NCBI GenBank assembly: GCA_026396195.1
Contig: JAPLXH010000001.1
Span: 1-54,827 of the forward strand
DNA: 54,827 nucleotides
Origin: Candidatus Nealsonbacteria bacterium
Lineage (GTDB): Bacteria; Patescibacteriota; Minisyncoccia; Minisyncoccales; JAGGXC01
Reading direction: 5' to 3'
Shown here: one piece after another, positions 1 to 54,827 of the stretch
Layout: each line of letters opens with the position of its first letter
Position numbering within the stretch: position 1 is the stretch's first letter
Made by a program: the position numbers and the translations under genes
The notes under the pieces: generated by a model
The model's input: only the letters and a program-made list of their open reading frames with translations
Databases searched by the model: none
What the model was told of the DNA's origin: nothing

Positions 1-83
1 AATATTTACCTGGAATACTGGCAAGGGGTATCCCTCTTTTTTAAGGTATTCTTGGGCTATCTTTAGCCCGCCAAGAGTTGGCT
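1..83 (-). CDS. hypothetical protein, N-terminal fragment running off the window edge
   Basis: ATG at 83-81 with GGAGG (complement of 92-96) upstream and a TTGACA box at 135-140. Reads MGYKPTLGGLKIAQEYLKKEGYPLPVFQ. Too short to classify. Confidence 0.3.
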
Positions 84-134
84 TATATCCCATTATTTCT
101 ACCTCCAACTTCTTTTTATATTAAATTATTGATT

Positions 135-161
135 TGTCAAACTAAAAACCGCCTAATCCCC
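135..161 (-). promoter_or_regulatory. degenerate copy of the cassette junction (TTGACA box plus remnant of the CGCC/GGCG hairpin)
   Basis: Minus strand reads ggattaggcggtttttagTTGACAaatcaataattt, matching the junctions at 711-767 and 1640-1690. The -10 box is poor. Confidence 0.3.
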
Positions 162-230
162 TATTTTCTAAAATAAAAAAGTGGTTTGATATTATTTATC
201 GCGCCACCATAGCATAATGCAAATATGCAC

Positions 231-659
231 CTATCCGAGCCCGAGCTGACATCCGTAGAGTTTAAACAACCTTTGTTTTTCTTCATTTTCTACTCCTGCC
301 ATACCTAGTATTTTTACTGCAGCTCCACACCATCCTTTTTTAAGATAATCCTCTCCTATTTTTCGGAGGATTTCCTTCGAAGGCATCTCTACTTTTATCT
401 CTTCGCCAATTGTTTCTGCAAAGTGCGGCGAACCATTTTCAAAATAAGGCATTATATATTTTTGTAAAAGTTCTTTTAAGCTTTCCGGTCTTCCTAAAAA
501 GTTGTAGATCTCAATAGCTGGACAAGGCGAGCGATTTTCCAAAAACATACCTGCTAACTGTTCCATTTCTCCCACGGTAAGGTTAGCGTCGGGCAACTTC
601 TCTTTGATATGTAAAAAGAGAGAACCCTCTTCAAATAATTCTTCTATCTTGCTTTTCAT
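231..659 (-). CDS. hypothetical protein (142 aa), no recognisable family
   Basis: ORF with AGAGGTG Shine-Dalgarno 7 nt upstream of the ATG. It has its own consensus promoter at 711-740. Confidence 0.6.
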   Translation of the reverse strand: MKSKIEELFEEGSLFLHIKEKLPDANLTVGEMEQLAGMFLENRSPCPAIEIYNFLGRPESLKELLQKYIMPYFENGSPHFAETIGEEIKVEMPSKEILRKIGEDYLKKGWCGAAVKILGMAGVENEEKQRLFKLYGCQLGLG

Positions 660-678
660 TTCAATTTCACCTCTTTAT

Positions 679-702
679 AAAGAAATAATTTCTTATTTCC
701 TT
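679..702 (-). promoter_or_regulatory. 5' UTR palindrome AAGAAAT-A-ATTTCTT, candidate operator
   Basis: Perfect 7+1+7 palindrome about +10 to +24 from the predicted TSS. A 23-24 nt identical copy lies at 4600-4623 in the same position relative to another promoter. Confidence 0.4.
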
Positions 703-710
703 TCACCTGT

Positions 711-740
711 ATTATAACATACTAATTTATAATTTGTCAA
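711..740 (-). promoter_or_regulatory. sigma70-type promoter TTGACA-N18-TATAAT
   Basis: Minus strand reads ttgacaaattataaattagtatgttataat. It is 29/30 identical to 2337-2366. Confidence 0.6.
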
Positions 741-743
741 ATC

Positions 744-767
744 AAAAAACCGCCTGATTGGCGATTT
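744..767 (-). terminator. junction hairpin ATCGCC-AATCA-GGCGGT followed by T6
   Basis: Minus strand reads aaatcgccaatcaggcggtttttt. The same motif recurs at 1671-1690, 2378-2400, 4166-4189 and 4662-4685, and a close relative terminates hpf at 25294-25323. Confidence 0.5.
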
Positions 768-975
768 CTTAATGGCTTGCACTGAGCGGAGTGAAACGAA
801 GGTCCTTCGATAAACTCAGGACACTTCTCCTTCGTTTCACGAAGTCGAAGTGCTGCGGGGCTTGGACGCTTGCCCGTCCGTAGTCCGAAAGACGAAGGAG
901 GGACGTTAAGCTCGCCCATAGGTCTCACCCGTAAGATTACAACCGAGGGGTTATGCCCGAAGGAACCGGCTTGGA
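768..975 (-). repeat. GC-rich composite element: palindromic REP-like units plus a 24-nt copy of the tRNA-Gln 3' end and flank
   Basis: 12-bp perfect stem gtgaaacgaagg/ccttcgtttcac (791-840). Positions 844-867 are identical to 6288-6311. Further blocks are shared with 6181-6296 and 4190-4270. Confidence 0.5.
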
Positions 976-997
976 ACTTATTTAATAAAAATATAAT

Positions 998-1021
998 AAA
1001 AAAAGGATGATTTCATCCTTT
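998..1021 (-). terminator. rho-independent terminator of the 1022-1579 gene
   Basis: Minus strand has AAAGGATGA-aa-TCATCCTTT followed by TTTTTATT. Confidence 0.6.
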
Positions 1022-1579
1022 TTAGTTTTTATTAAGATTTTTAATAATTTTTTCAACTAATTCATTAAGCATAGGAGCTACTTCCCTTTTAAACTCCTCT
1101 CCTTTAGCGTCATATCCAATACTGTAGCTTAGTCCATGTAATTTTTCGGGATCAAAAAATTTTAGAGGATTATAGACACATCCGGCAAAATTATAAGTTT
1201 TAATTATTGCTATGTCTATATTTCTGTATGTTTTGCCAAAGTACAACTCTGAAAAATCGTCAGTTTTTTCCTCCCCTAAAATAAACAATGGACCAACAAA
1301 TCTCTCTATTTCCGTTACGACAGGCTTGCCAAAAAGCTTTCTCTTTGATTTTTTGATTTTAGCTTTCTTGCTTATCTGAATCTTATATGATTTAATCTTT
1401 TCTTTGATTAACTCTTCTTTTTCGTATTCGTATTGTTTCTCTATGTCTTCTCCAAGAATACCTATGTTTGGTCCCATTTCTTCAACTGCTTTTTTAATTG
1501 CGTAATAAAGCTTTTCTCCTTCTGCCTTCTTTCCAAGATCTATTCTTAAAATCATGCTTCCTACACAGACTATCACCAT
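1022..1579 (-). CDS. hypothetical protein (about 185 aa), Lys/Glu-rich middle
   Basis: ORF 1022-1615 trimmed to the internal ATG at 1579 (MVIVCVG...), which has AGGAGG 7 nt upstream. No recognisable motif. Confidence 0.6.
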   Translation of the reverse strand: MVIVCVGSMILRIDLGKKAEGEKLYYAIKKAVEEMGPNIGILGEDIEKQYEYEKEELIKEKIKSYKIQISKKAKIKKSKRKLFGKPVVTEIERFVGPLFILGEEKTDDFSELYFGKTYRNIDIAIIKTYNFAGCVYNPLKFFDPEKLHGLSYSIGYDAKGEEFKREVAPMLNELVEKIIKNLNKN

Positions 1580-1639
1580 TTTTTTTACCTCCTTTTTAAT
1601 TTTAAAAAAGATCAAGTTTCCTTAATCTAAACTGGCTAT

Positions 1640-1690
1640 ATTATAATTTAATTTTAAATTTTGTCAAACTAAAAAACCGCCTGATTACAG
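1640..1690 (-). promoter_or_regulatory. cassette junction: TTGACA-N16-TATAAT promoter plus degenerate hairpin and T6
   Basis: The -35 is at 1662-1667 and the -10 at 1640-1645 (complement). Upstream lies ctgtaatcaggcggtttttt. Confidence 0.55.
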
Positions 1691-1771
1691 ACAGTCCCTG
1701 TATTAATTTTCTTTTTCCAGTTCACAAGTGATTACGAACTAGAAAAAAAAAGAGGGAGAGAAAAAGTAAGC

Positions 1772-2233
1772 TTACTCTAAAAGTTCCTTTATGGTGTTGA
1801 AAAAGTCTGACGGGGAAACTATTATCAAACCGTCGGGGAGATGTTCACCGATAGGCTCAAAATATAAAAACACTCCACTCTCTGGTTCTTCCGTGCGCCA
1901 CTGAATAGCTATTGATTTGCCATCTTCTTTGTATTCTAGCTCATCTGTATTCGCATAATCATGATATATTATTTCTGCCTTCTTTTTGTTTATAAAATTA
2001 CAAAGGCTGTATAATTCTTGGGCTACCTCTGGATGTTTACAAAGGAAGATCATTTCGTTTTGAAGCGTAGATTTAAAATCCTTTGATAACCATTTTTTCC
2101 AAATTAAGATGATGGGTACTGTTCTTTGCTCCGAATCATTTCTAGAAAAATGGGCTGTGAAGAGAATTGTTCCTTCTTTTTTTTCAACTTCTAACGCAAT
2201 TGCGCTGTTTAATGCTTTTATCAATTTTCCCAT
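1772..2233 (-). CDS. hypothetical protein (153 aa)
   Basis: ORF with a GAGGT Shine-Dalgarno. It has a long structured 5' UTR behind the promoter at 2337-2366. Confidence 0.6.
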   Translation of the reverse strand: MGKLIKALNSAIALEVEKKEGTILFTAHFSRNDSEQRTVPIILIWKKWLSKDFKSTLQNEMIFLCKHPEVAQELYSLCNFINKKKAEIIYHDYANTDELEYKEDGKSIAIQWRTEEPESGVFLYFEPIGEHLPDGLIIVSPSDFFNTIKELLE

Positions 2234-2239
2234 ATTTTA

Positions 2240-2284
2240 TCTACCTCAGAGAAAAAACTATCTGAATTTCCTCTCCGAGGTAGA
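2240..2284 (-). promoter_or_regulatory. 5' UTR hairpin that sequesters the Shine-Dalgarno of the 1772-2233 gene
   Basis: TCTACCTC-G-GAGA...TCTC-T-GAGGTAGA forms a stem of about 12 bp. The 3' arm contains GAGGT (2243-2247), 9 nt before the ATG. Confidence 0.4.
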
Positions 2285-2336
2285 CAAATTTTTTCCCTCT
2301 ATTTTTTCTCAAAGAACTATATTATTCTGTATTTAT

Positions 2337-2400
2337 ATTATACCATACTAATTTATAATTTGTCAATTGTAAACATAATAACCGCCCTGTTGGCGATTTT
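2337..2400 (-). promoter_or_regulatory. cassette junction: TTGACA-N18-TATAAT promoter plus CGCC-AACA-GGGCGG hairpin
   Basis: ttgacaaattataaattagtatggtataat is 29/30 identical to 711-740. The hairpin remnant at 2378-2400 lacks a T-run. Confidence 0.6.
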
Positions 2401-2426
2401 AACTATAACTCACCGACGCGTCTCAA

Positions 2427-3077
2427 TCAGGTCATTTTATTCTTTAATTTTAAAGCTACCATAGTTTTTGCTTCGTCATTAGGATATGCCCAGGCATTCT
2501 CAAAAAAAGAAAATTTTACTAAACGATGCGGAGAAGTAGGAAAACTTGGATCGTGAATAAAAAAATATTCATCATCAAAACCCTTTAAAACAACGAAATG
2601 ACCAGAATAGCCTGGTTCATTATTTAATTTACGAGAATTAACTATACAGATAATCAAATATCCCTGCGAAAGAAAATTTTTTAAATCGTTCATTGTTGGA
2701 ATTCTCTTTTCAATTGGAATTTTTTTTATAAAATCTTTGGCTATTTTTCTTTCTTGTTCAATATCGCTGTGCTCAATTTGAGACTCTCCCACTTCTTCAC
2801 CATACTTATCAATCAAATATTTTCCGCCAAATTTGATAAATTTCTCGTAATCAAAAACCTCTACGTCCCTTACTTCAATGCCATGATCTTGAAGCCAGAT
2901 TAATCCTGCCATTGTCCAGGTCCACAATCCCTTAACCTTTGCCGTTATTCTGTCTAATTCTTCCCAGAAAAAATCTTTATCCGGCCAAAAGTATTTCATG
3001 ACCATTTTTAGAGACGCCTGATAACAGTGGGTATCGTCTGGATTTTTATAAAATGGTACTTCTTTATCTATCTTCAT
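2427..3077 (-). CDS. papain-fold cysteine peptidase, C39-like (Peptidase_C39_2-like)
   Basis: N-terminal DDTHCYQASLKMV (candidate catalytic Cys) and distal GYSGHFVVLKGFDD (candidate His) are in the order typical of C39-like domains. Confidence 0.5.
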   Translation of the reverse strand: MKIDKEVPFYKNPDDTHCYQASLKMVMKYFWPDKDFFWEELDRITAKVKGLWTWTMAGLIWLQDHGIEVRDVEVFDYEKFIKFGGKYLIDKYGEEVGESQIEHSDIEQERKIAKDFIKKIPIEKRIPTMNDLKNFLSQGYLIICIVNSRKLNNEPGYSGHFVVLKGFDDEYFFIHDPSFPTSPHRLVKFSFFENAWAYPNDEAKTMVALKLKNKMT

Positions 3078-3087
3078 GTATTTTTAG

Positions 3088-3143
3088 AGATTTTTTGGCT
3101 TCCCCGCCGACGCGCTTACCCTGAGTTTACCGAAGGGTCTCGG
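3088..3143. repeat. GC-rich palindromic (REP-like) element
   Basis: ggcttccccgccgac...gtctcggtcgggg forms a stem of about 9 bp with one bulge. It shares tttttggctYcccc and gtctcggtcRggg with 4740-4785. Confidence 0.4.
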
Positions 3144-3157
3144 TCGGGGTCTTGTTC

Positions 3158-3604
3158 CTATCTTTTTATATAAAATTTTTTCTTTAAATAATTTTCAATA
3201 ACTTCAAAACTTGGAAAATAACGCGGAAATGGTAAATCGTTTAAGTCAAACCACCGCCATTCTGTCATTTCATCCGGCTCCATAACTTTCGCTTCGCCTT
3301 CCCACTTATTAACTAAAAAACCGACCGTCATAAAATGAGCGTGTTCGTTTTTGCAATTATGAACGGAAATAACTTCGGGATTGCTTATTATAATTCCTGT
3401 TTCTTCTTTGACTTCGCGCGCAGCAGCTTCTTCAAGCGTTTCTCCCCAGTCAAGCTTGCCTCCTGGCAAAGACCATTCTCCCGCGCTGCGAAAAGCCGAA
3501 TCAGCTTTATCAGGGTCGGGATGACGCTTGCCAAGAAGAATTTTTCCGTTGCGCTCAAGTATTACCCCAAATCCCGCGCCAACTTTCTTTTTTTCTTCTG
3601 ACAT
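3158..3604 (-). CDS. NUDIX hydrolase
   Basis: Nudix box GGKLDWGETLEEAAAREVKEETGI (GX5EX7REUXEEXGU). Confidence 0.85.
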   Translation of the reverse strand: MSEEKKKVGAGFGVILERNGKILLGKRHPDPDKADSAFRSAGEWSLPGGKLDWGETLEEAAAREVKEETGIIISNPEVISVHNCKNEHAHFMTVGFLVNKWEGEAKVMEPDEMTEWRWFDLNDLPFPRYFPSFEVIENYLKKKFYIKR

Positions 3605-3609
3605 ATTTT

Positions 3610-4149
3610 TTAACTTAATTGTATTTTGTTTAAAATAAAATTTATTCTCTCTTTAATAGGTATTACTGGAACTCGTATTACATTATAGCCTAAATTTGAA
3701 TATGCCTTATAATGCATCTGACCTATGCGTTCCGCCATCTTTTCATCTTCTATCCTGGCATAATCTTTTTTAAATAATATCGGTTCTAAGAAAAAAATTT
3801 TCTTGTACTTTCTTTTTTTAGCCTCTGCAATAATCGGAGCAGGGTCTAATCCGACAATCTGGTAATGAGCAATACTGCAAGCAACCGCTCCGTCGATAAA
3901 AATATCCTTTTCGGGCGACAATTTATTTTCGTTCTCAATTTTTATTTGAAAAATATTTTTCTGAAATTCAACATCATTGGCCCTAATTTCTTCTATTGTT
4001 TTTCCTTTATCTACTTCGGCGTTTATTATGCTCCTGGCAACCTCAGGAACTGTTTTATGGCCCAGAAAAGACAAATAATCAATCACGGTTGTCTTACCTG
4101 AGCAAGGCCCTCCGGTAATCACGTACCAATTAGTATTAACAACTTTCAT
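3610..4149 (-). CDS. P-loop ATPase/kinase of the AAA_28 type (NadR C-terminal ribosylnicotinamide-kinase-like)
   Basis: Walker A ITGGPCSGKTT at the N terminus. The size of about 180 aa and the downstream EVAR...FQ...FIDG pattern are typical of AAA_28. It lies 5 nt upstream of the NUDIX gene. Confidence 0.65.
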   Translation of the reverse strand: MKVVNTNWYVITGGPCSGKTTVIDYLSFLGHKTVPEVARSIINAEVDKGKTIEEIRANDVEFQKNIFQIKIENENKLSPEKDIFIDGAVACSIAHYQIVGLDPAPIIAEAKKRKYKKIFFLEPILFKKDYARIEDEKMAERIGQMHYKAYSNLGYNVIRVPVIPIKERINFILNKIQLS

Positions 4150-4165
4150 ATATCATTATTTTACC

Positions 4166-4189
4166 AAAAAACCGCCTGATTGGCGATTT
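4166..4189 (-). terminator. junction hairpin CGCC-AATCA-GGCG plus T6
   Basis: aaatcgccaatcaggcggtttttt is identical to 744-767. No TTGACA box follows here, and the ATPase ATG is only about 20 nt downstream. Confidence 0.45.
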
Positions 4190-4270
4190 CCAATGTGTCT
4201 CAGTCACCTGACTTAGCGTGTGATGGCTACGGAGCTTGGACGACGTTAGAACCTGTTTGGTGGAAGTTTA
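4190..4270 (-). repeat. shortened homologue of the 768-975 element, with a degenerate tRNA-Gln 3'-like block
   Basis: Minus strand aacgtcgtccaagctccgtagc compares with aacgtcc...gcgtccaagccccgcagc in 768-975. Both end in catt..gaaatcgcc. Confidence 0.35.
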
Positions 4271-4309
4271 AATAAAAAATAAAGGAAGGATTGTATTATT
4301 TTCCTTCCT
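4270..4309 (-). terminator. rho-independent terminator of the 4326-4556 gene
   Basis: AGGAAGGA-11 nt-TCCTTCCT followed by TTATTTTTTATTT on the minus strand. Confidence 0.6.
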
Positions 4310-4325
4310 AAGATAGTTTTTGTTT

Positions 4326-4556
4326 TTACTGTTTTGGAATATTTCCTGGGTTCGGGAATTGCATTCTTGTGACGATTTCAAATGCTTGTTTCTCGGTAAA
4401 GCCTTCCGATTTTAACGAATCAAAATATCTTTTTGTGAATTTTGCCATTTCTTTAGGAAGGCCTTTGTCGGAGATTATCTTTTTCAGCATCTTCATTACA
4501 ATGTTCGTTGTCCCATCCATTATTTCTTCCATTTCTTTCAATTCTTCTTTATCCAT
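4326..4556 (-). CDS. hypothetical small protein (76 aa), acidic N terminus
   Basis: ORF 4326-4583 trimmed to the ATG at 4556 (MDKEELKEME...), which has AGAGGTG 6 nt upstream. The RBS and UTR match those of the 231-659 gene. Confidence 0.55.
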   Translation of the reverse strand: MDKEELKEMEEIMDGTTNIVMKMLKKIISDKGLPKEMAKFTKRYFDSLKSEGFTEKQAFEIVTRMQFPNPGNIPKQ

Positions 4557-4599
4557 TATTTCACCTCTAAAATAATTTTCCAAGATTACCTGGAAAACA

Positions 4600-4623
4600 A
4601 AAGAAATAATTTCTTATTTCCTT
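4600..4623 (-). promoter_or_regulatory. second copy of the AAGAAAT-A-ATTTCTT UTR palindrome
   Basis: Identical over 23-24 nt to 679-702, at the same distance from its promoter. Confidence 0.4.
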
Positions 4624-4631
4624 GTATTAAT

Positions 4632-4685
4632 ATTATATAATTATAATAATAATTTGTCAATAAAAATAGCCTGCTTAACGATTTT
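4632..4685 (-). promoter_or_regulatory. cassette junction: TTGACA-N17-TATAAT promoter plus diverged hairpin
   Basis: The -35 is at 4655-4660 and the -10 at 4632-4637 (complement). Upstream lies aaatcgttaagcaggctattttt. Confidence 0.6.
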
Positions 4686-4690
4686 ATTTG

Positions 4691-4785
4691 CTGTGTGCCC
4701 CGGTCAAGAACCAAGTCTTTAAGAGGAAATTCGGGCTATTTTTGGCTCCCCCGTTGACCCGTCTCGGTCAGGGTGTTTTGAAGCT
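4691..4785. repeat. GC-rich palindromic (REP-like) element
   Basis: Contains tttttggctcccccgttgacccgtctcggtcagggtg, related to 3088-3143, with a TGACC/GGTCA stem. Confidence 0.4.
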
Positions 4786-4800
4786 AAAATGAGACAAATG

Positions 4801-4819
4801 AGACACCAGATAGGTGTCT
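4801..4819 (-). terminator. hairpin terminator after the DUF4238 gene
   Basis: GACACC-tatc-tGGTGTC directly after the stop codon, followed by a T-rich tract. Confidence 0.45.
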
Positions 4820-4821
4820 TA

Positions 4822-5829
4822 TTATCCTACTTTCATTTCAAATGGGTATGGTATAGATTCTTCAATAAATTTATCAAGAAACTTATTCCTGTCCGGAGAA
4901 AAAATAAAACTTTTGGAATTATGGGCAATATTATAATTAACCGTTCTCGCTAAAAATCCCTGTGAAATCTTTACATAGTCTAAATCCCTTTTTTCTCTCC
5001 TTGTCATCAAAATACAAATCTCTTTCGATAATGGAAAATACAGTTCCGTATAGGGACCGCCTAAGCTTTTTTCCCTAAATAAAAAGTTAACTTTTTCTGG
5101 CGGCACAAAATAAACTGCGGGATTATCACTCGTAATGAATAAAAATTCCGTCTCGTTCTTAAGAATATGAATATTCATGTCAGAGATAAGTTGAGCCATC
5201 ATCCCCATCTTTTCAAACATTCTTTTAATCAACGTATTCCCGCCAATCTTAATTTTGAGTTTTCCTTCCTTGGCTTGTTTTAAATAATTATTAATGATTT
5301 TTAAAATTTCTTGCTCAGAAAGGTTGGGCTCTCGTTTGGCAAATTCTTTCTTTAAAGATTCGATACGTTCTTCTTCTCTAACACGAAATTTTTGGAACAT
5401 CTGAAAATCAGCGGTATACATTTCCTCTATCTCATCTTTGCTATGTAGGGTTCTGCCCATCATTGATGCTGTAAGATTGATAATATATGATCTGTGTTTT
5501 TTTATCACTTCCGAAAATGGAATGTGATTTATGTCGTTAATAAGGTTATTATAGTAACTCTCAATTTCATCGTTAAAAAAATCTTCAAAAATGTTTCGAT
5601 TTGGCAAATTTCCTTTGGGAATATATAAGTTATTTTTAACGGCGATGTTATTTAAACCATCACTCCCCACCACGGTGATTAATCTATCTTCTTTAGTAAA
5701 CCCCTTTTTAAAAAACTGCTTTCCTTTTTTATAAACATAAAGAGTACTATCGTCATTCAAAAATTTCTCTAGGTGTACCTTGGGAATGAAATGATTGCGC
5801 CTTTTTATTTCTTCAGTCATATATTCCAC
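4822..5829 (-). CDS. DUF4238-like protein
   Basis: N-terminal NHFIPKVHLEKF resembles the HY(V/I)PxFYLxxF signature I associate with DUF4238. Size 335 aa. Confidence 0.55.
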   Translation of the reverse strand: MEYMTEEIKRRNHFIPKVHLEKFLNDDSTLYVYKKGKQFFKKGFTKEDRLITVVGSDGLNNIAVKNNLYIPKGNLPNRNIFEDFFNDEIESYYNNLINDINHIPFSEVIKKHRSYIINLTASMMGRTLHSKDEIEEMYTADFQMFQKFRVREEERIESLKKEFAKREPNLSEQEILKIINNYLKQAKEGKLKIKIGGNTLIKRMFEKMGMMAQLISDMNIHILKNETEFLFITSDNPAVYFVPPEKVNFLFREKSLGGPYTELYFPLSKEICILMTRREKRDLDYVKISQGFLARTVNYNIAHNSKSFIFSPDRNKFLDKFIEESIPYPFEMKVG

Positions 5830-5880
5830 TAATTCTTTTTTGATTTATATCTTTGAGGATTTACTCTTCTATCAATAAAC

Positions 5881-5934
5881 GCGTCTCGGTCTCTCGATGG
5901 TTCGGGTTAGCTCACCACAAGTACCGAGCGCTAG
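5881..5934. repeat. GC-rich palindromic element (ctcaccacaagt type)
   Basis: gcgtctcggtctctcgatggttcgggttagctcaccacaagtaccgagcgc, with a ctcggt/accgag stem. It is related to 6368-6394. Confidence 0.4.
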
Positions 5935-6174
5935 TTACTTATTTATTAACGCTAATTTTTTCTTTCGGCGCCAACCTTTGATTTGTCTTTCTCTCCTTAG
6001 CGCTTTTTTTTGTGTTGAGTATGATTCTTTGTAAATAATCTTCACTGCATTGTGACTGCTAGTGTAATGTCCTCCTTTTTTATTCTTGTGTTCTAAAAAT
6101 CTTCTTTCAATATCGTTAGTAACGCCAGTATAAATACTATTATCGTCGCAAAGAAGAAAATAAAGATAATACAT
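5935..6174 (-). CDS. GIY-YIG nuclease superfamily protein (UPF0213/YhbQ-like)
   Basis: MYYLYFLLCDDNSIYTGVTNDIERRFLEHK contains the GIY...YTG motif, with a downstream R..E. ORF trimmed from 6219 to the ATG at 6174, because the extension only reads through a GC-rich repeat. Confidence 0.8.
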   Translation of the reverse strand: MYYLYFLLCDDNSIYTGVTNDIERRFLEHKNKKGGHYTSSHNAVKIIYKESYSTQKKALRRERQIKGWRRKKKLALINK

Positions 6175-6180
6175 AGGTTT

Positions 6181-6296
6181 GGTCCTTCGGCTGCGCTCAG
6201 GACACTTCGCCTCGTTCACTTAACCACATTAAACAAGTAAGTCGAAGGGCCTGCACTGAGCGAGTCCTGAATATAAATGAAGGACGAGTCGAAGTG
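6181..6296. repeat. GC-rich REP-like block immediately 3' of tRNA-Gln
   Basis: ggtccttcggctgcgctcaggacac and gcactgagcg units are shared with 779-824. Confidence 0.45.
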
Positions 6297-6367
6297 CTGC
6301 GGGGCTTGGACTCGAACCAAGATACATAGCTCCAGAGGCTATAGTCCTACCATTAGACGACCCCGCA
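6297..6367 (-). tRNA. tRNA-Gln (anticodon CUG)
   Basis: Hand-folded cloverleaf: acceptor TGCGGGG/CCCCGCA (U1-A72 as in Gln tRNAs), anticodon loop CTCTGGA, T-arm CTTGG-TTCGAGT-CCAAG. No encoded CCA. Confidence 0.9.
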
Positions 6368-6394
6368 ATGGTTCGATAAACTCACCACAAGTAA
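6368..6394. repeat. GC-rich element 5' of tRNA-Gln (ggttcgataaactcaccacaagta)
   Basis: Close match to 5900-5924, ggttcgggttagctcaccacaagta. Confidence 0.4.
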
Positions 6395-7303
6395 TCACAC
6401 TTTAAGATATTTTCTGATGGCAAGCAAGGCAGGAACTACAGACAAAGCCAAAGCGATTAAAAATTGAATTAAAAATAAACTTGACAGGTTTCCCTCAAAA
6501 TAATCTAAAAGATTAAATCCCGGGACTAAAATCGCTAATTTCGAAGAAAGAAAATAACATCCCAAGCTGAAAATTATAATTGTAATAATGGTGGCAACTA
6601 CTGCCGAAATTAATCCCTGAACCACGAAAGGGCCCCGGATAAACCAATTGGAAGCGCCAACAAGTCTCATTATAGAAATTTCTTCTTTTGAGTTGGAAAT
6701 TCCCAATCTCACGGTATTTAAAACTACCAATATCGCTAAAATAACTGAAATTAAAACGGCTAAAATCGAGGCTTTCTCAATGGCAGAGGTAATGGAAAAC
6801 AATCTGTTAATTATTTCTTTGTTTTGATAATAATTAATTTTATTTATAATTGCTTTAAAATTCGGGTTTTCTAAAAATTTAACTATTTGTTCATATTGAG
6901 AGGCCTGCCAAGCTTTAATGTTTAAATGGGCGGCAAGAGGATTGTCCCCTATTTCACTTAAAGATCCCATAATTATGGGATTGTCTTTGTGTTTTTGAGT
7001 AAAATCAGTTAAAGCTTTTTCTCTGGAAATATATTCAATATTTTTAACTTCAGAAATAACAGCAAGGTCACTTTTTACCTTTATCATCTCTTCTTCTTGG
7101 GCCTCTAATTTGAAATAAACGCTGATATCCGCTTTTTCTTCTAAAGAACTTATTAAAGAAGCGGTTAGCGCTTTAACGAAAAACAAACCCCCGATTAAAG
7201 AGGTGGATATTACCATTATAAAAACCGTGGCAAAAAATAAGCCCTTATTTCTCCACAAACCGTTCCAGCCAAATTTAAAAATTCTTCTTATTGCAATTAA
7301 CAT
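6395..7303 (-). CDS. ftsX: cell division permease FtsX
   Basis: Four-TM FtsX-like topology with a large loop after TM1. It directly follows and overlaps ftsE. Confidence 0.85.
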   Translation of the reverse strand: MLIAIRRIFKFGWNGLWRNKGLFFATVFIMVISTSLIGGLFFVKALTASLISSLEEKADISVYFKLEAQEEEMIKVKSDLAVISEVKNIEYISREKALTDFTQKHKDNPIIMGSLSEIGDNPLAAHLNIKAWQASQYEQIVKFLENPNFKAIINKINYYQNKEIINRLFSITSAIEKASILAVLISVILAILVVLNTVRLGISNSKEEISIMRLVGASNWFIRGPFVVQGLISAVVATIITIIIFSLGCYFLSSKLAILVPGFNLLDYFEGNLSSLFLIQFLIALALSVVPALLAIRKYLKV

Positions 7304-8052
7304 ATAAATCTGCCTTTTTGTTCATCTCTTATTAACTCGCCCTTGTCTAAGGTGACAACTCTTTTTTTAAGACCGTTAATTATTTCTTTATCGTGAGTAG
7401 ATAAAATAACGGTTGTCCCCATTTCCTGAATTTGGAGCAAAAGTTTAATTATATCTCTGGTATTATAAGGGTCCAGGTTGCCGGTCGGCTCATCAGCGCA
7501 AATCAATTCCGGCCTGTTAATTAAGGCTCGGGCTATCGCCGCTCTTTGTCTTTCTCCGCCGGAAAGTTCGTTGGGAAAATGATGAAAAAATTTGCCCAAA
7601 CCTACAATCTCTAAAACCCTGGGAACGTCCCGTTTAATTTCTTCATCGCTAAAACCCATCAATTCCATAACATAAGCTACGTTTTCATAAGCGGTTTTAG
7701 AAGAAATTAATTTATAATCCTGAAAAACAGCCCCAATCCTCCTTCTCATCAAGGGTAAGTGCGATGATTTTAATTTTTGAACTTCAATATTTTTAAAAAA
7801 AACTTGGCCTTGACTGGGTTTTTCTTCTCCTAAAAGAAGCTTGAGCAAAGTGGTCTTGCCAGCCCCAGATTTGCCGGCCAAACAAATAAATTCGCCCTCC
7901 TTAACATCAAAAGAAACGTCCTTTAGGGCTTGGATATTTTTAGGATAAATTTTGGTTATATTCTTGAAAGAAACCAAAATTTCTCCGCCCTGCCCTTGCT
8001 CTTGTTCTTCTTCTTTATTTATTAAGTTTGATTTCAGCTTTGATGAATTCAT
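7297..8052 (-). CDS. ftsE: cell division ATP-binding protein FtsE
   Basis: Walker [13 protein letters not shown] signature LSGGERQR, Walker [10 protein letters not shown]. Confidence 0.9.
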
Positions 8053-9125
8053 CTAAGTTGCCGTTTAAAACATCTTCGACTTTATTAGTTTCAAGATCGG
8101 TTCTCAGGTCTTTTACTAATTTATAAGGATGAATAACGTAAGACCTGATTTGATTTCCCCAGCTTTCCAAGCTTGAATTTTTTTTGTTTTTCGCGATTTC
8201 TTTTTTTTGAGATTCAATTTGCAATTGATAAATTTTGGCGTATAAAAGGTCCGTGGCTTTTTGACGATTTAATCCCTGAAGCCTTTCTGACTGGCAAGCA
8301 ACTTTGATTCCGGTGGGAAGATGAGTAATCCTTACGGCTGACTCCCTTTTATTTACATTTTGACCGCCAGGACCGGAAGCTCGAAAAACTTCCAATTTTA
8401 AATCTTCGGGTTTTATCTTAATTTCTGATTGTTCAATCTTTGAAATTTCCGGTAAAACCTCGACTAAAGCAAACGAAGTGTGGCGAAGGCTCTGAGCGGA
8501 AAAAGGAGAAATTCTTACTAATCTATGGACGCCGGCTTCTTTTTTTAAAATTCCGTAAGCGTAATTTCCTTTTATTTCCAAAGTTACAGATTTTATCCCG
8601 ATTCTTCCTTCGGGCCCCCCGCCCTCGCCAAAAGATTGGTGTAAAAATTTAATTTTAAATTGCTTTTTATGGCAAAATCTTTCATACATTCTTAAGAGCA
8701 TCGTTGTCCAATCCTGAGCGTCTTGCCCTCCGGCTCCGGCAAAAATAGACAAAACAGCATTTCCTTTATCGTGTTTGCCTGAAAGAAAAATCTTCGATTC
8801 TTCTTCTAAAATTTTCTGCTCTAAAAAATCTGTCCTTTCTTCTATTTCTTTTAACATTTTAAGGTCTGATTGCGCCAATCGATTCAACTCGACCAATTCA
8901 TTTATTTCATTTTTTATTTTCCAATAAGAGTTTGTTTCTTCTTTCAGAAAAGAAAGTTCTTTTATTGTTTTATTCGCCTCTTCCGGATTTGACCAAAAAG
9001 ACGGGCCTTGGTTTAATCTCTCTAACTCTTTAATCTTTTTGTCTTTTTTATTAACGTCAAAGACATTCCTCCAAATAGAGGATTTTATCTTTTAAATCAG
9101 CAATTTTTTCTTTAATTTCTTTCAT
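8015..9125 (-). CDS. prfB: peptide chain release factor 2, with programmed +1 frameshift
   Basis: Frame 0 runs ATG(9125)...GGAGG AA TGT CTT TGA C (TGA at 9059-9057). The +1 frame continues into ORF 8015-8896, which has SPF and GGQ (SGPGGQNVNK) motifs. Confidence 0.9.
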
Positions 9126-9194
9126 TCTAGAGATTATTTTAACAAAAAAAAGCTTAAAAGTAAACCTAAAAAACTAAAAGTCGAATTTGAATCT

Positions 9195-9269
9195 TGGAGC
9201 CGAGGAGAGGACTTGAACCTCCAACCTACGGTTTACGATACCGTTGCTCTGCCATTAAGCTACCTCGGC
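9195..9269 (-). tRNA. tRNA-Thr (anticodon CGU), CCA encoded
   Basis: Hand fold: acceptor GCCGAGG/CCTCGGC, anticodon arm ACGGT-ATCGTAA-ACCGT, T-loop TTCAAGT, 3' TCCA. Confidence 0.9.
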
Positions 9270-9285
9270 AAAATCTAAATTTAAG

Positions 9286-9356
9286 AGCGAGAGACGGGAG
9301 TCGAACCCGCGTCTCAACCTTGGGAAGGTCGCATAATGCCGTTATACTACTCTCGC
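9286..9356 (-). tRNA. tRNA-Gly (anticodon CCC)
   Basis: Hand fold: acceptor GCGAGAG/CTCTCGC, anticodon arm CGACC-TTCCCAA-GGTTG, T-arm GCGGG-TTCGACT-CCCGT. Confidence 0.85.
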
Positions 9357-9401
9357 CTATTATAACAAAGGAATTTGGGAAAGTATCATTAAGCCGATCA
9401 A

Positions 9402-9779
9402 CTAATCCCGCAGATTAATTTTTCCTAAAATTTTTTCCCAAATACTCTTCTCCTCGCTTCTATCTTCTTTGTTTTTTTCCGGCCAAACAATAATTACGCT
9501 TTTTTCTCCTTTTTTTTGATAAAGCCCTTTCTCTCTAAGAATCTTTTCGGTATAATTCAATTGCAGGGTTTTAGAAATGCCGGCCTTCAATTGCTTATTT
9601 TTTTCTTCTAAAACTTGGACTTCGTTTTTTAATTGAAAAACTCTTTTTCCTAAAGCCGTCCTTTCTTTTATTATTCTCCAATTTGAAATAATTAAAAAAG
9701 ATAGTATTATAATAAATAATAACGAATAAAAAAATATTTTCTTATCGGAAATTTTTTTATTCTGATAATTATTAATCAT
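9402..9779 (-). CDS. septum formation initiator family protein (FtsB/DivIC-like)
   Basis: A single N-terminal TM helix followed by a coiled coil (LKNEVQVLEEKNKQLKAGI). Confidence 0.6.
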   Translation of the reverse strand: MINNYQNKKISDKKIFFYSLLFIIILSFLIISNWRIIKERTALGKRVFQLKNEVQVLEEKNKQLKAGISKTLQLNYTEKILREKGLYQKKGEKSVIIVWPEKNKEDRSEEKSIWEKILGKINLRD

Positions 9780-9785
9780 AAAAAA

Positions 9786-9890
9786 ATGATAAAAATTAAA
9801 CCCAAAACTTTGTTTAGGGCCGTCTGGATTGTTTTAGTATCACTTGTCGTGATAAGCATGATCGGCTGGCTTTTTGCTTTCGCTTTATAA
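9786..9890 (+). CDS. possible 34-aa membrane peptide
   Basis: MIKIKPKTLFRAVWIVLVSLVVISMIGWLFAFAL has a basic N terminus and one hydrophobic helix. It lies in an otherwise empty gap and has no Shine-Dalgarno. Confidence 0.25.
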   Translation: MIKIKPKTLFRAVWIVLVSLVVISMIGWLFAFAL

Positions 9891-9975
9891 TTGAATCTTA
9901 ATAAATTTAGCTTTTTCTGGCAAGAAGAAAATTCTTGAATCAAAAAAAGAGGCTTGGCCTTCTTTTTTGTTTTTA

Positions 9976-11625
9976 TCAGCTTTTTTTAAACTGTTTCATA
10001 AGAGCAGACTTAATGGTTGACAATTCAGGAGATTTTAAAAGAAAACTTAGCACGGCATAAACTAAAATACCCGCCAAGCCGGCAAAAAAACCTTGCAAAA
10101 AAACGCCCTTAAAAGTACTCATGTTCACCAAGCTACCTATTAAAAAAAGAGTTGAATAAACAGAAATTACCATAAAAAAAGCGGATAATAAATTTTTTTC
10201 AAAAGAAAATAAAATTTCTTTTATTTTAAAATCGCCTACTTTTTTATAAAAAAACAACAAAAGCAATGCAGTTTGAAAAATTGCCGTTAAAGAAAAAGCC
10301 AAGGGCAAACCGGTTACGGAAATATCGCTGATTTTAGAAAGATCAAAAATAAAAGATATAAAATTTGAAACCAAGTTTGAAGTTTTAATAATTTGAACAA
10401 AAGAAAAACTTAGAAAAATATTCAAAATAACGCTAACTATTGTAATTAATGTCGGAGTTTTGGTGTCTTTTATGGAAAAAAAGGCTCGGCACAAGAGAGG
10501 ATAAATGGCTGAAAACAAAATACCGATGGTAAAAATTCCAAGACAAGCGGCGGTAAGCTGAGTATCCTCCCAATCAAATTTTCCTCTGTTCAATCCCCCC
10601 AAAACAACTCTCACTAATTGGGCCCGCAATAAAAACATTAAAACCGTAAAAGGAACTACCAAAAAAATAATTTGCCGGAAAGCGGAAGAAAAGCTTTCGA
10701 AAAACCCTTCTTTTTCCTTTTGGGCCCAAAATTTAGACAAAACAGGGAAGGAAGCTAAGGCAAAAGAAATCCCGATAATGCCTATCGGAATATTATATAG
10801 GTTGTTAGAAAAATTAAAAATAGCAATGCTCCCCACAATCAAAGTAGACGCTATAATTGTCGTAATAATTAAATTTATCTGCTGAATGCCTATGGCAAAA
10901 CAACGAGGAATCATTAATTTAAAAATTTCTTTCAGGGCCCTGTGTTTTAAATTAAAAATTGGTTTATATTTGAAACCGCAATATAAAACCGAAGGAATTT
11001 GAATTAAAAAATGAAAAAAAGCGCCGATAACCACTCCTATCGCCGCTCCGAAAATTCCGAAACGAGGAGATAAAACTACAATGCCGAAAATAATTCCCAG
11101 GTTATAAAATACCGGAGACAAGGAATAAACTAAAAACCGGTTGTGATACTGCAAAATACCGGAAAAAATGTTAGACAATCCCAATAAAATCGGACTTAAA
11201 AACATTAACCGGGCAAGCCTTACGACTAAAGCCATGTTTTCCTCAGAAAAACCGGGGGTAATAATTTTGACCAACCAAGGAGCAAAAATAAAAAAAATCA
11301 AGCTTAAAAAACAAAGAAAAAATAAAAAAACATTAAAAACATTGCTCGCCATTTCCCAACTTTTTTCTTTGTCTTTTTCGTAATATTCGGCAAATAAAGG
11401 TAAAAAAGCCACGGTAAGACCGCCGACAATTATAAAATTATAAACAAAATCGGGAATTAAAAAAGAAGCAAAATAAACATCAGTTTCCGAACCGGCCCCG
11501 AAGTAACCCGCCAGCAAACCATCCCTTATTAAACCTAAAAATCTGCTGATCAAAGCCGAAGCGCTTAAAATTCCGGCGGCAAAAGTTATGGTTTTAGTTT
11601 GAGAATTAAAAAAACGCTTTATCAT
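9976..11625 (-). CDS. murJ: lipid II flippase MurJ (MviN family)
   Basis: N-terminal SRFLGLIRDGLLAGYFGAGSETDVYFASF matches the MurJ signature. The protein is polytopic, about 14 TM. Confidence 0.85.
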   Translation of the reverse strand: MIKRFFNSQTKTITFAAGILSASALISRFLGLIRDGLLAGYFGAGSETDVYFASFLIPDFVYNFIIVGGLTVAFLPLFAEYYEKDKEKSWEMASNVFNVFLFFLCFLSLIFFIFAPWLVKIITPGFSEENMALVVRLARLMFLSPILLGLSNIFSGILQYHNRFLVYSLSPVFYNLGIIFGIVVLSPRFGIFGAAIGVVIGAFFHFLIQIPSVLYCGFKYKPIFNLKHRALKEIFKLMIPRCFAIGIQQINLIITTIIASTLIVGSIAIFNFSNNLYNIPIGIIGISFALASFPVLSKFWAQKEKEGFFESFSSAFRQIIFLVVPFTVLMFLLRAQLVRVVLGGLNRGKFDWEDTQLTAACLGIFTIGILFSAIYPLLCRAFFSIKDTKTPTLITIVSVILNIFLSFSFVQIIKTSNLVSNFISFIFDLSKISDISVTGLPLAFSLTAIFQTALLLLFFYKKVGDFKIKEILFSFEKNLLSAFFMVISVYSTLFLIGSLVNMSTFKGVFLQGFFAGLAGILVYAVLSFLLKSPELSTIKSALMKQFKKS

Positions 11626-11688
11626 TTATTTTTAATATTCTTGACGTATGACGTATATTGATTGTACGCATTTTTTTAAAAAAACAAA

Positions 11689-12108
11689 AGTCCAACTAGA
11701 CAGTAAGCCGAATTCTGTTTTCCCCGCTCGCAACTGCGTAGCTGTTGGCGGGGAACGGTAATCATTTATCTGGACCAAAAATTACTTTTTGGTTCTTGCG
11801 AACCACTTTTCCTTTTCGACAAATCCGGAGAATGTCGAAAAGTTTGTTCTTGCAGCCAATAAGGATTTTGCCGTTTCACCCCCAAGATTTCTCTCGGGAT
11901 TTACTCCCGTTTCCCCTAAAAAAGGGCTTTGCGGGAATAGTTTAACTCTTTCGAGTTAAACCGTCTCTGTTCGCACCTCTAGTCTTGCGACCGACGGCTG
12001 TTAGCCGCTATTTTTTTATCCCGATCATGACCGGGATGCTGTTCGGACTTTCCTCTCCCCAATTTTATCGGAGAGCGATTACCTAGTCTAGTTGGACTAG
12101 TTATAAAA
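11689..12108 (-). ncRNA. rnpB: RNase P RNA, bacterial type
   Basis: Minus strand has GGAGAGGAAAGTCCGAAC (P4 5' strand) and ACAGAATTCGGCTTAC (P4 3' strand). The P1 helix is AGTCCAACTAGAC/GTCTAGTTGGACT. Confidence 0.85.
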
Positions 12109-12132
12109 TAACAAAAAAACAACAAATGTCAA
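12104..12132 (-). promoter_or_regulatory. putative rnpB promoter
   Basis: TTGACA (complement of 12127-12132), a 16-nt spacer and TATTTT place the TSS at about the first base of P1. Confidence 0.35.
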
Positions 12133-12135
12133 TAG

Positions 12136-12579
12136 CTAAAACAACTTTTGAGAATATGATTTTTCATTAAGAGCTTGTTCGGCTAAATTATGGGCTCCCG
12201 TGTTTTTTTCCCGGCCGACAAAAACAAATTTAATTTTTTTAAAGTCAATTTTTAAATTCCAAACCAAAAGAAACAATGGTTGAATTTTTGAATCTAAAAT
12301 TTTATATTCTCCATTCAACTGGCTGACTAAAAGCTCTGAATCCGCTCTTAACTCGATATCGAGGTTTTTAATTTTATTTTTTCCAAAAAGAGCTTTAATT
12401 TTTTTTAAAGCAAGGATAACCGCCTGATACTCGGCTTCGTTATTGGTAAAATTATCTCCCAGATATTGAGAATATTTTTTTATAATTTCGTTTTTTTCGT
12501 TTAAAATTAAAACGCCGATCGCCGAAGGCCCGGGGTTTCCCCGGGAACCGCCGTCGGTATAGACAAAAATTTTTTCCAT
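12136..12579 (-). CDS. rnhA: ribonuclease HI family protein
   Basis: YTDGGSRGNPGPSAIG and NNEAEYQAVILAL are the catalytic D/E motifs of RNase H type 1. Confidence 0.8.
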   Translation of the reverse strand: MEKIFVYTDGGSRGNPGPSAIGVLILNEKNEIIKKYSQYLGDNFTNNEAEYQAVILALKKIKALFGKNKIKNLDIELRADSELLVSQLNGEYKILDSKIQPLFLLVWNLKIDFKKIKFVFVGREKNTGAHNLAEQALNEKSYSQKLF

Positions 12580-12587
12580 AAAATAAA

Positions 12588-13748
12588 TTATTTTTTAATT
12601 TTTGAAAAATAATCCACTAAACAATCTTTAAATTTTTCCAAGTTTTTATTGTTTACGGTAAAACCGGAGGCCAAAGGATGACCGCCAAAAGTCTCTAAAA
12701 GCTTTTCACAGCTCTTCATTGCGTCAACCGAATTTATGCCCTTGGGAGTTCTTACCGCCCCCCGGCTTATTTTTTCTCCTTTCCTGTAAACAAAAACCGG
12801 TTTTTGATAATCCCGACAAATTCTTGAAGCAACCGGTCCCATCAAAACTAAGGGCCAGTCTTCTTTCCCTTCAAACACAATAGGATAAGTATAATTTTTT
12901 AAAATTATTTTTTCTACCTCAAAAGTGATATCTCTTATTTTTAAATGCTTCTCGGCGCTTTTTACAATTAAATCTCTGACTAAATCTTCGGCCGTTTCTT
13001 CGTCTAAGGCGTTTAAAAGAATGTAGGATTCGGTTAAATGGTCTTTGGTTTCAGCCGCATTCATTACCGAGATTATTTTTTGAACCATCATTTTAATTTG
13101 TTTTGATTCTTTAACCTCGTCTATTTTCCAAAAGACTTTAAGCCCAGGCCTCACGGTTTCCGGTAAAAAGGATAGCCCCTCTTCGATTAAAATCATGTTA
13201 TCTTGAACCTGAGGCATCATGTCGGAAATGGTGGCTAATGCTGCAAGTTCCAATAAATTTTTCTTCAAAATTCCATTTAATTTTTCTTTCAAAAGAACTT
13301 CACTTAATTTATAAATAATGCCTGTAGTAGAAAAACCTTTAAAGGGGTATTTATCCCCTTTTTGTTTCGGGTCTATCACGATGGAAACCGAAGGAATTTT
13401 TTTCAGAATTTCGTGGTGGTCAATAATTATAACCTCAAACCCAATCTTTTTAGCTATTTTTACTTCTTTGAAGTTTCCTATCCCGCAGTCCAAAGAAATC
13501 AACAAAGCGGGAGCTAATTTTTTTAAATTACCCAAGGCCTGTTCGTTAATCCCGTATCCTTCTTTTTCTCTGTCGGGAAAATAAATTTTTTCTATTTTTC
13601 CGCCTAAGTTCTTAATGGACTCTTCTAGAATGATAACTGAACAAGTGCCGTCCAGGTCAGCGTCGGCAAAGAGAATAATTTTTTCTTTATTTTTTATCGC
13701 CTTTAAAATCCTTTCGGCCGTCTTTTTTAAATTTTTTATTTCCGCCAT
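12588..13748 (-). CDS. DHH/DHHA1 family phosphoesterase (RecJ-like)
   Basis: DADLDG, IIIDHH and GGHPLASG (DHHA1) motifs. Confidence 0.75.
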   Translation of the reverse strand: MAEIKNLKKTAERILKAIKNKEKIILFADADLDGTCSVIILEESIKNLGGKIEKIYFPDREKEGYGINEQALGNLKKLAPALLISLDCGIGNFKEVKIAKKIGFEVIIIDHHEILKKIPSVSIVIDPKQKGDKYPFKGFSTTGIIYKLSEVLLKEKLNGILKKNLLELAALATISDMMPQVQDNMILIEEGLSFLPETVRPGLKVFWKIDEVKESKQIKMMVQKIISVMNAAETKDHLTESYILLNALDEETAEDLVRDLIVKSAEKHLKIRDITFEVEKIILKNYTYPIVFEGKEDWPLVLMGPVASRICRDYQKPVFVYRKGEKISRGAVRTPKGINSVDAMKSCEKLLETFGGHPLASGFTVNNKNLEKFKDCLVDYFSKIKK

Positions 13749-13787
13749 GTTTTATTTTAACAAAAAATCAACTAAATAAAAAGTCCA

Positions 13788-13825
13788 AAAAAAATCGCCC
13801 CGCACTAATGAGGGTGATTTTTTAA
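13788..13825. terminator. hairpin terminator after pgk (A/T runs on both sides)
   Basis: aaaaaaaATCGCCCcgcactaatgaGGGTGATttttt. Confidence 0.5.
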
Positions 13826-13846
13826 TGATTAAAAAATAAATTTAAT

Positions 13847-15004
13847 TTATTTTAAAGCTTCGATTCCCGGCATTTTATCGCCGCAAAGAAATTTAAGCAT
13901 CGCGCTGCCTCCCGTAGAGATATGATCAAACTTATCCATCCAATCGAATTTTTGAATGGCTAAAATCGTATCTCCCCCGCCGGCAACCTTAAAGGCCTTA
14001 TAATTCCTGACGATTTTATCTCCGATTTCCCTGGTCCCTCTTTCAAATTTTTCCACTTCAAAATAGCCAAGCGGGCCCGCCCAAAAAATGGTCTTGGCTT
14101 TTTCAATTATTTTAGAATAAATATCAATTGTTTCCGGCCCTATATCGAAAATTTCTTCTTCTTTTTTAGCAGTGCCCAACCCTCCTATTCTTCGATAGCT
14201 CCAATCTCCGGCCAGAGAAAACAAAGCATCTTTTGGAAAATGAAGCTTTTTATCGGCAAAATTAATTTTTTTAGAAATGCGCGTTATTTTTTCATCGGAA
14301 AACGACTCGTCAATTAAAATTCCCTTGGCCGATAAAAGACTTTTTGATAAAAAACCATTAAGTAGCACGTAGTCCCCGATTTCTAAAAATTTCGGCAAAG
14401 ATTCAATTTTAGCTGATTTTTTACCTCCAATGACAATAACCAACGGTCTTTCCGGTTTTTCTTTAATTTTCGATAAAATTTTGATTTCTTTATCCAATAA
14501 CAATCCCGCTCCTTTTGGTAAAAATTTGGGAAGACCGACTATGGAGGCATGGGAACGATGGCAAGCCGAGAAAGCTTCGTTTAAATAAATATCTCCTAAT
14601 TTCGCTAATTTTTTGGCGAAATCGTTATCATTTTTTTTCTCCTCAGGATGGAATCTGACATTTTCCAAAAGCACCACTTCGCCCGGCTTCATTAATTCTA
14701 TTTCTTTTTCCGTTTGAGAACCGATACAGTCCGGTAAAAATTTAATTTTTATTTTTAATAATTTTTCCAATCTTTGAGCCACCGGTTTTAAGGTACACTT
14801 TTGAGGGTCATCTTCTTGTGGGTCTCCTAAGTGGCTAATTAAAATTATTTTTGATTCTTCTTTTATCAAATGCTCAATTGTGGGTAAAGCTGATTTTATT
14901 CTAAAATCATCAGAAATTCTACCCTGGTCATCTAAAGAAACATTAAAATCAGCTCTTACTAAAACTTTTTTGCCCTTGAGCTCAAAATCATTTATTGTTT
15001 TCAT
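13847..15004 (-). CDS. pgk: phosphoglycerate kinase
   Basis: KVLVRADFNVSL, AFSACHRSHAS and STGGSAMLKFL are characteristic PGK motifs. Confidence 0.95.
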   Translation of the reverse strand: MKTINDFELKGKKVLVRADFNVSLDDQGRISDDFRIKSALPTIEHLIKEESKIILISHLGDPQEDDPQKCTLKPVAQRLEKLLKIKIKFLPDCIGSQTEKEIELMKPGEVVLLENVRFHPEEKKNDNDFAKKLAKLGDIYLNEAFSACHRSHASIVGLPKFLPKGAGLLLDKEIKILSKIKEKPERPLVIVIGGKKSAKIESLPKFLEIGDYVLLNGFLSKSLLSAKGILIDESFSDEKITRISKKINFADKKLHFPKDALFSLAGDWSYRRIGGLGTAKKEEEIFDIGPETIDIYSKIIEKAKTIFWAGPLGYFEVEKFERGTREIGDKIVRNYKAFKVAGGGDTILAIQKFDWMDKFDHISTGGSAMLKFLCGDKMPGIEALK

Positions 15005-15009
15005 GTTGT

Positions 15010-15675
15010 TTATTGTTTGTTTTCTTTTGTTTCTTGATTGTTCTTTGAAAAAGGAACCTTTCCCAAAGAATCTTCTAAAACTTTCCTGAGGTCTGTTAAG
15101 CTTATTTCTTTTCTTTTGGGCTTGCTTTCTCTTTCAAAAGACCCGCCGGAAGGAGGTATGGGTTCGGGCAAATCGGTCTTTTTGGAAAAAGACCCGCCTC
15201 TTTCTTCCATGTTTTTTAAACAAGGCTTGCAAAAAACCGGTCGCTTGGGGTCAGGTTGAAAAGGAACCTTTACCCATTTTTTACAATTAGAGCACTGGGC
15301 GTCAAAAAGAACCGATTGCCCGGTTTTAACCAAAGGAACGGCAGATTTTAAAGTTCCGGTCCAACGGGCTATTTTTCCTTCCACGATTTCTCTGGGAGTA
15401 CTGTATCTTTCCCGAGAAACTTTAATAATTTTTTCACAAAAAGATTTCTTGGGCGCGACAAAAGGCGGAAGAGTAAGGGCCGAAAAAGGACGTCCCGCCA
15501 ACCCGTCAATCATTAATTTCAGATAAATATTATATTTTGCCAAATTAACTATATCTTCAGCGATAAACTGGGGAATAAATTCCTTTTCTAAATATTCGGC
15601 GTCCTCGGCTCCAACCCTGAAAGAAACAATCGTCCCAACGTTACCAAAAACCGCATCCCTCACTTCTTCTTCCAT
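15010..15675 (-). CDS. VirD4/TraD-like ATPase, C-terminal part with CxxC...CxxC zinc-ribbon tail
   Basis: RDAVFGNVGTIVSFRVGAEDAEYL continues the upstream ORF in frame across a TAA. The tail reads CSNCKKWVKVPFQPDPKRPVFCKPC. Confidence 0.6.
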   Translation of the reverse strand: MEEEVRDAVFGNVGTIVSFRVGAEDAEYLEKEFIPQFIAEDIVNLAKYNIYLKLMIDGLAGRPFSALTLPPFVAPKKSFCEKIIKVSRERYSTPREIVEGKIARWTGTLKSAVPLVKTGQSVLFDAQCSNCKKWVKVPFQPDPKRPVFCKPCLKNMEERGGSFSKKTDLPEPIPPSGGSFERESKPKRKEISLTDLRKVLEDSLGKVPFSKNNQETKENKQ

Positions 15676-15684
15676 TTGATTAAT

Positions 15685-16623
15685 TTATTGATGCCCCAAA
15701 ATCAGACATAATCTATATTTTCGAGCTTCAGATAGAATATTCACAAAACTTTCGGTGGCAAAATTTTGAAATTCATCTACGTATAAATAAAAATCTTTTC
15801 TTTTTTCTTCGGGAGTATCAACTCTTTCCATGGCAGCCAATTGTATTTTTGTAATTAAAAGCGCCCCCAAAAGACGGGAGGCGTCCTCCCCTACTTTACC
15901 TTTAGATAAATTTAAAATTAAAATCTTTTGCTTATCCATCACTTCTCCCATATTAATCGTGGAAGTAACCTGGCCGATGATATTTCTGACTAAAGGGGCG
16001 GAAATAAATTGGCCGACTTTATTTTGAATGGCAGCAGTAGCTTCAATTTCATACCTTTGAGTATAACGGGCAAATTCATTGAGCCAGAATGATTTTAGTA
16101 CGGGGTCCGTAATTTTTTCTACCACCTTCTGTCTGAAATCAGGGTCAGCCAACATCCTGTTAACTCCCAATAAAGTGGAGCCGGGGTATTCCAATAAAGA
16201 TAAAATGCAGTTATTTAAAATATATTCCATTCTGGCCGACCAAACATCAGGCCAAATCTTTTTAAAAACTCCCATTAGGCCACCGGCCACTAAATGCCGG
16301 TGAGCAACATCCACTTTTTCCATAACATTAAAAGCAATAGGATAATCAAGATCCGAAGGATTAAAATAAATTACATCGTTCACTCTTTTTGAAGGAACAA
16401 AATCCAGAAGCCTTTCTGCGGCTTCTCCGTGAGGGTCAACAAAACAAACTCCTTTGCCGGACTGAATATCTTGAATCGCCATGTTCTCCAATAAAGCGGT
16501 TTTTCCCATTCCGGTTTTACCAATTACATACATATGGCGCCGCCGGTCATCAATTTTAATGCCGAATCTTTTTTTAAGATTACGGAAGGTTGTTTGAGCA
16601 AAAAGATTTATTTCTTCTTTCAT
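15685..16623 (-). CDS. VirD4/TraD-like (coupling-protein/DUF87-type) P-loop ATPase, N-terminal part
   Basis: Walker A GKTGMGKT and Walker B-like LYVDEFQNF. It ends ...LILGHQ-TAA, in frame with 15010-15675. Confidence 0.65.
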   Translation of the reverse strand: MKEEINLFAQTTFRNLKKRFGIKIDDRRRHMYVIGKTGMGKTALLENMAIQDIQSGKGVCFVDPHGEAAERLLDFVPSKRVNDVIYFNPSDLDYPIAFNVMEKVDVAHRHLVAGGLMGVFKKIWPDVWSARMEYILNNCILSLLEYPGSTLLGVNRMLADPDFRQKVVEKITDPVLKSFWLNEFARYTQRYEIEATAAIQNKVGQFISAPLVRNIIGQVTSTINMGEVMDKQKILILNLSKGKVGEDASRLLGALLITKIQLAAMERVDTPEEKRKDFYLYVDEFQNFATESFVNILSEARKYRLCLILGHQ

Positions 16624-16650
16624 GATTAATCTAATTTTAAAACAAATTGT

Positions 16651-17937
16651 TTAATCTTCAATTGGCAACTCGGCCGGAGCCTCTCCTTTTTTAGCTTCTA
16701 TTCTTGGGACAAAAGGAGCGGGCGCCACTCTCCAACCCGGGAAATGATATAGGGTGGCCAATTCCTCGGTATTCAAAACATAAGTTCCGCCTGATTTTGG
16801 AAAATAAGTAGAAAACCTTCTTGAATACCTTCTGAATAAAACTCTTTTTAGAACATATGTTCTTGATTTCTTTAAAAGCCAATGAACCTTATGCATTGTT
16901 TTTTTTAAAGGTTTTAATACTATTAAATATTCCGAAGAAACTGATTTAAAGTAACCGTAAGGAATTCTGGCTTTTGGCTTGAAAAAAACATCCTTTTTAG
17001 CCAAATATAAAAATCTGATAAACGTAACAAAACCGAATTTTGCAATTTTGTCTTCAATGGCTTTTACAATATCCCTTTCTCCGGGAGTTAATTTCATTTC
17101 GGGAGGTATTATTGTTTCCTCTTCCATTTTTTCACCTTCATCGCTAGGCGGCAATCCCGTTATATAAACACCTGCCACCTGGGATGGAATTGATTTCCAA
17201 ACTGTTTTTTGCGCTTTTCGATGAACTAATTCGTTTACTATCGCCTTGCCTTCTGTTTGCCAGGGCTCTTCTTTATTAAGAACGGGTTTGGCAACAATTT
17301 GAAGCCACATTTGTTCTCCAGGTCCCAGCGTTGACATGCCATCTAAAAGTCCGGCCAAAGGGTCCAATCTCTTCTCTTCAACGAGCTCCTTGGACTCTTC
17401 AAAATACCTATAGGTTATTAAGGGATAGCAAGATTTTTTCGTAAACTCCATATCAAAACCAAAAAGATCCCAATCTTTATTGGGAATATTTTGAGGAATT
17501 GATTTTGTGTAATCATCTACTGCTGAAATTTCAGCTTCCGGATATTGAGCGTAGATGTTGGACTCTATTACTGTTCTGAATTTTTCCGGAGCTCTTATGA
17601 AAAAATGAGTTTTTCCTTCAAGGCTGGCTATTTCAAAAGAAATGGAATGCATAAACTCTCCGTTCCACCATTTTTCTCTCCAGTCAAAAACATCATGAAG
17701 ACCGTGAAAACCGGAAAAAACTTGCTCCATTGCCTTTATCGGCTTTATTATTTCTTTGGGAATTTTTATCTCCAAAATAGTTTTTTTAACCGTAGCATCC
17801 CATTTTTCAGCTTTATACCAATGCCAATAAAAAACAAAGTGACGATATAAAAGAAACGGTAATATCAACCACCACCAATTTTTTAAAATTAACCAAATGG
17901 CATTACCCGCAGTTAAAATACTAAGGCTAAGATCCAT
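16651..17937 (-). CDS. membrane protein (two N-terminal TM helices plus a large soluble domain), partner of the downstream ATPase
   Basis: Hydrophobic N terminus (ILTAGNAIWLIL...WWWLILPFLLY). It is tightly linked, 27 nt upstream of the ATPase. No named family recognised. Confidence 0.6.
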   Translation of the reverse strand: MDLSLSILTAGNAIWLILKNWWWLILPFLLYRHFVFYWHWYKAEKWDATVKKTILEIKIPKEIIKPIKAMEQVFSGFHGLHDVFDWREKWWNGEFMHSISFEIASLEGKTHFFIRAPEKFRTVIESNIYAQYPEAEISAVDDYTKSIPQNIPNKDWDLFGFDMEFTKKSCYPLITYRYFEESKELVEEKRLDPLAGLLDGMSTLGPGEQMWLQIVAKPVLNKEEPWQTEGKAIVNELVHRKAQKTVWKSIPSQVAGVYITGLPPSDEGEKMEEETIIPPEMKLTPGERDIVKAIEDKIAKFGFVTFIRFLYLAKKDVFFKPKARIPYGYFKSVSSEYLIVLKPLKKTMHKVHWLLKKSRTYVLKRVLFRRYSRRFSTYFPKSGGTYVLNTEELATLYHFPGWRVAPAPFVPRIEAKKGEAPAELPIED

Positions 17938-17943
17938 TTTAGT

Positions 17944-18978
17944 TTAAACTTTTAAAGTATATTTTCCCTGATCGTTTCTAGAAAAATATTTTTTATTTTG
18001 TAAATTTAATAAAATAGTATTTTCCTTAACCAATCTTTGGTTAAGAACTTTTTTTATAATTTCTTGTTTAGATAAAGGATCTTTATTTTCCTTTAAAACC
18101 CCCTGAATTATATCTTTTACTTGACCGGGCAAATAACCCCATTCCTTTAAGGCGTATATTCCCCTGCCCACTAAAACGAATCTTTGGTCTCTAATTAACT
18201 CGTTGTGAACGGTTTGAGGAAGGGCTTTGTTTTTCGAAACCAAATCCAATTGATTTATAGAATTGGTTACTTCATTGAAATGCAAGGGACGATTGGCTTT
18301 CTTTAAGGCTAAAAAAGCCTTGTCTTTCACTCCTCTCGGGCTTACTTCCGGCCATTCTTTCAAGCCAAAAAGACCTTCAGAGTCCTGGTCTATTTTTTTG
18401 GAAATTTCTAAATAAGATAATACCGCCTCCGAAGTTAACTTTACTTTAGGACCGAAATCTTTTTTAAAAATATTAAAAATTTCATCCTGGGCAATCAATC
18501 TTTCTTCTTTATTGAATCGTTCAATAAAATTATGAGTCACTTTTTGGGCAAAATCAAAAGAATCCAAATTGATCGTCCACAAAGAATGAAAATCGTTGTT
18601 TTCAGAGAACCTAAAAAAAGGATCTCCCAAGGTCAGCCAAAACAAAGTTTGGTTTTGAAATTCGGCGGGAGTCATTTTAGAAAGCAACAAATCTTCTCTT
18701 TTTAGATTACCGGTCCTTTTAAGATTGCTGATAAAATATTGAAAAACTTCCCGATAAAGAGGCTTTTTTAATTCTTTTTTTACTAAATTAATTCCCGAAT
18801 CTTCAATCTGCCTTACTCTCTCCCGACAAACACCGTAGCTTTTGCCGATAGAATCCAAGGTCTCTCTTTCTTCTCCGCCCAAACCAAATCTGCGCCCGAT
18901 CACATTTCGGGTTCTTTCCGGCAATTCATTTAATAAGTTTTGATAAATTTTTTGGGAATAAAAAGAAATATCAGTCAT
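17944..18978 (-). CDS. DNA-binding protein with a sigma-70 region-4-like HTH and a C-terminal HARE-HTH-like domain
   Basis: LDSIGKSYGVCRERVRQIEDSGI is a sigma r4-type HTH. The C-terminal FLALKKANRPLHFNEVTNSI...LVGRGIYALKEW resembles HARE-HTH/RpoE-N. Confidence 0.55.
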   Translation of the reverse strand: MTDISFYSQKIYQNLLNELPERTRNVIGRRFGLGGEERETLDSIGKSYGVCRERVRQIEDSGINLVKKELKKPLYREVFQYFISNLKRTGNLKREDLLLSKMTPAEFQNQTLFWLTLGDPFFRFSENNDFHSLWTINLDSFDFAQKVTHNFIERFNKEERLIAQDEIFNIFKKDFGPKVKLTSEAVLSYLEISKKIDQDSEGLFGLKEWPEVSPRGVKDKAFLALKKANRPLHFNEVTNSINQLDLVSKNKALPQTVHNELIRDQRFVLVGRGIYALKEWGYLPGQVKDIIQGVLKENKDPLSKQEIIKKVLNQRLVKENTILLNLQNKKYFSRNDQGKYTLKV

Positions 18979-19035
18979 GTTTTTAAATTTTTAATATTAA
19001 ATATTCCTTTATATAATCACATTTCAAAAATAATG

Positions 19036-19938
19036 TCAAGACCTTTTCCTCTTATTCCACCATACTAGAATAGGCGGAGCGATAAAAATAGAGGAATAGG
19101 TTCCGAAAGCCACTCCTAAAATCAAAGCTAAGCTGAAATATTTTAAAGTTTCCCCTCCAAAAAAGAAAATCATCAATAAGCAAAATTCTACAGTTAAAGA
19201 GGTGTTAATTGAACGAAAAAGAGTTTGATTTAAGCTTTCGTTAACCGCTTGTTCAAAAGAAAAGTTCTTTTTAAAAACGTTTTCCCTGATTCGGTCAAAA
19301 ATAACCACCGTATCGTTAATTGAATAACCGAAAACAGTAATCAGGGCGACAATAATGGGCAAGGAAATTTCAATGAGATAAAATCTTCCAAAAAGAGCAA
19401 AAAGGCCTATAACAATGAAAACATCGTGACAAAGAGCAATGGTAGCGGCGATTGCATATTGCCAAGATTTAACGGGACCGGCCGAGACCTTTCTGAAAGC
19501 AACGGTGATATAAAAAAGTATCGCAATTATAGAAAAAATGGTCGCTTTTTTGGTTTTTTCTTTAACTTCATTGCCAACTACCGGTCCTATGGCCTCAAAC
19601 CTGATTTCTTTTAATTCCTGTTTTTCTCCCAATCTTTGTAATATTTGCGCATGAACCTCCGGCGACAATTCTTTCATTCTTAAAATAACGCCTTTTTCTT
19701 CGGTCGGCTGAACGGTTATCTCGCCTAAATTTAAATCGGATAATTTATTTTGGATTTCTTGATTGGAAGGTCTTTGGTTTTGGTATTCAATTTCCAAAAT
19801 ACTGCCGCCTGTAAAATCAATGCTGAATTTCAAGCCAAAAATCAACAGAGAAAAAGCTGCCAGCAAAACAAAAATTCCGGAGAAAATAAGGTAAAGTTTA
19901 TTGTGTTTAACAAAATTTATCGCCATAGTTTTTCCCAT
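19036..19938 (-). CDS. secF: protein translocase subunit SecF
   Basis: SIDFTGGS motif and six TM helices. It follows and overlaps secD. Confidence 0.9.
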   Translation of the reverse strand: MGKTMAINFVKHNKLYLIFSGIFVLLAAFSLLIFGLKFSIDFTGGSILEIEYQNQRPSNQEIQNKLSDLNLGEITVQPTEEKGVILRMKELSPEVHAQILQRLGEKQELKEIRFEAIGPVVGNEVKEKTKKATIFSIIAILFYITVAFRKVSAGPVKSWQYAIAATIALCHDVFIVIGLFALFGRFYLIEISLPIIVALITVFGYSINDTVVIFDRIRENVFKKNFSFEQAVNESLNQTLFRSINTSLTVEFCLLMIFFFGGETLKYFSLALILGVAFGTYSSIFIAPPILVWWNKRKRS

Positions 19939-21272
19939 TTTTCAAATTTAGTGCCGACAAAAACCTTTATTAAATTTTTAGTAATAACAATTGCCGTAAA
20001 AAAACTGATGGAAACACCGATAAACAAAGCGAACGCGTAACCCTTTACAAAGCCTGTTCCTAACCCAAAAAGAATTAAGGCGACTACTATCGTGGTCAGG
20101 TTACTGTCCCTGATCGAAGAAAAAGCCCTGTTAAATCCGTTTTCAACCACGGTTTCAAAGCTTTTTTGCTCTTTTCTTTCTTCTCTCATCCGGGCAAAAA
20201 TCAAAATATTAGCGTCAATCGCCATGCCGATTGATAAAATAAAACCGGCTATTCCGGCCAAGGTAAGGGTTATGGGTACCGCTTTAAAAACGGCTAAAAC
20301 TAAAATTACATAAATTAATAATGAGATTGAAGATAAAAAACCCGGCAATCGATAAATCAAAATCATGAACGCAATAATTATTAAAAAGGAAAGAATTCCG
20401 GCTTTCAAACTTTTTTCTAAAGAAACGCTTCCCAAGGTGGGGCCCACTACTTGCTGGGAAATAAGTTTTATATGCACAGGTAAAGCGCCGGCGCTCAAAT
20501 TCTGGGCCAAATCTTTTGCTTCCTGAACCGTAAACTTTCCCGTGATTTGGGCTCGGCCGCCCGAAATTTTTTCATTTACCTTAGGGGCCGATAACAAAAT
20601 GCCGTCAATAAAAATAGCCAAGGGCTTGCCAACATTTTTTTCGGTAAGATCAGTAAAAACCTTTGCTCCTTCTTCATCAAATTGTAAAGCAACGCCAGCC
20701 TCGCCCGTTACCTGGCTGAATTCAACCCTTGCTCCTTTCAAATATTTACCAGTTAAAAGAGTTGATTGAAAAGGATCTTCCATTGTCCCGGTTGCCGTAC
20801 CTCCTTGGATTTTCTGATTATTTTCTACAATTTTTTCATAATCTGACTTCACCTCTTTAAACTCCAGAAACGGAGTTTCTCCAACCATTTTAATGGCTTC
20901 GTTCACGTCTTTTATTCCGGCCAGCTCTATGATTAAGCGATAATAATTTCCGGCTTTTTCCGTCTGAACCAAGGGCTCAACCACGCCAAACAAATTCACT
21001 CTTCTTTCAATAACATCTCTCAGTCCTTCCATTACCGAGTCAAAATCCCTTTGCTCAATGCCGGACAGGTCCGCTTCGTAAACCAAGTGGATTCCCCCTT
21101 GAAGGTCCAATCCGAGCTTGAAGGGTTTGTCGGGAAAATGAGGAAAGCTAAAAGAAAATTTATGATTAAAAAAATCTACGCCCTGATTAAAATATTTCGG
21201 ATAATCAAAAATTCCGGCCAGCAAGGCCCCGGCTAAAATCAAAATTAAAATTAAGTTAGTTTTTCTTTTCAT
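19917..21272 (-). CDS. secD: protein translocase subunit SecD
   Basis: LGLDLQGG motif, a periplasmic domain and a C-terminal six-TM bundle. Confidence 0.9.
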   Translation of the reverse strand: MKRKTNLILILILAGALLAGIFDYPKYFNQGVDFFNHKFSFSFPHFPDKPFKLGLDLQGGIHLVYEADLSGIEQRDFDSVMEGLRDVIERRVNLFGVVEPLVQTEKAGNYYRLIIELAGIKDVNEAIKMVGETPFLEFKEVKSDYEKIVENNQKIQGGTATGTMEDPFQSTLLTGKYLKGARVEFSQVTGEAGVALQFDEEGAKVFTDLTEKNVGKPLAIFIDGILLSAPKVNEKISGGRAQITGKFTVQEAKDLAQNLSAGALPVHIKLISQQVVGPTLGSVSLEKSLKAGILSFLIIIAFMILIYRLPGFLSSISLLIYVILVLAVFKAVPITLTLAGIAGFILSIGMAIDANILIFARMREERKEQKSFETVVENGFNRAFSSIRDSNLTTIVVALILFGLGTGFVKGYAFALFIGVSISFFTAIVITKNLIKVFVGTKFEKWEKLWR

Positions 21273-21273
21273 G

Positions 21274-21924
21274 TTAAAAACCGGTTAAAAAAGCTGAAGC
21301 AATCCCCACTAAAAATATTCCGTCAAAAACGCCCGCTCCCCCTATTGATAAAGTTCCGGAATAAAATTTTCTTATTTTTCTGATTTTAAGAATATCAGCC
21401 CCTACTAAAACGCCTATTACTCCGGAAATAAAAGCTACGGGAGCTGAAAAACCGGGTACTAAAATCAAAGAAATAATAGCGGAAAAAATAGGAGGGACAA
21501 AGGCCGGCAGGGCTATTCCTTGCCCGGGAATTATCTTTGACAATGAATAAGCAACAACAACCATCAGGGCCGTAGCGAGTAAGGTCGGTTTTAAGGGAAC
21601 TTTAGTTAAAAAGAAGATTGAAATTAAAATGGGAATGATTGCTCCTCCCAAATTTATTGCTATTCCCTGAGAAACGATTTCTTGTTTTTTAAAAAGATTG
21701 AAAAAATAAGGTTTTTCTATATAAACTCTCTTTGGTCTGGTTAAAGGAATATTAACCAAAGATCCTGCAAAAATCAACAATAACATTAAAAAAGTGGCTT
21801 CCTCTGCAAAACCTAAATTCCCAAATCCAAAACTAATAATACGAAAAAAAACTAAAATAAACAAGAGGGGCAGCGATAAAGCTAACAAAATAATGATTAA
21901 ACAACCGAAGGGAATTAAATACAT
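21274..21924 (-). CDS. polytopic membrane protein (possibly DUF1614-like)
   Basis: Entirely hydrophobic, with a GSLVNIPL motif. The family assignment is tentative. Confidence 0.45.
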   Translation of the reverse strand: MYLIPFGCLIIILLALSLPLLFILVFFRIISFGFGNLGFAEEATFLMLLLIFAGSLVNIPLTRPKRVYIEKPYFFNLFKKQEIVSQGIAINLGGAIIPILISIFFLTKVPLKPTLLATALMVVVAYSLSKIIPGQGIALPAFVPPIFSAIISLILVPGFSAPVAFISGVIGVLVGADILKIRKIRKFYSGTLSIGGAGVFDGIFLVGIASAFLTGF

Positions 21925-21928
21925 GTTT

Positions 21929-22327
21929 TTATTTTTTTCCTTTGATAAAAAACGCTTTAAGTTCTGTTATAATATCTTTTATTCTGTCATATTCAATTAT
22001 CTTATCAGCGATTCCCTTAGTTGTGTCCTTAATTCGCGTTCCTCGTTTCATAATTACTATAATTTTCTTACCAAGAGCATATGCTATTCCTGCCTCAATT
22101 GCCCGTCCTGTTGGCTTATCGGTCATATCAATTAGCAAGGCATCCGATTTTTGAATTTCCTCTTTTGATCTTTGCATGAGATCCTTGGGATTATCAAAAA
22201 CTTTTTGATAATTTTCTACGTCTCGAATAAAACTAAAGTCTTCGAACCCAGCGGATTTAACAATGGAACATAATTGTTCTATCGTTTCTCTACTATCTCC
22301 AAATGACGATGTAATGTAAGCTCTCAT
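21929..22327 (-). CDS. nucleoside 2-deoxyribosyltransferase-like protein
   Basis: Rossmann-like fold of about 130 aa, with SDALLIDMTDKPTGRAIEAGIAYALGKKIIV typical of this family. Confidence 0.55.
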   Translation of the reverse strand: MRAYITSSFGDSRETIEQLCSIVKSAGFEDFSFIRDVENYQKVFDNPKDLMQRSKEEIQKSDALLIDMTDKPTGRAIEAGIAYALGKKIIVIMKRGTRIKDTTKGIADKIIEYDRIKDIITELKAFFIKGKK

Positions 22328-22360
22328 ACCTTTTTATATACCGTGACATTTCTTATCTCA

Positions 22361-22417
22361 GTAGCAGAAGCTTCGCTTCGCTACGGGATTACGCGTTGTC
22401 ATACGCCATGACAACGC
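22361..22417. other. two GC-rich hairpins at the secA stop codon
   Basis: GCGTTGTCAT-acgcc-ATGACAACGC (22393-22417) encloses the TGA at 22399-22401. GTAGC-A-GAAGC-ttc-GCTTC-GCTAC lies at 22361-22384. Confidence 0.5.
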
Positions 22418-24909
22418 TTATATTTTTTCCCACTTCCACACGGACAAGGATCGTTTCGGCCGGGAGTTTCTTTAGTTTTGGGAAAATAAGCAGCTGAAGA
22501 AGCGTTATCCCTTAAGGTATTTTGATTTGGTTCTTTCCTTATCTCGGCTTTTAAAATAGATTGAATAATTGCTGATTCAATAATTTTTAAAAGATTTTTA
22601 AAACGCTGATGGCCTTCGGTTTTATATTCAACTAAAGGGTCCTGCTGGCCGTAAGCTCTTAATCCTACGGCATCCTTTAGGTCCTCCATGGAATCTATAT
22701 GGTCCATCCAAAAAGAGTCCAAAGTTCTCAAAGAGGCTATTTTTTCAATTTTTCTCATATTCTCTTCCCCTATTTCCTTTTCTTTAACCTCGTAATCTTT
22801 TTCTGAAAAACCCTGGTCTCGCACTATTTTTAAAATTTTTTCTTTCAGTTCTTGGGGCGAAGCCGTTAAAAATTCTTTTCTTTTCCTGTAAATCGTTTCC
22901 CGGTGTTTGTTCATTACGTCATCATATTCCAAAACGTGCTTTCGAATGTCAAAATTCATGCCTTCAATTTTTGATTGGGCAGACTCAATGGCGTTGGAAA
23001 TTAACTTGGCTTCTATGGGCTGGTCTTCGGGAATGTTTAACCTTTCCATTAAAGATTTTAACCGGTCTCCGCCGAAAATTCTCATTAAGTCGTCATCCAA
23101 AGAAACAAAAAATTGGGAAGAACCCGGATCTCCCTGCCGGCCGGCTCTTCCTCTCAATTGATTGTCAATTCTCCGAGCTTCATGCCTTTCGGTTCCTATT
23201 ATATGCAACCCTCCTGCTTCTTTTGTTTTCTTGGCTTCATCCAGATTTGGCGGATTACCACCTAAAATAATATCCACTCCTCTGCCGGCCATGTTTGTGG
23301 CTACGGTTACAGCCCCTAATCTTCCGGCCTGAGCAATAATTTCACCTTCTTTTTCGTGGTGCTTAGCGTTTAAAATTTGATGGGGAATTCCTTCTCTTTC
23401 CAAAATCTGTCCCAAATATTCGTTTTTTTCAACCGACCTTGTCCCGATCAAAATCGGCTGCCCAATTGAATGTCTTTTTTTAATTTCTTCCACCACGGCT
23501 TTGAATTTTCCTTTTTCGGTTCGATAAATCCTGTCAGGCAAATTTTTTCTGGCAAGGGGTAAATTAGTGGGAATATTCTCAGCCTCCAGATGATAAACCT
23601 TGTCAAATTCTTCAGCCGAAGTTAAGGCGGTACCAGTCATTCCAGCTAATTTTTTATACATTCGAAAATAGTTTTGAAAAGTAACAGAAGCTAAAGTTTT
23701 TGATACGGGCTGTACTTCATTTCCTTTACCCTGAATATATTCTTTAGCTTCAGCTGCTTGATGCAACCCATGAGACCATCTTCTCCCTGGCATTAACCTG
23801 CCAGTAAATTCATCAACGATAATTATTTCTCCATTTTTTACCACATATTCCCTGTCTAAAATAAAAAATTCTTTTTTTCTTATGGCATTATCTATTTTTT
23901 TTAATAAATTTTGTGAATCTAAAAAATCTTTTTCTGACCAAGGACCATTTTCTGACCAAGGGTCTTTTCCTAAAATTTTAATAAAATTTTCTTGGCCTTC
24001 TTTTGTCCATTCAAATGTTTTTTGTTTTTCATCGATTGAATAATCTACTTCTTTTTTTAACTGTTCAGCAATTCTAGCAATCTGATAATATCTTTGCTGT
24101 TCTTCTTTCCATTCTTTTTCCGACATTAAAGCCGTTTCGGGCATAGATATTATTAAAGGAGTACGGGCTTCATCGATTAAAATGGAGTCAACCTCGTCAA
24201 CAATGGCAAAATTATATCCTCGCTGAGATTGATCTTTTAAATCATAAACCAAGTTATCTCTTAAATAATCGAAGCCGAATTCATTATTAGTACCATAAGT
24301 AATGTCTGCAAGATAAGCTTCTCTCCGAGAAATCGGCCTCAAAAAATTTTGAACTATTTTAAAGGAGCCGAGTTCGTCTCTGGCCTTATCTTGCTCTTCG
24401 TCCGGTTTTTTATAACTTGGGTCATATAAAAACGACTGCTCATGATTCAAGCAAGAAGTCGACAAACCCAAAGAATCGTAAATTTGACCCATCCAAACCG
24501 CGTCTCTCCGAGATAAATAGTCGTTGACCGTTACCACGTGGACGCCCTTTTCAGTCAAAGCATTGAGATAAACGGCCAAAGTAGCTACTAAGGTTTTCCC
24601 TTCTCCGGTTTTCATCTCAACGATTTTTCCCTGATGCAGGGCGATTCCGCCCATTAACTGGCAATCAAAATGTCGCTGTTTTAGGGTTCTTTTGGATGCT
24701 TCCCTGGCCAAAGCAAAAGCTTCGGGCAATAAATCATCCAAATTTTCTCCCTTTCCAATTCTTTCTTTAAAATCTTTTGTTTTTACTCTAATTTCATCTA
24801 AAGAAAATTTTTCGGTTTCTTTTTCAAAACCGTTAATTTTTTCTATCAAGGGTTTTATGCTTTTTATATATCTTTCATTAGAGTTCGCAAAAATCTTATC
24901 AAAAATCAT
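22399..24909 (-). CDS. secA: preprotein translocase ATPase SecA
   Basis: MKTGEGKTLVATL (Walker A), DEVDSILIDEARTPLIIS, and the C-terminal SEC-C zinc motif CPCGSGKKYKRCHG. Confidence 0.95.
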   Translation of the reverse strand: MIFDKIFANSNERYIKSIKPLIEKINGFEKETEKFSLDEIRVKTKDFKERIGKGENLDDLLPEAFALAREASKRTLKQRHFDCQLMGGIALHQGKIVEMKTGEGKTLVATLAVYLNALTEKGVHVVTVNDYLSRRDAVWMGQIYDSLGLSTSCLNHEQSFLYDPSYKKPDEEQDKARDELGSFKIVQNFLRPISRREAYLADITYGTNNEFGFDYLRDNLVYDLKDQSQRGYNFAIVDEVDSILIDEARTPLIISMPETALMSEKEWKEEQQRYYQIARIAEQLKKEVDYSIDEKQKTFEWTKEGQENFIKILGKDPWSENGPWSEKDFLDSQNLLKKIDNAIRKKEFFILDREYVVKNGEIIIVDEFTGRLMPGRRWSHGLHQAAEAKEYIQGKGNEVQPVSKTLASVTFQNYFRMYKKLAGMTGTALTSAEEFDKVYHLEAENIPTNLPLARKNLPDRIYRTEKGKFKAVVEEIKKRHSIGQPILIGTRSVEKNEYLGQILEREGIPHQILNAKHHEKEGEIIAQAGRLGAVTVATNMAGRGVDIILGGNPPNLDEAKKTKEAGGLHIIGTERHEARRIDNQLRGRAGRQGDPGSSQFFVSLDDDLMRIFGGDRLKSLMERLNIPEDQPIEAKLISNAIESAQSKIEGMNFDIRKHVLEYDDVMNKHRETIYRKRKEFLTASPQELKEKILKIVRDQGFSEKDYEVKEKEIGEENMRKIEKIASLRTLDSFWMDHIDSMEDLKDAVGLRAYGQQDPLVEYKTEGHQRFKNLLKIIESAIIQSILKAEIRKEPNQNTLRDNASSAAYFPKTKETPGRNDPCPCGSGKKYKRCHGV

Positions 24910-24936
24910 AAAATTGATTGTTTAAAATTGTTTTTT

Positions 24937-24965
24937 ATTTTACAACATTTTTTTCAAATATTCAA
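24937..24965 (-). promoter_or_regulatory. putative secA promoter TTGAAT-N17-TAAAAT
   Basis: Complement of 24960-24965 and 24937-42, about 25 nt upstream of the ATG. Confidence 0.3.
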
Positions 24966-25063
24966 GGAATAAATAATGTAAAAATAAATAATCTTATCCA
25001 CAGATAATTTGAACAATACTATTAAAAGTACTATTATTAAATAAAGAAATAAATAAAAAATTT

Positions 25064-25270
25064 ATGGCAAACCAAAGGAAAAATCCGTTATCAATTATAA
25101 AAAACATTATATACGTTATTCTCTTTTTAGCCATTATATTAGTTACTTTTTTAATTATTTTTAATATTGAATTTGAGGAAGCGATCAGGTTTGCTCTTTT
25201 CTTTATCTTAGTGTTTTTATCAGTCGACCTTTTTAAAAAATTAAGAGAAGAAAATATAGTTAAAAAATAA
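25064..25270 (+). CDS. possible small two-TM membrane protein (68 aa)
   Basis: Plus-strand ORF ending about 25 nt before the bidirectional terminator at 25294-25323. The competing minus-strand ORF would read through that terminator. Confidence 0.3.
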   Translation: MANQRKNPLSIIKNIIYVILFLAIILVTFLIIFNIEFEEAIRFALFFILVFLSVDLFKKLREENIVKK

Positions 25271-25293
25271 AAAAATATTTTAAAAATATCAAA

Positions 25294-25323
25294 CAAAAAA
25301 TCGCCTAATTGGCGATTTTTTTC
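25294..25323. terminator. bidirectional rho-independent terminator (hpf on minus, small ORF on plus)
   Basis: aaaaaAATCGCC-taat-tGGCGATTttttt. Confidence 0.6.
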
Positions 25324-25426
25324 GAATATCGAAGCCAACCTAACCTCTTGAAGTAAAAAATATTATAAACTACTCCATTCATTAGGGGCGGAGTATCCCC
25401 TTTAGAGCAAATTCTTTTGTCCCGAT

Positions 25427-25816
25427 TTATCGGAACAAAAGAAAATTTTTAATTCTTCGGGCCATTCTTTTATATCTTGAAACCTGTTTTTGTTTATATC
25501 GGTCAATTTCTCCCTGTAATTCGTCCTTGACCTCATCAATTGCCAAATACATGTCTTCTTTAATTGATTCAGCTCTCAAACTTCTGCCGGGCAACCTTAT
25601 TTGGCATTCGGCTCGAAAAACTTTTCCTTTATGGTGATGATGAGTGGTCCTTTCCAGCTCTACCCAAGCCTCGTAAGAAGGTTTCCCTTTTTCAAAATCT
25701 TGACCTTTTTCCCCAATTCGCTGAAGAAACTTTTCCAGCTCCCCTATTTTTTTTTCAGCATAATCTTTCAGTGAGGGGGTCAAGTCAATATTGGTTGTTT
25801 TAATAATAATTTTCAT
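25427..25816 (-). CDS. hpf: ribosome hibernation promoting factor (RaiA/HPF family)
   Basis: MKIIIKTTNIDLTPSLKDYAEKKIGELEKFL is typical of the S30AE/HPF N terminus. Confidence 0.85.
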   Translation of the reverse strand: MKIIIKTTNIDLTPSLKDYAEKKIGELEKFLQRIGEKGQDFEKGKPSYEAWVELERTTHHHHKGKVFRAECQIRLPGRSLRAESIKEDMYLAIDEVKDELQGEIDRYKQKQVSRYKRMARRIKNFLLFR

Positions 25817-25849
25817 ATTGTTTTTTTGTTTGATTATTTAATTTAAAAA

Positions 25850-26719
25850 TTAAAATCCTAAATATTTGATTTCTTCTCTTAGTTCAATTTTAAATTTTTC
25901 TTTTACTTTTCTCTTTGCCAAATTAATTAAATTTAAAACATCATCGGCTTTAGCTCCGCCTAAATTGATTATAAAATTAGCGTGTTTTGAAGAAATTTGA
26001 GCTTTACCAATGATTTTTCCTTTCAGTCCGCATTTCTCAATCAGCTCACCGGCTGATTTTTGAGGAGGATTTTTAAAAACAGACCCGGCCGATGGAAAAT
26101 CTAAAGGGTGATTTTTGATTCGATAATCTAAATAACCTTTTATATCTTTTTTAATTTTGTTTTTTTCACCTTTTTTTAATTTAAAGACGGCCGAAAGAAT
26201 AATTAAATTTTCTCTTTTTTTAAAAATACTCTCTCGATATTTAAAACAACATTCATTTACTTTAAAAGCTCTGATTTTCTCGGTTTTAGCGTCATAAGCC
26301 TCTACTTCTCCTATAACATCTTTAATTTCCCCGCCAAAAGCTCCGGCATTGCCTCTTATTGCTCCGCCAACGGTTCCATAAATTCCTCTCGCCCACCCTA
26401 ATCCTGAAAGCCCTTTTTCCGCCGATTCATTGACCACTTTCGATAAAGAAACACCCGCTTCTGCAAAGACTTCAAGTCCTTTGGTCTTAAAGTTAGAATT
26501 TTGGATTTTTATAACTAATCCGTCAAATCCGTTGTCTGCAACCAAAAGATTGCTTCCTTGTCCTAAAACAAAAACTGGGATTTTCATTTTCTTTGATTCT
26601 CCTATCGCTCTGATTAATTCTTTTTTCGTTCTAGCTGTAAAAAAATATTTCGCAGCGCCTCCAATTTTAAAGGTTGTATAGGGAGCTAATTTAATATTTT
26701 TTTTAAATTTAGGAACCAT
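25850..26719 (-). CDS. murB: UDP-N-acetylenolpyruvoylglucosamine reductase
   Basis: PYTTFKIGGAAKYF, GQGSNLLV and the C-terminal SAGSVFKNP motifs. Confidence 0.9.
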   Translation of the reverse strand: MVPKFKKNIKLAPYTTFKIGGAAKYFFTARTKKELIRAIGESKKMKIPVFVLGQGSNLLVADNGFDGLVIKIQNSNFKTKGLEVFAEAGVSLSKVVNESAEKGLSGLGWARGIYGTVGGAIRGNAGAFGGEIKDVIGEVEAYDAKTEKIRAFKVNECCFKYRESIFKKRENLIILSAVFKLKKGEKNKIKKDIKGYLDYRIKNHPLDFPSAGSVFKNPPQKSAGELIEKCGLKGKIIGKAQISSKHANFIINLGGAKADDVLNLINLAKRKVKEKFKIELREEIKYLGF

Positions 26720-26741
26720 TTTTTTATTTATAACAGTTTTA

Positions 26742-26813
26742 GAAAAAAAACAAAAGGGCCGGAAGAGTTGACTCCAATTCTAAGTTTTTTAGTGAGTGCG
26801 TACCTTCCGGCCC
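26742..26813 (-). ncRNA. long GC-clamped hairpin plus U-run (terminator or short RNA) directly upstream of murB
   Basis: GGGCCGGAAG...CTTCCGGCCC (a 10-bp perfect stem, about 38-nt loop) followed by TTTTGTTTTTTTT. The loop carries CACTCACT and CTTAGAATTG, complementary to 26883-26919. Confidence 0.5.
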
Positions 26814-26840
26814 AATTTAAATTATATAAAAATTTCTTTT

Positions 26841-26919
26841 AAAAAGCAAAAGGCCTCGCTCGAGGGAGGTCTTTTGCCAACTTTAGAATTGTAATCCGAT
26901 AAATCAGATTACACTCACT
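26841..26919 (-). ncRNA. candidate small RNA of about 80 nt (5' single strand, hairpin, single strand, terminator)
   Basis: Predicted TSS lies after the promoter at 26926-26953. Hairpin GTAATCTGA-tttA-TCGGATTAC (26891-26912) and terminator GCAAAAGaCCTC-loop-GAGGcCTTTTGC plus T5 (26841-26877). Confidence 0.4.
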
Positions 26920-26925
26920 GTTTAA

Positions 26926-26953
26926 ATATTAGCAAATTTAAAAAAATTGTCAA
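26926..26953 (-). promoter_or_regulatory. TTGACA-N16-TAATAT promoter
   Basis: Complement of 26948-26953 (-35) and 26926-26931 (-10). The -35 overlaps the end of the tandem repeat. Confidence 0.45.
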
Positions 26954-26992
26954 GGGCAACCTTGATCTTTACAAGGGCAACCTTGATCTTTA
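26951..26992. repeat. perfect 2 x 21-nt tandem repeat, each unit a CAAGG-GCAA-CCTTG hairpin
   Basis: caagggcaaccttgatcttta occurs at 26951-26971 and 26972-26992. The second unit contains the stop codon of the 26990-29089 gene. Confidence 0.9.
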
Positions 26993-29089
26993 TATTGATT
27001 TTAAAATAGGCTCAATATCTGTCCGCCAATCAGGATTAATTTTAAGGGCCTCATCAACTCTTTCTTGAACAAAACTCGTATTGCCGGTTACCCTTGCTAT
27101 TATTTGAGCGATTTGAATTGCTACTAAGTGAGATCTTTCGGCTCTAGGCTCTAAGTCTATGGCTTTTTTAGCTAAAGACATAGCTTCTTCGGGTTTATTT
27201 TTAAAAAGCTCTGTTTGAGCTAAAGCCCAGTAACCCTGTTGATTACCAGGCCCTATTTCTATTGCTTTTTTTAAAACCTCTTCTGACAAGTCAAACTTGG
27301 AGGAATCGAAACGTCCGTAAATATTATAAAGCCTGCCGAGAGATAAATAAGAAGTATAGAGTAGGGGTTGTTCTTTAATATTTTCTTTCATTGCGTCAAT
27401 TGCAAAATCAAGCTCCTTTTTTTGATAATCTTCCGGAACCTGTTGGGATAATTCTTGCTGGGAAAGCATTGATGCATATTGGGTAAAGGTTTCTCTTATT
27501 TCTTTTCTACCCAAGGAAGAAATAGCTAATGTTTTTTTATAAAGAGATACTCTTTCGTCAATATTTGAAGATTTAAGAGCCACTACCGTATAATTATCGG
27601 CCCTTAAAGGTTGAATAACAAAATTAAAAAAAGAAAAACAAAAAACAACAAAAATAATTAATATAATAAGAGGATTAGGAGGGATTAATTTTTTTTCAAA
27701 ATCTTTTTTTCTTTCAGAGGCAACACTTCCTATAAAACCTAAAATTAAAAAAAACATTACCAGACTGTTCACCATATCAAAAACAGTAAGATTTTGAATA
27801 AAATAAGCAATTAAAGCCGCAGAAAATATTACTGCAATTGAAAAATCAACTCTTTCGGTAAAATATTTTTTCCAAGATACATAAAAAACTGCGCCTAAGA
27901 TTCCAAGATAGCTAAAAAATCCGATAATACCGTTAGAAACCAATAAATCAACCACAATATTATGGGCTCGGTCATACCACAAATCAGCTCCGGCTTCCGG
28001 TAATAACATTTTAGGATTAAAATTTTTAAAATAAGCATAATGAAAATTCTCCGGACCCCAGCCTAACAATGGTTTCTCTAGCCAAGCGTTCCAGCCTGTT
28101 TCCCAAACATATAATCTTGCCTTAGCGGAAAGACCGACTTTTTCAAGTAAAAACTTTTGAACAAAATTATCTTGCAATTGGATTGAAAAAAATAAAACCA
28201 CAGCAAAACTTAAAGAAGTGACCGTCAAAATAATAATCGCAGCTATTTTTAAAATTCCTTTTTCATAAAAAATAATTTTTAATAAAAAGATAAGAATCAT
28301 TCCGCAAAAAAAAGCAATAGCTGCCGCTCGACCGGTACTTAAAAGTAAGCACAAAACAAGAAAAATAAAGCTTGCCGGATAAAAAATATCAAATTCTTTT
28401 ATTTTAATAAAAGAAAAAAAAGATTCATTTTGAAAGTTATGATTTTTTTTTCCTATATTAATAACAAAAAGATATAGGGCAAAAAAAGCGTTAAACATTA
28501 AATAAGTAGCCAGAAAAGAACTGTTTCCCAGAGTAGCCCCTCCTCGAGTGCCCAAACCCATTTTTTCAAGAGGATTAATCTTGGTTTGGCCTAAAAGCAT
28601 TAAAAAACCTATTAAGATAGAAACCATTATCGAAAATTCAAAAATTCTAAACCAGTCCTTTCTTTTAAAAACAGAAGAAACAACTATGAAAAAAGTAAAA
28701 AGATGAAACCACATTAAAAGACCCGTCATTCTTTCGTATTTTGACCAAAAACTCTGAGAAAAATCCGCTCCGAAAACAGAGGAAACAATAGAGGCAATTA
28801 TAAATACAATTATAGCTATTAATAAAATATTTAATTTCGGCCTATATTTAGGATAGAAAATCGCTAAAATTACATAAAAAAGAAAAATTATTTCGCTTAA
28901 ACCAAAAAAATAAAGACTTTTAGGCCCTACAAAAGGAAAAAAGAATTTGCCCGATAAAATGATGGGGGTAAATAATATCAAATATGTGCCTATTTTTATG
29001 ATAAATAAGCACATTCTTTCTAGTAATTTTCCTAAAAAAACAGAATAAGAATCAATTTTTAATTCTTTTATATTATTAAATTTATTCAT
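26990..29089 (-). CDS. O-antigen ligase (Wzy_C)-like polytopic membrane protein with C-terminal TPR repeats
   Basis: About 12 TM helices with a large loop, then a soluble tail with TPR-like repeats (GYWALAQTELFKNKPEEAMSLAKKAIDLEP). Confidence 0.7.
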   Translation of the reverse strand: MNKFNNIKELKIDSYSVFLGKLLERMCLFIIKIGTYLILFTPIILSGKFFFPFVGPKSLYFFGLSEIIFLFYVILAIFYPKYRPKLNILLIAIIVFIIASIVSSVFGADFSQSFWSKYERMTGLLMWFHLFTFFIVVSSVFKRKDWFRIFEFSIMVSILIGFLMLLGQTKINPLEKMGLGTRGGATLGNSSFLATYLMFNAFFALYLFVINIGKKNHNFQNESFFSFIKIKEFDIFYPASFIFLVLCLLLSTGRAAAIAFFCGMILIFLLKIIFYEKGILKIAAIIILTVTSLSFAVVLFFSIQLQDNFVQKFLLEKVGLSAKARLYVWETGWNAWLEKPLLGWGPENFHYAYFKNFNPKMLLPEAGADLWYDRAHNIVVDLLVSNGIIGFFSYLGILGAVFYVSWKKYFTERVDFSIAVIFSAALIAYFIQNLTVFDMVNSLVMFFLILGFIGSVASERKKDFEKKLIPPNPLIILIIFVVFCFSFFNFVIQPLRADNYTVVALKSSNIDERVSLYKKTLAISSLGRKEIRETFTQYASMLSQQELSQQVPEDYQKKELDFAIDAMKENIKEQPLLYTSYLSLGRLYNIYGRFDSSKFDLSEEVLKKAIEIGPGNQQGYWALAQTELFKNKPEEAMSLAKKAIDLEPRAERSHLVAIQIAQIIARVTGNTSFVQERVDEALKINPDWRTDIEPILKSI

Positions 29090-29144
29090 AAATGAAATTT
29101 AAATGATACTTAATATTATACAAAAATAATACAAAAATCAAGAT

Positions 29145-31010
29145 TTAAAGGTTTTCGAAATAAGGAATCAATTTTTTAAAAACTGCCAGGACTGCTTCTT
29201 TTTTTCTTTCTTTTGCGGCAACCTCCAGCTCCTTTAGGCTGTTTTCTAATTTTTCTTCGTTAACTTCAGAAAGTTTAGCGCTAAAAATATTCTGATTTTT
29301 AGTTACCAAAACACCTTCTTCGGCGGTTAAAATTTCTTCAAAAAGTTTTTCTCCAGGCCGAGGTTTTGTAAAAACAATGTGAATATCTTTGTCGGGTTCT
29401 AGGCCGGACAAACGAATTAAATCTTTGGCTAAGTTTAAAATTTTAATCGGTTTTCCCATGTCTAAAACAAATACTTCTCCTCCTTGACCCATTTCCGCCG
29501 CCTGCATTACCAAAAGACAAGCCTCTGAAATCAGCATGAAATACCTCTTCATTTCCGGATGGGTAACTTCAATTGGCCCTCCCTTTTTAATCTGTTCTTT
29601 AAAAATAGGAATAACGCTTCCCCTGCTATCTAAAACGTTGCCAAATCTTACTGATATAAATTTAGTAACGCCTTTTTTGTTTAAAAATTGGCAAACCATT
29701 TCCCCTATTCTTTTGGTGGCGCCCATCACAGAAGAAGGTTTTACGGCCTTATCGCTGGATATAAAAATAAATTTTTCCAATCCATACTTCATTGCCGCCT
29801 CTGCAACTGTCTTTGTTCCAAAAATATTATTTTTAACTGCTTCGTCCGGATGTTCCTCCATCAAATGAACGTGCTTGTAAGCAGCAGCGTGAAATAAAAC
29901 CTGAGGTTGAAATTTTTTGAAAAGATAATCAATTTTATCATTATCTTGAATATCGGCAATTTCAGCTGAAAAATTAAGGCTAGGAAACTTACCTCTTAAT
30001 TGTTCTGAAATATTAAAAATACCTGTTTCGTCCTGATCAAGCAAAATAATCAATGCGGGATTAAATTTTGCAATCTGCCTAGATAATTCAGAACCAATGG
30101 AACCGGCAGCTCCGGTAATTAAAATTTTTTTATTTTTTATAAAATTTTCAATTAAAGAAAGGTCTAAAAAAACAGGCTCCCTTTGAAGCAAGTACTCAAC
30201 CTTCAATTCTTTTAAGTCGGCTAAAGAAATTTGACCGTCGATGATTTCGGCAACAGAAGGAATTATTTTAATTTTCTTAATACCGGATTCTCTGCTTTTT
30301 TCTACCGCTTTTTTAATAACACTTGATCCGACAGAAGATAAAGCAATAATTATATTTTTTATTTGATTTTCTTTAACTATCTTAGGGATATCATCGATTC
30401 TCCCTAAAACTTTCAATCCGTGGATGGTAACCCCTTGTTTTATATCATTGTCGTCGATAAAACCAACCGGATAAAAAAAACTGGATTTTAAAATTAAAAT
30501 ACTTCTTGCAATTTGTTCTCCCGCATCACCGGCTCCAACAATCAGAGTTTTTTCTTTTAATTCAGAAAATTTTCTTTCAAAAATTTGCAAATAAACTCTT
30601 TTTGCAAAACGAATTCCTCCGCAAAATAAAATTATCAAAAAAAAGCTCACAACAAAAGTAGAGCGGGGAAAACCATAAAAAATAGCTTTATCTTTAAATA
30701 TAAAAAAAATTGCGCCTAAAATAGAAAATCCTACAATAGAAGACTTAGCTAAAGATATAAGCTCTTCGGCGCTAACAAAAGACCAAGAAAAAGAATAAAG
30801 CTTATTAAAATTAAAAATCGGAATTAAGAAAAATAAAGCCAAAACGGCCATTATTATGATAGCTCCAAAGTATTGACCAGGTATTTCAGCTTCAAATCTT
30901 AAAAAAAATGACAGATAAACAGCCAAGGGTATCAAGAATAAATCATTTAATAGAAAAAAAATCTTTCTAGTGGTTGGCGTTCTTTTTATTTTTTTCAATA
31001 ATTCCTTCAT
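29145..31010 (-). CDS. polysaccharide biosynthesis protein CapD/PglF/WbpM type (membrane-anchored NDP-HexNAc 4,6-dehydratase)
   Basis: Four N-terminal TM helices, two Rossmann motifs (VGAGDAGEQ, ITGAAGSIGSEL), and a catalytic region MGATKRIGE. Confidence 0.85.
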   Translation of the reverse strand: MKELLKKIKRTPTTRKIFFLLNDLFLIPLAVYLSFFLRFEAEIPGQYFGAIIIMAVLALFFLIPIFNFNKLYSFSWSFVSAEELISLAKSSIVGFSILGAIFFIFKDKAIFYGFPRSTFVVSFFLIILFCGGIRFAKRVYLQIFERKFSELKEKTLIVGAGDAGEQIARSILILKSSFFYPVGFIDDNDIKQGVTIHGLKVLGRIDDIPKIVKENQIKNIIIALSSVGSSVIKKAVEKSRESGIKKIKIIPSVAEIIDGQISLADLKELKVEYLLQREPVFLDLSLIENFIKNKKILITGAAGSIGSELSRQIAKFNPALIILLDQDETGIFNISEQLRGKFPSLNFSAEIADIQDNDKIDYLFKKFQPQVLFHAAAYKHVHLMEEHPDEAVKNNIFGTKTVAEAAMKYGLEKFIFISSDKAVKPSSVMGATKRIGEMVCQFLNKKGVTKFISVRFGNVLDSRGSVIPIFKEQIKKGGPIEVTHPEMKRYFMLISEACLLVMQAAEMGQGGEVFVLDMGKPIKILNLAKDLIRLSGLEPDKDIHIVFTKPRPGEKLFEEILTAEEGVLVTKNQNIFSAKLSEVNEEKLENSLKELEVAAKERKKEAVLAVFKKLIPYFENL

Positions 31011-31012
31011 TT

Positions 31013-32164
31013 TTAATTTTTATTAAAAAAATTTTTAATACAAGTTATTACGTATTCTGTTTGTTCATTCGTTAACTCGGGATATATCGGCAAAGATATA
31101 ACTTCTTTCGAAATTTGGTCTGTTTTTTGAAGATTAAAAGAGTGTAAGTTTGCCAATGACTCTTGGCGAAAATTCGGAATACCCCACTTAACAAGAATCT
31201 CTACTCCATTTTCTTCCAGATGCTTAATTAATAAGTCGCGTTTTTTAGTTCTAATAACATAATTCTGAAAAACATCAAAATAAGGACCTTCTTCCGTGGG
31301 AGGAGGTGGTAAAATTAAATCCCCCACTCCGAATAATTGCTTGTTATAAAAATTAGCAATTTCCCTTCTTCTTTTTATCCAGCCGGAAAAATATTTAAAT
31401 TTTACGTTCAAAAAAGCCGCCTGTAAGTTGTCTAAGATTGTATTGAAGCCATAAAAAGAAATTATACTGTTTTTGCTTTTCTTCTGCTCATCGGTCTTTA
31501 AATAAGACGGAGTTTCTCCATGATCTCTTAAAAGATAAAGTTTTTCGGCTAAATCTCTGTCGTCAACACACAGCATTCCTCCTTCTCCATAAGAACCTAA
31601 AATTTTTGCCGGATAAAAACTAAAGCAAGAGGTTTTACCGAAGGAGCCTACTGGTTGATTTTTATATCTGGCTCCCAAAGACTGGGCAGCGTCTTCAATT
31701 ATAATAAGGTTATGTCTTTTAGCAATATCCATAATCTTGTCCATCTCACAACAACGGCCATTGAGATGAACGGGAATTATGGCTTTGGTATTTTCTGTAA
31801 TTGCCGACTCTATTAACTCGGGATTCATATTAAAATCATCTCTGATATCGATTAAAACCGGCTTAGCGCCACAATGAACAATAACATCTATCGTAGCTAT
31901 ATAAGTATGGTCTACTGTAATTACCTCGTCTCCCGGCCCAATATTGTTGGCATATAAAGATAAAAATAAAGCACCCGTACAACTATCTGTTCCAACACCA
32001 TATTTTTTACCAACATAATCAGCAATATCTTTTTCGAGCTTCACTAAATCAGAACGATAAATTAAATCACCCGATTCCATTATTCTTTTAAAAACCGCGT
32101 CTATTTCTTTCTTTATTTTTTGATATTGAAGAGGATAATTTATAAAAGGAACCTTATAATTCAT
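31013..32164 (-). CDS. DegT/DnrJ/EryC1/StrS family sugar aminotransferase
   Basis: Family length and pattern, including SFYPAKILGSYGEGG (PLP lysine). Confidence 0.85.
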   Translation of the reverse strand: MNYKVPFINYPLQYQKIKKEIDAVFKRIMESGDLIYRSDLVKLEKDIADYVGKKYGVGTDSCTGALFLSLYANNIGPGDEVITVDHTYIATIDVIVHCGAKPVLIDIRDDFNMNPELIESAITENTKAIIPVHLNGRCCEMDKIMDIAKRHNLIIIEDAAQSLGARYKNQPVGSFGKTSCFSFYPAKILGSYGEGGMLCVDDRDLAEKLYLLRDHGETPSYLKTDEQKKSKNSIISFYGFNTILDNLQAAFLNVKFKYFSGWIKRRREIANFYNKQLFGVGDLILPPPPTEEGPYFDVFQNYVIRTKKRDLLIKHLEENGVEILVKWGIPNFRQESLANLHSFNLQKTDQISKEVISLPIYPELTNEQTEYVITCIKNFFNKN

Positions 32165-33093
32165 ATTTTTTTAATTTTTTCTTTATATTTTAAAATTTGG
32201 TTCACTATTTCTTCTGGAACAAAACCGTATTTCTGATGAAGATATTTAGTATCTCCTATTTCCAATGAATATTCGTCGGGTATTCCAATTATTTTGAAAA
32301 AACCTAAATAATCAGATTCTGCTAAAATTTCAGCCACTGCGGCCCCCAAACCACCCACAACACTATGTTCTTCCAGGGTAAATATTATTTTTTTATCTTT
32401 TATTTCTTCCAATAAAATTTTTTTATCTATCGGTTTAAGAGTATGGATACTTATTAATTTAAAATTGTAACCGAATTTTTCTAATTTATTAACCACGTCT
32501 CTCCCAACTTTCAAAAGAACGCCGGTAGTAATTATGGCCCCATCTTTTCCATTTTTTAAAATTGACGGCTTTCCTATGATAATATTGGGATTAAAATCAT
32601 ATAATGTCTCTTCTCCTTTTTTATTTAATCTAATGTAAGTTGGATTTTTTGTTTGATAAGATTTTAAAACCAATTCTTTCGTTTCTATGGGATCAGCGGG
32701 ACAAAGAACGGTCATATTCGGTAATGCCCTTAAAATAGCTAAATCTTCAATGGCATAATGGGTAACCCCTAAATTTCCATAAGTAACTCCTCCCCCTATT
32801 CCCACTATCTTTACGTCTAATTTTTGATAACAAACGTCATTCCTGACTTGTTCAAAACATCTCATTGTTACAAAAGGTATTATTGAATAAACATACGGTT
32901 TTTTTCCGGAAAGAGCCAGTCCGGCAGCTACGCCCATCATATTTTGCTCGGCCACTCCGCAGTTAATAAAGCGTTCTGGAAATTTTTCTATAAAATCCTC
33001 TAAAACAGAATAGCCCAGATCTCCCGTTAGAAAATAAATGTTTTTATCTTTTTCAGCCAATTCAACTAAAGTTTTAATAAATATTGTTCTCAT
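32161..33093 (-). CDS. transketolase, C-terminal subunit (Pyr and C-terminal domains)
   Basis: NCGVAEQNMMGVAAGLALSGKKPYV, full length of about 310 aa. Paired with 33096-33920. Confidence 0.85.
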   Translation of the reverse strand: MRTIFIKTLVELAEKDKNIYFLTGDLGYSVLEDFIEKFPERFINCGVAEQNMMGVAAGLALSGKKPYVYSIIPFVTMRCFEQVRNDVCYQKLDVKIVGIGGGVTYGNLGVTHYAIEDLAILRALPNMTVLCPADPIETKELVLKSYQTKNPTYIRLNKKGEETLYDFNPNIIIGKPSILKNGKDGAIITTGVLLKVGRDVVNKLEKFGYNFKLISIHTLKPIDKKILLEEIKDKKIIFTLEEHSVVGGLGAAVAEILAESDYLGFFKIIGIPDEYSLEIGDTKYLHQKYGFVPEEIVNQILKYKEKIKKI

Positions 33094-33095
33094 TT

Positions 33096-33920
33096 TTAAT
33101 CTAATTCTTTTAAAGCTTTTTTGTAATCTTCTTTGTTTAAATTTTTATAATGCCATTCTAGTTTATCTTCCATGAAAGAAATTCCTTTGCCTTTTACGGT
33201 GTTGGCAATCAATAAACTGGGCTTATTCTTTTCGAACGGAATTTTAGAAAAAGCATTTTGAATCTCAGAAAAATTATGCCCATTTATTTCTTTTACTTGC
33301 CAACCAAAAGCCAGCCATTTGTCTCGAAGCGGCTCCAGGGCCGTTATTTCGTTCGTTCTGCCGAAGGCTTGAAGTTTATTATAGTCAACAATTCCAATCA
33401 AATTATCTAATTTGTGATGGCTTGCAAACATCGCCGCCTCCCAAACTGAACCTTCTTCGCATTCGCCGTCTGACATTAAAACAAAAACCCTGTAATTTCT
33501 CAAATCTTTTTTCGCAGCAATGGCTATCCCAGCTCCCATGGAAAGACCGTGACCCAAAGAACCGGTTGATGCTTCTATACCCGGAACAGAATATTTGGTG
33601 GAATGGCCGGGCAATTTACTTCCGTCTTTACAGTAAGTATCTAAAATTTCTATCGGAAAAAAACCTCTTTGGCTAAGAACGGCGTAAAGGGCGGCTACCG
33701 CATGCCCCTTGCTTAAAATAAACCTGTCCCTATTTTCATCTAAAGGCTTTTTAACGTCTATAGAAAGCGTTTTAAAATAAAGAACAGATAAAATATCGAC
33801 AACAGAAAGACAGGAACCGAGATGGGCGGTCTGAGACTCGAAAAACATTTTTAAAATATTTCTACGGACATTTTTGGAAATTTGATTATAATCCATTTTT
33901 TCCAATTTAAAAAAATTCAA
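33096..33920 (-). CDS. transketolase, N-terminal (TPP-binding) subunit
   Basis: AHLGSCLS, LSKGHA and GSLGHGLSMGAGIA...SDGECEEG motifs. Confidence 0.85.
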   Translation of the reverse strand: MNFFKLEKMDYNQISKNVRRNILKMFFESQTAHLGSCLSVVDILSVLYFKTLSIDVKKPLDENRDRFILSKGHAVAALYAVLSQRGFFPIEILDTYCKDGSKLPGHSTKYSVPGIEASTGSLGHGLSMGAGIAIAAKKDLRNYRVFVLMSDGECEEGSVWEAAMFASHHKLDNLIGIVDYNKLQAFGRTNEITALEPLRDKWLAFGWQVKEINGHNFSEIQNAFSKIPFEKNKPSLLIANTVKGKGISFMEDKLEWHYKNLNKEDYKKALKELD

Positions 33921-34013
33921 GAAGTATTTAAATCTATCTATTTTAAATTAATTTTTAAAAAAAATCAAAAAGAAATAAATTACAGCCGAATATTTTTTTA
34001 CCTATGAACCGAC

Positions 34014-34607
34014 TTAAAACAAGGCTGATTTTAAAGTTTTAAGTATTATTTTAATATCAAGCCAAAAATTTCTTCTTCGGATATATTCTTTCGCTAATTT
34101 TAATTTATTTGGTTGAATAAACAATCTGTAAGTCTCGTGGGGATCTTTTGCCCCTCTTAAGATTTCTCCTTCGTGAACATTTTCTAGGGTTGCCAAATCT
34201 GTTATTCCCGGCTTTACACTCAAAATTATCTTTTTTGTTTCTTCGTCATACAAAGAAACTTCGGAAGGCACTTCCGGCCTAGGACCGACAAAACTCATTT
34301 CTCCCTTTAATACATTTATCAATTGAGGCAATTCGTCTAAATTATGTCTTTTTAAAAATTTCCCGATTTTTAAAAGCCTTGCGTCGTCGGCCGAAGTTGA
34401 AGGTCCCCCAATTTTATCGGCATTCATTACCATTGAACGGAACTTGAATATCTTAAAAATCTTTCCGTCCTTTCCCATTCTTTGGCCGAGATAAAAAGCA
34501 GATCCAGGAGATTCTCTCTTTATCAAAATGGCAATAATTAAAATAAACGGAGAGACAAAAATTAATCCCAATAAGGAAAATATAATATCAAATAATCTTT
34601 TAAACAT
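34014..34607 (-). CDS. undecaprenyl-phosphate sugar-phosphate transferase (Bac_transf, PglC/WbaP-like)
   Basis: One TM helix followed by DELPQLINVLKGEMSFVGPRPE and KPGITD. Confidence 0.85.
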   Translation of the reverse strand: MFKRLFDIIFSLLGLIFVSPFILIIAILIKRESPGSAFYLGQRMGKDGKIFKIFKFRSMVMNADKIGGPSTSADDARLLKIGKFLKRHNLDELPQLINVLKGEMSFVGPRPEVPSEVSLYDEETKKIILSVKPGITDLATLENVHEGEILRGAKDPHETYRLFIQPNKLKLAKEYIRRRNFWLDIKIILKTLKSALF

Positions 34608-35391
34608 ATTTTATTGTTTTTTTCATAATAAATACCGCCTTGAACCCGTATTTTCTTAAAAAAGGAATCGAAAGTAATGCCCTGTCAATTACTTCTAAAA
34701 TTTTTAAAATTATTTTACCACCGGGAATCTCGAGAAAAGGAATGGCTAAAAAAGAAACGATGTGGAAATGCCAAGCCTTAATTTCTCCAAAATATTTTTT
34801 CGCAAGTTTTAAACTGTTTAAGTTAAAAATGTGCCCCTCAGCCCACTCCGTTCTTTTACCAGTCGCCTTATTAAGCTTCCTTTTTAGGTTGGCCACGGGA
34901 TTATGGCCGAATGTTTCAATGCCGATCAAAATTCCGCCCGACTTTAAGACTCTGGCAATTTCAGTATAAACCTTTTCTATATCCAAAGAAGAAAAACTTC
35001 CTCCGTCAAAAACAACGTCAAAACTATTTCCCGCAAATTCCAATTTTTCGCAATCCATTGCCAAAAATTCAATTTTTCCTTCCATCCCCTCTCTTTTTGC
35101 CTTTTCTCTGGCAATTTTCAAGGATTTCTCAGATAAATCAATAGCAATAACTTTTTCGGCTCCCGTTCTCGCCAAAAAAACTGTATGGACGCCATTTCCG
35201 CAACCGTAATCTAAAACTTTTTTTCCTTTGCAATTTTCTTCCAATAATTTATAGCAAAAAGAAAAACTGCTTAAATCATTGGGTTTAAACCCTTCGAAAT
35301 CTCCTTCGGTTCCGACTAAATAACCTTTTTTCATTAGCTCTTCCGCCTTTTCGTCGTAATGTTCAATTTCTTTCTGTTTTCTGTATTCCAT
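34600..35391 (-). CDS. class I SAM-dependent methyltransferase
   Basis: Motif I VLDYGCGNG and the post-I AIDLS. Confidence 0.8.
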   Translation of the reverse strand: MEYRKQKEIEHYDEKAEELMKKGYLVGTEGDFEGFKPNDLSSFSFCYKLLEENCKGKKVLDYGCGNGVHTVFLARTGAEKVIAIDLSEKSLKIAREKAKREGMEGKIEFLAMDCEKLEFAGNSFDVVFDGGSFSSLDIEKVYTEIARVLKSGGILIGIETFGHNPVANLKRKLNKATGKRTEWAEGHIFNLNSLKLAKKYFGEIKAWHFHIVSFLAIPFLEIPGGKIILKILEVIDRALLSIPFLRKYGFKAVFIMKKTIKYV

Positions 35392-35401
35392 ACGTTTTAT
35401 C

Positions 35402-36400
35402 TTATAATATTTTTAATAACCCCAAAATAGATCCTGCGCCGTAGCCGAAGTGGCGACAAAAAAAGGCGGCCGGCAAAAAAAACAAAAACCTGATATCTTT
35501 TCTAACGAACTTTAAGGAAAATAAAATTATAGAAAAAAAATAAAATAAAAAAGAAAACAAAAATATATAAAAAAATATCCTGGAAAATAAAGAAAGAACC
35601 AGCAAAAAAAACAGCCCGGAAATAAAAACCAAGGGAATTAAATGCCTAAAAGAAAATATATTTATTCCGAATTTCAAAGGATAAGTAGTCCAAATTCCAT
35701 CATTAAAATTATGCTTCAAAAAATTTTTAAGAATCGACTGGGGATAATAATCGGCGATGATTTCAGGAACCAGCATTATTTTCCCGCCATATTTCTTTAG
35801 CCTTCTATTAAACTCAATGTCCTGACTTCTAACTAATCTCTCGTCGAACAGCCCAATCTTATCGAAAATTTCTTTTTTAAAACATCCTCCGAATACCGTA
35901 TCTACTTCTCTCGGCTTTTTTGATCCCAGTCTGAAATAAGAACCTCCCGCTCCGAAAAAAGAAGACAAAGAAATGGCGATTGACTTTGCGGCCACGGTAT
36001 CGTCCTCGGGAATAGTGTTTATTATTCCGCCGACATTATCAGCATTGTATTCTTTCAAATATTTTACGCACTTCGAAATATAGTCTTTTCTGTATCTAGC
36101 GTGAGCATCAACCCTCAAAATAATTTCCCCTTTTGCCGCTTTAATCCCCATGTTCAATCCAAAAGGAGTAAATTTTTTGGGATTTTCTAATAATTTAATA
36201 AACGAATATTTTTTTGAATAATCCAAAATAATATTCTTTGTTTCATCTTCAGACGATCCATCTATAACCAAAATTTCAATTTTATCTTTGGGATAGTCAT
36301 TGTTAATTATGGAATCCAAGCATCTGCCAATAAATTTCTCTTCATTCCGACAGGGTATTATTATTGAAATACAAAACAAATCCTCTATTTTTTTTATCAT
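35402..36400 (-). CDS. glycosyltransferase family 2 with C-terminal TM segments
   Basis: SIIIPCRNEE...IDGSSED...RVDAH (DxD-type GT-A). Confidence 0.8.
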   Translation of the reverse strand: MIKKIEDLFCISIIIPCRNEEKFIGRCLDSIINNDYPKDKIEILVIDGSSEDETKNIILDYSKKYSFIKLLENPKKFTPFGLNMGIKAAKGEIILRVDAHARYRKDYISKCVKYLKEYNADNVGGIINTIPEDDTVAAKSIAISLSSFFGAGGSYFRLGSKKPREVDTVFGGCFKKEIFDKIGLFDERLVRSQDIEFNRRLKKYGGKIMLVPEIIADYYPQSILKNFLKHNFNDGIWTTYPLKFGINIFSFRHLIPLVFISGLFFLLVLSLFSRIFFYIFLFSFLFYFFSIILFSLKFVRKDIRFLFFLPAAFFCRHFGYGAGSILGLLKIL

Positions 36401-36404
36401 TAGA

Positions 36405-37280
36405 TTATTTATTAATAAAAGAAATCAAAAATTCAAAAAATTTTAAAAACGGCGAGATTACGACATACCCTATCCACCCACTAAATTTTAAAGAAGGATT
36501 AAAAAATACTGAAAGCCCAAATAATATAACTATAGAAAATAAAACAGTAAAAGGGACGAACCGTTTCTTGTTTTCAAAAATTCTAAATCCCTCCCATAAA
36601 TAAATTTCTTCGAACAGCATGATTATTGTTTTGAAAACCCCCAATATATTAGTTAAACGTAAAGCTTTTGATTTACCATATTTTCTATTTTTGATATACA
36701 TGCCCATTTCAATAAAACTGCGGTTTTTCTTAATTAATTTAACAAGAATTTCTGCTTGAAAGGCAAAACTTTTTGATTTTATTAAAACGGACTTAATAAT
36801 TTCCCTTTTATGAACTACCGGCCCGTTGTAGTATTTCAGTTTTAATCCGAACAAAAAATTCATTACCGCAGTAAAAGAAAAAGAAATTACTCTTCTTGAC
36901 AAAGACCTGACCCGATAATTTACTGTATAAGGAATGATAATTTCCGCTTTGCCAACCAAGCTGAATATTTCAGATATTGATTCCGGTAAAATTTCGTCGT
37001 CCCCCGGAATAATGGCTATGTAGTCGTTGTTAGCCAGCTCTACGCCTTTTTTATAATTATAAGCGAACCCCTCATTTTTTTTGTTATGAATAACTTTAAT
37101 TCGACCATTCAACCGCGCTAATTTTTCAACGATATTGCCCGTATTGTCTTGGCTACAGTCATTAAATATTAATATTTCGTAGTCGGTAAACTTGCCTTTT
37201 ATCGCTTTTATCACGTTCTCAACGGTCGATTCAATATTTTTTTCCTCATTATAAGCCGGAATGATAACGGATATGGTCAT
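36405..37280 (-). CDS. glycosyltransferase family 2 with C-terminal TM segments
   Basis: SVIIPAYNEEKNI...FNDCSQDNT...IPGDDE. Confidence 0.8.
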   Translation of the reverse strand: MTISVIIPAYNEEKNIESTVENVIKAIKGKFTDYEILIFNDCSQDNTGNIVEKLARLNGRIKVIHNKKNEGFAYNYKKGVELANNDYIAIIPGDDEILPESISEIFSLVGKAEIIIPYTVNYRVRSLSRRVISFSFTAVMNFLFGLKLKYYNGPVVHKREIIKSVLIKSKSFAFQAEILVKLIKKNRSFIEMGMYIKNRKYGKSKALRLTNILGVFKTIIMLFEEIYLWEGFRIFENKKRFVPFTVLFSIVILFGLSVFFNPSLKFSGWIGYVVISPFLKFFEFLISFINK

Positions 37281-37309
37281 AATATTTTATAAAATCGAAA
37301 TTAATAAAA

Positions 37310-37816
37310 TTAAACTCTTATATATGCCGCTTTTTCATCAAGTATCCATTTCTGGACTAACTCAAGAAAGGATTCCTCGGCGGAATAAGGGTCATAAACT
37401 TTCAAATTAATAAATTTCATTAAAGCAATATCATCTTGACCGCAACAATGTGATTTCCCAAGGAATTTAAAATAATCATTAGCCCCCGTTCCGATAAATT
37501 TCACGTTAAGGTCATGAAGAACAATATCATTTCTAATCTGTTCAATTGACCTAAAAACCAAAAAATTTACTATTGTATATACAATGGGCTTTAAACCGCT
37601 CATAGCCATACCGGCTGCAATACCGACCATACCCTGTTCCATCATGCCACAATTAATAACGCGACCGGGAAATTCATTTCTTAATTTATCGATAGCGCCA
37701 AAACCCATGTCACCGACCAACAAATAATATCTTTGGTCTTTACGAAAATTCGGCAAAATATAGTTAATAATTTCTTTTCTGAAAATATCATTGTCCATAT
37801 TAAAATTCTGAGTCAT
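37310..37816 (-). CDS. transketolase-like Pyr-domain-only subunit (168 aa)
   Basis: NCGMMEQGMVGIAAGMAMSGLKPIV aligns with the C-terminal subunit at 32161-33093. It stops at the ...YIRV position and so lacks the C-terminal domain. Confidence 0.65.
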   Translation of the reverse strand: MTQNFNMDNDIFRKEIINYILPNFRKDQRYYLLVGDMGFGAIDKLRNEFPGRVINCGMMEQGMVGIAAGMAMSGLKPIVYTIVNFLVFRSIEQIRNDIVLHDLNVKFIGTGANDYFKFLGKSHCCGQDDIALMKFINLKVYDPYSAEESFLELVQKWILDEKAAYIRV

Positions 37817-38576
37817 AGGTTTTACCTTTTTTTAAATCTTCTTCATTGGGAATACGAAAATGAAATTTCGGCACATTTTCCATGCATTTCAAACCGAAGC
37901 CCTTTATTGTTTTTACTAAAATTACCCTAGGTACGTCCCCCGAAGAAACTTTAGCCGTTTTAATGCAATCAGCCAATTTAACAACATCATGGCCGGGACA
38001 GATAACCGGAGATAAACCAAAACCCGAAAGCTTTTTGGCTAAATCTTCCTCATCTCTATCCATAATATTTGTTAAAAAATCCATAGCCCCTAATCGGTTT
38101 TTATCAATAATCACGATAAGATTTTTTACATCATGCTTGACTCCGAACTGTAATGCCTCCCAGTTTGTTCCTTCTTCTAATTCTCCGTCTCCGACAATGC
38201 AAAACGTATAATAGGACTTTTTTTGCAACTGGGCACCAAAAGCAATGCCTACGGCAAGGGGCAACCCATGTCCTAAAGAACCGCATCCCGACTCAAGGCC
38301 GTATTCTAATCTTCTTTCCGCGCACCCGCATAATTTACTCTTTCCTTCTATATAAAAATTATCCCATTCTTCTTTCGGTATAATGCCCAAATCAACCAAA
38401 ATTGCATAAAGAGCATAAGCGCCATGCGCTTTGGAAAAAATTAACCTGTCTCTTTCTTCCCAAAGAGTATTTTTGGGATTATAAGAAAGGCATTGATAAT
38501 ATAAGGCAACAAGAATATCAACGCATGATAAAGAAGGCGCAATATGACCAGCGCCATTGGGAATGGCAACCCTCAA
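37800..38576 (-). CDS. transketolase-like TPP-binding subunit; true start uncertain
   Basis: GHIAPSLSCVDIL, SKAHGA and GSLGHGLPLAVGIA...GDGELEEG. Homology (KKANYIRDEI) extends upstream of the TTG at 38576, with no ATG in that frame. Confidence 0.7.
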   Translation of the reverse strand: MRVAIPNGAGHIAPSLSCVDILVALYYQCLSYNPKNTLWEERDRLIFSKAHGAYALYAILVDLGIIPKEEWDNFYIEGKSKLCGCAERRLEYGLESGCGSLGHGLPLAVGIAFGAQLQKKSYYTFCIVGDGELEEGTNWEALQFGVKHDVKNLIVIIDKNRLGAMDFLTNIMDRDEEDLAKKLSGFGLSPVICPGHDVVKLADCIKTAKVSSGDVPRVILVKTIKGFGLKCMENVPKFHFRIPNEEDLKKGKTYDSEF

Positions 38577-38636
38577 AATCTCATCCCTGATATAATTCGC
38601 TTTTTTTCTTAAGAATGTTTTTTTTTCTATTTCTTT
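38541..38636. repeat. direct repeat copy 1 (5' end and leader of the transketolase-like gene)
   Basis: By eye roughly 85-90% identical to 40114-40200, with two 3-nt indels. Confidence 0.75.
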
Positions 38637-40099
38637 TGTTTGTTTAATGAATTAACTTTTTCTTTTTCATATTTATTGATGTCAATCTTATTCTTCATAT
38701 ATTCCACCCAAGTTTCCCTCCGCCTTTTTGAAAGATATCCTCTTGGAACGCTCAATTTAATATTTTCCGCAGACCATCTAATATTTTTTGGATCATAGTC
38801 GGGGTATAGCAAATTTTCTTTTTTACATTGTCCGTAAAGAGGGGTGCCTGGTAAAGGATTTACAATAGATATTGAAATTCTATCAAAACCCATTTTTTTT
38901 GCGAGCTCAAATGTATTATCCATTTGCTCTTTAGTTTCTCCGGGAAATCCAACCATAAAAGAACCTTCGACTATCAAACCTTTGTTTTGTGCATCTTTGA
39001 CTACATCGGGAACTCTATAAAGCTTCACTCTTTTATCAATCAACTTCTCTTGGATAGTTTCGTTTGGACTTTCAACTGCCAGAAAAAGTTTTTTAAATCC
39101 TGCTTTGGCCATTAAGTCTATCATTTCACCATCAATGGCATTTACTTCTGAACCGCTCGGTATTTCAAACTCTATGTCTTTAAAGTTCTCTATTAAAAAT
39201 TTTAGAAGTGTTTTGGCTCTGTCCTTATTAACAAAGAAATTATCATCCCAAAAATGAATTTTTTCGATATTATACTTTTCTTTGTATAATTTTATTTCTT
39301 TTATAACATCGTCTGAATCTCTTTGCCTATATCTTCTTCCTCCCATCAGCTCAGAAGTGCAAAAATAACAATGGTGAGGACAACCTCTTGAAGTCATCAT
39401 TATCAAAAATCTTTTCTGTTCTTCTGGGTTTATCTCATAATCGCAGACACCGGCATTCCAATATTTTTCTAATTTGAAAATATCCCAGGCAGGATAAGGA
39501 AGTGTTTTGACATCCGGATAATCCTGTATTTTATTAATATATATTTCTTCTTTATCCTTTAAAACTATACCAGCCACGCTTATTAGGTCTTTGTTTCCGT
39601 TGATTCTTTTTATCAAATCAATCAACGAATTATCGCTTTCGCCTCTAAGGATAAAATCAACGTTCTTGTCTAAAATCATTTCAGGCATTCCTGAAGGGTG
39701 CTGCCCGCCTATTAACACATGCACATCAGGAATTATTTCTTTCGCAAGCTTACAAACATTAACTACTTCTTTACTGCGATTCGAAATAATACAACTGACG
39801 CCAATAAGGTCTGGATTACTTTCTAATATTCTTTCTTTTATTTCTTTATCATTCAATCCATAAATTATTGCATCTTCTACAACGCTTTCGTTGTAAAAAC
39901 CTTCAATTAAAATATCCAAAATCTCTACCTCAAATCCATGCTTCAGAAGTCCTGCTGCTAAATAGGCTAATCCAAGAGGAGGCACTGCCAACTTTCTTTC
40001 TCTTGATCCTTCCTTGGTAACTGTAATTTTTCCGGGAGGATTTACAAGCAATATTTTTTGTATTTTTTTCTTTAAATTTTTATTAGGGTATATGGGCAT
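38627..40099 (-). CDS. B12-binding domain radical SAM protein (class B type)
   Basis: N-terminal B12-binding-like Rossmann region (KILLVNPP...LIGGQHPS) and radical SAM cluster motif CPHHCYFC. Confidence 0.85.
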   Translation of the reverse strand: MPIYPNKNLKKKIQKILLVNPPGKITVTKEGSRERKLAVPPLGLAYLAAGLLKHGFEVEILDILIEGFYNESVVEDAIIYGLNDKEIKERILESNPDLIGVSCIISNRSKEVVNVCKLAKEIIPDVHVLIGGQHPSGMPEMILDKNVDFILRGESDNSLIDLIKRINGNKDLISVAGIVLKDKEEIYINKIQDYPDVKTLPYPAWDIFKLEKYWNAGVCDYEINPEEQKRFLIMMTSRGCPHHCYFCTSELMGGRRYRQRDSDDVIKEIKLYKEKYNIEKIHFWDDNFFVNKDRAKTLLKFLIENFKDIEFEIPSGSEVNAIDGEMIDLMAKAGFKKLFLAVESPNETIQEKLIDKRVKLYRVPDVVKDAQNKGLIVEGSFMVGFPGETKEQMDNTFELAKKMGFDRISISIVNPLPGTPLYGQCKKENLLYPDYDPKNIRWSAENIKLSVPRGYLSKRRRETWVEYMKNKIDINKYEKEKVNSLNKQKK

Positions 40100-40113
40100 G
40101 TGTTAATTCGCAT

Positions 40114-40200
40114 AATATGAGCGCCATTAGGAATAGCAACTCTCAAAATTTCATCCCCAATATAATTAGCTTTTTTTCTTAAAAATATTTCTTTTTCTTT
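40114..40200. repeat. direct repeat copy 2 (orphan fragment of the transketolase-like 5' end)
   Basis: Translates to ...KEIFLRKKANYIGDEILRVAIPNGAH and then diverges, just upstream of the rSAM ATG at 40099. Confidence 0.75.
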
Positions 40201-40213
40201 ATCAATTGGATAT

Positions 40214-41305
40214 TTAAATGAAATTTACATGTTCCGGTGGACTATTCAGTCTTTCCAGGTATCGATTGACTTCATCCATTCGGCAATTTTCTCTGCATTG
40301 ACTAATATCAAGTTTATTCCGAATAAATTTCCAGTGTTTTCTTCTCTTCTCGCTCTCCCAAATTTCTTTAAATGATTTTTTATTATAATTACCCAACCTA
40401 AACTCGCCATCTCCTAAAAAACTGCTACAACTGTAAACATCGCCGCTAGCCATAACATAGGCCCAAAAAAAAGGAACGGCATGACAAACTTTATAACCTC
40501 GACCTTCCTCCAATTTTTTCATTGTTTTTTCTCTGAAGATTACTTCAAATTTATCACTGTTTAATTTTTTTAATTCATCTTTTAAATAAAAATACTTTTT
40601 ATAAGAAATATTTTCATATTCCCTGGTAATGCTTTTTTTATGCTGAGAATAGGGTTTTATAATCAAGTAATCCAAACCGATTTCTTTCAGTTTTTTAGCC
40701 AAAATTACGGCTTCCCTATAATTGTCGGGCAATAGAAGCATCTGACCGCCCAAAGTACATTTGGATTTTTGTTTCTTTTTAATTCCAACCGCTTTTTTAA
40801 GATTATTTATGATAATATTAAAATCCTGGATTTTCGGTCTGTGAATTCTCATGTGAGTTTCCGGTTTACCGGCATCAATACTTACTTTTACCCAAGTCAA
40901 TAAAGGTAAAATATCTTTTAATAGGCTTTCTTTTAAAAAAGTTCCGTTAGTAGTAAAAGAAATATCAATTCCTAAAGATTTGGTATATTTAACTATTTCT
41001 TTTATTTTAGGATGAAGCAACGGTTCTCCTTCGCCGCCAAATTGAATGCTTTTTACGCCACCCCGAGCCATATCTCTGATTGCTTTTTTTAAATTATAGA
41101 AACTCGCAAATTGACTCTTGTTTCTTAAATAATCCACAGCACAAAATTTGCAACGGTGGTTGCAAAGTCCGGAAGTCGAAATTTCAACATAAATAGGATA
41201 TATTCTCTTAGCTCTTTCCCAATTATCTCGAATTTTTAACCAAGCTGCCAATCTTTCGGGATGAAATATGATTTTATGATAATCAATAGCATATTTGTCC
41301 TCCAT
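40214..41305 (-). CDS. radical SAM protein with a Cys-rich C-terminal region
   Basis: CNHRCKFC cluster motif near the N terminus. C-terminal cysteines (CHAV..., YSCSS, QCRENC) could bind an auxiliary cluster. Confidence 0.8.
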   Translation of the reverse strand: MEDKYAIDYHKIIFHPERLAAWLKIRDNWERAKRIYPIYVEISTSGLCNHRCKFCAVDYLRNKSQFASFYNLKKAIRDMARGGVKSIQFGGEGEPLLHPKIKEIVKYTKSLGIDISFTTNGTFLKESLLKDILPLLTWVKVSIDAGKPETHMRIHRPKIQDFNIIINNLKKAVGIKKKQKSKCTLGGQMLLLPDNYREAVILAKKLKEIGLDYLIIKPYSQHKKSITREYENISYKKYFYLKDELKKLNSDKFEVIFREKTMKKLEEGRGYKVCHAVPFFWAYVMASGDVYSCSSFLGDGEFRLGNYNKKSFKEIWESEKRRKHWKFIRNKLDISQCRENCRMDEVNRYLERLNSPPEHVNFI

Positions 41306-41309
41306 ATTT

Positions 41310-42635
41310 TTAAATACTTAAACTTTTTATTATTTCAGCCGCAGATACTAAATTGTCTACGTAAAAAATTCTCCCCGGATTAGACAGCTCTAGGGGTTTT
41401 ATTTGATCCAGTAAGTGATTGTTCTTCCCGTTTTTAAAAAAAATACCGATCCCGCCGGCATTTAAAGCCATTTTTAAATCATCGATTGAATCACCTATGG
41501 CAAAAATTTTTTTATAAGAGAAAAGGTCTTTTTTAGAATCAATGGCGGCTAATTTCAACATACCAATCTGTGGCTTTCTGGTTTCTGGAAAACTCTCTAA
41601 AACCCAGGAGCTATTTAAATCCAAGCCATTTTTTTCAGCCCAACTTTTTTCAACATAAGGAGAAAAATACCAACCGTCTACCATCGCCCCCTGATTTTTT
41701 AAAATAACATTAAGGGTATGATTAATTTCTTTCACTCTTTCTGGCCCATAAAAGCCGCGGGCAACGCCAATTTGATTGGTGTTCACGATAACATTGGCGA
41801 AACTGTTTAAAATCGTGATCGCTTCAACAACGCCATTATAAAATTTTATCTTATTTCTCCAGTTATCTTCCTTGCCAAAATAACCATCATCGTCATAAAT
41901 AATCGTGCCGTCTCTGTCTAGAGCCACTAAAATATTCTTCGCTGATTGCGGTTGATTATTATTTAAAAAATAACTATTCAAGCTTAAATTTTTTGAGGGT
42001 TCCTTATCCATATAATGATTAATTTTATTTTCTTTATTATGCTCATTATTAATCAAAAAATTATTTCTATGTTCTACGATAATTTCTAAAATGCAATCGC
42101 AAAGCAAAAGATGAAGCGACTCTACTTTATTAAAATGTTGGACTGGAGTATAAAAATTAAGATCGCCCAAATTACGCAAGCGATTTATTTCTTTAAAACC
42201 GGAAAAAGTAAAAACCAGACAGCCACGCCGACGCGCTGCTTCAACGGCTAAAATAATATTTTCTGAATTACCGGAACTGGAGATCGCAAATAAAATATCG
42301 CCTTTATCGGCGAACATCTCAATCTGTTTAACGAAAACATTTTGGTATCCAAAATCATTAGTAACGCAAGTTAAATTTACGTGATCAGAAAAAGAAATAC
42401 CCCTTATTTTTCCTGTAAACCAGTAATCAAGCGCTTTATGGCTTGACACAGCTGCCGATCCGCCATTGCCAATAAATATCATTTTATTCCCAAGCGAGTT
42501 TGCTTTCATTACCATTTCAGCGGATTTTATCAAAGCGTCGGATAAATTCAATTCTTTCCCGTCAATATCGGTTACTTTGGTCTGATTAAAAATCCTATGC
42601 AAATCATCTATATAATTAGAGACAATTTCACTCAT
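41310..42635 (-). CDS. fusion of a SIS-domain heptose isomerase (GmhA-like) and a HAD phosphatase (GmhB-like)
   Basis: N-terminal FIGNGGSAAVSSH (SIS domain) and C-terminal LVALDRDGTI (DxDGT HAD motif I) ... GDSIDD. Confidence 0.7.
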   Translation of the reverse strand: MSEIVSNYIDDLHRIFNQTKVTDIDGKELNLSDALIKSAEMVMKANSLGNKMIFIGNGGSAAVSSHKALDYWFTGKIRGISFSDHVNLTCVTNDFGYQNVFVKQIEMFADKGDILFAISSSGNSENIILAVEAARRRGCLVFTFSGFKEINRLRNLGDLNFYTPVQHFNKVESLHLLLCDCILEIIVEHRNNFLINNEHNKENKINHYMDKEPSKNLSLNSYFLNNNQPQSAKNILVALDRDGTIIYDDDGYFGKEDNWRNKIKFYNGVVEAITILNSFANVIVNTNQIGVARGFYGPERVKEINHTLNVILKNQGAMVDGWYFSPYVEKSWAEKNGLDLNSSWVLESFPETRKPQIGMLKLAAIDSKKDLFSYKKIFAIGDSIDDLKMALNAGGIGIFFKNGKNNHLLDQIKPLELSNPGRIFYVDNLVSAAEIIKSLSI

Positions 42636-42665
42636 GATAAAATTTATTAAGCTTTAAATTCTTAA

Positions 42666-44198
42666 TTATTTAAATAAAGTTTGAATAAACCTATAAACTT
42701 GATCGGGCATAACCGATGATTTATTTCCTACTACGGTTACCTTAATCGCACCTATTACATTACCGATAAAACTAACTATTTCCATCGGCGCACCTTTTGC
42801 TGCACAAGGCGAGCTTATTGCCAAAAAAGCATCCCCTGCTCCAACGCGGTCAACAACTCTTGTAGACAGAACAGGTACATTATAAGTCTTATTTGCTCCC
42901 TCAGAAGCAATTGATCCAAGATGACCGCGAGTAACTACCATTTTTTTTACATTAATCATTTTAAAAATTTGAGCGATCACCTCGGAAATATCACCGTCCT
43001 TTTGATGGGTAGCCAAACGAGCTTCAGGTTCATCGATGCAAACATAATCTGATCGCGAATATTTCGTTATTAAATTAAAACCCGTATTAGCACTGTTGGT
43101 CTGCGTATTGACAGCTAAAAATTTAGCTTTTTCGGTTAATGTTGCAATAATATTTTTATCAAAAAAACCATGACCGTAATCATTTACTATAACTAAATCG
43201 TACCGAGGCAAAATATTTATTAAATAATCAATAATTTGTTCAGAAATATTTACAGACAATTGCCTGTCGTCAAAATAATAAATTTCAAACATTTTATTAA
43301 AAAAAATCGGGTCTATAAATCTTTTCTTTACGATTGTTTGTCCCTCATCGTCATAAAAAAATTTAAAGGTAATATTTGGTTTTAATTTTAATTTAATAAA
43401 ATCTTCGTAGCTATTTTTTTTACCTAAAGTCGTTACTAAGTGAACATTGTCGCAAAATCCGGCGAGATGATTAGCGCAAGCCAAAACACCGCCGGCAAAA
43501 ATTTCATTATTTAAATATTTAGTGGCTATTAAATTATCTTTAGGAATTTTACCCATGCCTCTGCAGTAATGATATTCATCAATAATCGTTTCCCCGATGA
43601 GTAAAATTTTCATCTCGCGTAAACTTTTTAAAATATCAATTATTTCTTTGGCGCTGTATCTAGCGTTAAAATCTTTTAAAAAATTTTTAACTTCTTGCGG
43701 ATAAATATCGAAATAATTTTTTAAAAAATTGGAAGAGCTAAAAGTTGGCTCATAACTAAACTTAATTTCACCGCCAACCGACCTTACGGCCTGGGCTTCT
43801 TTATAAAGATTTCTATTCGGATCCTGCAGGGCAGATTTATATTCTTGATCTTTAAAATAAATATTGGGTTTTATTTTTTTTAACAATTCAATTGCCGAAA
43901 AATCATGATTAATTATTACGTAGTCAACGATTTGAATGTTTGCCAAAGACTTAGCCCGAACAGCGGCTGAAAAAATAGGACGGCCGGGTCCCTTATTGAC
44001 AAATTCATCCGCTGTTATGCTTATAATTAAAACATCTCCTTCTTTTTTAGCCGATTCAAAATGATAAAGATGGCCGGGATGGACTAATTCAAAAACACCG
44101 TGACATTGAACCACTTTTTTGCCTTCATTTTTTAGTTTAGCAACTATTTCAGCTAATTCGTCAATGTTTTTTATTTTTTGATTAATTAAATCGGACAT
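42666..44198 (-). CDS. bifunctional nucleotidyltransferase/PfkB sugar kinase (HldE-like, domains in reverse order)
   Basis: N-terminal GVFELVHPGHLYHFESAKKEGDVLIISITAD (HxGH cytidylyltransferase fold) and C-terminal VVDRVGAGDAF (PfkB signature). Confidence 0.7.
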   Translation of the reverse strand: MSDLINQKIKNIDELAEIVAKLKNEGKKVVQCHGVFELVHPGHLYHFESAKKEGDVLIISITADEFVNKGPGRPIFSAAVRAKSLANIQIVDYVIINHDFSAIELLKKIKPNIYFKDQEYKSALQDPNRNLYKEAQAVRSVGGEIKFSYEPTFSSSNFLKNYFDIYPQEVKNFLKDFNARYSAKEIIDILKSLREMKILLIGETIIDEYHYCRGMGKIPKDNLIATKYLNNEIFAGGVLACANHLAGFCDNVHLVTTLGKKNSYEDFIKLKLKPNITFKFFYDDEGQTIVKKRFIDPIFFNKMFEIYYFDDRQLSVNISEQIIDYLINILPRYDLVIVNDYGHGFFDKNIIATLTEKAKFLAVNTQTNSANTGFNLITKYSRSDYVCIDEPEARLATHQKDGDISEVIAQIFKMINVKKMVVTRGHLGSIASEGANKTYNVPVLSTRVVDRVGAGDAFLAISSPCAAKGAPMEIVSFIGNVIGAIKVTVVGNKSSVMPDQVYRFIQTLFK

Positions 44199-44216
44199 AA
44201 AAAAAATATTAAATTT

Positions 44217-45206
44217 TTATTTAACGCCTAAATTTTTGAACCATTCTTTGGTAGCTTCCGCAATAGATTTCGGCGTCCAAACCGGAGCATTTCTCCAATA
44301 ATCAATATTATCTAATAAGATTTTAATGCCTTCTTCCAACGAAGTTTCCGATTGCCAATGAAGTATTTTTTTTATTTTAGAAATATCGGCAAAAGTACAA
44401 TCCGGTTCGCCGGGACGCTTGGGAATATAAGTAACCGATCCCTCTAAAAGTTCAATGACGCGATTAATACTGTAAGTACCGCCGGAACCTACATTAAAAA
44501 TTTCACCGGTAACGCCGGATTCAGCTGCTGCCAAAAAAGCCCTGACTACATCTTTTACAAAAGTAAAATCACGGGTTTGGGTGCCGTCGCCAACAACGGT
44601 GAAGGGTTTTTTGGCTAATTTCTGAGCTAAAAATACTCCAAACACCGCACCATAAGTTCCGGAAGTACGCGACCTAGGACCATACACATTAAATGATCTC
44701 AGGGAAATAACTGGTAATTTATAAACCTTACACCAATGTAAAGCAATTTGTTCGCCCAGATATTTTGTCAAAGCATATGGATATTCCGGCTTAATTGGAG
44801 CGGATTCAGGCGTAGGAAATATTTCAGCCAAACCATAACAAGTAGACGAGGCCGCGTAAATAAACCTTTTAACTTTTGCCCGCCTGGACGCTTCTAAAAC
44901 AGAAACTGTACCGTTTATATTACTATTGTGGTATTTTAATGGTTCTACTATCGACGGCACAATATCTGCCAAGGCAGCCAAATGAAAAACCCAGTCAACG
45001 CCTTTGAAATAATCCTTTATTTTATCAAAATCCGAAATATCAACCTGAATTAATTCTAAATTCTTATTGTTTTTCAAATGAGCAAGATTTTCTTGACGGC
45101 CGGTAACAAAATTATCCAAAACTAAAACCGAATGTTTCCTTTCTAAAAGAAGTTCGACTAAATGACTGCCTATGAAGCCGGCTCCGCCGGTAACTATCGT
45201 TTTCAT
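44217..45206 (-). CDS. NAD-dependent sugar epimerase/dehydratase (extended SDR)
   Basis: TGGAGFIGSHL and YALTKYLGE (YxxxK). Confidence 0.85.
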   Translation of the reverse strand: MKTIVTGGAGFIGSHLVELLLERKHSVLVLDNFVTGRQENLAHLKNNKNLELIQVDISDFDKIKDYFKGVDWVFHLAALADIVPSIVEPLKYHNSNINGTVSVLEASRRAKVKRFIYAASSTCYGLAEIFPTPESAPIKPEYPYALTKYLGEQIALHWCKVYKLPVISLRSFNVYGPRSRTSGTYGAVFGVFLAQKLAKKPFTVVGDGTQTRDFTFVKDVVRAFLAAAESGVTGEIFNVGSGGTYSINRVIELLEGSVTYIPKRPGEPDCTFADISKIKKILHWQSETSLEEGIKILLDNIDYWRNAPVWTPKSIAEATKEWFKNLGVK

Positions 45207-45333
45207 ATTCTAGAAAATTATTTTCTAATAAATTTGCTTAAAAGTCAAGTTGCTATTTTTTAATTTTTAATTATATTCTCAAAAATCAAACAACATTGAT
45301 AAGCTCTAAAATAACTCTAATAAAAAACGTCTG

Positions 45334-46758
45334 TCATTGTCTTTTATATAGTAACTTAATTTTTCCAAAAAATATCATATTGAAAAAAGTTAAGATAAGA
45401 TAAAACTGCAAGAAATATATAAAAGGATCTATAGGATATCTAAAACGATGGGCAGGGTTTGTCAAAAAAGACAGAACAAGTATATGAATAACTGTTATAA
45501 AAAACGATATTATTACTTCAGAAGGTAAGGACTTCCATTTAATAAATAAGAATGCTGTCGACGGTAAAAATAGCCAGAACAGAACCGTGCTAAACCATTT
45601 CATGCCAATATTGTGAAAATGGAATATTTTGTCAATAACTGGAGAATCTATCTTTGTTTCTACTCCGGAATCTGTTATTTTATCTTTAAATATTAAAGTA
45701 TCCAACTCGGCTGTCCCGAGAAGATGATTTTTCAAATTTACACCAAATGATTCCAAATAAACTAGAGTGTTTTTTATCATAATCTCAATGTAAATTTTAT
45801 CCATGATTTCAAGTTTAGAAAGTTTTATTTCAGGGTGGCGAGAAAGATATTCTGAGGTTACCTCATCAAATTTTGCCATTCTTTCTCTTTTTGCTAAACT
45901 GGTCTCTTCTCTCTTTGTTCCGGCGGTTTCCAGAATTTCCTGATATTCATTCAAAAGTCCGGCGTAACGCGAATTATTATAATAAAATGTTTCGGGTATT
46001 AAACTATAATAAGATACGATAAAAAAGGAACCGTAATCAGTAGTCTTTATTTGAACTGGTCGAAATAACATAAAATATACAATAAAGACAATAAAGAAAG
46101 GACAAAAATATCCAAAATTCCATTTTAAAAAATTTCTGTCTTTAAATTTAAAATTAGGAAGCTCTTTTTTCTTTACAATAAATAAAATCAAGGGCATAAA
46201 AATTAAAAGGACCACAAATTCTATCCTAATAAAGACAAGTGCAAGACCAATTAATCCGGTCAAAAAAGCAAAAATAAATTTAAAATATTTTAATTCTTTG
46301 GCGGCTAAAGAAACAAGGATAACTAAAATAACCATCAAAAAAGAGGCTAAAGATTCCCGTAAAATAGTGTGCTCTATCCATAAAGCTGTCCAGGCAGAAT
46401 AAGTAAAAATAGTAACGAAAAAAGCTAAGGGTAAATTTATTTTTTTGAAATAGCAAAATACCAATAGAGCAGTAATTATGCCAATAATGTGCTGAATTAA
46501 TACGGGACCTGCCACCATGTCGTTATTTATTTTTTCAAAAAACAATAAAAATAAAGAATAAGCAGGGCCTGTCTGGTTAAAAAAATTACCAAATGACTCA
46601 GAAAGTTCTTTTGCCTGCGGGAAATATCTAAACTGAGCATCGGTGCCTACAATGCCAACTCCAAAAATAGGATAAATTGCAATCCTTGGTAAAATCAATA
46701 GAACCAATAAAAAGCCTAGAATGAAAATATTTTTTTTATTTTTTAATACGGTAAGCAT
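45334..46758 (-). CDS. polytopic membrane protein, possibly a GT-C-type glycosyltransferase
   Basis: About 10 or more TM helices plus a soluble insert. Sits in a glycan locus. No firm motif. Confidence 0.45.
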   Translation of the reverse strand: MLTVLKNKKNIFILGFLLVLLILPRIAIYPIFGVGIVGTDAQFRYFPQAKELSESFGNFFNQTGPAYSLFLLFFEKINNDMVAGPVLIQHIIGIITALLVFCYFKKINLPLAFFVTIFTYSAWTALWIEHTILRESLASFLMVILVILVSLAAKELKYFKFIFAFLTGLIGLALVFIRIEFVVLLIFMPLILFIVKKKELPNFKFKDRNFLKWNFGYFCPFFIVFIVYFMLFRPVQIKTTDYGSFFIVSYYSLIPETFYYNNSRYAGLLNEYQEILETAGTKREETSLAKRERMAKFDEVTSEYLSRHPEIKLSKLEIMDKIYIEIMIKNTLVYLESFGVNLKNHLLGTAELDTLIFKDKITDSGVETKIDSPVIDKIFHFHNIGMKWFSTVLFWLFLPSTAFLFIKWKSLPSEVIISFFITVIHILVLSFLTNPAHRFRYPIDPFIYFLQFYLILTFFNMIFFGKIKLLYKRQ

Positions 46759-46768
46759 TTTAAAAATT

Positions 46769-47320
46769 TTAATAATGTACTACATCAATAATTTTCGTTA
46801 CTTTAAATTTTATTCTAATCCAAGCCTCGACTATCTCATAAGCCCCGAAAAAGGTTATTACATAAAATAAATCTCCCAATAAGGCGTTTCTAAAAAAGGG
46901 CAAAGCCATTAAATAACACTGAATTAATCCAAAAACAGTTTTCGCATACCAGGGAGTAAAAATCCAAACGGCGAAATTTGTAATAGTAAAAAACAAAACC
47001 GAACCCAAGAGCGTACATCCTAAGATTGTGTACCATTTTTTATTATTTTTTAACCAAAAACCCAATAAAACACAAATAAAAAAAGTGCCGTAAACGGAAA
47101 TCATCAGGCTCAGTTCATAACGACCGATAAACATATCTGAAACTGCCATTGTCAATAACGGAATTACAACGGCCGCTTTTCTCTTCAAATAAACGCCACC
47201 GAATAAAGCTATGGCAATGATTGGAGTAAAATTAGGCAAATGAGGAAGCAATCTTAAGGTAATGCCAATTGCAATTAAAATAACGACGAAAATGATTTCT
47301 AAAATGTTTATTTTTTTCAT
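46769..47320 (-). CDS. small six-TM membrane protein, ECF S-component-like (putative vitamin or cobalamin uptake)
   Basis: 183 aa, all helical and hydrophobic (LPHLPNFTPIIAIALFGG). Adjacent to a DUF4430-like gene. Confidence 0.4.
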   Translation of the reverse strand: MKKINILEIIFVVILIAIGITLRLLPHLPNFTPIIAIALFGGVYLKRKAAVVIPLLTMAVSDMFIGRYELSLMISVYGTFFICVLLGFWLKNNKKWYTILGCTLLGSVLFFTITNFAVWIFTPWYAKTVFGLIQCYLMALPFFRNALLGDLFYVITFFGAYEIVEAWIRIKFKVTKIIDVVHY

Positions 47321-47346
47321 ATTTTTAATATTTTTATTTTTTATTT

Positions 47347-47799
47347 TTAAAATTTTGATTTTTCAAATTTAAATTCGACTTTATCTGCGGGCTTTAATTG
47401 ATATTTATCGGCTGAAACCATAGGCATTTCTCCATTGACATAATACATCCAATATCTCCCGTCTTCTCCGTTTTCTTTTCCCCCGATGGCTTCAATAAAA
47501 ATTCCCATATCGTAATTTTTTATTTTCAGCGCTAAGTTTAATTTTTCCGATCCATTTTTCAATAAATCAAAAACGGTCATCCCCTCTTTAAAATCAGCTT
47601 CGGTGTTTTCTCCGCCATAGTTAATGGCAAGTAGCAATTTTTCTTCAATAATTTCCTGGTTTTGTTCCGGCAATTTTTTTTCTTGTTCTTGAAAAAAAGG
47701 AACTTTTAAATAAAAAATAAAAGCAACACTTATTATTAATAAAATTCCGATTAAAACTGTCGTAAAAATGATTATTTTTTTAAAATTTATTGTTGCCAT
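47347..47799 (-). CDS. DUF4430-like (transcobalamin C-terminal-domain-like) secreted or anchored protein
   Basis: An N-terminal TM or signal helix, then GMTVFDLL...GRYWMYYVNGEMPMVSADKYQLKPADKVEFKF, typical of DUF4430. Confidence 0.55.
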   Translation of the reverse strand: MATINFKKIIIFTTVLIGILLIISVAFIFYLKVPFFQEQEKKLPEQNQEIIEEKLLLAINYGGENTEADFKEGMTVFDLLKNGSEKLNLALKIKNYDMGIFIEAIGGKENGEDGRYWMYYVNGEMPMVSADKYQLKPADKVEFKFEKSKF

Positions 47800-47819
47800 G
47801 TTGTTAATAATTTTTATTT

Positions 47820-49049
47820 TTAATTTTTATTTCTCCATTCATTGGAGTTTATATAATCTCTCAGGTGATTAAAATGTTCGGTCAGTTCTTTTGCCGAACA
47901 TTCCTTGGTTTCTATAACGGATTCTGTCGGATATCTAAAGAAATATTTAGAGTATTCTCTTGTCAATATCTTCACCCCGTATTTGTCCGGGTTTTTCCAA
48001 ACATCGCATACCGGAAATGGCATAAAAAGAGTTGCCGGGCATTTATCCGGTTGAGTTTCTCTTATAAATTGTTTGGTTTTTTCTATGCTTTCCCATGTTT
48101 CACCCGGAAGACCGGCTATTAAGAATGTTTTTGCTATGATTCCATGCGATTTAATTCTTTTAATCGCTTCTTTCGCCTTTTCCAAATCCAAGGGTTTATT
48201 CATTAACTTTAATACATTCTCGTCGGCAGACTCAAGTCCCATTTGAATTTCCACACAACCCATTTTTTTAAGTAATACGCATATTTCTTCGTCTAGCGCA
48301 TCTATTCTTGCCATGCATTTAAATCTTATATTTAACGGCTCTAATAATTCAGCAAGTTTTTTTAATCTGGACCTGTTCAATGTAAAATGATCGTCCATAA
48401 TATTAAAATTATTTACTGAATAATTTTTAATTAAATATTTAATTTCTGATAAAACATATTCCGGACTATGAAACCTTATTGGTTGTGGGATATTAGAACA
48501 AAATGCACATTTAAAGGGACACCCTCTTGATGTATATAAAACCATCGCTTCGGGAGACTCTTTGTTATATCCATATCCCCCTAAAACATCTTTTGATACA
48601 ACTCTATCTCTTGGCAATAGGTGTCTTGCGGGGAAAGGTACCGTATCTATGTTTTCTACTGTTTTTCCCTGAATAATACCGGTCAATCCGTTCTTTATAA
48701 TATCCAATATAGTTATTTCCCCGTCGCCCCTTAAAATAGTGTCGTAGTATCCGATAAAATCTCCGGGCATATGAGTCGCATGCACTCCGCCTATTATCCT
48801 AAGTCCCTTGCCTTCCAAGTATTTCCCTATTTGTCTAAGCTCATTTACTTCTGTTACGTGCCCTGTGGTGCCATAGATATCCGCTTCCGGAATTTTAGTT
48901 AAATCGAATTTCTCTCGTAAGTCGCACATTTTAACGTCGAAATTATTTTTTTCTAAAATTGCGGCTACATATAGTAGTCCTAAGGGTGGAAATATGGTGG
49001 AATCGAATAATCTGGGAAATGGAGGAATTATTAATGTTATTTTTTTCAT
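47820..49049 (-). CDS. B12-binding domain radical SAM protein (class B type)
   Basis: N-terminal B12-binding-like region (ITLIIPP...IGGVHATH) and CPFKCAFC. Confidence 0.85.
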   Translation of the reverse strand: MKKITLIIPPFPRLFDSTIFPPLGLLYVAAILEKNNFDVKMCDLREKFDLTKIPEADIYGTTGHVTEVNELRQIGKYLEGKGLRIIGGVHATHMPGDFIGYYDTILRGDGEITILDIIKNGLTGIIQGKTVENIDTVPFPARHLLPRDRVVSKDVLGGYGYNKESPEAMVLYTSRGCPFKCAFCSNIPQPIRFHSPEYVLSEIKYLIKNYSVNNFNIMDDHFTLNRSRLKKLAELLEPLNIRFKCMARIDALDEEICVLLKKMGCVEIQMGLESADENVLKLMNKPLDLEKAKEAIKRIKSHGIIAKTFLIAGLPGETWESIEKTKQFIRETQPDKCPATLFMPFPVCDVWKNPDKYGVKILTREYSKYFFRYPTESVIETKECSAKELTEHFNHLRDYINSNEWRNKN

Positions 49050-49050
49050 T

Positions 49051-49905
49051 TTAGTAATAACTCGTTTTAAAATACTTTTGAATTTTTCTTTTCAGAGTGA
49101 CTAAATACCGCCAAGGCTTAAAAAGAGTCAATTCGGAAATAATTCTTCTCGGAAAAGGAGGTTTTTCAAGACCCTTGGAAGTTAAAATCCAATCGGCGTC
49201 TTGCAAAGAACACATCGAATTAAATCCGCCGGCCAATTCAAAAGTTCTTTGTCTTTCAATTTTATAAAATTTTGTTTCTTTTCTTGGACGATCGTGGTCC
49301 TGGTGAATAACAGTAACCTCGTGGGTTACATCTATAACCGGTATTCTTACAGATCTTGCGTGATAAATCATCCAATTGTCAGGTCCTGGAGATCCGATGA
49401 TAAATGGCGGAATTTCTCCGAAAAAATCTTTTGAAAAAACAAAATAGTCAATTGCCGAAGGGCCATGCAATTTTCCTTCTTTTCTAAGTTTCTCTTGAAG
49501 TTTTTCTTCCCAATTATCATCATTAAAATCAATTTCTTCCTCAACGTTTAAATCCCAACGCCTACCAACCATTAAAAAATTTTCTGCGTTTATTTTTGAA
49601 ACAGCTTTTGTAAAGTTACTAAATAAAATAATATCGCTTGTAAGCTGTCCAATAATAGGATTACTTGCTAATTTTCTTGCCATATTGACCGTAACGCCAA
49701 TAACGGGAGTTCCAAATTCGTTCAATTCAATTTCTGGAACGTGCCTAACGCAAAACTCAGCTGCCACCTCAGCTACGCCTTCCTCGTTACCGAATAAAAT
49801 AATTTCGCATTTCGGTCTGAGCAACGTCCAACTTTTAAGGGAATTTCTTTGCGGAATATTAAACGGATCTCGAAAAGCTCTAGGTACCGTAAAAAGCGTT
49901 ATCAT
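49051..49905 (-). CDS. hypothetical protein (284 aa) in the glycan locus
   Basis: Tightly packed ORF with no motif I can name. Confidence 0.5.
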   Translation of the reverse strand: MITLFTVPRAFRDPFNIPQRNSLKSWTLLRPKCEIILFGNEEGVAEVAAEFCVRHVPEIELNEFGTPVIGVTVNMARKLASNPIIGQLTSDIILFSNFTKAVSKINAENFLMVGRRWDLNVEEEIDFNDDNWEEKLQEKLRKEGKLHGPSAIDYFVFSKDFFGEIPPFIIGSPGPDNWMIYHARSVRIPVIDVTHEVTVIHQDHDRPRKETKFYKIERQRTFELAGGFNSMCSLQDADWILTSKGLEKPPFPRRIISELTLFKPWRYLVTLKRKIQKYFKTSYY

Positions 49906-51241
49906 GTTTTATTTTGTATAAATAATTTAATAATTCAACCGTGTCTTTAAATTTTTTTGCTTTATTTTTTTTTATTAACTTTTTTTGATATTTATTCTTT
50001 TTTATCAGTTCTAAAATATTACTTAACCTTAACTCACTATCAATGTGCTCAATTCCTTCAAAATTTTTATAATAATCCCCTAGAATCTCTCGATGAAAAT
50101 CTAAGGATAATATCGGTTTTCTCGGACATTTCAAAGATGCGATATACAAGCTTGTGCTTGCCGACAAAGGAAGACCGATAATAATCTTTGCACCATCTAT
50201 ATACTCATCTAACTGTTCTTTCGGATTTATAATTTTAATATTTTTTGAAATCGGTTCAAATTCCAACCTAGACCTTTCTATATCTTTATCTTTCGGGTGA
50301 TGCTTGATAATTATTTCCCAATCTGGAAAAAATCCGGTTATCAAACCAATTGTTTCTTTCCATTTTTTGTATCTTTCCTCTCTTGAAATTAAATGACAAT
50401 TATCTCGCCTGAATCCGATTTCTACCCAGCTTGATAATAAAACTAAAATAAAATTTTTTGCTTTTTTTCCCCCTGATATGTTTATAAAAAAATTTTTAAA
50501 CACCTTTCTGCTTTCCCTCGCCAACGGATGGGCTAAAATATAAATTTTCTCAGGCCGAACACCTTCCTTAAGAAACAACTGCCGATCTTTTTCCGAAAAA
50601 ACAATCAAATAATCGCTGTCCCCCATTCCTATATTCCCTTTTCTTAAAATATAACTTGCTTTTCCCGAAAAAGGTCTTTCCAAAACCAGCAAAGGTAAAA
50701 TCCAATAATAAAGAAAGTGGCCTAAATATTTTCTACATCTTGTTAAAAAAAGTCTTAATTTAAGAGGCAAAAAAGAAGGAAATCTCAAATAAGCATTGGT
50801 AAGGTCCACGAATTTCTCGCCGTTTTTACTGTCTCCGATGTTTGATGGCTGAATAATAATTCTTAGGGCGCCTATTTTCTTGGCAAATCTTAATAAATAC
50901 ATTTCAAAAAGAGAATGTATGTCGCTTGGCGATATAACAATATCCGGATTACATTTTAAAATAGCGTCTTTGGCTAAATTATAAAGATATCTGTTTTTAG
51001 CAAATAAGCCTTTTTTTTCGCCTGTAAATTGATGAACCGGTATGATTTTCTCTAATCTCGGGAATAATTTTTTATCAGCAATAATATTTTCCGTTTCAGA
51101 ATCTAACTTTTCAGATAATAAAATTGTCGGATAAGCATGCGTAATTTCATAAAAATGCCCGATTTGGGTAGTTCGAAAAACTCTTGGAATATTTGTGTAA
51201 AAAATAACTTTTTTTATTTTTGGACAAGTCTCTGATTCCAT
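49880..51241 (-). CDS. hypothetical protein (453 aa), possibly a GT-B-like transferase
   Basis: Two-lobed length and an IIKHHPKD motif reminiscent of the HP motifs of capsule/sialyl-type transferases. Weak evidence. Confidence 0.4.
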   Translation of the reverse strand: MESETCPKIKKVIFYTNIPRVFRTTQIGHFYEITHAYPTILLSEKLDSETENIIADKKLFPRLEKIIPVHQFTGEKKGLFAKNRYLYNLAKDAILKCNPDIVISPSDIHSLFEMYLLRFAKKIGALRIIIQPSNIGDSKNGEKFVDLTNAYLRFPSFLPLKLRLFLTRCRKYLGHFLYYWILPLLVLERPFSGKASYILRKGNIGMGDSDYLIVFSEKDRQLFLKEGVRPEKIYILAHPLARESRKVFKNFFINISGGKKAKNFILVLLSSWVEIGFRRDNCHLISREERYKKWKETIGLITGFFPDWEIIIKHHPKDKDIERSRLEFEPISKNIKIINPKEQLDEYIDGAKIIIGLPLSASTSLYIASLKCPRKPILSLDFHREILGDYYKNFEGIEHIDSELRLSNILELIKKNKYQKKLIKKNKAKKFKDTVELLNYLYKIKHDNAFYGT

Positions 51242-51243
51242 TT

Positions 51244-52155
51244 TTAACTTTTTATATTTTTATAATAATCAATTGTTCTGGTAATTCCCTCCCTCAGGCT
51301 TACTTTTGGTTCATAATTTAAAAGGCGCTTCGCTTTGCTGTAATTTGAATACATGCGCTTAATATCTTGCTTTCTGGGTTCCAAAAATTTTATCTCTATT
51401 TTGTTTCCAATCTTCTTCTTAATTAAAGAGGTAAGCTCTAATAAAGAATACGATTTTTTTCCCGGAATATTAAAAATTTCCAATCCTTTTGTTTCATAAT
51501 AAATGCTTTTTATAATTCCCTTTACTGCGTCATCAATATATAAAAAATCTCTGTGTTGTTCTCCATCTCCATGAATTTTTAACGGCCTTTTTTTAAGCGC
51601 TGAATTAAGAGAATCAGATAACACCCCTATTCCTATTTTCTGCCCAGGTCCGTAAGTGCTTGATAAACGCAAAATAATAATCGGGATTTTGTATTTATCC
51701 GAATAAAATTTATAAATCTTTTCCGCCATGTATTTTGAAAAACCATATTCGGTTATTGGTTTTGGACAATCGGATTCAATATGGGGTTTGCCCGTGTATT
51801 CTCCATAGACAGCCTCGGAGGAAATAAAAATTATTTTCTTTATATCGGACTCCTTGCAAACCTCCAAAAGATTGGAGCTGCCAAGAACATTTATCAAGTA
51901 AAAATCCTTCCTGAAAGAACCCACTAAGTTTATCACGATGTCTGACTTCTTAAGGGCTCTTTTTAAAGCTTTTTTATCTAAAATACTCCCTTTTAAAAAA
52001 CTGAGGTTTTTATTCTTAAAAGGCGGAGGGGTTTTGTCGTAGATTAAAAGATTAATATTTCTTCCTTCTTTCAGAAGTTCTTTTGTTAATGTTTGCCCAA
52101 TAAAACCGGCGCCCCCGCAAATAAATATTCTTTTTTTATTTTTAGAATTATGCAT
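51244..52155 (-). CDS. NAD-dependent sugar epimerase/dehydratase (extended SDR)
   Basis: CGGAGFIGQTL and YGFSKYMAE (YxxxK). Confidence 0.8.
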   Translation of the reverse strand: MHNSKNKKRIFICGGAGFIGQTLTKELLKEGRNINLLIYDKTPPPFKNKNLSFLKGSILDKKALKRALKKSDIVINLVGSFRKDFYLINVLGSSNLLEVCKESDIKKIIFISSEAVYGEYTGKPHIESDCPKPITEYGFSKYMAEKIYKFYSDKYKIPIIILRLSSTYGPGQKIGIGVLSDSLNSALKKRPLKIHGDGEQHRDFLYIDDAVKGIIKSIYYETKGLEIFNIPGKKSYSLLELTSLIKKKIGNKIEIKFLEPRKQDIKRMYSNYSKAKRLLNYEPKVSLREGITRTIDYYKNIKS

Positions 52156-52160
52156 TTTAA

Positions 52161-53327
52161 TTAATCTATAAATCTTTTTTGTATCGGAATGTTTTTAATG
52201 TCTATGGTTTTTAAAATTTTTATAATTCTTTCGGCGGAGTGTCCGTCTCCGTAGGGATTTTTAACATTCTGCACAATTTCCTTAAATTTTTTATCATAAA
52301 GAGCCTTTCTTATCGCGTTTTTAATTTCTTCCTTCTGATAAGAACTATCAATGACATTTTTAGGCCGCTCTCTTCCTTGTTGACGCGTTCCTATATTAAC
52401 CGTTGGGACATGTAATGTTGCCGTTTCGTGAATACCCGTGGAAGAATTGCCTATTAAGGCCTCTGAATAACGCAACACATTAATAAAAATTTCCGAAGAA
52501 AGGCTTTTTATATAACTGATATGAGAGTTACGGATTCCTGAAATAATCGCGCTTGTTCCCGCATCATTATTAGGGTAAAAAATGACTCCCTGAATTCCAA
52601 TTTCTTTTACGGCTTCCAAAGTTTGTGTTATTTGCCATCCAGCCTGGTCTATTTCGCTTGTTACCGAATGTTGGACAATGACAACATAGGGTTGCTCAGA
52701 ATTAAGCTTAAGCATTCCCATGATATTCTTTCTGGAAATAACGGGAGATTGGACCAAAACATCTATCGAGGGACAACCAACAACGAAAATAAATCTCGGA
52801 TCCTCCCCCATCCTTCTAATCCTGTTTGCCGCTTCCTTAGTCGCCGCGAAATGAATATTGGCAAATTTTGAGGTTGCGTGTCTTAACGACTCATCAATGC
52901 TTCCCGTTATTTCTCCTCCTTGAATGTGAGCAACGGGAATGTTCATGTGCGCTCCTACGACTGCGGCGGAAAAATTAGCGCCGATATCAAAACCGGTTAA
53001 AACAAGATCCGGTTTTAACGCTTCAAAAACATCTGAAAGACCACTCATAACGCGGCTGTAAGCGCGAGTCATTTCAGCGCCGCTGTCAGGCGCATTTTCT
53101 CTAAACATTGGAATAACGGATGCAATTTTGAATCCGTCGCGTTTAATAATTTTGATATCTTCTCCGTAATTTTTTAAAAGACTTATTCCGGTAACAATCA
53201 ATTTATAATCAAAGAAAGGATCGTTTTCCATAAGCGATAAAATTGGTTTAAACCGAGAATAATCGGCTCTTCTTTCCGATACAATAGCAACTCGCAATTT
53301 TTGTTTTAGTCTTGAATTTGTTCCCAT
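52161..53327 (-). CDS. neuC: UDP-N-acetylglucosamine 2-epimerase, hydrolysing (NeuC/LegG type)
   Basis: Epimerase_2 pattern (SERRADYSRFKPIL, HIQGGEITGSIDE, IGNSSTG). Overlaps the neuB-like gene. Confidence 0.8.
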   Translation of the reverse strand: MGTNSRLKQKLRVAIVSERRADYSRFKPILSLMENDPFFDYKLIVTGISLLKNYGEDIKIIKRDGFKIASVIPMFRENAPDSGAEMTRAYSRVMSGLSDVFEALKPDLVLTGFDIGANFSAAVVGAHMNIPVAHIQGGEITGSIDESLRHATSKFANIHFAATKEAANRIRRMGEDPRFIFVVGCPSIDVLVQSPVISRKNIMGMLKLNSEQPYVVIVQHSVTSEIDQAGWQITQTLEAVKEIGIQGVIFYPNNDAGTSAIISGIRNSHISYIKSLSSEIFINVLRYSEALIGNSSTGIHETATLHVPTVNIGTRQQGRERPKNVIDSSYQKEEIKNAIRKALYDKKFKEIVQNVKNPYGDGHSAERIIKILKTIDIKNIPIQKRFID

Positions 53328-54394
53328 TTTATTAAAGTATTCTTAGGAATTAGAATTCGGGTTCTTTTACCAATAATTTGTTTATAATCTTTCGAGCGTA
53401 TTCCTGTCCCGGGACGTTTTGAAGTCAATATTTCTCTTGTAATAATTGAACCTTTGGGGATATCGACCAAAGAAACAATGCTCCGCTTTGCCCATTCCGC
53501 CACCGGCTTTTCTTCGTTAAAAACTTTTCGCTCCTTACCCAATGCTTCTTCTGCTGCTTTAACGGTTTCAATAATATCTTTTAAATCCTGCGGATTTAAC
53601 GAAAAACAACTGTCAGCGTCGGCTTGTTTCCTGTCAAGAGTAAAATGTTTTTCAATAAAATTTGCACCTTGATGTACGGCAGCCCATATTCTTGCTTCAT
53701 GACTTACGGCAATTCCACTTATTGATTTAATAAAATCCGGCGGAGTATGGTCGGAAAGGCCCACAGGAACGCCATAACGTTTTTTAAACAGGGAAATTAC
53801 TCCGTAATTCAATTGGTTTGCTTTCTGTCCTTCATATATCGATAAACAATGGGCGAAAGCATAAGGCGTACCTGAATTTTGAATAGTTTGCGCGATAAAG
53901 TCAATCTCGGAAAGGTCGCTCATGCCGGTTGAAATAATCATAGGGCGTTTCATTTTTACAATCTCTTCTATCATTAATAAATCTTCTGTTTCTCCTGAAC
54001 CGATTTTAAAACCATAAACTCCCATTTGATTAAGAATTTCTGCGGCTCGCGAAGAAAAAGGCGTGCAAAAATATTGTATTCCGATTTTGTCGCAATACTG
54101 TTTTAATTGATAATGGTCATCAACCGATAATCTGAATTTATTAACAAAATCCCAAATTGACCCCCATTTGGCAAGCATTTCTTTCGAAGCCGCTATGGCC
54201 TCGTCTTTTACCATTTCTTCTTCCGGCAAATGCAACTGCCATTTAATTATTTTCGCGCCGGAAATTTTTGCTGCATAAGCCATTTCTTTAGCCCGTTCTA
54301 GCGAACCCATGTGATTGTCGCACCCGTCGGGCACGACAAGGCATGGCTGCTCGTCCCCTATTATAATATCGTTTAATATTATTTTTGAAGACAT
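53306..54394 (-). CDS. neuB: nonulosonic acid synthase (NeuB family) with C-terminal SAF domain
   Basis: NeuB TIM-barrel pattern (GAKIIKWQLH, KIGSGE, GLSDHT) and a SAF-like tail (IPKGSIITREILTSKRPGTG). Confidence 0.8.
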   Translation of the reverse strand: MSSKIILNDIIIGDEQPCLVVPDGCDNHMGSLERAKEMAYAAKISGAKIIKWQLHLPEEEMVKDEAIAASKEMLAKWGSIWDFVNKFRLSVDDHYQLKQYCDKIGIQYFCTPFSSRAAEILNQMGVYGFKIGSGETEDLLMIEEIVKMKRPMIISTGMSDLSEIDFIAQTIQNSGTPYAFAHCLSIYEGQKANQLNYGVISLFKKRYGVPVGLSDHTPPDFIKSISGIAVSHEARIWAAVHQGANFIEKHFTLDRKQADADSCFSLNPQDLKDIIETVKAAEEALGKERKVFNEEKPVAEWAKRSIVSLVDIPKGSIITREILTSKRPGTGIRSKDYKQIIGKRTRILIPKNTLIKWEQIQD

Positions 54395-54408
54395 TGTTTT
54401 TTTGAATA

Positions 54409-54762
54409 TTATTTATAATTTTTTATTTTAACAACAATATATTTGATTCCTTTTTTTTTGGTTGACAATTTATGAAACATTCTGCTCGGAATATAAACCA
54501 AATCGCCTTGCCTTATTTTTAATTTCTTTTTCCGATTAATCAATAAATTGCCCTCGCCTTCAATTACACATAAAAAATCATCTTCTTTCTCGTGGACTTC
54601 TTCTTTGCCCTCGAATCCGGGGAAAAAATCCATGAAAAAAATAATGGGAATTTTTTTAAACACCAAAGAAGACCTGTCTCCTTTATTAAGCCGATCCAAC
54701 CGATTAAATGTTTCTTTTATCTTCTCGGGTTTAATGATAAATTGTAATTTTTTGCTTTTCAT
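54409..54762 (-). CDS. cupin domain protein
   Basis: HEKEDDFLCVIEGEG...GDLVYIPSRMFH is a two-motif cupin pattern. Confidence 0.6.
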   Translation of the reverse strand: MKSKKLQFIIKPEKIKETFNRLDRLNKGDRSSLVFKKIPIIFFMDFFPGFEGKEEVHEKEDDFLCVIEGEGNLLINRKKKLKIRQGDLVYIPSRMFHKLSTKKKGIKYIVVKIKNYK

Positions 54763-54827
54763 AATTAATTACTGAAATCATGCCCTTGTTGATTTTTTAT
54801 TTTTTAATTGTTTTTGTCCAATGACCC

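Follow-up and report, generated by a model that had tools for sequence, protein, structure and literature searches.

Positions 1-6295 of the window (by which we mean the whole stretch of 54,827 nucleotides that was analysed) are probably, at roughly 60%, the tRNA-proximal part of a hypervariable island that has accreted at a tRNA-Gln gene, and whose units are reshuffled by way of the terminator-promoter modules between them. The window is bacterial chromosome, with ftsE/ftsX, RNase P RNA and tRNAs, and not the genome of a T4-type phage, and the host looks like a Nealsonbacteria/Paceibacteria-like member of the Patescibacteria. From the window start to tRNA-Gln the island holds ten short genes in eight units, and most of them are orphans in database searches, in line with a preliminary description made from the sequence alone, which recognised no family for most of the ORFs. 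The minus-strand ORF coordinates given there were borne out, except that the leftmost unit by direct reading starts at 93 and not at 83. The genes are:

1-93, minus strand: a further ORF, start only, continuing past the left window edge (direct reading)
231-659, minus strand: ORF142, an orphan with a single homologue (73% at the amino acid level) in contig L299, in a different gene neighbourhood
1022-1579, minus strand: ORF185, an orphan whose sole match among 5.8 billion proteins is its own protein
1772-2233, minus strand: ORF153, with seven weak homologues among 1.8 billion representative proteins
2427-4149, minus strand: a three-gene unit, consisting of the next three
3610-4149, minus strand: AAA_28 ATPase
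3158-3604, minus strand: NUDIX hydrolase
2427-3077, minus strand: C39-like / Guanylate_cyc_2 protein
4326-4556, minus strand: ORF76, a small orphan that has a predicted terminator of its own (4275-4310)
4822-5820, minus strand: DUF4238 protein
5935-6174, minus strand: small GIY-YIG nuclease-domain protein, immediately after tRNA-Gln
6296-6367, minus strand: tRNA-Gln(CTG), the anchor of the island (ARAGORN; Rfam 58.6 bits; synteny statistics)

A GC-rich insert lies at 3078-3157, inside the three-gene unit. The GIY-YIG gene is found right after tRNA-Gln in several relatives too, so this innermost unit may be a resident and not the latest to arrive. The GC content of the island is that of the remaining window, which counts against the accretion reading. 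A Pfam search of all island proteins gave no recombinase, and phmmer with an approximate XerD probe gave no match among ORFs of at least 100 aa in the 54.8-kb window. There are no phage modules in the window, and no structural, replication or integrase genes in the island.

On sequence comparison tRNA-Gln separates a hypervariable region from a block of conserved synteny (ftsE/ftsX, tRNA-Thr, tRNA-Gly). The preliminary description had pictured a variable, accreting island beside this tRNA, and the gene content of relatives agrees with it: over 29 genomes, the median number of other loci with a homologue is 18 for ORFs upstream of tRNA-Gln and 0 for those downstream, where gene content is not conserved. 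The loci L012 and L017 match at 97-98% as far as the final base of tRNA-Gln and are unrelated thereafter, and L023 and L024, which are 96-97% identical, carry 1.5 kb versus 3.9 kb directly after the tRNA. The flank next to tRNA-Gln in L253 is found in L017 after a pseudo-tRNA end (L017:10084-10114), which places about 6.95 kb of cargo between the L017 tRNA and this scar. The cargo encodes a CAP-domain protein, a DUF218 protein, a dehydrogenase and a methyltransferase, and no recombinase was found in its ~6.95 kb. Both the hypervariability at the tRNA and an empty versus an occupied tRNA-Gln site can be read directly from the aligned sequences of these relatives. Xer-like ORFs number only 6 in 2.5 Mb of related loci, none of them shown to adjoin an array. 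The only other assembly of the source organism is identical to the window.

Repeats of the tRNA end and a 19-nt motif, neither of which the preliminary description mentions, are present on the island together with some GC-rich and intergenic elements:

6287-6311, minus strand: repeat copy A, made up of the final 16 nt of tRNA-Gln and 9 nt downstream, GTCCAAGCCCCGCAGCACTTCGACT
843-867, minus strand: repeat copy B, the tRNA-Gln 3' end and flank repeated exactly over 25 nt, an attR-like scar
4217-4241, minus strand: repeat copy C, a degenerate copy of the tRNA-Gln 3' end, overlapping the next feature
4226-4256, minus strand: pseudo-tRNA 3' end, the conserved 19-mer ACAGGTTCTAACGTCGTCC with the tail AAGCTCCGTAGC
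775-842, minus strand: GC-rich nested palindromes after repeat copy B, related to 6180-6286, which follows the tRNA
4685-4806, minus strand: conserved intergenic element of ~120 nt with TGTCTCA repeats, GACCGAGACG and a tRNA-3'-like end, common to at least 14 loci of other genomes

Copies A and B are the same over all 25 nt and bound 5.4 kb, and the junction style continues beyond copy B. The stretch 868-925 before copy B reads, by direct reading only, as a split pseudo-tRNA motif with a GC-rich insert (..TTAACGTC/CCTCCTTCGTC..ACTACGGACGGGCAAGC/GTCC), and this type of insert is also present in L096 and L036. Before the degenerate copy stands the 19-nt motif ACAGGTTCTAACRTCGTCC, of which the window has a single copy, at 4226-4256. 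The 19-mer is very widespread in Patescibacteria, with more than 120 genome stretches, and over hundreds of copies (selected by the motif, with at most 3 mismatches) it is conserved 85-99% per position and always fused to a tRNA-Gln- or tRNA-Asn-like tail. In loci selected solely by ftsX all plausible copies are downstream of tRNA-Gln and co-oriented, and among 137 other loci there are 31 cases of a tRNA in the same orientation, mostly Asn or Gln, that lies upstream of the first motif, against 6 with the tRNA downstream (P = 4e-5). When L017 is compared with L253, the motif coincides exactly with the distal border of the L017 insertion. No inverted partner of the 19-mer was found. By its placement, which the comparison of L017 with L253 shows directly, it is a marker of the distal border of DNA that has gone in at tRNA-Gln or tRNA-Asn.

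It could be argued that homologous recombination alone is at work here, with DNA from relatives replacing the segment, the conserved ftsX-tRNA-Gln block and any other conserved sequence serving as arms, no site-specific system, and the tRNA-end copies as by-products of local duplication. The distal border of the L023/L024 replacement has no tRNA-like repeat, no integrase was seen, and the conserved modules would do as patches of homology, all of which suits such an explanation. It does however not explain why the 19-mer is so conserved (85-99% per position) next to a constant tRNA-like tail, why it lies exactly at the distal end of the L017 insertion, or why arrays start at tRNA-Asn or tRNA-Gln, and we regard it as unlikely.

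The second part of our reading, the reshuffling of units, concerns the junctions between the genes:

104-174, minus strand: J1, the 3' hairpin half only (ATTAGGCGGTTTTTA), TTGACA at 135-140, weak -10
679-775, minus strand: J2, hairpin 744-768, promoter 711-740, shared UTR with palindrome 679-703
1637-1702, minus strand: J3, hairpin 1671-1695 (same 3' arm and T-run, other left arm), promoter 1640-1667
2334-2407, minus strand: J4, hairpin 2380-2398, promoter 2337-2366
4144-4197, minus strand: J5, hairpin 4166-4189 abutting an extended -10, TGGTAAAAT (4158-4166)
4600-4692, minus strand: J6, decayed hairpin 4660-4685, promoter 4632-4660, shared UTR with palindrome 4600-4624

Four of the six junction hairpins fold at -9 to -16 kcal/mol (744-768, -15.6; 4166-4189, -11.4; 2380-2398, -9.1; 1671-1695, -12.9), with z from -3.2 to -6.2 and a U-run directly after, and by the criterion for Rho-independent terminators these four are predicted terminators. 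The preliminary description listed six hairpin copies, and the two others, 135-161 and 4660-4685, are half-sites that retain the 3' half only and fold no better than shuffles. Exact copies of CGCC-AATCA-GGCG with T6 lie at 744-768 and 4166-4189 (28 nt in common, 1 mismatch), the hairpin at 2380-2398 has the loop AACAG, and the one at 1671-1695, which has a homologue in contig L299, retains AATCAGGCGGTTTTTT paired with a different left arm (CUGUCUG). J4 is followed by a long leader with a hairpin at 2236-2288; in J5, the form that is standard in related genomes, the ATG at 4149 gives a short leader or none. A covariance model of the junction, as the preliminary description had proposed, was trained on five junctions and searched against the whole window with filters off. 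It recovers these five at 54-80 bits, and the only extra matches in the window are 4144-4197 and the hpf terminator (25274-25326); in ~1 Mb of relatives the best match is 36 bits. The junction of hairpin, T-run and sigma-70 promoter is present in 6 of 9 gaps on the island versus 1 of 13 elsewhere (Fisher P = 0.007).

All perfect 12/12 TTGACA-N16-18-TATAAT sites of the 54.8-kb window, at 711-740, 1640-1667, 2337-2366 and 4632-4660, are inside the island; ~986 kb of related genomes contain 15, a density that predicts 0.096 for 6.3 kb (P about 3e-6). With two further promoter-like sites, these stand directly upstream of individual units. Recomputation gave the same 1 difference in 30 positions between the promoters 711-740 and 2337-2366 (31 nt, 1 mismatch), which lie before unrelated ORFs, while the UTR common to 679-703 and 4600-4624 is about as long as first described but has 1 mismatch in 25 nt and is not identical. 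The nine junctions have 13 common blocks of at least 16 nt against 0.03 in shuffles, and 679-768 can be read directly as a three-way mosaic of J5, J4 and J6. No further copy of the 30-nt promoter block, which had been expected not to precede core genes genome-wide, was found in the window, ~1 Mb of relatives or the JGI metagenome collection. On these comparisons the likeness of the junctions is duplicated sequence and not convergence on a consensus, as had been proposed.

The module AAAAT-CGCC-N5-GGCGG-T6-GGTAGAAT is nevertheless found in many related genomes, upstream of ftsZ, an EngB-like GTPase (engB), an aminotransferase and other housekeeping genes, so a part of the likeness is plain shared regulatory grammar. 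Judged from these genomes the hairpin and promoter form a predicted terminator/promoter module that is lineage-wide and not specific for cassettes, as the early caveat of a generic terminator, raised over the hairpin at hpf, had allowed for. One could go further and see regulatory punctuation only, with monocistronic accessory genes whose junctions are held at consensus by selection, and with no recombination or mobility. The modules before ftsZ, the EngB-like GTPase and the aminotransferase speak for this, as do the related hairpin that terminates hpf (25294-25323) and the hairpin loops, which accept inserts of 30 nt, as expected of an RNA hairpin. But the identity covers unconstrained positions (the whole 18-nt spacer and ~24 nt of UTR), 679-768 is a patchwork of three other junctions, the window copies are far nearer each other than any copy in a relative, and 6 of 7 copies sit within 11% of the window. 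Punctuation also leaves the tRNA 3'-end repeats and the empty and occupied sites without explanation, and there seems to be only a small chance that it is the whole answer.

We thus prefer accretion at the tRNA combined with shuffling of the units. Cargo DNA without an integrase would be inserted repeatedly at the 3' end of tRNA-Gln, and every insertion would regenerate the tRNA, displace older DNA outwards and leave a copy of the tRNA 3' end at its far side, exact at 843-867 and decayed at 4217-4241, with the arm ACAGGTTCTAACRTCGTCC before the decayed copy and its split version, as we read it, before the exact one. The enzyme, which we infer, would act in trans or be encoded left of the window. 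Nearly every gene would be a separate unit, insulated by a composite module of an intrinsic terminator hairpin, a T-run and then a consensus sigma-70 promoter or an extended -10. The modules would serve as 16-31-nt patches of near-identity, and recombination between them would homogenise them and swap promoters, leaders and ORFs, which would give near-identical promoters before unrelated ORFs and the mosaic junction 679-768. Terminator and promoter activity, like this recombination, are predictions from sequence; the tRNA-end repeats and the mosaicism can be seen directly in it. The preliminary description took the hairpin-promoter junction for the joint of a cassette-accretion locus. A variable tRNA-Gln island of self-promoted single-gene units stands, but the main joint of accretion is probably not this junction: the scars are the copies of the tRNA-Gln 3' end. 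Units of motif, hairpin, promoter and small ORF form arrays in L170, L213 and L230, spaced by ~700-900 nt in the latter two. The ORF142 homologue in L299 has 83% DNA identity only from the Shine-Dalgarno to the stop codon, with other neighbours and another terminator-promoter.

The closest parallel for the modules is the PeSL (promoter-early stem-loop) cassettes in hyperplastic regions of T4-type phages (Arbiol et al. 2010, PMC2839356; Comeau et al. 2014, PMC4122927). Both are composites in which an AT-rich stretch links a terminator stem-loop to a consensus sigma-70 promoter (predicted here), repeated around small orphan ORFs clustered in a variable region, and the preference for orphan ORFs is seen here in the 6 of 9 island gaps versus 1 of 13 elsewhere. 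Both have near-identical promoters before unrelated ORFs, and short homology patches with crossovers in or beside the loop, paralleled here by two junctions with the 3' hairpin half only and one with a replaced left arm; breakpoints of this type, in the motifs, fit the mosaic J2 and the other flanks of the ORF142 homologue in L299. The island differs in being part of a cellular chromosome of a Patescibacterium and not of a phage genome, in its anchoring at a tRNA gene with tRNA-end repeats, and in the hairpin stem, CGCC/GGCG instead of polyG/polyC. Mini-circles and recombination are part of the PeSL system, whereas the island is known from sequence alone.

For the accretion, the tycheposons of Prochlorococcus are the nearest case, being tRNA-seeded islands with serial integration and scattered partial tRNAs (bioRxiv 10.1101/2020.12.28.424599). 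In common with these and with classical tRNA-targeting integrative islands are the streamlined genome, the position 3' of a tRNA, exact and decayed partial-tRNA direct repeats scattered in the island, the outward displacement of older insertions by newer ones (proposed here), and very close relatives that differ exactly from the tRNA end. In contrast to them, no gene for a tyrosine recombinase, for replication or for packaging is present on the island or at the occupied site of L017, the units consist of one gene each and measure 0.5-2 kb, and the partial tRNA is joined to a conserved 19-mer, not of tRNA sequence, which stands in place of the T-loop.

Integrons and integrase-less attC clusters (CALINs) likewise have co-oriented arrays of small, mostly orphan gene cassettes with a repeated element at each cassette 3' end, as in the ~700-900-nt arrays of the relatives L213 and L230. 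The island has no intI, attI or Pc, it is anchored at a tRNA gene, its units each have a predicted promoter and terminator of their own, and they are not bounded by attC-type imperfect inverted repeats. In positions 1-6400 a scan for inverted repeats gave none of the 57-141-nt kind (R''-L''...L'-R'); it picked up terminator hairpins, a single leader hairpin and, at two junctions, GC-rich palindromes, and nothing else. An integron was rejected on these grounds, with no intI-type recombinase in the window and promoter-like sites upstream of individual units, and the preliminary description, having found no integrase and no attC-like sites, had judged likewise; as far as the window shows, the island appears to be integrase-less. 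Neisseria uptake sequences in DUS pairs and enterobacterial REP elements resemble the modules as sequence-conserved intergenic hairpins reused genome-wide as terminators, and as GC-rich palindromes nested in one another, but the island copies are far fewer and strictly co-oriented with genes, have a promoter at a fixed distance, and conserve the stem and T-run with a variable loop.

The likeness to PeSL cassettes raises the question whether the island belongs, as a relic or as the early region, to a prophage or another element integrated at tRNA-Gln, its remainder left of the window, so that the PeSL-like modules and orphan genes are phage hyperplastic-region DNA. The GIY-YIG and NUDIX genes, weak PHROG matches for NUDIX and ORF76, and the tRNA location with direct repeats point the same way as the architecture. 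However, structural, replication and integrase genes are absent, the PHROG matches are few and generic, relatives carry housekeeping-type cargo in the same architecture, and the exact repeat at 843-867 bounds only 5.4 kb while the junction style goes on past it, which makes this origin quite improbable. That the repeats led to a chimeric join of unrelated contigs is hardly credible, since independent Logan contigs of the same sample, although they end in junction repeats (112; 2337-2360) and the tRNA (6324), overlap and show 100% identity to the window from 112 to 2360 and from 2337 to 6324, the repeats are at most 31 nt and shorter than reads, and many independent assemblies, closed genomes included, have the same architecture.

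Near-identical terminator-promoter modules and tRNA-end remnants would together make up a fast-changing island of orphan genes, without a visible integrase, in a bacterium with a tiny genome.

Recognisable mobile elements are few in the Patescibacteria, whose genomes are very small, and the window is a segment of the chromosome of one such bacterium. Its minus strand holds 53 of the 54 genes, its FtsX reaches a top identity of 60%, to proteins of Nealsonbacteria/Paceibacteria-type MAGs, and the gene order tRNA-Gly, tRNA-Thr, ftsE, ftsX, tRNA-Gln is kept throughout the clade. When relatives of the contig were sought by exact-protein look-up, no record was found for the window FtsX, and two identical Logan contigs were returned and nothing else, with no second strain in the collections.

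Features of the island, in minus-strand reading order
6367 to 6296, minus strand: tRNA-Gln, the first feature
5935-6174, minus strand: small GIY-YIG protein (79 aa), next after tRNA-Gln
4822-5820, minus strand: DUF4238 protein
4326-4556, minus strand: ORF76
2427-4149, minus strand: AAA_28, NUDIX and C39-like trio
Beyond the trio, minus strand: ORF153, ORF185 and ORF142, in that order
93 to 1, minus strand: a further ORF, beginning only

The mean gene length is 169 aa in the island and 334 aa in the remaining window, and the island cargo is made up of orphans. Among 5.8 billion proteins ORF185 had no match but itself, ORF142 has one homologue (73% at the amino acid level, in the ENA contig L299), and ORF153 has seven weak ones. 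The preliminary description found no recognisable family for most of the ORFs. Apart from generic NUDIX matches, no defence or phage signature was found in the cargo. Rfam searches for known RNA families, at the gathering threshold over the whole window and with E up to 5 over 1-7000, gave tRNA-Gln and RNase P RNA only, with no riboswitch, ribozyme or sRNA match in the junctions and GC-rich elements.

The junctions between the island genes combine a hairpin, a T-run and a predicted sigma-70 promoter. The perfect promoter TTGACA-N16-18-TATAAT is found four times in the 54.8-kb window, always in the island (711-740, 1640-1667, 2337-2366 and 4632-4660), and 15 times in about 986 kb of related genomes, which gives P ~3e-6 for four in 6.3 kb. 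A covariance model of the hairpin-to-minus-10 junction, made from five training copies and run over the whole window with filters off, scored these copies at 54-80 bits; outside the training set it matched two places and no more, 4144-4197 and the hpf terminator (25274-25326). The junction is present in 6 of the 9 island gaps and in 1 of the 13 gaps elsewhere in the window (P = 0.007); the array of repeated junctions beside tRNA-Gln that had been proposed is thus confirmed. Four of the hairpins are predicted by RNA folding to be good terminator candidates (-9 to -16 kcal/mol); the supposed copies at 135-161 and 4660-4685 are half-hairpins in which the 3' half alone remains. The hairpin at 1671-1695 has retained AATCAGGCGGTTTTTT with a different left arm.

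The nine junctions have 13 blocks of at least 16 nt in common (at most one mismatch), against 0.03 in shuffled sequences, and junction 679-768, going by its sequence, is a patchwork of three others.

Segments of junction 679-768 and their counterparts
741-768, equal to 4163-4190: hairpin, 28 nt with 1 mismatch
710-740, equal to 2336-2366: promoter including the whole spacer, 31 nt with 1 mismatch
679-703, equal to 4600-4624: UTR with the perfect palindrome AAGAAATAATTTCTT, 25 nt with 1 mismatch

The blocks and this mosaic bear out the earlier view that the likeness of the junctions is due to duplication and not to convergence. In about 1 Mb of relatives the junction model reached a top score of only 36 bits, so the copies in the window are a local, homogenised family; the promoter block had no match in JGI metagenome contigs. 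Evidence for shuffling of units also comes from ORF142, whose DNA is 83% identical to the homologue in L299, limited to the stretch from the Shine-Dalgarno sequence through two bases past the stop. There the gene has other neighbours, another promoter and another standard terminator hairpin (CCCGAGAG..CTCTCGGG), and the hairpin of 1671-1695 is present in L299 at a different relative position.

Two Logan contigs from one sample match window 112-2360 and 2337-6324 without a single difference. Assembled independently (SRR20698647), they stop at 112, 2337-2360 and 6324, within junction repeats and the tRNA. The repeats are shorter than the k = 31 that we assume for this assembly, so that population heterogeneity at the junctions is one possible cause of the breaks.

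Two possible control elements lie close to the promoters. The perfect 15-nt palindrome AAGAAATAATTTCTT (680-694 and 4601-4615) is placed 16-17 nt downstream of the -10 box in two unrelated cassettes, those of ORF142 and ORF76, and looks like an operator common to both; the window has no further exact copy, and elsewhere only non-palindromic matches with one mismatch were found. ORF153 has a 5' leader of about 100 nt (2234-2336) that ends in an imperfect hairpin of 22 bp (2236-2288); GAGGT, 9 nt before the ATG, lies within the 3' arm of this hairpin. It may be a translational control element; the leader has no Rfam match, and by eye a similar promoter and leader precede an unrelated ORF in L299 (1533-1651).

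The hairpin is not confined to the island. The exact 20-mer CGCCAATCAGGCGGTTTTTT was found in 102 genome stretches, mostly of this clade and several per MAG, and the usual form of the module, AAAAT-CGCC-N5-GGCGG-T6-GGTAGAAT-N5-8-ATG, is matched by window 4149-4189. Since the genes behind it in relatives include FtsZ, an EngB-like GTPase, an aminotransferase, a glycosyltransferase and an HD-domain protein, the hairpin part is shared regulatory grammar. The caveat that it might be a generic terminator was well founded, as the module is lineage-wide and a related hairpin terminates hpf. The window stands out in how densely the hairpin occurs, in the perfect -35/-10 promoters to which it is fused, and in the near-identical, mosaic make-up of the copies. 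In unselected relatives the hairpin stem is fixed, the loop varies and GC-rich inserts of 30 nt are tolerated, which fits an RNA hairpin and rules out the operator of a dimeric transcription factor. A DNA uptake sequence is dismissed as well, since all copies lie between genes and in one orientation, and their number is too small.

Behind the hairpin-GGTAGAAT module genes start 5-8 nt past the -10 box (window 4149-4166 and many loci), implying that leaderless or near-leaderless mRNAs are a common mode in the clade. Families of short GC-rich palindromes (window 775-842, 3105-3135, 5875-5934 and 6180-6286; 9320-9360 and 10640-10700 in the related locus L036) are nested in each other, e.g. GTCCTGAG..CGAAGGAC and GCACTGAGCG.., and in relatives they also sit inside the loop of the standard terminator hairpin. 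Their behaviour resembles that of miniature insertion elements, in a genome that is AT-rich. The relative L009 has, at about 3620-3760, a tRNA-like gene with about 55 extra nucleotides inserted behind the anticodon region, an encoded CCA and no ARAGORN call, preceded by the hairpin and a TTGACA promoter.

A second kind of repeat ties the island to its tRNA. The 25 nt at 6287-6311, made up of the final 16 nt of tRNA-Gln and the 9 nt beyond it, are found again exactly at 843-867 and decayed at 4217-4241. The decayed copy has a conserved 19-mer, ACAGGTTCTAACGTCGTCC, in front; on direct reading, the sequence before the exact copy looks like this motif split by a GC-rich insert, of a type found too in the related loci L096 and L036. 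The 19-mer is present in at least 120 GTDB genome stretches, almost all from Patescibacteria, among the matches listed. The loci examined hold 305 distinct copies, chosen at up to 3 mismatches, with a per-position conservation of 85-99%. In every array examined the copies of one locus are on the same strand as its genes. Their median position is 44 nt past a stop codon, with a T-run about 43 nt further, and the motif is joined to a tail that has AGC at its end and is similar to a tRNA-Gln or tRNA-Asn acceptor end.

Of other explanations for the motif, a dif- or Xer-like site is excluded by the lack of conserved inverted arms across tail variants, and retro-copies of mature tRNA by the CCA after the discriminator in just 34 of the 305 copies. 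Literature searches found nothing on a 19-mer with a tRNA-like tail; this phylum-wide combination appears to be undescribed, and is the most interesting lead of the analysis.

Another conserved intergenic element, of about 100-120 nt, lies at 4685-4806 (minus strand), its first half again at 3092-3150. Other Patescibacteria carry homologous copies, at 14 loci or more. It consists of a GAGACAC..GTGTCTCA-TT-TGTCTCA repeat cluster, then GACCGAGACG, then the tRNA-3'-like end CTTGGTTCTTGACCGGGGCACACAGC. A structured RNA is not supported (RNAalifold -0.76 kcal/mol, no convincing covariation), and with no shared RNA structure a role at the DNA level, as a protein binding site or element end, seems more likely.

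Insertion at the tRNA can be followed in relatives. The loci L012 and L017 are 97-98% identical over ftsE, ftsX and tRNA-Gln to the last base of the tRNA, and unrelated beyond, while L023 and L024 (96-97% identical) carry 1.5 kb and 3.9 kb, respectively, directly after the tRNA. In L017 a pseudo-tRNA end (10084-10114) is followed by the same flank that follows tRNA-Gln in L253, so L017 holds about 6.95 kb between tRNA and scar; this cargo encodes a CAP-domain protein, a DUF218 protein, a dehydrogenase, a methyltransferase and unknowns, and no recombinase. Over 29 genomes, the median number of other loci that hold a homologue is 18 for ORFs upstream of tRNA-Gln and 0 for those downstream. Every plausible 19-mer copy is downstream of the tRNA in loci selected by ftsX only. 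Among 137 other loci, the first motif had a co-oriented tRNA, in most cases Asn or Gln, on its upstream side in 31 and on its downstream side in 6 (P = 4e-5). The arrays of some genomes are dense: in L170, 6 kb contain at least 5 copies of the motif (8 if 4 mismatches are allowed), and a closed genome of 517 kb (OY969803.1) has L213 and L230, built of units of about 700-900 nt that each comprise the motif, a hairpin, a promoter and one or two small ORFs. The latter form two arrays of 6-8 units, with ORFs of 65-230 aa and near-identical motif-hairpin-promoter junctions; paired small ORFs in several units are reminiscent of toxin-antitoxin-like pairs.

No tyrosine or serine recombinase was found in the 54.8-kb window, and only 6 Xer-like ORFs in 2.5 Mb of related loci, with approximate XerD and gamma-delta resolvase sequences as probes. 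A small GIY-YIG gene directly follows tRNA-Gln in the window and at least 5 relatives, and a pseudo-tRNA motif in 2 more (loci L036, L065, L069, L064, L007, L253 and L242). It may be a resident neighbour or, speculatively, part of the mechanism. GC-rich palindromic repeats, different between genomes, always lie between this gene and the tRNA-Gln or pseudo-tRNA, and at about 7300-7470 in L065 the gene comes after a tandem tRNA-Gln(CTG) pair.

The best-supported picture is a tRNA-Gln-seeded island with secondary modular shuffling, in two layers. In the first, repeated insertion at tRNA-Gln would have left scars made of the tRNA end, with the 19-nt arm at one or both of them; in the second, the composite terminator-promoter modules would mediate shuffling and homogenisation of units. 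Cassette accretion, as first suggested, is partly supported for the island, but the joints would be these tRNA-end/19-mer scars instead of the proposed junctions. The first layer parallels the tRNA-seeded tycheposon islands, where each new integration drives the older elements further inwards and partial tRNAs stay behind throughout the island (bioRxiv 10.1101/2020.12.28.424599). The second matches the terminator-promoter shuffling described for T4-type phages, in which promoter-early stem-loops (PeSLs), strong sigma-70-like promoters with stem-loop terminators, flank ORFans in hyperplastic regions and recombine in or beside the loop (Arbiol, Comeau and Krisch; PMC2839356, PMC4122927). The window junction is PeSL-like and sits in a cellular genome. 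The island is not an integron, as had been noted, because it has no intI and no attC-type inverted repeats (an inverted-repeat scan of the island found no attC-like sites), and every unit has its own predicted promoter.

A bolder reading, which we hold to be possible but rather doubtful, is a widespread, undescribed gene-cassette system without an integrase of its own in Paceibacteria/Nealsonbacteria-type Patescibacteria. Self-promoted single-gene cassettes would be captured one after another where tRNA-Gln and tRNA-Asn genes have their 3' ends, and each cassette would be bounded by a tRNA-3'-end mimic of about 31 nt (ACAGGTTCTAACATCGTCC + N9 + AGC) and then the standard terminator-promoter. 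They would be moved by an enzyme acting in trans, for instance a recombinase encoded on the chromosome, or else the small GIY-YIG nuclease found time and again at the sites. If true, this would be a functional analogue of the integron, made from different parts, in tiny-genome bacteria without a known mobile-element repertoire.

The locus and its relatives suggest a route by which Patescibacteria gain and exchange accessory genes, with tRNA-Gln and tRNA-Asn as landing pads and the 19-nt motif with its tRNA-like tail as the scar of insertion. The standard terminator-promoter modules may make incoming genes expressible at once and insulated, and also serve as recombination patches. For organisms that are still without genetic tools, the compact terminators, like the promoters with their perfect consensus, offer candidate parts. 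If confirmed, the PeSL principle would be extended from phages to cellular genomes, and the 19-mer would be a searchable signature for the flexible gene pool of an entire superphylum.

Follow-up and report, generated by a model that had tools for sequence, protein, structure and literature searches.

The spacer upstream of murB in this Candidatus Nealsonbacteria genome contains two putative small RNA genes, here called RNA1 and RNA2. Comparison with relatives shows, at the level of sequence, that they are two distinct genes for terminator-ended small RNAs, each transcribed independently, whose products have co-evolved to pair with each other. The pair itself is new; the general kind to which it belongs, pairing RNAs, is already known. 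The organism is a freshwater-sediment member of the Patescibacteria, in the candidate phyla radiation (CPR). CPR bacteria account for a large part of bacterial diversity and have tiny genomes with few recognizable regulators, and we know of almost no regulatory RNAs described in them. The two RNAs form a compact RNA-RNA module, attached to an essential cell-wall gene, for which there is unusually clear natural evidence of intermolecular pairing in the form of independent compensatory variants in dozens of species.

Organization of the locus

Every gene in the window (the whole 54.8-kb stretch of DNA that was analyzed) is on the minus strand, and RNA1, RNA2, and their promoters share this strand with murB. 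The spacer lies between a wzy-like gene with a Wzy_C domain (Pfam; 26990 to 29089, minus strand) and murB (25850 to 26719, minus strand), which encodes UDP-N-acetylenolpyruvoylglucosamine reductase (Pfam MurB_C, 7.5e-35; FAD_binding_4, 7.2e-19). The MurB protein is 60% identical to MurB of a Nealsonbacteria metagenome-assembled genome, and one sediment metagenome contains 97% of the sampled words from the window. An earlier note on this DNA, made from the sequence without database searches, had described two terminator-ended RNAs here, and all of their elements were found on the minus strand where it had placed them. The units are in tandem with 27 nt between them, and the 186-nt stretch has a fold energy of -54.1 kcal/mol (z = -4.87 against shuffles). 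A 301-nt stretch here contains 13 inverted-repeat pairs of at least 8 nt, mostly A/T rich, so that the complementarity between the two RNAs is unexceptional within the window alone. The case for pairing therefore rests on conservation and covariation in relatives.

RNA1 is about 79 nt long (26841 to 26919, minus strand) and matches R2, one of two covariance models built here (R1 for RNA2 and R2 for RNA1), with 74.3 bits (E = 4e-14). The TTGACA-N16-TAATAT promoter that had been proposed for it is present at 26926 to 26953 (minus strand; -35 TTGACA, 26953-26948; 16-nt spacer; -10 TAATAT, 26931-26926), scores 10/12, and has a TG ahead of the -10 box, which makes it an extended -10, TGCTAATAT (26934-26926). 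A TTGACA...TTTGCTAnnAT arrangement stands ahead of RNA1 in about 55 relatives, a count that is no independent measure of promoter conservation since the RNA1 pattern scan demanded this promoter pattern. The predicted layout of the transcript, also as first described, consists of the single-stranded 5' end AGUGAGUG (box a, 26919-26912), a 9-bp hairpin with a UUUA loop (H1, 26912-26891), a single-stranded middle CAAUUCUAAAGUU (box b, 26891-26879, of which CAAUUCUAAAG is 26891-26881), and the G+C-rich terminator stem-loop GCAAAAGACCUC/GAGGCCUUUUGC (26877-26846) followed by U5 (26845-26841), all on the minus strand. Over 53 RNA1 homologs, pairing in H1 and the terminator is 96%, with changes on both sides at 16 of the 17 pairs. 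The b stretch between hairpin and terminator is 13 to 16 nt long, with consensus sub-boxes ACUCCA and CUAAGUC, and the terminator has a conserved loop in which a palindromic hexamer is retained.

RNA2 is a stem-loop of about 58 nt with a 13-nt U-tract (26743 to 26813, minus strand); model R1 matches 26754 to 26814 with 81.4 bits (E = 2.7e-16). The TATAAT box noted earlier at 26821-26826 can be read directly in the sequence as a perfect -10 and completes a putative promoter (26821 to 26849, minus strand) with a 17-nt spacer and a weak -35, TTGCTT (26849-26844). Because the -35 matches in just 3 of 6 positions, the promoter scan does not list this promoter. The -35 shares sequence with both the 3' arm and the U-tail of the terminator of RNA1, the -10 lies 14 nt beyond the end of RNA1, and homologs carry a TAnAAT-type box 5 to 7 nt ahead of the first G of RNA2. 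The GC clamp and U-run described for this RNA are both there, with slightly different dimensions: the closing stem P1, GGGCCGGAAGG (5' arm, 26813-26803; 3' arm, 26766-26756), has 11 bp rather than 10, and the loop has 36 nt rather than about 38. Within the loop lie box a', CACUCACU (26798-26791), an A6 linker (26790-26785), and box b', CUUAGAAUUGGAGU (26784-26771), with its core CUUAGAAUUG at 26784-26775; the U-tract that follows the stem is U4GU8 (26755-26743), and all of these are on the minus strand. P1 is 96.7% paired in 68 distinct RNA2 sequences, with 10 of 11 pairs changed on both sides, against 45 to 60% in slid controls.

The RNA2 alignment has 13 invariant and 13 near-invariant columns. 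Besides the pairing boxes, unpaired linker positions are conserved (..AG before a', the AAA linker, AAU, and UAAC), and the loop is more strongly conserved than pairing by itself would demand, a hint of a further partner; formally at least, the conserved loop nucleotides are all accounted for by pairing with RNA1. An apical intramolecular helix, CUAA/UUAG, was considered for RNA2 and rejected, as it is broken without compensation in several species and the same positions covary with RNA1. A 4-bp ACUC/GAGU helix within RNA2 is 98% paired and almost invariant, which makes it uninformative.

Distribution and gene arrangements in relatives

RNA2-like hairpins were recognized upstream of murB in two distant relatives (L001 and L003), and a pattern derived from the loop retrieved 14 CPR genomes, most of them with an RNA1-like gene just upstream. 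Pattern scans and model R1 placed RNA2 in about 60 species-level Paceibacteria/Parcubacteria genomes, in a single copy per locus, with an extra degenerate second 3' half in L018. A promoter-plus-a-box pattern retrieved about 55 RNA1 genes, together with unrelated Firmicutes promoters that share only the extended -10, and R2 found the RNA1 homologs in one copy per locus. Both RNAs occur in one locus in about 55 of the 61 RNA2-bearing loci and are conserved as units in about 55 to 60 species. Each has its own promoter and intrinsic terminator and is conserved as a unit, features that define a trans-encoded small RNA and that are judged here from sequence only. The pair is clade restricted: it was present in 1 of 14 murB relatives from metagenomes that were picked regardless of the RNAs and had sufficient upstream sequence, it was absent from three other Patescibacteria murB loci, and viral contigs held no copies (two chance matches to RNA2 and none to RNA1).

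RNA1, RNA2, and murB follow one another in that order and orientation in 47 of 61 loci, with RNA2 directly upstream of murB. In 12 other species, RNA2 and its promoter are inverted in place, convergent with RNA1 and divergent from murB, and the inverted RNA2 always carries a U-tract terminator. In seven loci RNA1 lies 0.6 to 1.3 kb upstream, with a gene between where inspected, and in two it is on the opposite strand at a distance of about 3 kb, so that 0.6 to 3 kb separate the two RNAs in at least 9 species. The genes are thus adjacent or as much as 3 kb apart and never overlap, and in at least 21 species they are on opposite strands or separated by a gene. In a neighbor-joining tree of MurB (a single gene of modest resolution), inverted and tandem loci are intermingled, suggesting that the RNA2 flip happened several times. 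Opposite strands and large separations, together with promoters and terminators of their own, indicate two transcripts and exclude a unimolecular pseudoknot or a riboswitch as the mechanism in general.

No RNA-seq run containing the window organism was found among those searched. A 234-nt contig from a wastewater library labeled RNA-Seq comes from a 94%-identical relative, starting about 6 nt into RNA1 and stopping 35 nt into murB; it could equally be a read-through transcript or DNA.

Covariation between RNA1 and RNA2

The earlier note had pointed out that segments of the RNA2 loop complement the single strands of RNA1 in the crossing order a, b, a', b', and this is correct. Box a' (CACUCACU) is the exact complement of RNA1 nt 1 to 8, and CUUAGAAUUG of box b' pairs with CAAUUCUAA(A)G of RNA1 in 9 contiguous base pairs, or in 10 with one bulged A; an inverted-repeat tool extends b:b' to 14 nt at 86%. 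Complementarity totals about 21 nt in three blocks, and the helix energies in the window are -13.6 kcal/mol for a:a' and -14.7 kcal/mol for b:b'. Absence of conservation and covariation of these pairings in relatives had been named in the same note as the outcome that would count against them; in relatives, both helices are conserved and both covary.

Helix a:a' consists of AGUGAGUG with CACUCACU in 40 of 54 distinct pairs, and elsewhere a change on one side is usually matched on the other. Compensated versions include AGUGAGGA with UCCUCAC(U), for example UCCUCACU (L093, L075, L061, and L053), AGUGAGCG with CGCUCAC (L120, L069, and L076), and GUGGGUG with CACCCAC (L002). An uncompensated C.A occurs in this helix in two species (L034 and L080). 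Helix b:b' consists in the consensus of two sub-helices, ACUCCA of RNA1 with UGGAGU of RNA2 and CUAAGUC of RNA1 with GACUUAG of RNA2, which gives GACUUAG-AAU-UGGAGU as the consensus b' of RNA2. In aligned columns of helix b, 28 loci have C-G and 13 have U-A at one pair, and 39 have U-A and 4 have A-U at another. In divergent lineages the entire segment has been rewritten and is still complementary: AUUAUACAUUG with CAAUGUAUAAU over 11 bp in L020, a 14-bp duplex in L018, CAAAUGCCU with AGGCAUUUG over 9 bp in L079, and CUACGUC with GACGUAG in L055.

A comparison of b:b' duplex energies that needs no alignment gave -15.3 kcal/mol for partners from the same genome and -12.2 kcal/mol for mixes between genomes. 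None of 20,000 permutations of partners equaled the same-genome energy (P ≤ 5e-5), in a test that counts clade-level events repeatedly, though many of the events are independent. Pairing in aligned columns was 88.8%, compared with 86.1 ± 0.3% for shuffled partners (0 of 500). Neutral drift would weaken same-genome and mixed pairs equally, and the advantage of same-genome pairs therefore reflects compensation. Since G-U pairs are tolerated and A-C pairs are not, the constraint appears to act on RNA rather than on DNA.

Comparison with known RNA families

As the earlier note had surmised, neither RNA belongs to a known family. The Infernal-type Rfam scan that it had suggested, run with Rfam 15 over the whole window at gathering score, returned RNase P RNA and 3 tRNAs and nothing at RNA1 or RNA2. 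Over 26650 to 27050 at E ≤ 10, the best match reached 21.9 bits against thresholds of 47 to 80, which is noise, as are the matches of about 20 bits to rliF, BTnc231, and PyrR. ARAGORN found 3 tRNAs elsewhere in the window and no tmRNA; with no match here and neither a T-arm nor a CCA-type end in either RNA, a tRNA or two-piece tmRNA was rejected. A type I toxin-antitoxin system was discarded since neither RNA has an AUG or any open reading frame of more than 4 codons. Resemblances to SRP/4.5S RNA (GGUCNGGARGGA...AGCA), to preQ1-I (the A-rich tail), to a K-turn at the top of P1, and to C/D-box or external-guide RNAs were dismissed: the GGAAGG belongs to a covarying stem, tandem G.A pairs are absent, Rfam gave no match, and the topology does not fit. 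A full-text literature search found no description of RNA1 or RNA2 in these bacteria.

Proposed complex and relation to murB

RNA1 would present two single-stranded boxes, its first 8 nt (a) and the stretch between hairpin and terminator (b), both of which may dock into the 36-nt loop held out by the 11-bp stem of RNA2. The RNA2 linker between a' and b' is A rich and 3 to 6 nt long, with only 3 nt in most species. Given the order a-b on RNA1 and a'-b' on RNA2, the heterodimer would be an intermolecular pseudoknot. A four-way junction of the RNA2 stem, helix a:a', the RNA1 hairpin, and helix b:b' (b2) is predicted, with the far ends of helices a and b1 tied by the A-rich RNA2 linker beside the RNA1 terminator stem. 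Each RNA, when free, should also be able to form a 4-bp GAGU:ACUC helix internally, between a and b2 in RNA1 and between a' and b2' in RNA2, and dimerization would then amount to a partner swap. One RNA may gate or titrate the other, as a small RNA does with a dedicated partner, with the output tied to murB through RNA2. Such a dedicated antisense-type pair linked to murB expression is, with moderate confidence, the most likely reading of the sequence evidence.

In 59 of 61 loci, no more than about 300 nt separate RNA2 from the start of murB. In the window, murB does adjoin the second U-run as reported earlier, at a spacing of 23 nt rather than 22 (ATG at 26719), with a putative promoter in the form of an extended -10, TGTTATAAA (26727 to 26735, minus strand), 7 nt before the ATG. 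A TGnTAnnAT box likewise stands 6 to 8 nt before the murB ATG in every one of the 12 species whose RNA2 is inverted and in several with the tandem order, and an extended -10 so near the ATG suggests a leaderless murB mRNA. In 11 tandem species, the murB AUG follows the closing stem by 4 to 8 nt and there is no U-tract terminator; as this leaves no room for a promoter, RNA2 is probably the murB leader in about 11 species. In other species, RNA2 shares or abuts the murB promoter region. In the window, RNA2 looks free-standing, with a murB that appears leaderless behind it.

It is possible, at a clearly lower probability than for the dedicated pair, that the system is cis-acting, with RNA2 as a 5' leader or attenuator of murB and RNA1 as its trans-acting effector; binding of RNA1 would then change termination at P1 and the U-tract, processing, stability, or translation of an RNA2-murB transcript. 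Such a leader fits the 47 of 61 loci in which RNA2 sits immediately before murB in the same orientation and the 11 species with a 4- to 8-nt gap. It also fits the RNA2 loop, which contains the sole nearby Shine-Dalgarno-like GGAG, covered by the ACUCCA box of RNA1. However, a riboswitch or cis leader should always lie in the 5' untranslated region on the same strand, and RNA2 is divergent from murB in 12 of 61 loci, where it is transcribed away from a murB that has its own -10. These inverted loci do not form one aberrant lineage, being dispersed over the MurB tree, and they keep the pairing with fresh compensations (for example, L113, L057/L107, and L068). Because pairing is kept where RNA2 is detached from murB, its primary role cannot be purely cis-acting. 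In addition, RNA1 contacts the loop rather than P1 or the start region, and in the window the terminator of RNA2 is strong (U4GU8) and murB has its own extended -10. The earlier suggestion of a murB attenuator thus holds to the extent that RNA2 appears to be a murB leader in some species, and it does not fit the inverted species or the window, where each gene has signals of its own.

The same note was right that murB has no Shine-Dalgarno sequence. This was set aside as a special feature of murB, as the genome is poor in such motifs throughout, with one in just 6 of 50 window open reading frames. Neither RNA1 nor RNA2 showed significant complementarity to the initial 90 nt of murB (mean z between -0.6 and +0.4, with -0.56/-0.22 at tandem loci and -0.43/+0.42 at inverted loci), and AAUUGGAG, a shared word at the murB codons for K-I-G-G, was dismissed as a codon-level coincidence. 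The 50 gene starts in the window likewise gave no significant complementarity and no site matching both boxes. Among the murB 5' region and these 50 gene starts, the only partner found for RNA1 is RNA2.

Less probable again is a two-piece structured RNA, in which RNA1 and RNA2 would form an obligate heterodimer serving as a protein-binding scaffold or catalytic RNA. Its crossing helices, with a four-way and a nicked three-way junction, could in principle belong to a Paceibacteria-specific ribonucleoprotein scaffold, sensor, or ribozyme, which we consider improbable, and the further proposals that it is coupled to peptidoglycan-precursor synthesis and that the linkers and the palindromic RNA1 terminator loop make tertiary or protein contacts are similarly doubtful. 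The conserved unpaired nucleotides of the RNA2 linkers are consistent with such an RNA, as are the conserved RNA1 terminator loop, whose palindromic hexamer a mere terminator does not need, and the occurrence of one copy of each RNA per locus (two of RNA2 in L018) with the partners together in about 55 of 61. Against it, there is no conserved nearby protein gene except murB, and in distant lineages the loops have been freely rewritten with complementarity kept (L018, L020, and L079), which is more typical of pure base pairing than of a catalytic core. The pair is also absent from many related murB loci and so is not essential housekeeping. Natural two-piece structured RNAs are rare, and the heterodimer would be one if it were the functional unit.

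A single transcript folding into an H-type pseudoknot, as a riboswitch-like or attenuator element upstream of murB, is very improbable. The earlier note had raised a pseudoknot within one RNA, and the tandem units of the window, 27 nt apart, would fit it in their order a, b, a', b', as would the RNA-seq library contig that spans both. The proposal fails on the 12 species with RNA2 on the opposite strand and on the separations of 0.6 to 3 kb in at least 9 species. It is further opposed by the strong terminator at the end of RNA1, by the TATAAT box ahead of RNA2 in the homologs inspected, and by the lack of any Rfam riboswitch match. A DNA-level feature (recombination inverted repeats or an invertible switch) or chance in A/T-rich DNA has next to no probability: although RNA2 has flipped several times and short A/T-rich inverted repeats are common in the spacer, the flipping unit is the whole RNA2 gene with its promoter rather than the a-to-a' segment, there is no recombinase gene nearby, tolerance of G-U and not of A-C is an RNA signature, and chance is excluded by the compensatory changes and by the comparison of same-genome with mixed-genome partners.

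Comparison with known RNA-RNA systems

The pair offers a concrete entry point to riboregulation and the control of murein synthesis in uncultivated episymbionts, and its variants are a natural library of orthogonal partner-swapping RNA pairs. In resembling small RNA sponges (SroC/GcvB, AgvB/GcvB, and the ChiX/chb spacer), it has seed regions matched by a decoy-like site elsewhere, and like sponges from mRNA spacers and untranslated regions, RNA2 in some species would be cut from or fused to the 5' end of an mRNA. Unlike sponges, RNA1 and RNA2 share a locus in about 55 of 61 cases and co-evolve one to one, have no mRNA target in the first 90 nt of murB or at the window gene starts, and use two crossing helices instead of one linear seed match.

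A T-box leader and its tRNA offer a different parallel, as a separate RNA is contacted at two sites in the same 5'-to-3' order on both molecules, and in the species with 4- to 8-nt spacing the leader directly precedes murB. RNA2, however, has no T-box sequence, Stem I, specifier, antiterminator, or Rfam T-box match; its ligand would be a dedicated small RNA rather than a tRNA, and it is not always in cis to murB. The pairing of OxyS with fhlA also depends for its specificity on two short separate helices of 7 to 9 bp between structured partners. OxyS sets two hairpin loops against the ribosome-binding region of an mRNA, whereas in the present pair the 5' end and linker region of RNA1 enter one large loop of the small RNA2.

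CopA/CopT of plasmid R1 and RNAI/RNAII of ColE1 are plasmid antisense RNA/target pairs that form four-helix junctions. In contrast to a cis-encoded antisense RNA, which comes from the opposite strand of the same DNA and is fully complementary to its target, RNA1 and RNA2 have separate, nonoverlapping genes and about 21 nt of complementarity in three blocks. In RNA1 these blocks come in the order a-b2-b1, a circular permutation of the b2-b1-a that a true antisense copy would have. Also unlike CopA/CopT, the pair is chromosomal, with no replication or toxin function in sight and murB as its neighbor. By analogy with CopA/CopT, two stem-loop RNAs would recognize each other by loop and single-stranded contacts, a free 5' tail would provide one helix, and the swapped helix could be closed within each partner. 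The predicted complex would likewise be two intramolecular stems and two intermolecular helices arranged around a four-way junction.

Start of murB and translation initiation

In the window, an extended -10 box (TGnTAnnAT) at 26727-26735 lies immediately upstream of murB (25850-26719, minus strand), and the same box is found in the inverted loci, where RNA2 is convergent with RNA1 and divergent from murB. In all of these cases, the box ends only 6 to 8 nt 5' of the murB ATG, and murB appears, from the arrangement of these sequences, to be leaderless in many of the species that carry the RNA pair. In the inverted arrangement, the extended -10 box of murB shares nucleotides with the -35 region of the divergently oriented RNA2 promoter, and the two promoters may therefore compete.

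All 50 of the window's open reading frames of at least 120 amino acids lie on the minus strand. A Shine-Dalgarno-like motif lying no more than 20 nt from the start was found for only 6 of these 50, and A-rich regions are present upstream of the window's open reading frames. For the most part, this organism initiates translation independently of the Shine-Dalgarno sequence.

Downstream, murB is followed by the gene for an S30AE ribosome hibernation factor (25427-25816), a 114-amino-acid open reading frame with no Pfam match (24994-25338), and secA (22399-24909). Other RNAs encoded in the window are the class A RNase P RNA (11688-12095) and tRNA-Gln, tRNA-Thr, and tRNA-Gly (6296-9356).

Sequence features flanking and within RNA1

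The region upstream of RNA1 (26919-26841, minus strand) contains an exact tandem duplication of 21 nt at 26951-26992, which reads CAAGGGCAACCTTGATCTTTA twice on the plus strand and spans the stop codon of the Wzy_C gene (26992-26990). Each copy includes a small hairpin, CAAGG-UUGC-CCUUG, and the promoter-proximal copy contributes the TTG of the RNA1 -35 element, TTGACA. Together with the T-run that follows it, the promoter-proximal copy looks like the terminator of the upstream Wzy_C gene.

The loop of the RNA1 terminator (26858-26865 in the window) reads CCUCCCUCGAGCGAGG in many species, and in the window and its homologues it is far more conserved than a terminator would need. Its central hexamer remains palindromic through sequence changes (CUCGAG, CUUAAG, CAUAUG, and CUAUAG). 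Because this palindromic center cannot pair inside the hairpin, it may serve as a kissing-dimer site or as a protein-binding site.

Additional copies in relatives and the composition of genome bins

L018 carries a degenerate second 3' half of RNA2 (CACTCTTTAAAAAGTTTTTTGGAAATAACCAGCGGAGGCCCATTAAGG) between RNA2 and murB, approximately 60 to 100 nt downstream of RNA2. In L035 (the same locus as L001), an RNA1-like remnant consisting of AAGTGAGAG and a hairpin adjoins RNA2, approximately 150 to 230 nt upstream of it, and about 1 kb upstream of the remnant, past a divergent gene, is the intact RNA1 gene; this combination suggests an earlier duplication or displacement. In L124, an RNA1-like gene that scores 52 bits (2648-2726, minus strand) is located downstream of both murB and a tRNA gene, and its 5' box is a variant, GUGAGGGU. 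RNA2 was not detected within 1.5 kb of this gene, and its partner may be located elsewhere or be more diverged.

Two contigs of one MAG (isolate Yes71-31), L108 (tandem) and L113 (inverted), each have their own RNA1, RNA2, and murB. They probably represent two organisms binned together, because their MurB sequences differ (42% versus 49% identity to the window MurB). The near-identical loci L057 and L107 belong to one MAG. The records of several MAGs with a Paceibacteria-type locus (L026, L029, L031, L033, L037, L040, and others) carry the label "uncultured Candidatus Saccharibacteria" or "Gammaproteobacteria"; MurB similarity and the presence of the RNA pair suggest that these labels are unreliable.

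What the first reader, a model, noticed from the sequence alone, without database searches (positions are those of the whole stretch)
29145..54762. ~26-kb glycan locus merging nucleotide-heptose and nonulosonate pathways with three radical SAM enzymes and two TPP transketolase-like pairs
Twenty-six co-oriented, tightly packed genes make up the locus. The standard glycan genes are:
- a PglF/CapD-type dehydratase and a DegT aminotransferase;
- an initiating sugar-phosphate transferase;
- two GT2 glycosyltransferases and a methyltransferase;
- a GmhA-GmhB fusion and a nucleotidyltransferase-kinase fusion;
- two SDR epimerases;
- NeuC and NeuB;
- a cupin protein, and GT-C-like and unknown proteins.
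Embedded in this standard toolkit are two B12-binding class-B-type radical SAM proteins (38627-40099, 47820-49049). There is also one radical SAM protein with a Cys-rich tail (40214-41305) and two split transketolase-like pairs (32161-33920, 37310-38576). Class B rSAM enzymes typically methylate unactivated carbons, and TPP enzymes transfer two-carbon units. Inference: the locus makes a C-methylated, branched or chain-extended heptose/nonulosonate glycan for which I cannot name a described pathway. It occupies a strikingly large coding fraction for a reduced genome. One transketolase pair may simply supply sedoheptulose-7-phosphate for GmhA.
Basis: partly seen in the sequence, partly recalled or inferred. 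Interest (0 to 1): 0.65.

Follow-up and report, generated by a model that had tools for sequence, protein, structure and literature searches.

The report
Radical-SAM and thiamine sugar-tailoring glycan locus
A freshwater-sediment bacterium carries a surface-sugar gene cluster holding a seven-gene cassette, also found in many unrelated bacteria, that joins a heptose-type sugar pathway to two radical enzymes and a thiamine enzyme, which points to an undescribed way of building an unusual sugar.

Summary

The locus is not one merged pathway. It has four layers:
- **Backbone (26990-36400).** This layer is conserved in related contigs: GT2, methyltransferase, PglC, split transketolase TK1, DegT, PglF and a Wzy_C protein. 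TK1 is a genuine split transketolase. It keeps this position in relatives that have no radical SAM (rSAM) or heptose genes, so it is probably housekeeping.
- **Cassette A (37310-45206).** It holds a C4-epimerase-like SDR, a nucleotidyltransferase-kinase fusion, a GmhA-GmhB fusion, a SPASM/twitch rSAM, a class-B (B12) rSAM and a minimal thiamine (TPP) enzyme pair. Orthologues of these genes recur together across phyla. A TPP pair occurs in 12 of 25 orthologous loci and in 0 of 139 control B12-rSAM loci. Relatives of the SPASM rSAM are found fused to the isomerase, the nucleotidyltransferase, or a whole TPP enzyme.
- **Probable cobalamin capture pair (46769-47799).** DUF6580 and DUF4430.
- **Cassette B (47820-54762).** A second B12-rSAM with NeuB, NeuC, an SDR and unknown proteins.

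Most likely cassette A turns an NDP-heptose into a branched or extended, C-methylated sugar. The product itself is inferred. I found no described pathway. Interest is moderately high.

The parts
54409..54762 (-). Small cupin (117 aa), first gene before the window end. Possibly a sugar isomerase or epimerase of cassette B.
   Evidence: Cupin_2 at 37 bits. A cupin also stands upstream of the SDR-rSAM-DegT block in L166.
53306..54394 (-). NeuB-family ulosonic acid synthase with a SAF domain.
   Evidence: PF03102 at 198 bits. NeuB_NnaB scores 249 bits, below the 400-bit equivalog cut-off.
52161..53327 (-). NeuC-type hydrolysing NDP-HexNAc 2-epimerase.
   Evidence: TIGR03568 at 376 bits against a cut-off of 236.
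51244..52155 (-). Extended SDR (SDR_a), closest to sugar 4,6-dehydratases, with an SSEAVYG motif.
   Evidence: Epimerase at 156 bits. dTDP-glucose 4,6-dehydratase is the best NCBIfam hit at 130 bits, below cut-off. Sequence.
49880..51241 (-). Soluble protein of unknown family (453 aa), part of cassette B.
   Evidence: No Pfam or NCBIfam hit. A 57% orthologue lies in Patescibacteria locus L165.
49051..49905 (-). Soluble protein of unknown family (284 aa), immediately upstream of B12-rSAM 1.
   Evidence: No family hit. A 71% orthologue is in the same position in L165, and a 37% match lies inside a Methyltransf_21 protein in L167.
47820..49049 (-). Class-B-type (B12-binding) radical SAM 1, with a CPFKCAFC cluster motif.
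   Evidence: Radical_SAM at 98 bits and B12-binding at 29.5 bits. Orthologues are 79-86% identical in Patescibacteria. Orthologues of 59-64% are always flanked by an SDR and a DegT.
47347..47799 (-). Membrane-anchored DUF4430 protein, probably an extracytoplasmic cobalamin binder.
   Evidence: PF14478 at 69 bits. One N-terminal hydrophobic segment. DUF4430 is the C-terminal domain of transcobalamins (PMC4350170). The same pair lies beside further B12-rSAM genes in L165.
46769..47320 (-). Small polytopic DUF6580 membrane protein, the inferred partner of DUF4430 in cobalamin uptake.
   Evidence: PF20221 at 170 bits. A 60% orthologue is adjacent to DUF4430 in L165. The role is inferred only.
45334..46758 (-). 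Polytopic membrane protein (474 aa, at least 8 hydrophobic segments and one large loop). Possibly a polymerase, flippase or GT-C.
   Evidence: No family hit. Hydropathy. No similarity to the PMT_2 protein of L165.
44217..45206 (-). SDR_b, an NDP-sugar C4-epimerase or oxidoreductase-like SDR of cassette A.
   Evidence: Best solved relatives are WbpP, WbgU and GalE. The motif is AASSTCYG...YxxxK with no TDE. Orthologues of 59-67% occur in L001, L003, L089 and L097.
42666..44198 (-). Nucleotidyltransferase (N-terminal) fused to a PfkB kinase (C-terminal). HldE-like with reversed domain order.
   Evidence: CTP_transf_like and PfkB. rfaE domains I and II hit at 94 and 92 bits, below cut-offs. Present in 10 of 25 orthologous loci and 0 of 139 controls.
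41310..42635 (-). GmhA-like SIS isomerase fused to a GmhB-like HAD phosphatase.
   Evidence: SIS_2 and HAD. gmhA scores 90 bits and GmhB 86 bits, both below equivalog cut-offs.
40214..41305 (-). Radical SAM with a SPASM/twitch tail carrying one four-Cys auxiliary cluster site. Proposed radical step that creates a carbonyl on the sugar.
   Evidence: Radical_SAM at 77 bits and SPASM at 42 bits. CX3CX2C plus C274, C293, C337 and C341 are invariant in 7 orthologues. Relatives are fused to SIS, nucleotidyltransferase, a complete TPP enzyme or a methyltransferase.
38627..40099 (-). Class-B (B12-binding) radical SAM 2, the signature gene of cassette A and a probable C-methyltransferase.
   Evidence: B12-binding at 78 bits and Radical_SAM at 85 bits. 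More than 70 clusters are 51-66% identical across phyla. The closest solved structure is 9CCB, QCMT, a Csp3 methylase (PMC12931638). The AF2 model has pLDDT 88.7.
37800..38576 (-). TK2 alpha, the PP (diphosphate-binding) domain of a minimal TPP enzyme.
   Evidence: Transketolase_N at 102 bits. The His of the transketolase LPGH motif is Cys in all 4 orthologues.
37310..37816 (-). TK2 beta, a Pyr domain only with no transketolase C-terminal domain.
   Evidence: Transket_pyr at 59 bits. All four orthologues end after the Pyr domain. The Ser of the GDLGYS motif is replaced.
36405..37280 (-). GT2 glycosyltransferase (GT2_a), in the variable part of the locus.
   Evidence: Glycos_transf_2 at 102 bits.
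35402..36400 (-). GT2 glycosyltransferase (GT2_b), part of the conserved backbone.
   Evidence: Glycos_transf_2 at 106 bits. Orthologues of 52-69% lie beside PglC in L168 and L169.
34600..35391 (-). Class I SAM methyltransferase.
   Evidence: Methyltransf_25 at 86 bits.
34014..34607 (-). Small PglC-type initiating phosphoglycosyl transferase.
   Evidence: Bac_transf at 199 bits. Orthologues of 68-74% occur in L168 and L169.
33096..33920 (-). TK1 N-terminal chain of a genuine split transketolase, probably housekeeping.
   Evidence: 260 bits to the Carboxydothermus split transketolase 6yak. Orthologues of 73-76% sit in the same synteny without rSAM or heptose genes.
32161..33093 (-). TK1 C-terminal chain (Pyr plus C domains).
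   Evidence: 229 bits to 6yaj. A large family is 60-73% identical. A transaldolase follows the pair in L169.
31013..32164 (-). DegT/PglE-type sugar aminotransferase.
   Evidence: PF01041 at 343 bits. Backbone orthologues are 53-54% identical.
29145..31010 (-). Membrane-anchored PglF/CapD-type 4,6-dehydratase.
   Evidence: Polysacc_synt_2 at 365 bits. Orthologues are 59-63% identical.
26990..29089 (-). Wzy_C-domain polytopic protein (ligase, O-oligosaccharyltransferase or polymerase).
   Evidence: Wzy_C at 72 bits. Orthologues of 36-44% hold the same position before MurB in L168 and L170.

Best explanation
The region is a lipid-carrier-based surface-glycan locus of a Patescibacteria-like bacterium from freshwater sediment. 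It is built from four layers.

**1. Backbone.** The backbone is conserved in the lineage. PglF and DegT make a bacillosamine-type first sugar, PglC puts it on the lipid carrier, a GT2 extends it, and a Wzy_C protein transfers or polymerises the glycan. A genuine split transketolase (TK1) is carried along in this synteny and is probably housekeeping.

**2. Cassette A (37310-45206).** This cassette is mobile.
- GmhA-GmhB and the nucleotidyltransferase-kinase fusion make an NDP-heptose-type sugar.
- The epimerase-like SDR and the SPASM/twitch rSAM remodel it. The rSAM most likely creates a carbonyl by radical dehydration or dehydrogenation.
- The minimal TPP enzyme adds an acyl-anion unit, most simply two carbons, to that carbonyl.
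- The class-B rSAM methylates an unactivated carbon.
- The result would be a branched or chain-extended, C-methylated heptose-derived sugar, which the GT2 enzymes would install.

**3. Cobalamin supply.** DUF4430 and DUF6580 capture cobalamin for the B12 enzymes.

**4. Cassette B.** A second class-B rSAM works with a dehydratase-like SDR, an aminotransferase, NeuC and NeuB on an amino-deoxy sugar or nonulosonate.

**Shown:** gene content, cassette conservation, the fusions and the identity of TK1. **Inferred:** substrate identity, order of steps and products.
For: - **Domains.**
- **Cassette A recurs across phyla.** Orthologues of the 38627-40099 rSAM (52-66% identity; Wallbacteria, Smithellaceae, Rhodospirillaceae, Sulfuricella, Magnetococcales) lie beside several partners:
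  - a TPP alpha/beta pair;
  - the reversed HldE-like fusion (25-45% identity);
  - GmhA;
  - SDR_b (59-67%);
  - the SPASM rSAM (39-50%, plus a 30% relative in L101).
- **Control.** Orthologous loci against 139 loci that hold only a distant B12-rSAM: TPP pair 12/25 against 0/139, nucleotidyltransferase-kinase 10/25 against 0/139, SDR_b 7/25 against 0/139, SPASM rSAM 8/25 against 3/139.
- **Flank-corrected count.** 10 of 12 independent loci with at least 4.5 kb of flank carry a TPP pair.
- **Interchangeable TPP enzymes.** The partner is a minimal TK-like pair (window, L086, L089, L097) or an E1 alpha/beta pair (L001, L002, L003, L085, L087, L101, L102). In one relative it is a whole ALS/YerE-type TPP enzyme fused to the SPASM rSAM (P0432).
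- **Other fusions.** SIS-rSAM (P0395; the SIS part is 35% identical to the window's GmhA) and nucleotidyltransferase-rSAM (P0397, P0436, P0468; 42% identical to the window's NT domain).
- **Heptose hint.** In Sulfuricella (L002) the cassette lacks the activation genes but includes a GT9 heptosyltransferase-family gene (43 bits).
- **TK2 differs from TK1.** It has a conserved His-to-Cys change and no C-terminal domain.
- **TK1 is a real transketolase in conserved synteny**.
- **Nearest relatives of the B12-rSAM.** The closest solved structure is the Csp3 methylase QCMT (PMC12931638). The best NCBIfam hit is a methylase family.
- **Precedents for TPP-dependent sugar branching.** YerE, ErwE and Plm8/Plm9 (PMC9306805, PMC4802897).
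- **Cobalamin pair.** DUF4430 is the transcobalamin C-terminal domain (PMC4350170). The DUF4430-DUF6580 pair recurs next to B12-rSAMs in L165.
- **Cassette B.** Its synteny is seen in L165-L167.
Against: - No enzyme of cassette A reaches an NCBIfam equivalog cut-off. GmhA scores 90 against 209, HldE 133 against 521, and GmhB 86 against 178. The substrate may therefore not be sedoheptulose-7-P or heptose.
- Class-B rSAMs also catalyse non-methylating chemistry (AprD4, OxsB, BchE). AprD4 is the second-best solved match.
- The SPASM rSAM is missing from several cassette-A loci (L001, L085-L087), so it is not obligatory.
- The order of steps is unsupported by any direct data.
- No CMP-ulosonate synthetase or N-acetyltransferase is seen in the window for cassette B. 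The window end may have cut it off.
- All related loci are metagenomic, and no glycan structure is known for any of them.
- The role of DUF6580 rests on adjacency only.
Confidence: 0.6

Rival explanations
1. The TPP enzyme works upstream rather than as a tailoring step. It builds the ketose phosphate (sedoheptulose-7-P or a longer octulose-8-P type sugar) that GmhA, the kinase, GmhB and the nucleotidyltransferase then activate. This is the logic recalled for the lincomycin octose pathway. The rSAM enzymes then modify the activated sugar.
For: TK2 is transketolase-like (142 bits to a split transketolase) and always travels with the activation genes. The activation enzymes are too divergent to be called heptose-specific.
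Against: - In most loci the TPP partner is an E1-type 2-oxoacid enzyme. In one relative it is an ALS/YerE-type enzyme fused to the rSAM. These types use 2-oxoacid donors, not ketose phosphates.
- TK2 lacks the C-terminal domain, a catalytic-site His and a Ser that TK1 keeps.
- The window already has a genuine transketolase.
- In L002 the TPP pair is present without any activation genes.
Confidence: 0.17
2. The class-B rSAM enzymes are not methyltransferases. They catalyse other radical chemistry on the sugar, such as dehydration as in AprD4, ring contraction as in OxsB, or cyclisation as in BchE. The product would then be deoxygenated or rearranged rather than C-methylated.
For: AprD4 is the second-best solved match (49 bits). 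BchE and HpnJ models score 129-154 bits. No equivalog cut-off is reached.
Against: The best solved match and the best NCBIfam model are methylases (QCMT at 73 bits; the Sden_1168 family at 250 bits). Most characterised sugar-acting class-B enzymes listed in PMC12931638 (GenK, GenD1, Fom3, MoeK5) are Csp3 methylases.
Confidence: 0.2
3. Cassette A does not make a glycosyl donor. It makes a nucleotide-activated polyol or phospho-substituent, following the logic of Fom3 (which acts on a cytidylylated alcohol) or CDP-glucitol. That group then decorates the glycan as a phosphodiester side group.
For: - The nucleotidyltransferase belongs to the glycerol-3-P cytidylyltransferase-like family.
- One orthologue of the B12-rSAM is labelled phosphonoacetaldehyde methylase by a source, and its best NCBIfam model comes from phosphonate clusters.
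- CDP-6-D-glucitol is a known capsule precursor (title of PMC10918830, listed).
Against: The complete isomerase, kinase, phosphatase and nucleotidyltransferase set mirrors the NDP-heptose route. No PEP mutase is present in the window or in the related loci. A GT9 heptosyltransferase-family gene sits inside the L002 cassette.
Confidence: 0.08
4. The rSAM and TPP genes belong to unrelated cofactor or lipid pathways and only happen to lie in this glycan locus.
For: TK1 does appear to be a housekeeping gene carried in the locus.
Against: Cassette A is conserved across phyla with a clean control. Domain fusions join its components. Cassette B keeps its synteny in L165-L167.
Confidence: 0.03

Closest known systems
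ADP-L-glycero-beta-D-manno-heptose pathway (GmhA, HldE, GmhB, HldD)
   Same: The same four activities are present: SIS isomerase, PfkB kinase, HAD phosphatase and cytidylyltransferase-like nucleotidyltransferase. An SDR is adjacent.
   Different: The fusions differ: GmhA is fused to GmhB, and the nucleotidyltransferase comes before the kinase. All scores are far below the equivalog cut-offs. The SDR resembles WbpP/GalE C4 epimerases more than HldD.
ThDP-dependent branching of NDP-keto-sugars (YerE in yersiniose, ErwE in erwiniose, MyGE; E1-type Plm8/Plm9 in paulomycose, AviB1/B2)
   Same: A thiamine enzyme sits inside a sugar pathway. E1 alpha/beta pairs occupy the equivalent position in most cassette-A loci, and a YerE/ALS-type enzyme is fused to the SPASM rSAM in one relative (PMC9306805, PMC4802897).
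   Different: - The window's enzyme is a minimal transketolase-like pair without a C-terminal domain.
- The sugar is heptose-type rather than a 3,6-dideoxyhexose.
- The carbonyl is probably made by a radical SAM enzyme.
- A B12-rSAM always accompanies the TPP enzyme.
Class-B radical SAM sugar and alcohol C-methyltransferases (GenK, GenD1, Fom3, MoeK5); solved relative QCMT (9CCB)
   Same: An N-terminal B12 domain plus a CX3CX2C radical SAM core. The closest solved and modelled relatives are Csp3 methylases (PMC12931638).
   Different: Those enzymes work in antibiotic or cofactor pathways. These two proteins sit in surface-glycan cassettes and fall in no curated family (best score 250 against a 575-bit cut-off).
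SPASM/twitch radical SAM enzymes acting on sugars or nucleotides (BtrN, viperin, BlsE, anSME)
   Same: A radical SAM core plus a C-terminal Cys-ligated auxiliary cluster. There are weak matches to viperins and BlsE and to the prokaryotic viperin model (77 bits).
   Different: Only four conserved C-terminal Cys residues are present, enough for one auxiliary cluster. The best model is the uncharacterised tungsten-cofactor maturase family at 108 bits against a cut-off of 380. Fusions to SIS, NT and TPP domains are unique to this family.
Campylobacter/Neisseria pgl-type glycosylation loci (PglF, PglE, PglC and a Wzy_C-type O-oligosaccharyltransferase or ligase)
   Same: A membrane-anchored 4,6-dehydratase, a DegT aminotransferase, a small PglC-type transferase, GT2 enzymes and a Wzy_C protein are all present.
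   Different: No PglD acetyltransferase or flippase was recognised. A split transketolase is embedded in the backbone. The acceptor of the glycan is unknown.
Nonulosonic acid pathways (Neu, Leg, Pse)
   Same: NeuC passes its equivalog cut-off. A NeuB-family synthase, a dehydratase-like SDR and a DegT are also present.
   Different: NeuB is below its cut-off. No CMP-transferase or N-acetyltransferase is seen in the window. A B12-rSAM and two unknown proteins are intercalated and conserved with it.

Membership tests
Class B (cobalamin-binding) radical SAM | CX3CX2C radical SAM cluster motif in a PF04055 core | tested here: met
   The motif is CPHHCYFC in 38627-40099 and CPFKCAFC in 47820-49049. 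PF04055 scores 85 and 98 bits. C240, C244 and C247 are invariant in 25 orthologues.
Class B (cobalamin-binding) radical SAM | N-terminal B12-binding (Rossmann-like) domain | tested here: met
   PF02310 scores 78 bits against a cut-off of 32 for 38627-40099. The AF2 model has pLDDT 88.7 with alternating strand and helix in residues 15-190. For 47820-49049 the score is only 29.5 bits, just below the cut-off, but its orthologues carry PF02310.
Class B (cobalamin-binding) radical SAM | Cobalamin-dependent methyl transfer to carbon | not testable with these tools
   Only homology to methylases is available.
SPASM/twitch radical SAM | C-terminal Cys motif for one (twitch) or two (SPASM) auxiliary 4Fe-4S clusters | tested here: inconclusive
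   PF13186 scores 42 bits against a cut-off of 21.5. Only four C-terminal Cys residues are conserved (C274, C293, C337, C341). That is enough for one cluster, so the protein is twitch-like rather than full SPASM.
Transketolase (EC 2.2.1.1), TK1 pair 32161-33920 | PP, Pyr and C-terminal domains, with close similarity to characterised transketolases | tested here: met
   All three Pfam domains are present. Scores are 281 bits to human transketolase and 260 plus 229 bits to the Carboxydothermus split transketolase. The motifs AHLGS, SKGH, LPGH, WH and GDLGYS are present.
Transketolase (EC 2.2.1.1), TK2 pair 37310-38576 | PP, Pyr and C-terminal domains, with the conserved substrate-site His and Ser | tested here: not met
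   There is no C-terminal domain. The His of LPGH is Cys, and the Ser of GDLGYS is Gly or Ala. Both changes are conserved in 4 orthologues. The TPP-binding GDG...N motif and the Pyr-domain Glu are retained.
ADP-heptose pathway enzymes (GmhA, HldE, GmhB) | Score above the NCBIfam equivalog cut-offs | tested here: not met
   gmhA scores 90 against 209, GmhB 86 against 178 and HldE 133 against 521. The domain types are present, but these are not equivalogs.
NeuC (hydrolysing UDP-GlcNAc 2-epimerase) | Equivalog cut-off of TIGR03568 | tested here: met
   376 bits against 236.
NeuB (N-acetylneuraminate synthase) | Equivalog cut-off of TIGR03569 or TIGR03586 | tested here: not met
   249 bits against 400, and 210 against 340. 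The Pfam NeuB and SAF domains are present.
Transcobalamin-type cobalamin binder | DUF4430 (transcobalamin C-terminal) domain; cobalamin binding | tested here: inconclusive
   The domain is present at 69 bits, and the link to transcobalamin is documented in PMC4350170. Binding was not tested. There is no solved homologue by sequence.

The most novel reading that the evidence does not exclude
Cassette A encodes a new route to higher-carbon sugars in cell-surface glycans, and the route is widespread across phyla. The proposed steps are:
1. A twitch-type radical SAM enzyme makes a carbonyl on an NDP-heptose.
2. A thiamine enzyme, interchangeable among three architectures, ligates an acyl-anion unit onto that carbonyl.
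3. A cobalamin radical SAM enzyme adds a methyl group, giving a C9-C10 branched or extended sugar.

In loci that also carry NeuC and NeuB (the window, L086, L097), this sugar may be condensed with phosphoenolpyruvate to give an ulosonic acid longer than nine carbons.
Probability: 0.3. Interest if true: 0.8.

Novelty: new variant of a known kind. Interest (0 to 1): 0.66.

Why it matters
- **Enzymology.** Radical SAM and cobalamin chemistry are well known in antibiotic sugar tailoring. I found no description of them in surface-glycan pathways. Here a defined seven-gene cassette links the two, with clear orthologues in Proteobacteria, Desulfobacterota-type lineages, candidate phyla and Patescibacteria.
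- **A tractable target.** The cassette is compact enough for heterologous expression, and it could reveal new sugars and a new order of radical, thiamine and cobalamin steps.
- **Method.** The three interchangeable TPP architectures and the domain fusions show how gene fusions can assign rSAM enzymes of unknown function to a pathway.
- **Ecology.** A small-genome bacterium appears to devote about half of a 55-kb stretch to a B12-dependent surface glycan and carries its own probable B12 capture genes. That ties its surface chemistry to cobalamin supplied by its neighbours.

Tried and rejected
- **Genome-contig scan with the rSAM alignment.** It returned mostly distant paralogues. Only L005 (80% identity, on a 2.4-kb contig labelled Woesearchaeota and not investigated further) and L006 were orthologues. 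The paralogous loci served later as controls.
- **Plasmid and phage collections.** No orthologues of either B12-rSAM or of DUF6580 were found.
- **AF2 model of DUF6580.** Made from a single sequence, it had pLDDT 54 and was unusable.
- **Promoter and terminator scan.** Counts were at or near the shuffled expectation in this AT-rich DNA: 78 promoter-like sites against 72 expected, and 20 terminator-like sites against 13.4 (sd 3.6). It was uninformative.
- **Rfam.** Only RNase P and tRNAs were found, and no cobalamin riboswitch at gathering threshold. The gaps around 46769-49049 are at most 26 bp, too short for one.
- **Pfam at E up to 5.** Nothing was found for the three unknown proteins.
- **Similarity of unk474 to the PMT_2 protein of L165.** None.
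- **Literature.** Searches combining radical SAM, heptose, cobalamin, thiamine and glycan terms found no described pathway.
- **Phosphonate reading.** Rejected because no PEP mutase is present in the window or in related loci.
- **Cluster look-up.** All named relatives are MAGs with generic or BchE-type labels. No cultured carrier was identified.

Full report
**1. Observation**

The window is bacterial: it holds a class A RNase P RNA at 11688-12095. It has low GC (0.30-0.38), and every supported gene lies on the minus strand.

Between 29145 and 54762 there are 25 ORFs of at least 80 aa. Gaps run from -26 to +127 bp and 97.8% of the stretch is coding.

- Standard glycan genes:
  - PglF/CapD, DegT and a PglC-type Bac_transf;
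  - two GT2 enzymes and a class I methyltransferase;
  - a SIS+HAD fusion and a cytidylyltransferase-like+PfkB fusion;
  - two extended SDRs;
  - NeuC (above its equivalog cut-off), a NeuB-family synthase and a cupin.
- Unusual genes: two B12-binding radical SAM proteins, one radical SAM protein with a SPASM tail, and two transketolase-like pairs.

Corrections:
- There are 25 genes, not 26.
- The B12 domain of 47820-49049 is marginal (29.5 bits against a 32.1-bit cut-off).
- The second TK pair lacks a C-terminal domain.
- The two small 'unknown' genes are DUF4430 and DUF6580.
- The locus extends down to a Wzy_C protein at 26990-29089, and the window end truncates it at the other side.

**2. 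The locus has layers**

*Backbone.* Orthologues of TK1_C (60-73% identity, a very large family) were traced to three long contigs.
- Two of them carry the run TK_N, TK_C, DegT, PglF, Wzy_C, MurB and ribosome hibernation factor, the same order as window 25427-33920. In L168, GT2_b and PglC precede the run as well. L170 begins inside TK_N, so nothing upstream of it can be read.
- Neither contains rSAM or heptose genes.
- In the third contig (L169) the TK pair is followed by a transaldolase.
- TK1 scores 281 bits to human transketolase and 260+229 bits to the characterised split transketolase of Carboxydothermus. It keeps the usual active-site motifs.

TK1 is therefore a genuine transketolase held in a lineage-conserved synteny. 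It is not a tailoring enzyme of the variable part.

*Cassette A (37310-45206).* The B12-rSAM at 38627-40099 has a tight orthologue family. More than 70 clusters are 51-66% identical over the full length. The few that carry names are MAGs of Wallbacteria, Smithellaceae, Rhodospirillaceae, Sulfuricella and Magnetococcales.

Neighbourhoods of these orthologues come from three contig look-ups and a metagenome scan. Blastp against the window's proteins shows a recurrent set:
- SDR_b (59-67%);
- the nucleotidyltransferase-kinase fusion (25-45%);
- GmhA;
- the SPASM rSAM (39-50%, plus a 30% relative in L101);
- always a TPP alpha/beta pair. This is either the minimal TK2 type (L086, L089, L097; 43-65%) or an E1_dh plus Transket_pyr/C type (L001, L002, L003, L085, L087, L101, L102).

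The control set is 139 loci fetched only because they hold a distant B12-rSAM (23-33% identity):

| Partner | Orthologous loci | Control loci |
|---|---|---|
| TPP pair | 12 of 25 | 0 of 139 |
| Nucleotidyltransferase-kinase | 10 of 25 | 0 of 139 |
| SDR_b | 7 of 25 | 0 of 139 |
| SPASM rSAM | 8 of 25 | 3 of 139 |

Most of the 25 loci that lack partners are contigs of 1.7-4.7 kb. Counting independent loci with at least 4.5 kb of flank, 10 of 12 carry the TPP pair.

*Fusions.* An exhaustive search with the SPASM rSAM found 481 clusters at E of 1e-30 or better. Some relatives at 37-50% identity are fused:
- to a SIS domain (P0395);
- to a cytidylyltransferase-like domain (P0397, P0436, P0468);
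- to a class I methyltransferase (P0418);
- to a complete ALS/YerE-type TPP enzyme (P0432).

The fused nucleotidyltransferase domain is 42% identical to that of the window's fusion protein. The fused SIS domain is 35% identical to the window's GmhA part.

So three independent lines tie the SPASM rSAM, the TPP enzyme and the sugar activation enzymes into one pathway: conserved neighbourhood, a clean control and gene fusion.

*Cobalamin pair.*
- DUF4430 (47347-47799) has one N-terminal hydrophobic anchor. Its domain is the one found at the C-terminus of transcobalamins (PMC4350170).
- DUF6580 (46769-47320) is a small polytopic membrane protein.
- The same pair (55% and 60% identity) lies beside two further B12-rSAM genes in a Patescibacteria contig (L165).
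- It is absent from all other fetched loci.

I read the pair as a cobalamin capture and uptake device serving the class-B enzymes. This rests on domain identity and adjacency only.

*Cassette B (47820-54762).*
- The second B12-rSAM has 79-86% orthologues in Patescibacteria.
- In L165 it is again preceded by the 284-aa unknown protein (71%). It is accompanied by the 453-aa unknown protein (57%), an SDR, a NeuC-like gene, a NeuB-family gene and a DegT.
- More distant orthologues (59-64%) on two contigs rich in small ORFs always sit between an SDR and a DegT. In both contigs the annotated rSAM and DegT genes overlap by 8 bp (11229-11236 in L166, 10994-11001 in L167). Methyltransferases follow.
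- This rSAM therefore works on an amino-deoxy sugar. In the window and in L165 that sugar is probably a nonulosonate precursor.
- No CMP-transferase or N-acetyltransferase is visible. The cassette may continue beyond the window end.

**3. How cassette A most likely works**

*Shown.*
- The four activities of the NDP-heptose route are present, though all are far below equivalog cut-offs.
- SDR_b resembles the WbpP, WbgU and GalE C4 epimerases. It lacks the Asp-Glu pair of 4,6-dehydratases.
- The SPASM rSAM has the CX3CX2C motif plus exactly four invariant C-terminal Cys residues, enough for one fully ligated auxiliary cluster. Its weak nearest relatives act on nucleotides or nucleoside sugars: viperins and BlsE.
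- TK2 keeps the TPP-binding motifs. In all four orthologues it replaces a transketolase active-site His by Cys and a Ser by Gly or Ala, and it ends after the Pyr domain.
- The closest solved structure to the B12-rSAM is the Csp3 methylase QCMT (PMC12931638). Its best curated model is a methylase family. An alignment-based AF2 model is confident, with pLDDT 88.7.

*Inferred.*
- The TPP partner can be TK-like, E1-like or YerE-like. The chemistry required is therefore the generic one these enzymes share: addition of a thiamine-bound acyl anion to a carbonyl.
- That is how YerE, ErwE and the E1-type Plm8/Plm9 attach branches to NDP-keto-sugars (PMC9306805, PMC4802897).
- A carbonyl has to be made first. 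The SPASM/twitch rSAM could do this by radical dehydration (viperin-like) or dehydrogenation (BtrN- or anSME-like). SDR_b is another candidate.
- Cassette variants without the SPASM rSAM (L085-L087) carry two DegT homologues instead. This fits an alternative, PMP/PLP-based way of preparing the acceptor.
- The class-B rSAM would then methylate an unactivated carbon, as GenK and Fom3 do on hydroxymethyl carbons.
- The reduced cassette in Sulfuricella (L002) has no activation genes, but a GT9 heptosyltransferase-family gene lies between the E1 pair and another rSAM. This suits a host that already makes ADP-heptose, and it supports heptose as the scaffold.

The order of steps and the product are hypotheses.

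**4. Rivals**
- The TPP enzyme might instead build the ketose phosphate precursor. The E1-type and YerE-type replacements, the L002 architecture and the presence of a real transketolase argue against this.
- The B12-rSAMs might not be methylases. AprD4 is the second-best structural relative.
- The product might be a nucleotide-activated polyol or phospho-substituent rather than a glycosyl donor. There is no PEP mutase, and the full isomerase, kinase, phosphatase and transferase set argues for an aldose-1-phosphate route.
- Fortuitous adjacency holds only for TK1.

**5. Relation between the two cassettes**

They are separable. Cassette A occurs without NeuB or NeuC in L002, L089 and L102. Cassette B occurs without heptose genes in L165-L167.

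They also co-occur more often than expected:
- NeuB and NeuC lie next to cassette A in L086, and NeuB alone in L097.
- CMP-ulosonate-synthetase-family genes lie near it in L001 and L003.
- Among the 139 control loci only L151 has NeuB.

Feeding of the modified heptose into a NeuB-type condensation is therefore not excluded. I give it as part of the novel case.

**6. Novelty and verdict**

Full-text searches found no paper that links radical SAM enzymes to heptose glycans, or that describes this cassette. All database labels for the orthologues are generic or wrongly BchE.

The individual enzyme classes and the idea of TPP-dependent sugar branching are known. What I found no description of is their combination in a conserved, widely distributed surface-glycan cassette. 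The same applies to the minimal TK2 clade and to the embedded cobalamin capture pair.

I rate it a new variant of a known kind, with moderately high interest. The window comes from a freshwater sediment metagenome. Close relatives of cassette B and of the backbone are labelled Patescibacteria. The genome size claim could not be tested.

Noticed in passing
window 46769-47799; L165 11904-12942: A DUF4430 protein (transcobalamin-type domain, membrane-anchored) and a DUF6580 protein (small polytopic membrane protein) lie between the two rSAM cassettes. The same pair recurs beside two more B12-rSAM genes in a Patescibacteria contig. It is probably a cobalamin capture and uptake pair.
   Followed up: partly
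L166 1-21236 (JGI Ga0209635_10000044): A 59% orthologue of B12-rSAM 1 sits in a cupin-SDR-rSAM-DegT-methyltransferase block. The contig is full of small ORFs and also carries DNA ligase, dCMP deaminase and PAPS reductase genes. It looks like a phage or other mobile element carrying sugar-tailoring genes.
   Followed up: no
L167 14074-17238: A 1054-aa radical SAM protein is interrupted by an intein (Intein_splicing and LAGLIDADG hits). It lies next to another cassette-B-like block.
   Followed up: no
L002 2282-13934 (Sulfuricella MAG GCA_028714315.1): A reduced cassette A holds the SPASM rSAM, an E1 pair, a GT9 heptosyltransferase-family gene, an extra rSAM and B12-rSAM 2. It is flanked by two very large TPR proteins and lies close to flagellar genes, which hints at flagellin or surface-protein glycosylation.
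   Followed up: partly
L006 9677-11481 (Rhodospirillales MAG): The orthologue of B12-rSAM 2 is split into two overlapping ORFs and has no cassette partners nearby. This may be a frameshifted pseudogene or an assembly error.
   Followed up: no
L061 1411-11785 (Sedimentisphaerales MAG): A SPASM rSAM orthologue (44%) lies next to a full-length split TK pair (40-46% to TK1), two further SPASM rSAMs, a DegT and a distant B12-rSAM. This appears to be a fourth cassette arrangement.
   Followed up: no
window 1-54827: All supported genes of the whole 54.8-kb contig are on one strand, with uniformly negative GC skew. RNase P RNA is at 11688-12095, and three tRNAs lie at 6296-6367 and 9195-9356.
   Followed up: no
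window 17944-18978: A 344-aa protein combines sigma-70 region 4 with a HARE-HTH domain. It lies downstream of the SecDF genes, and this is an unusual domain pairing.
   Followed up: no
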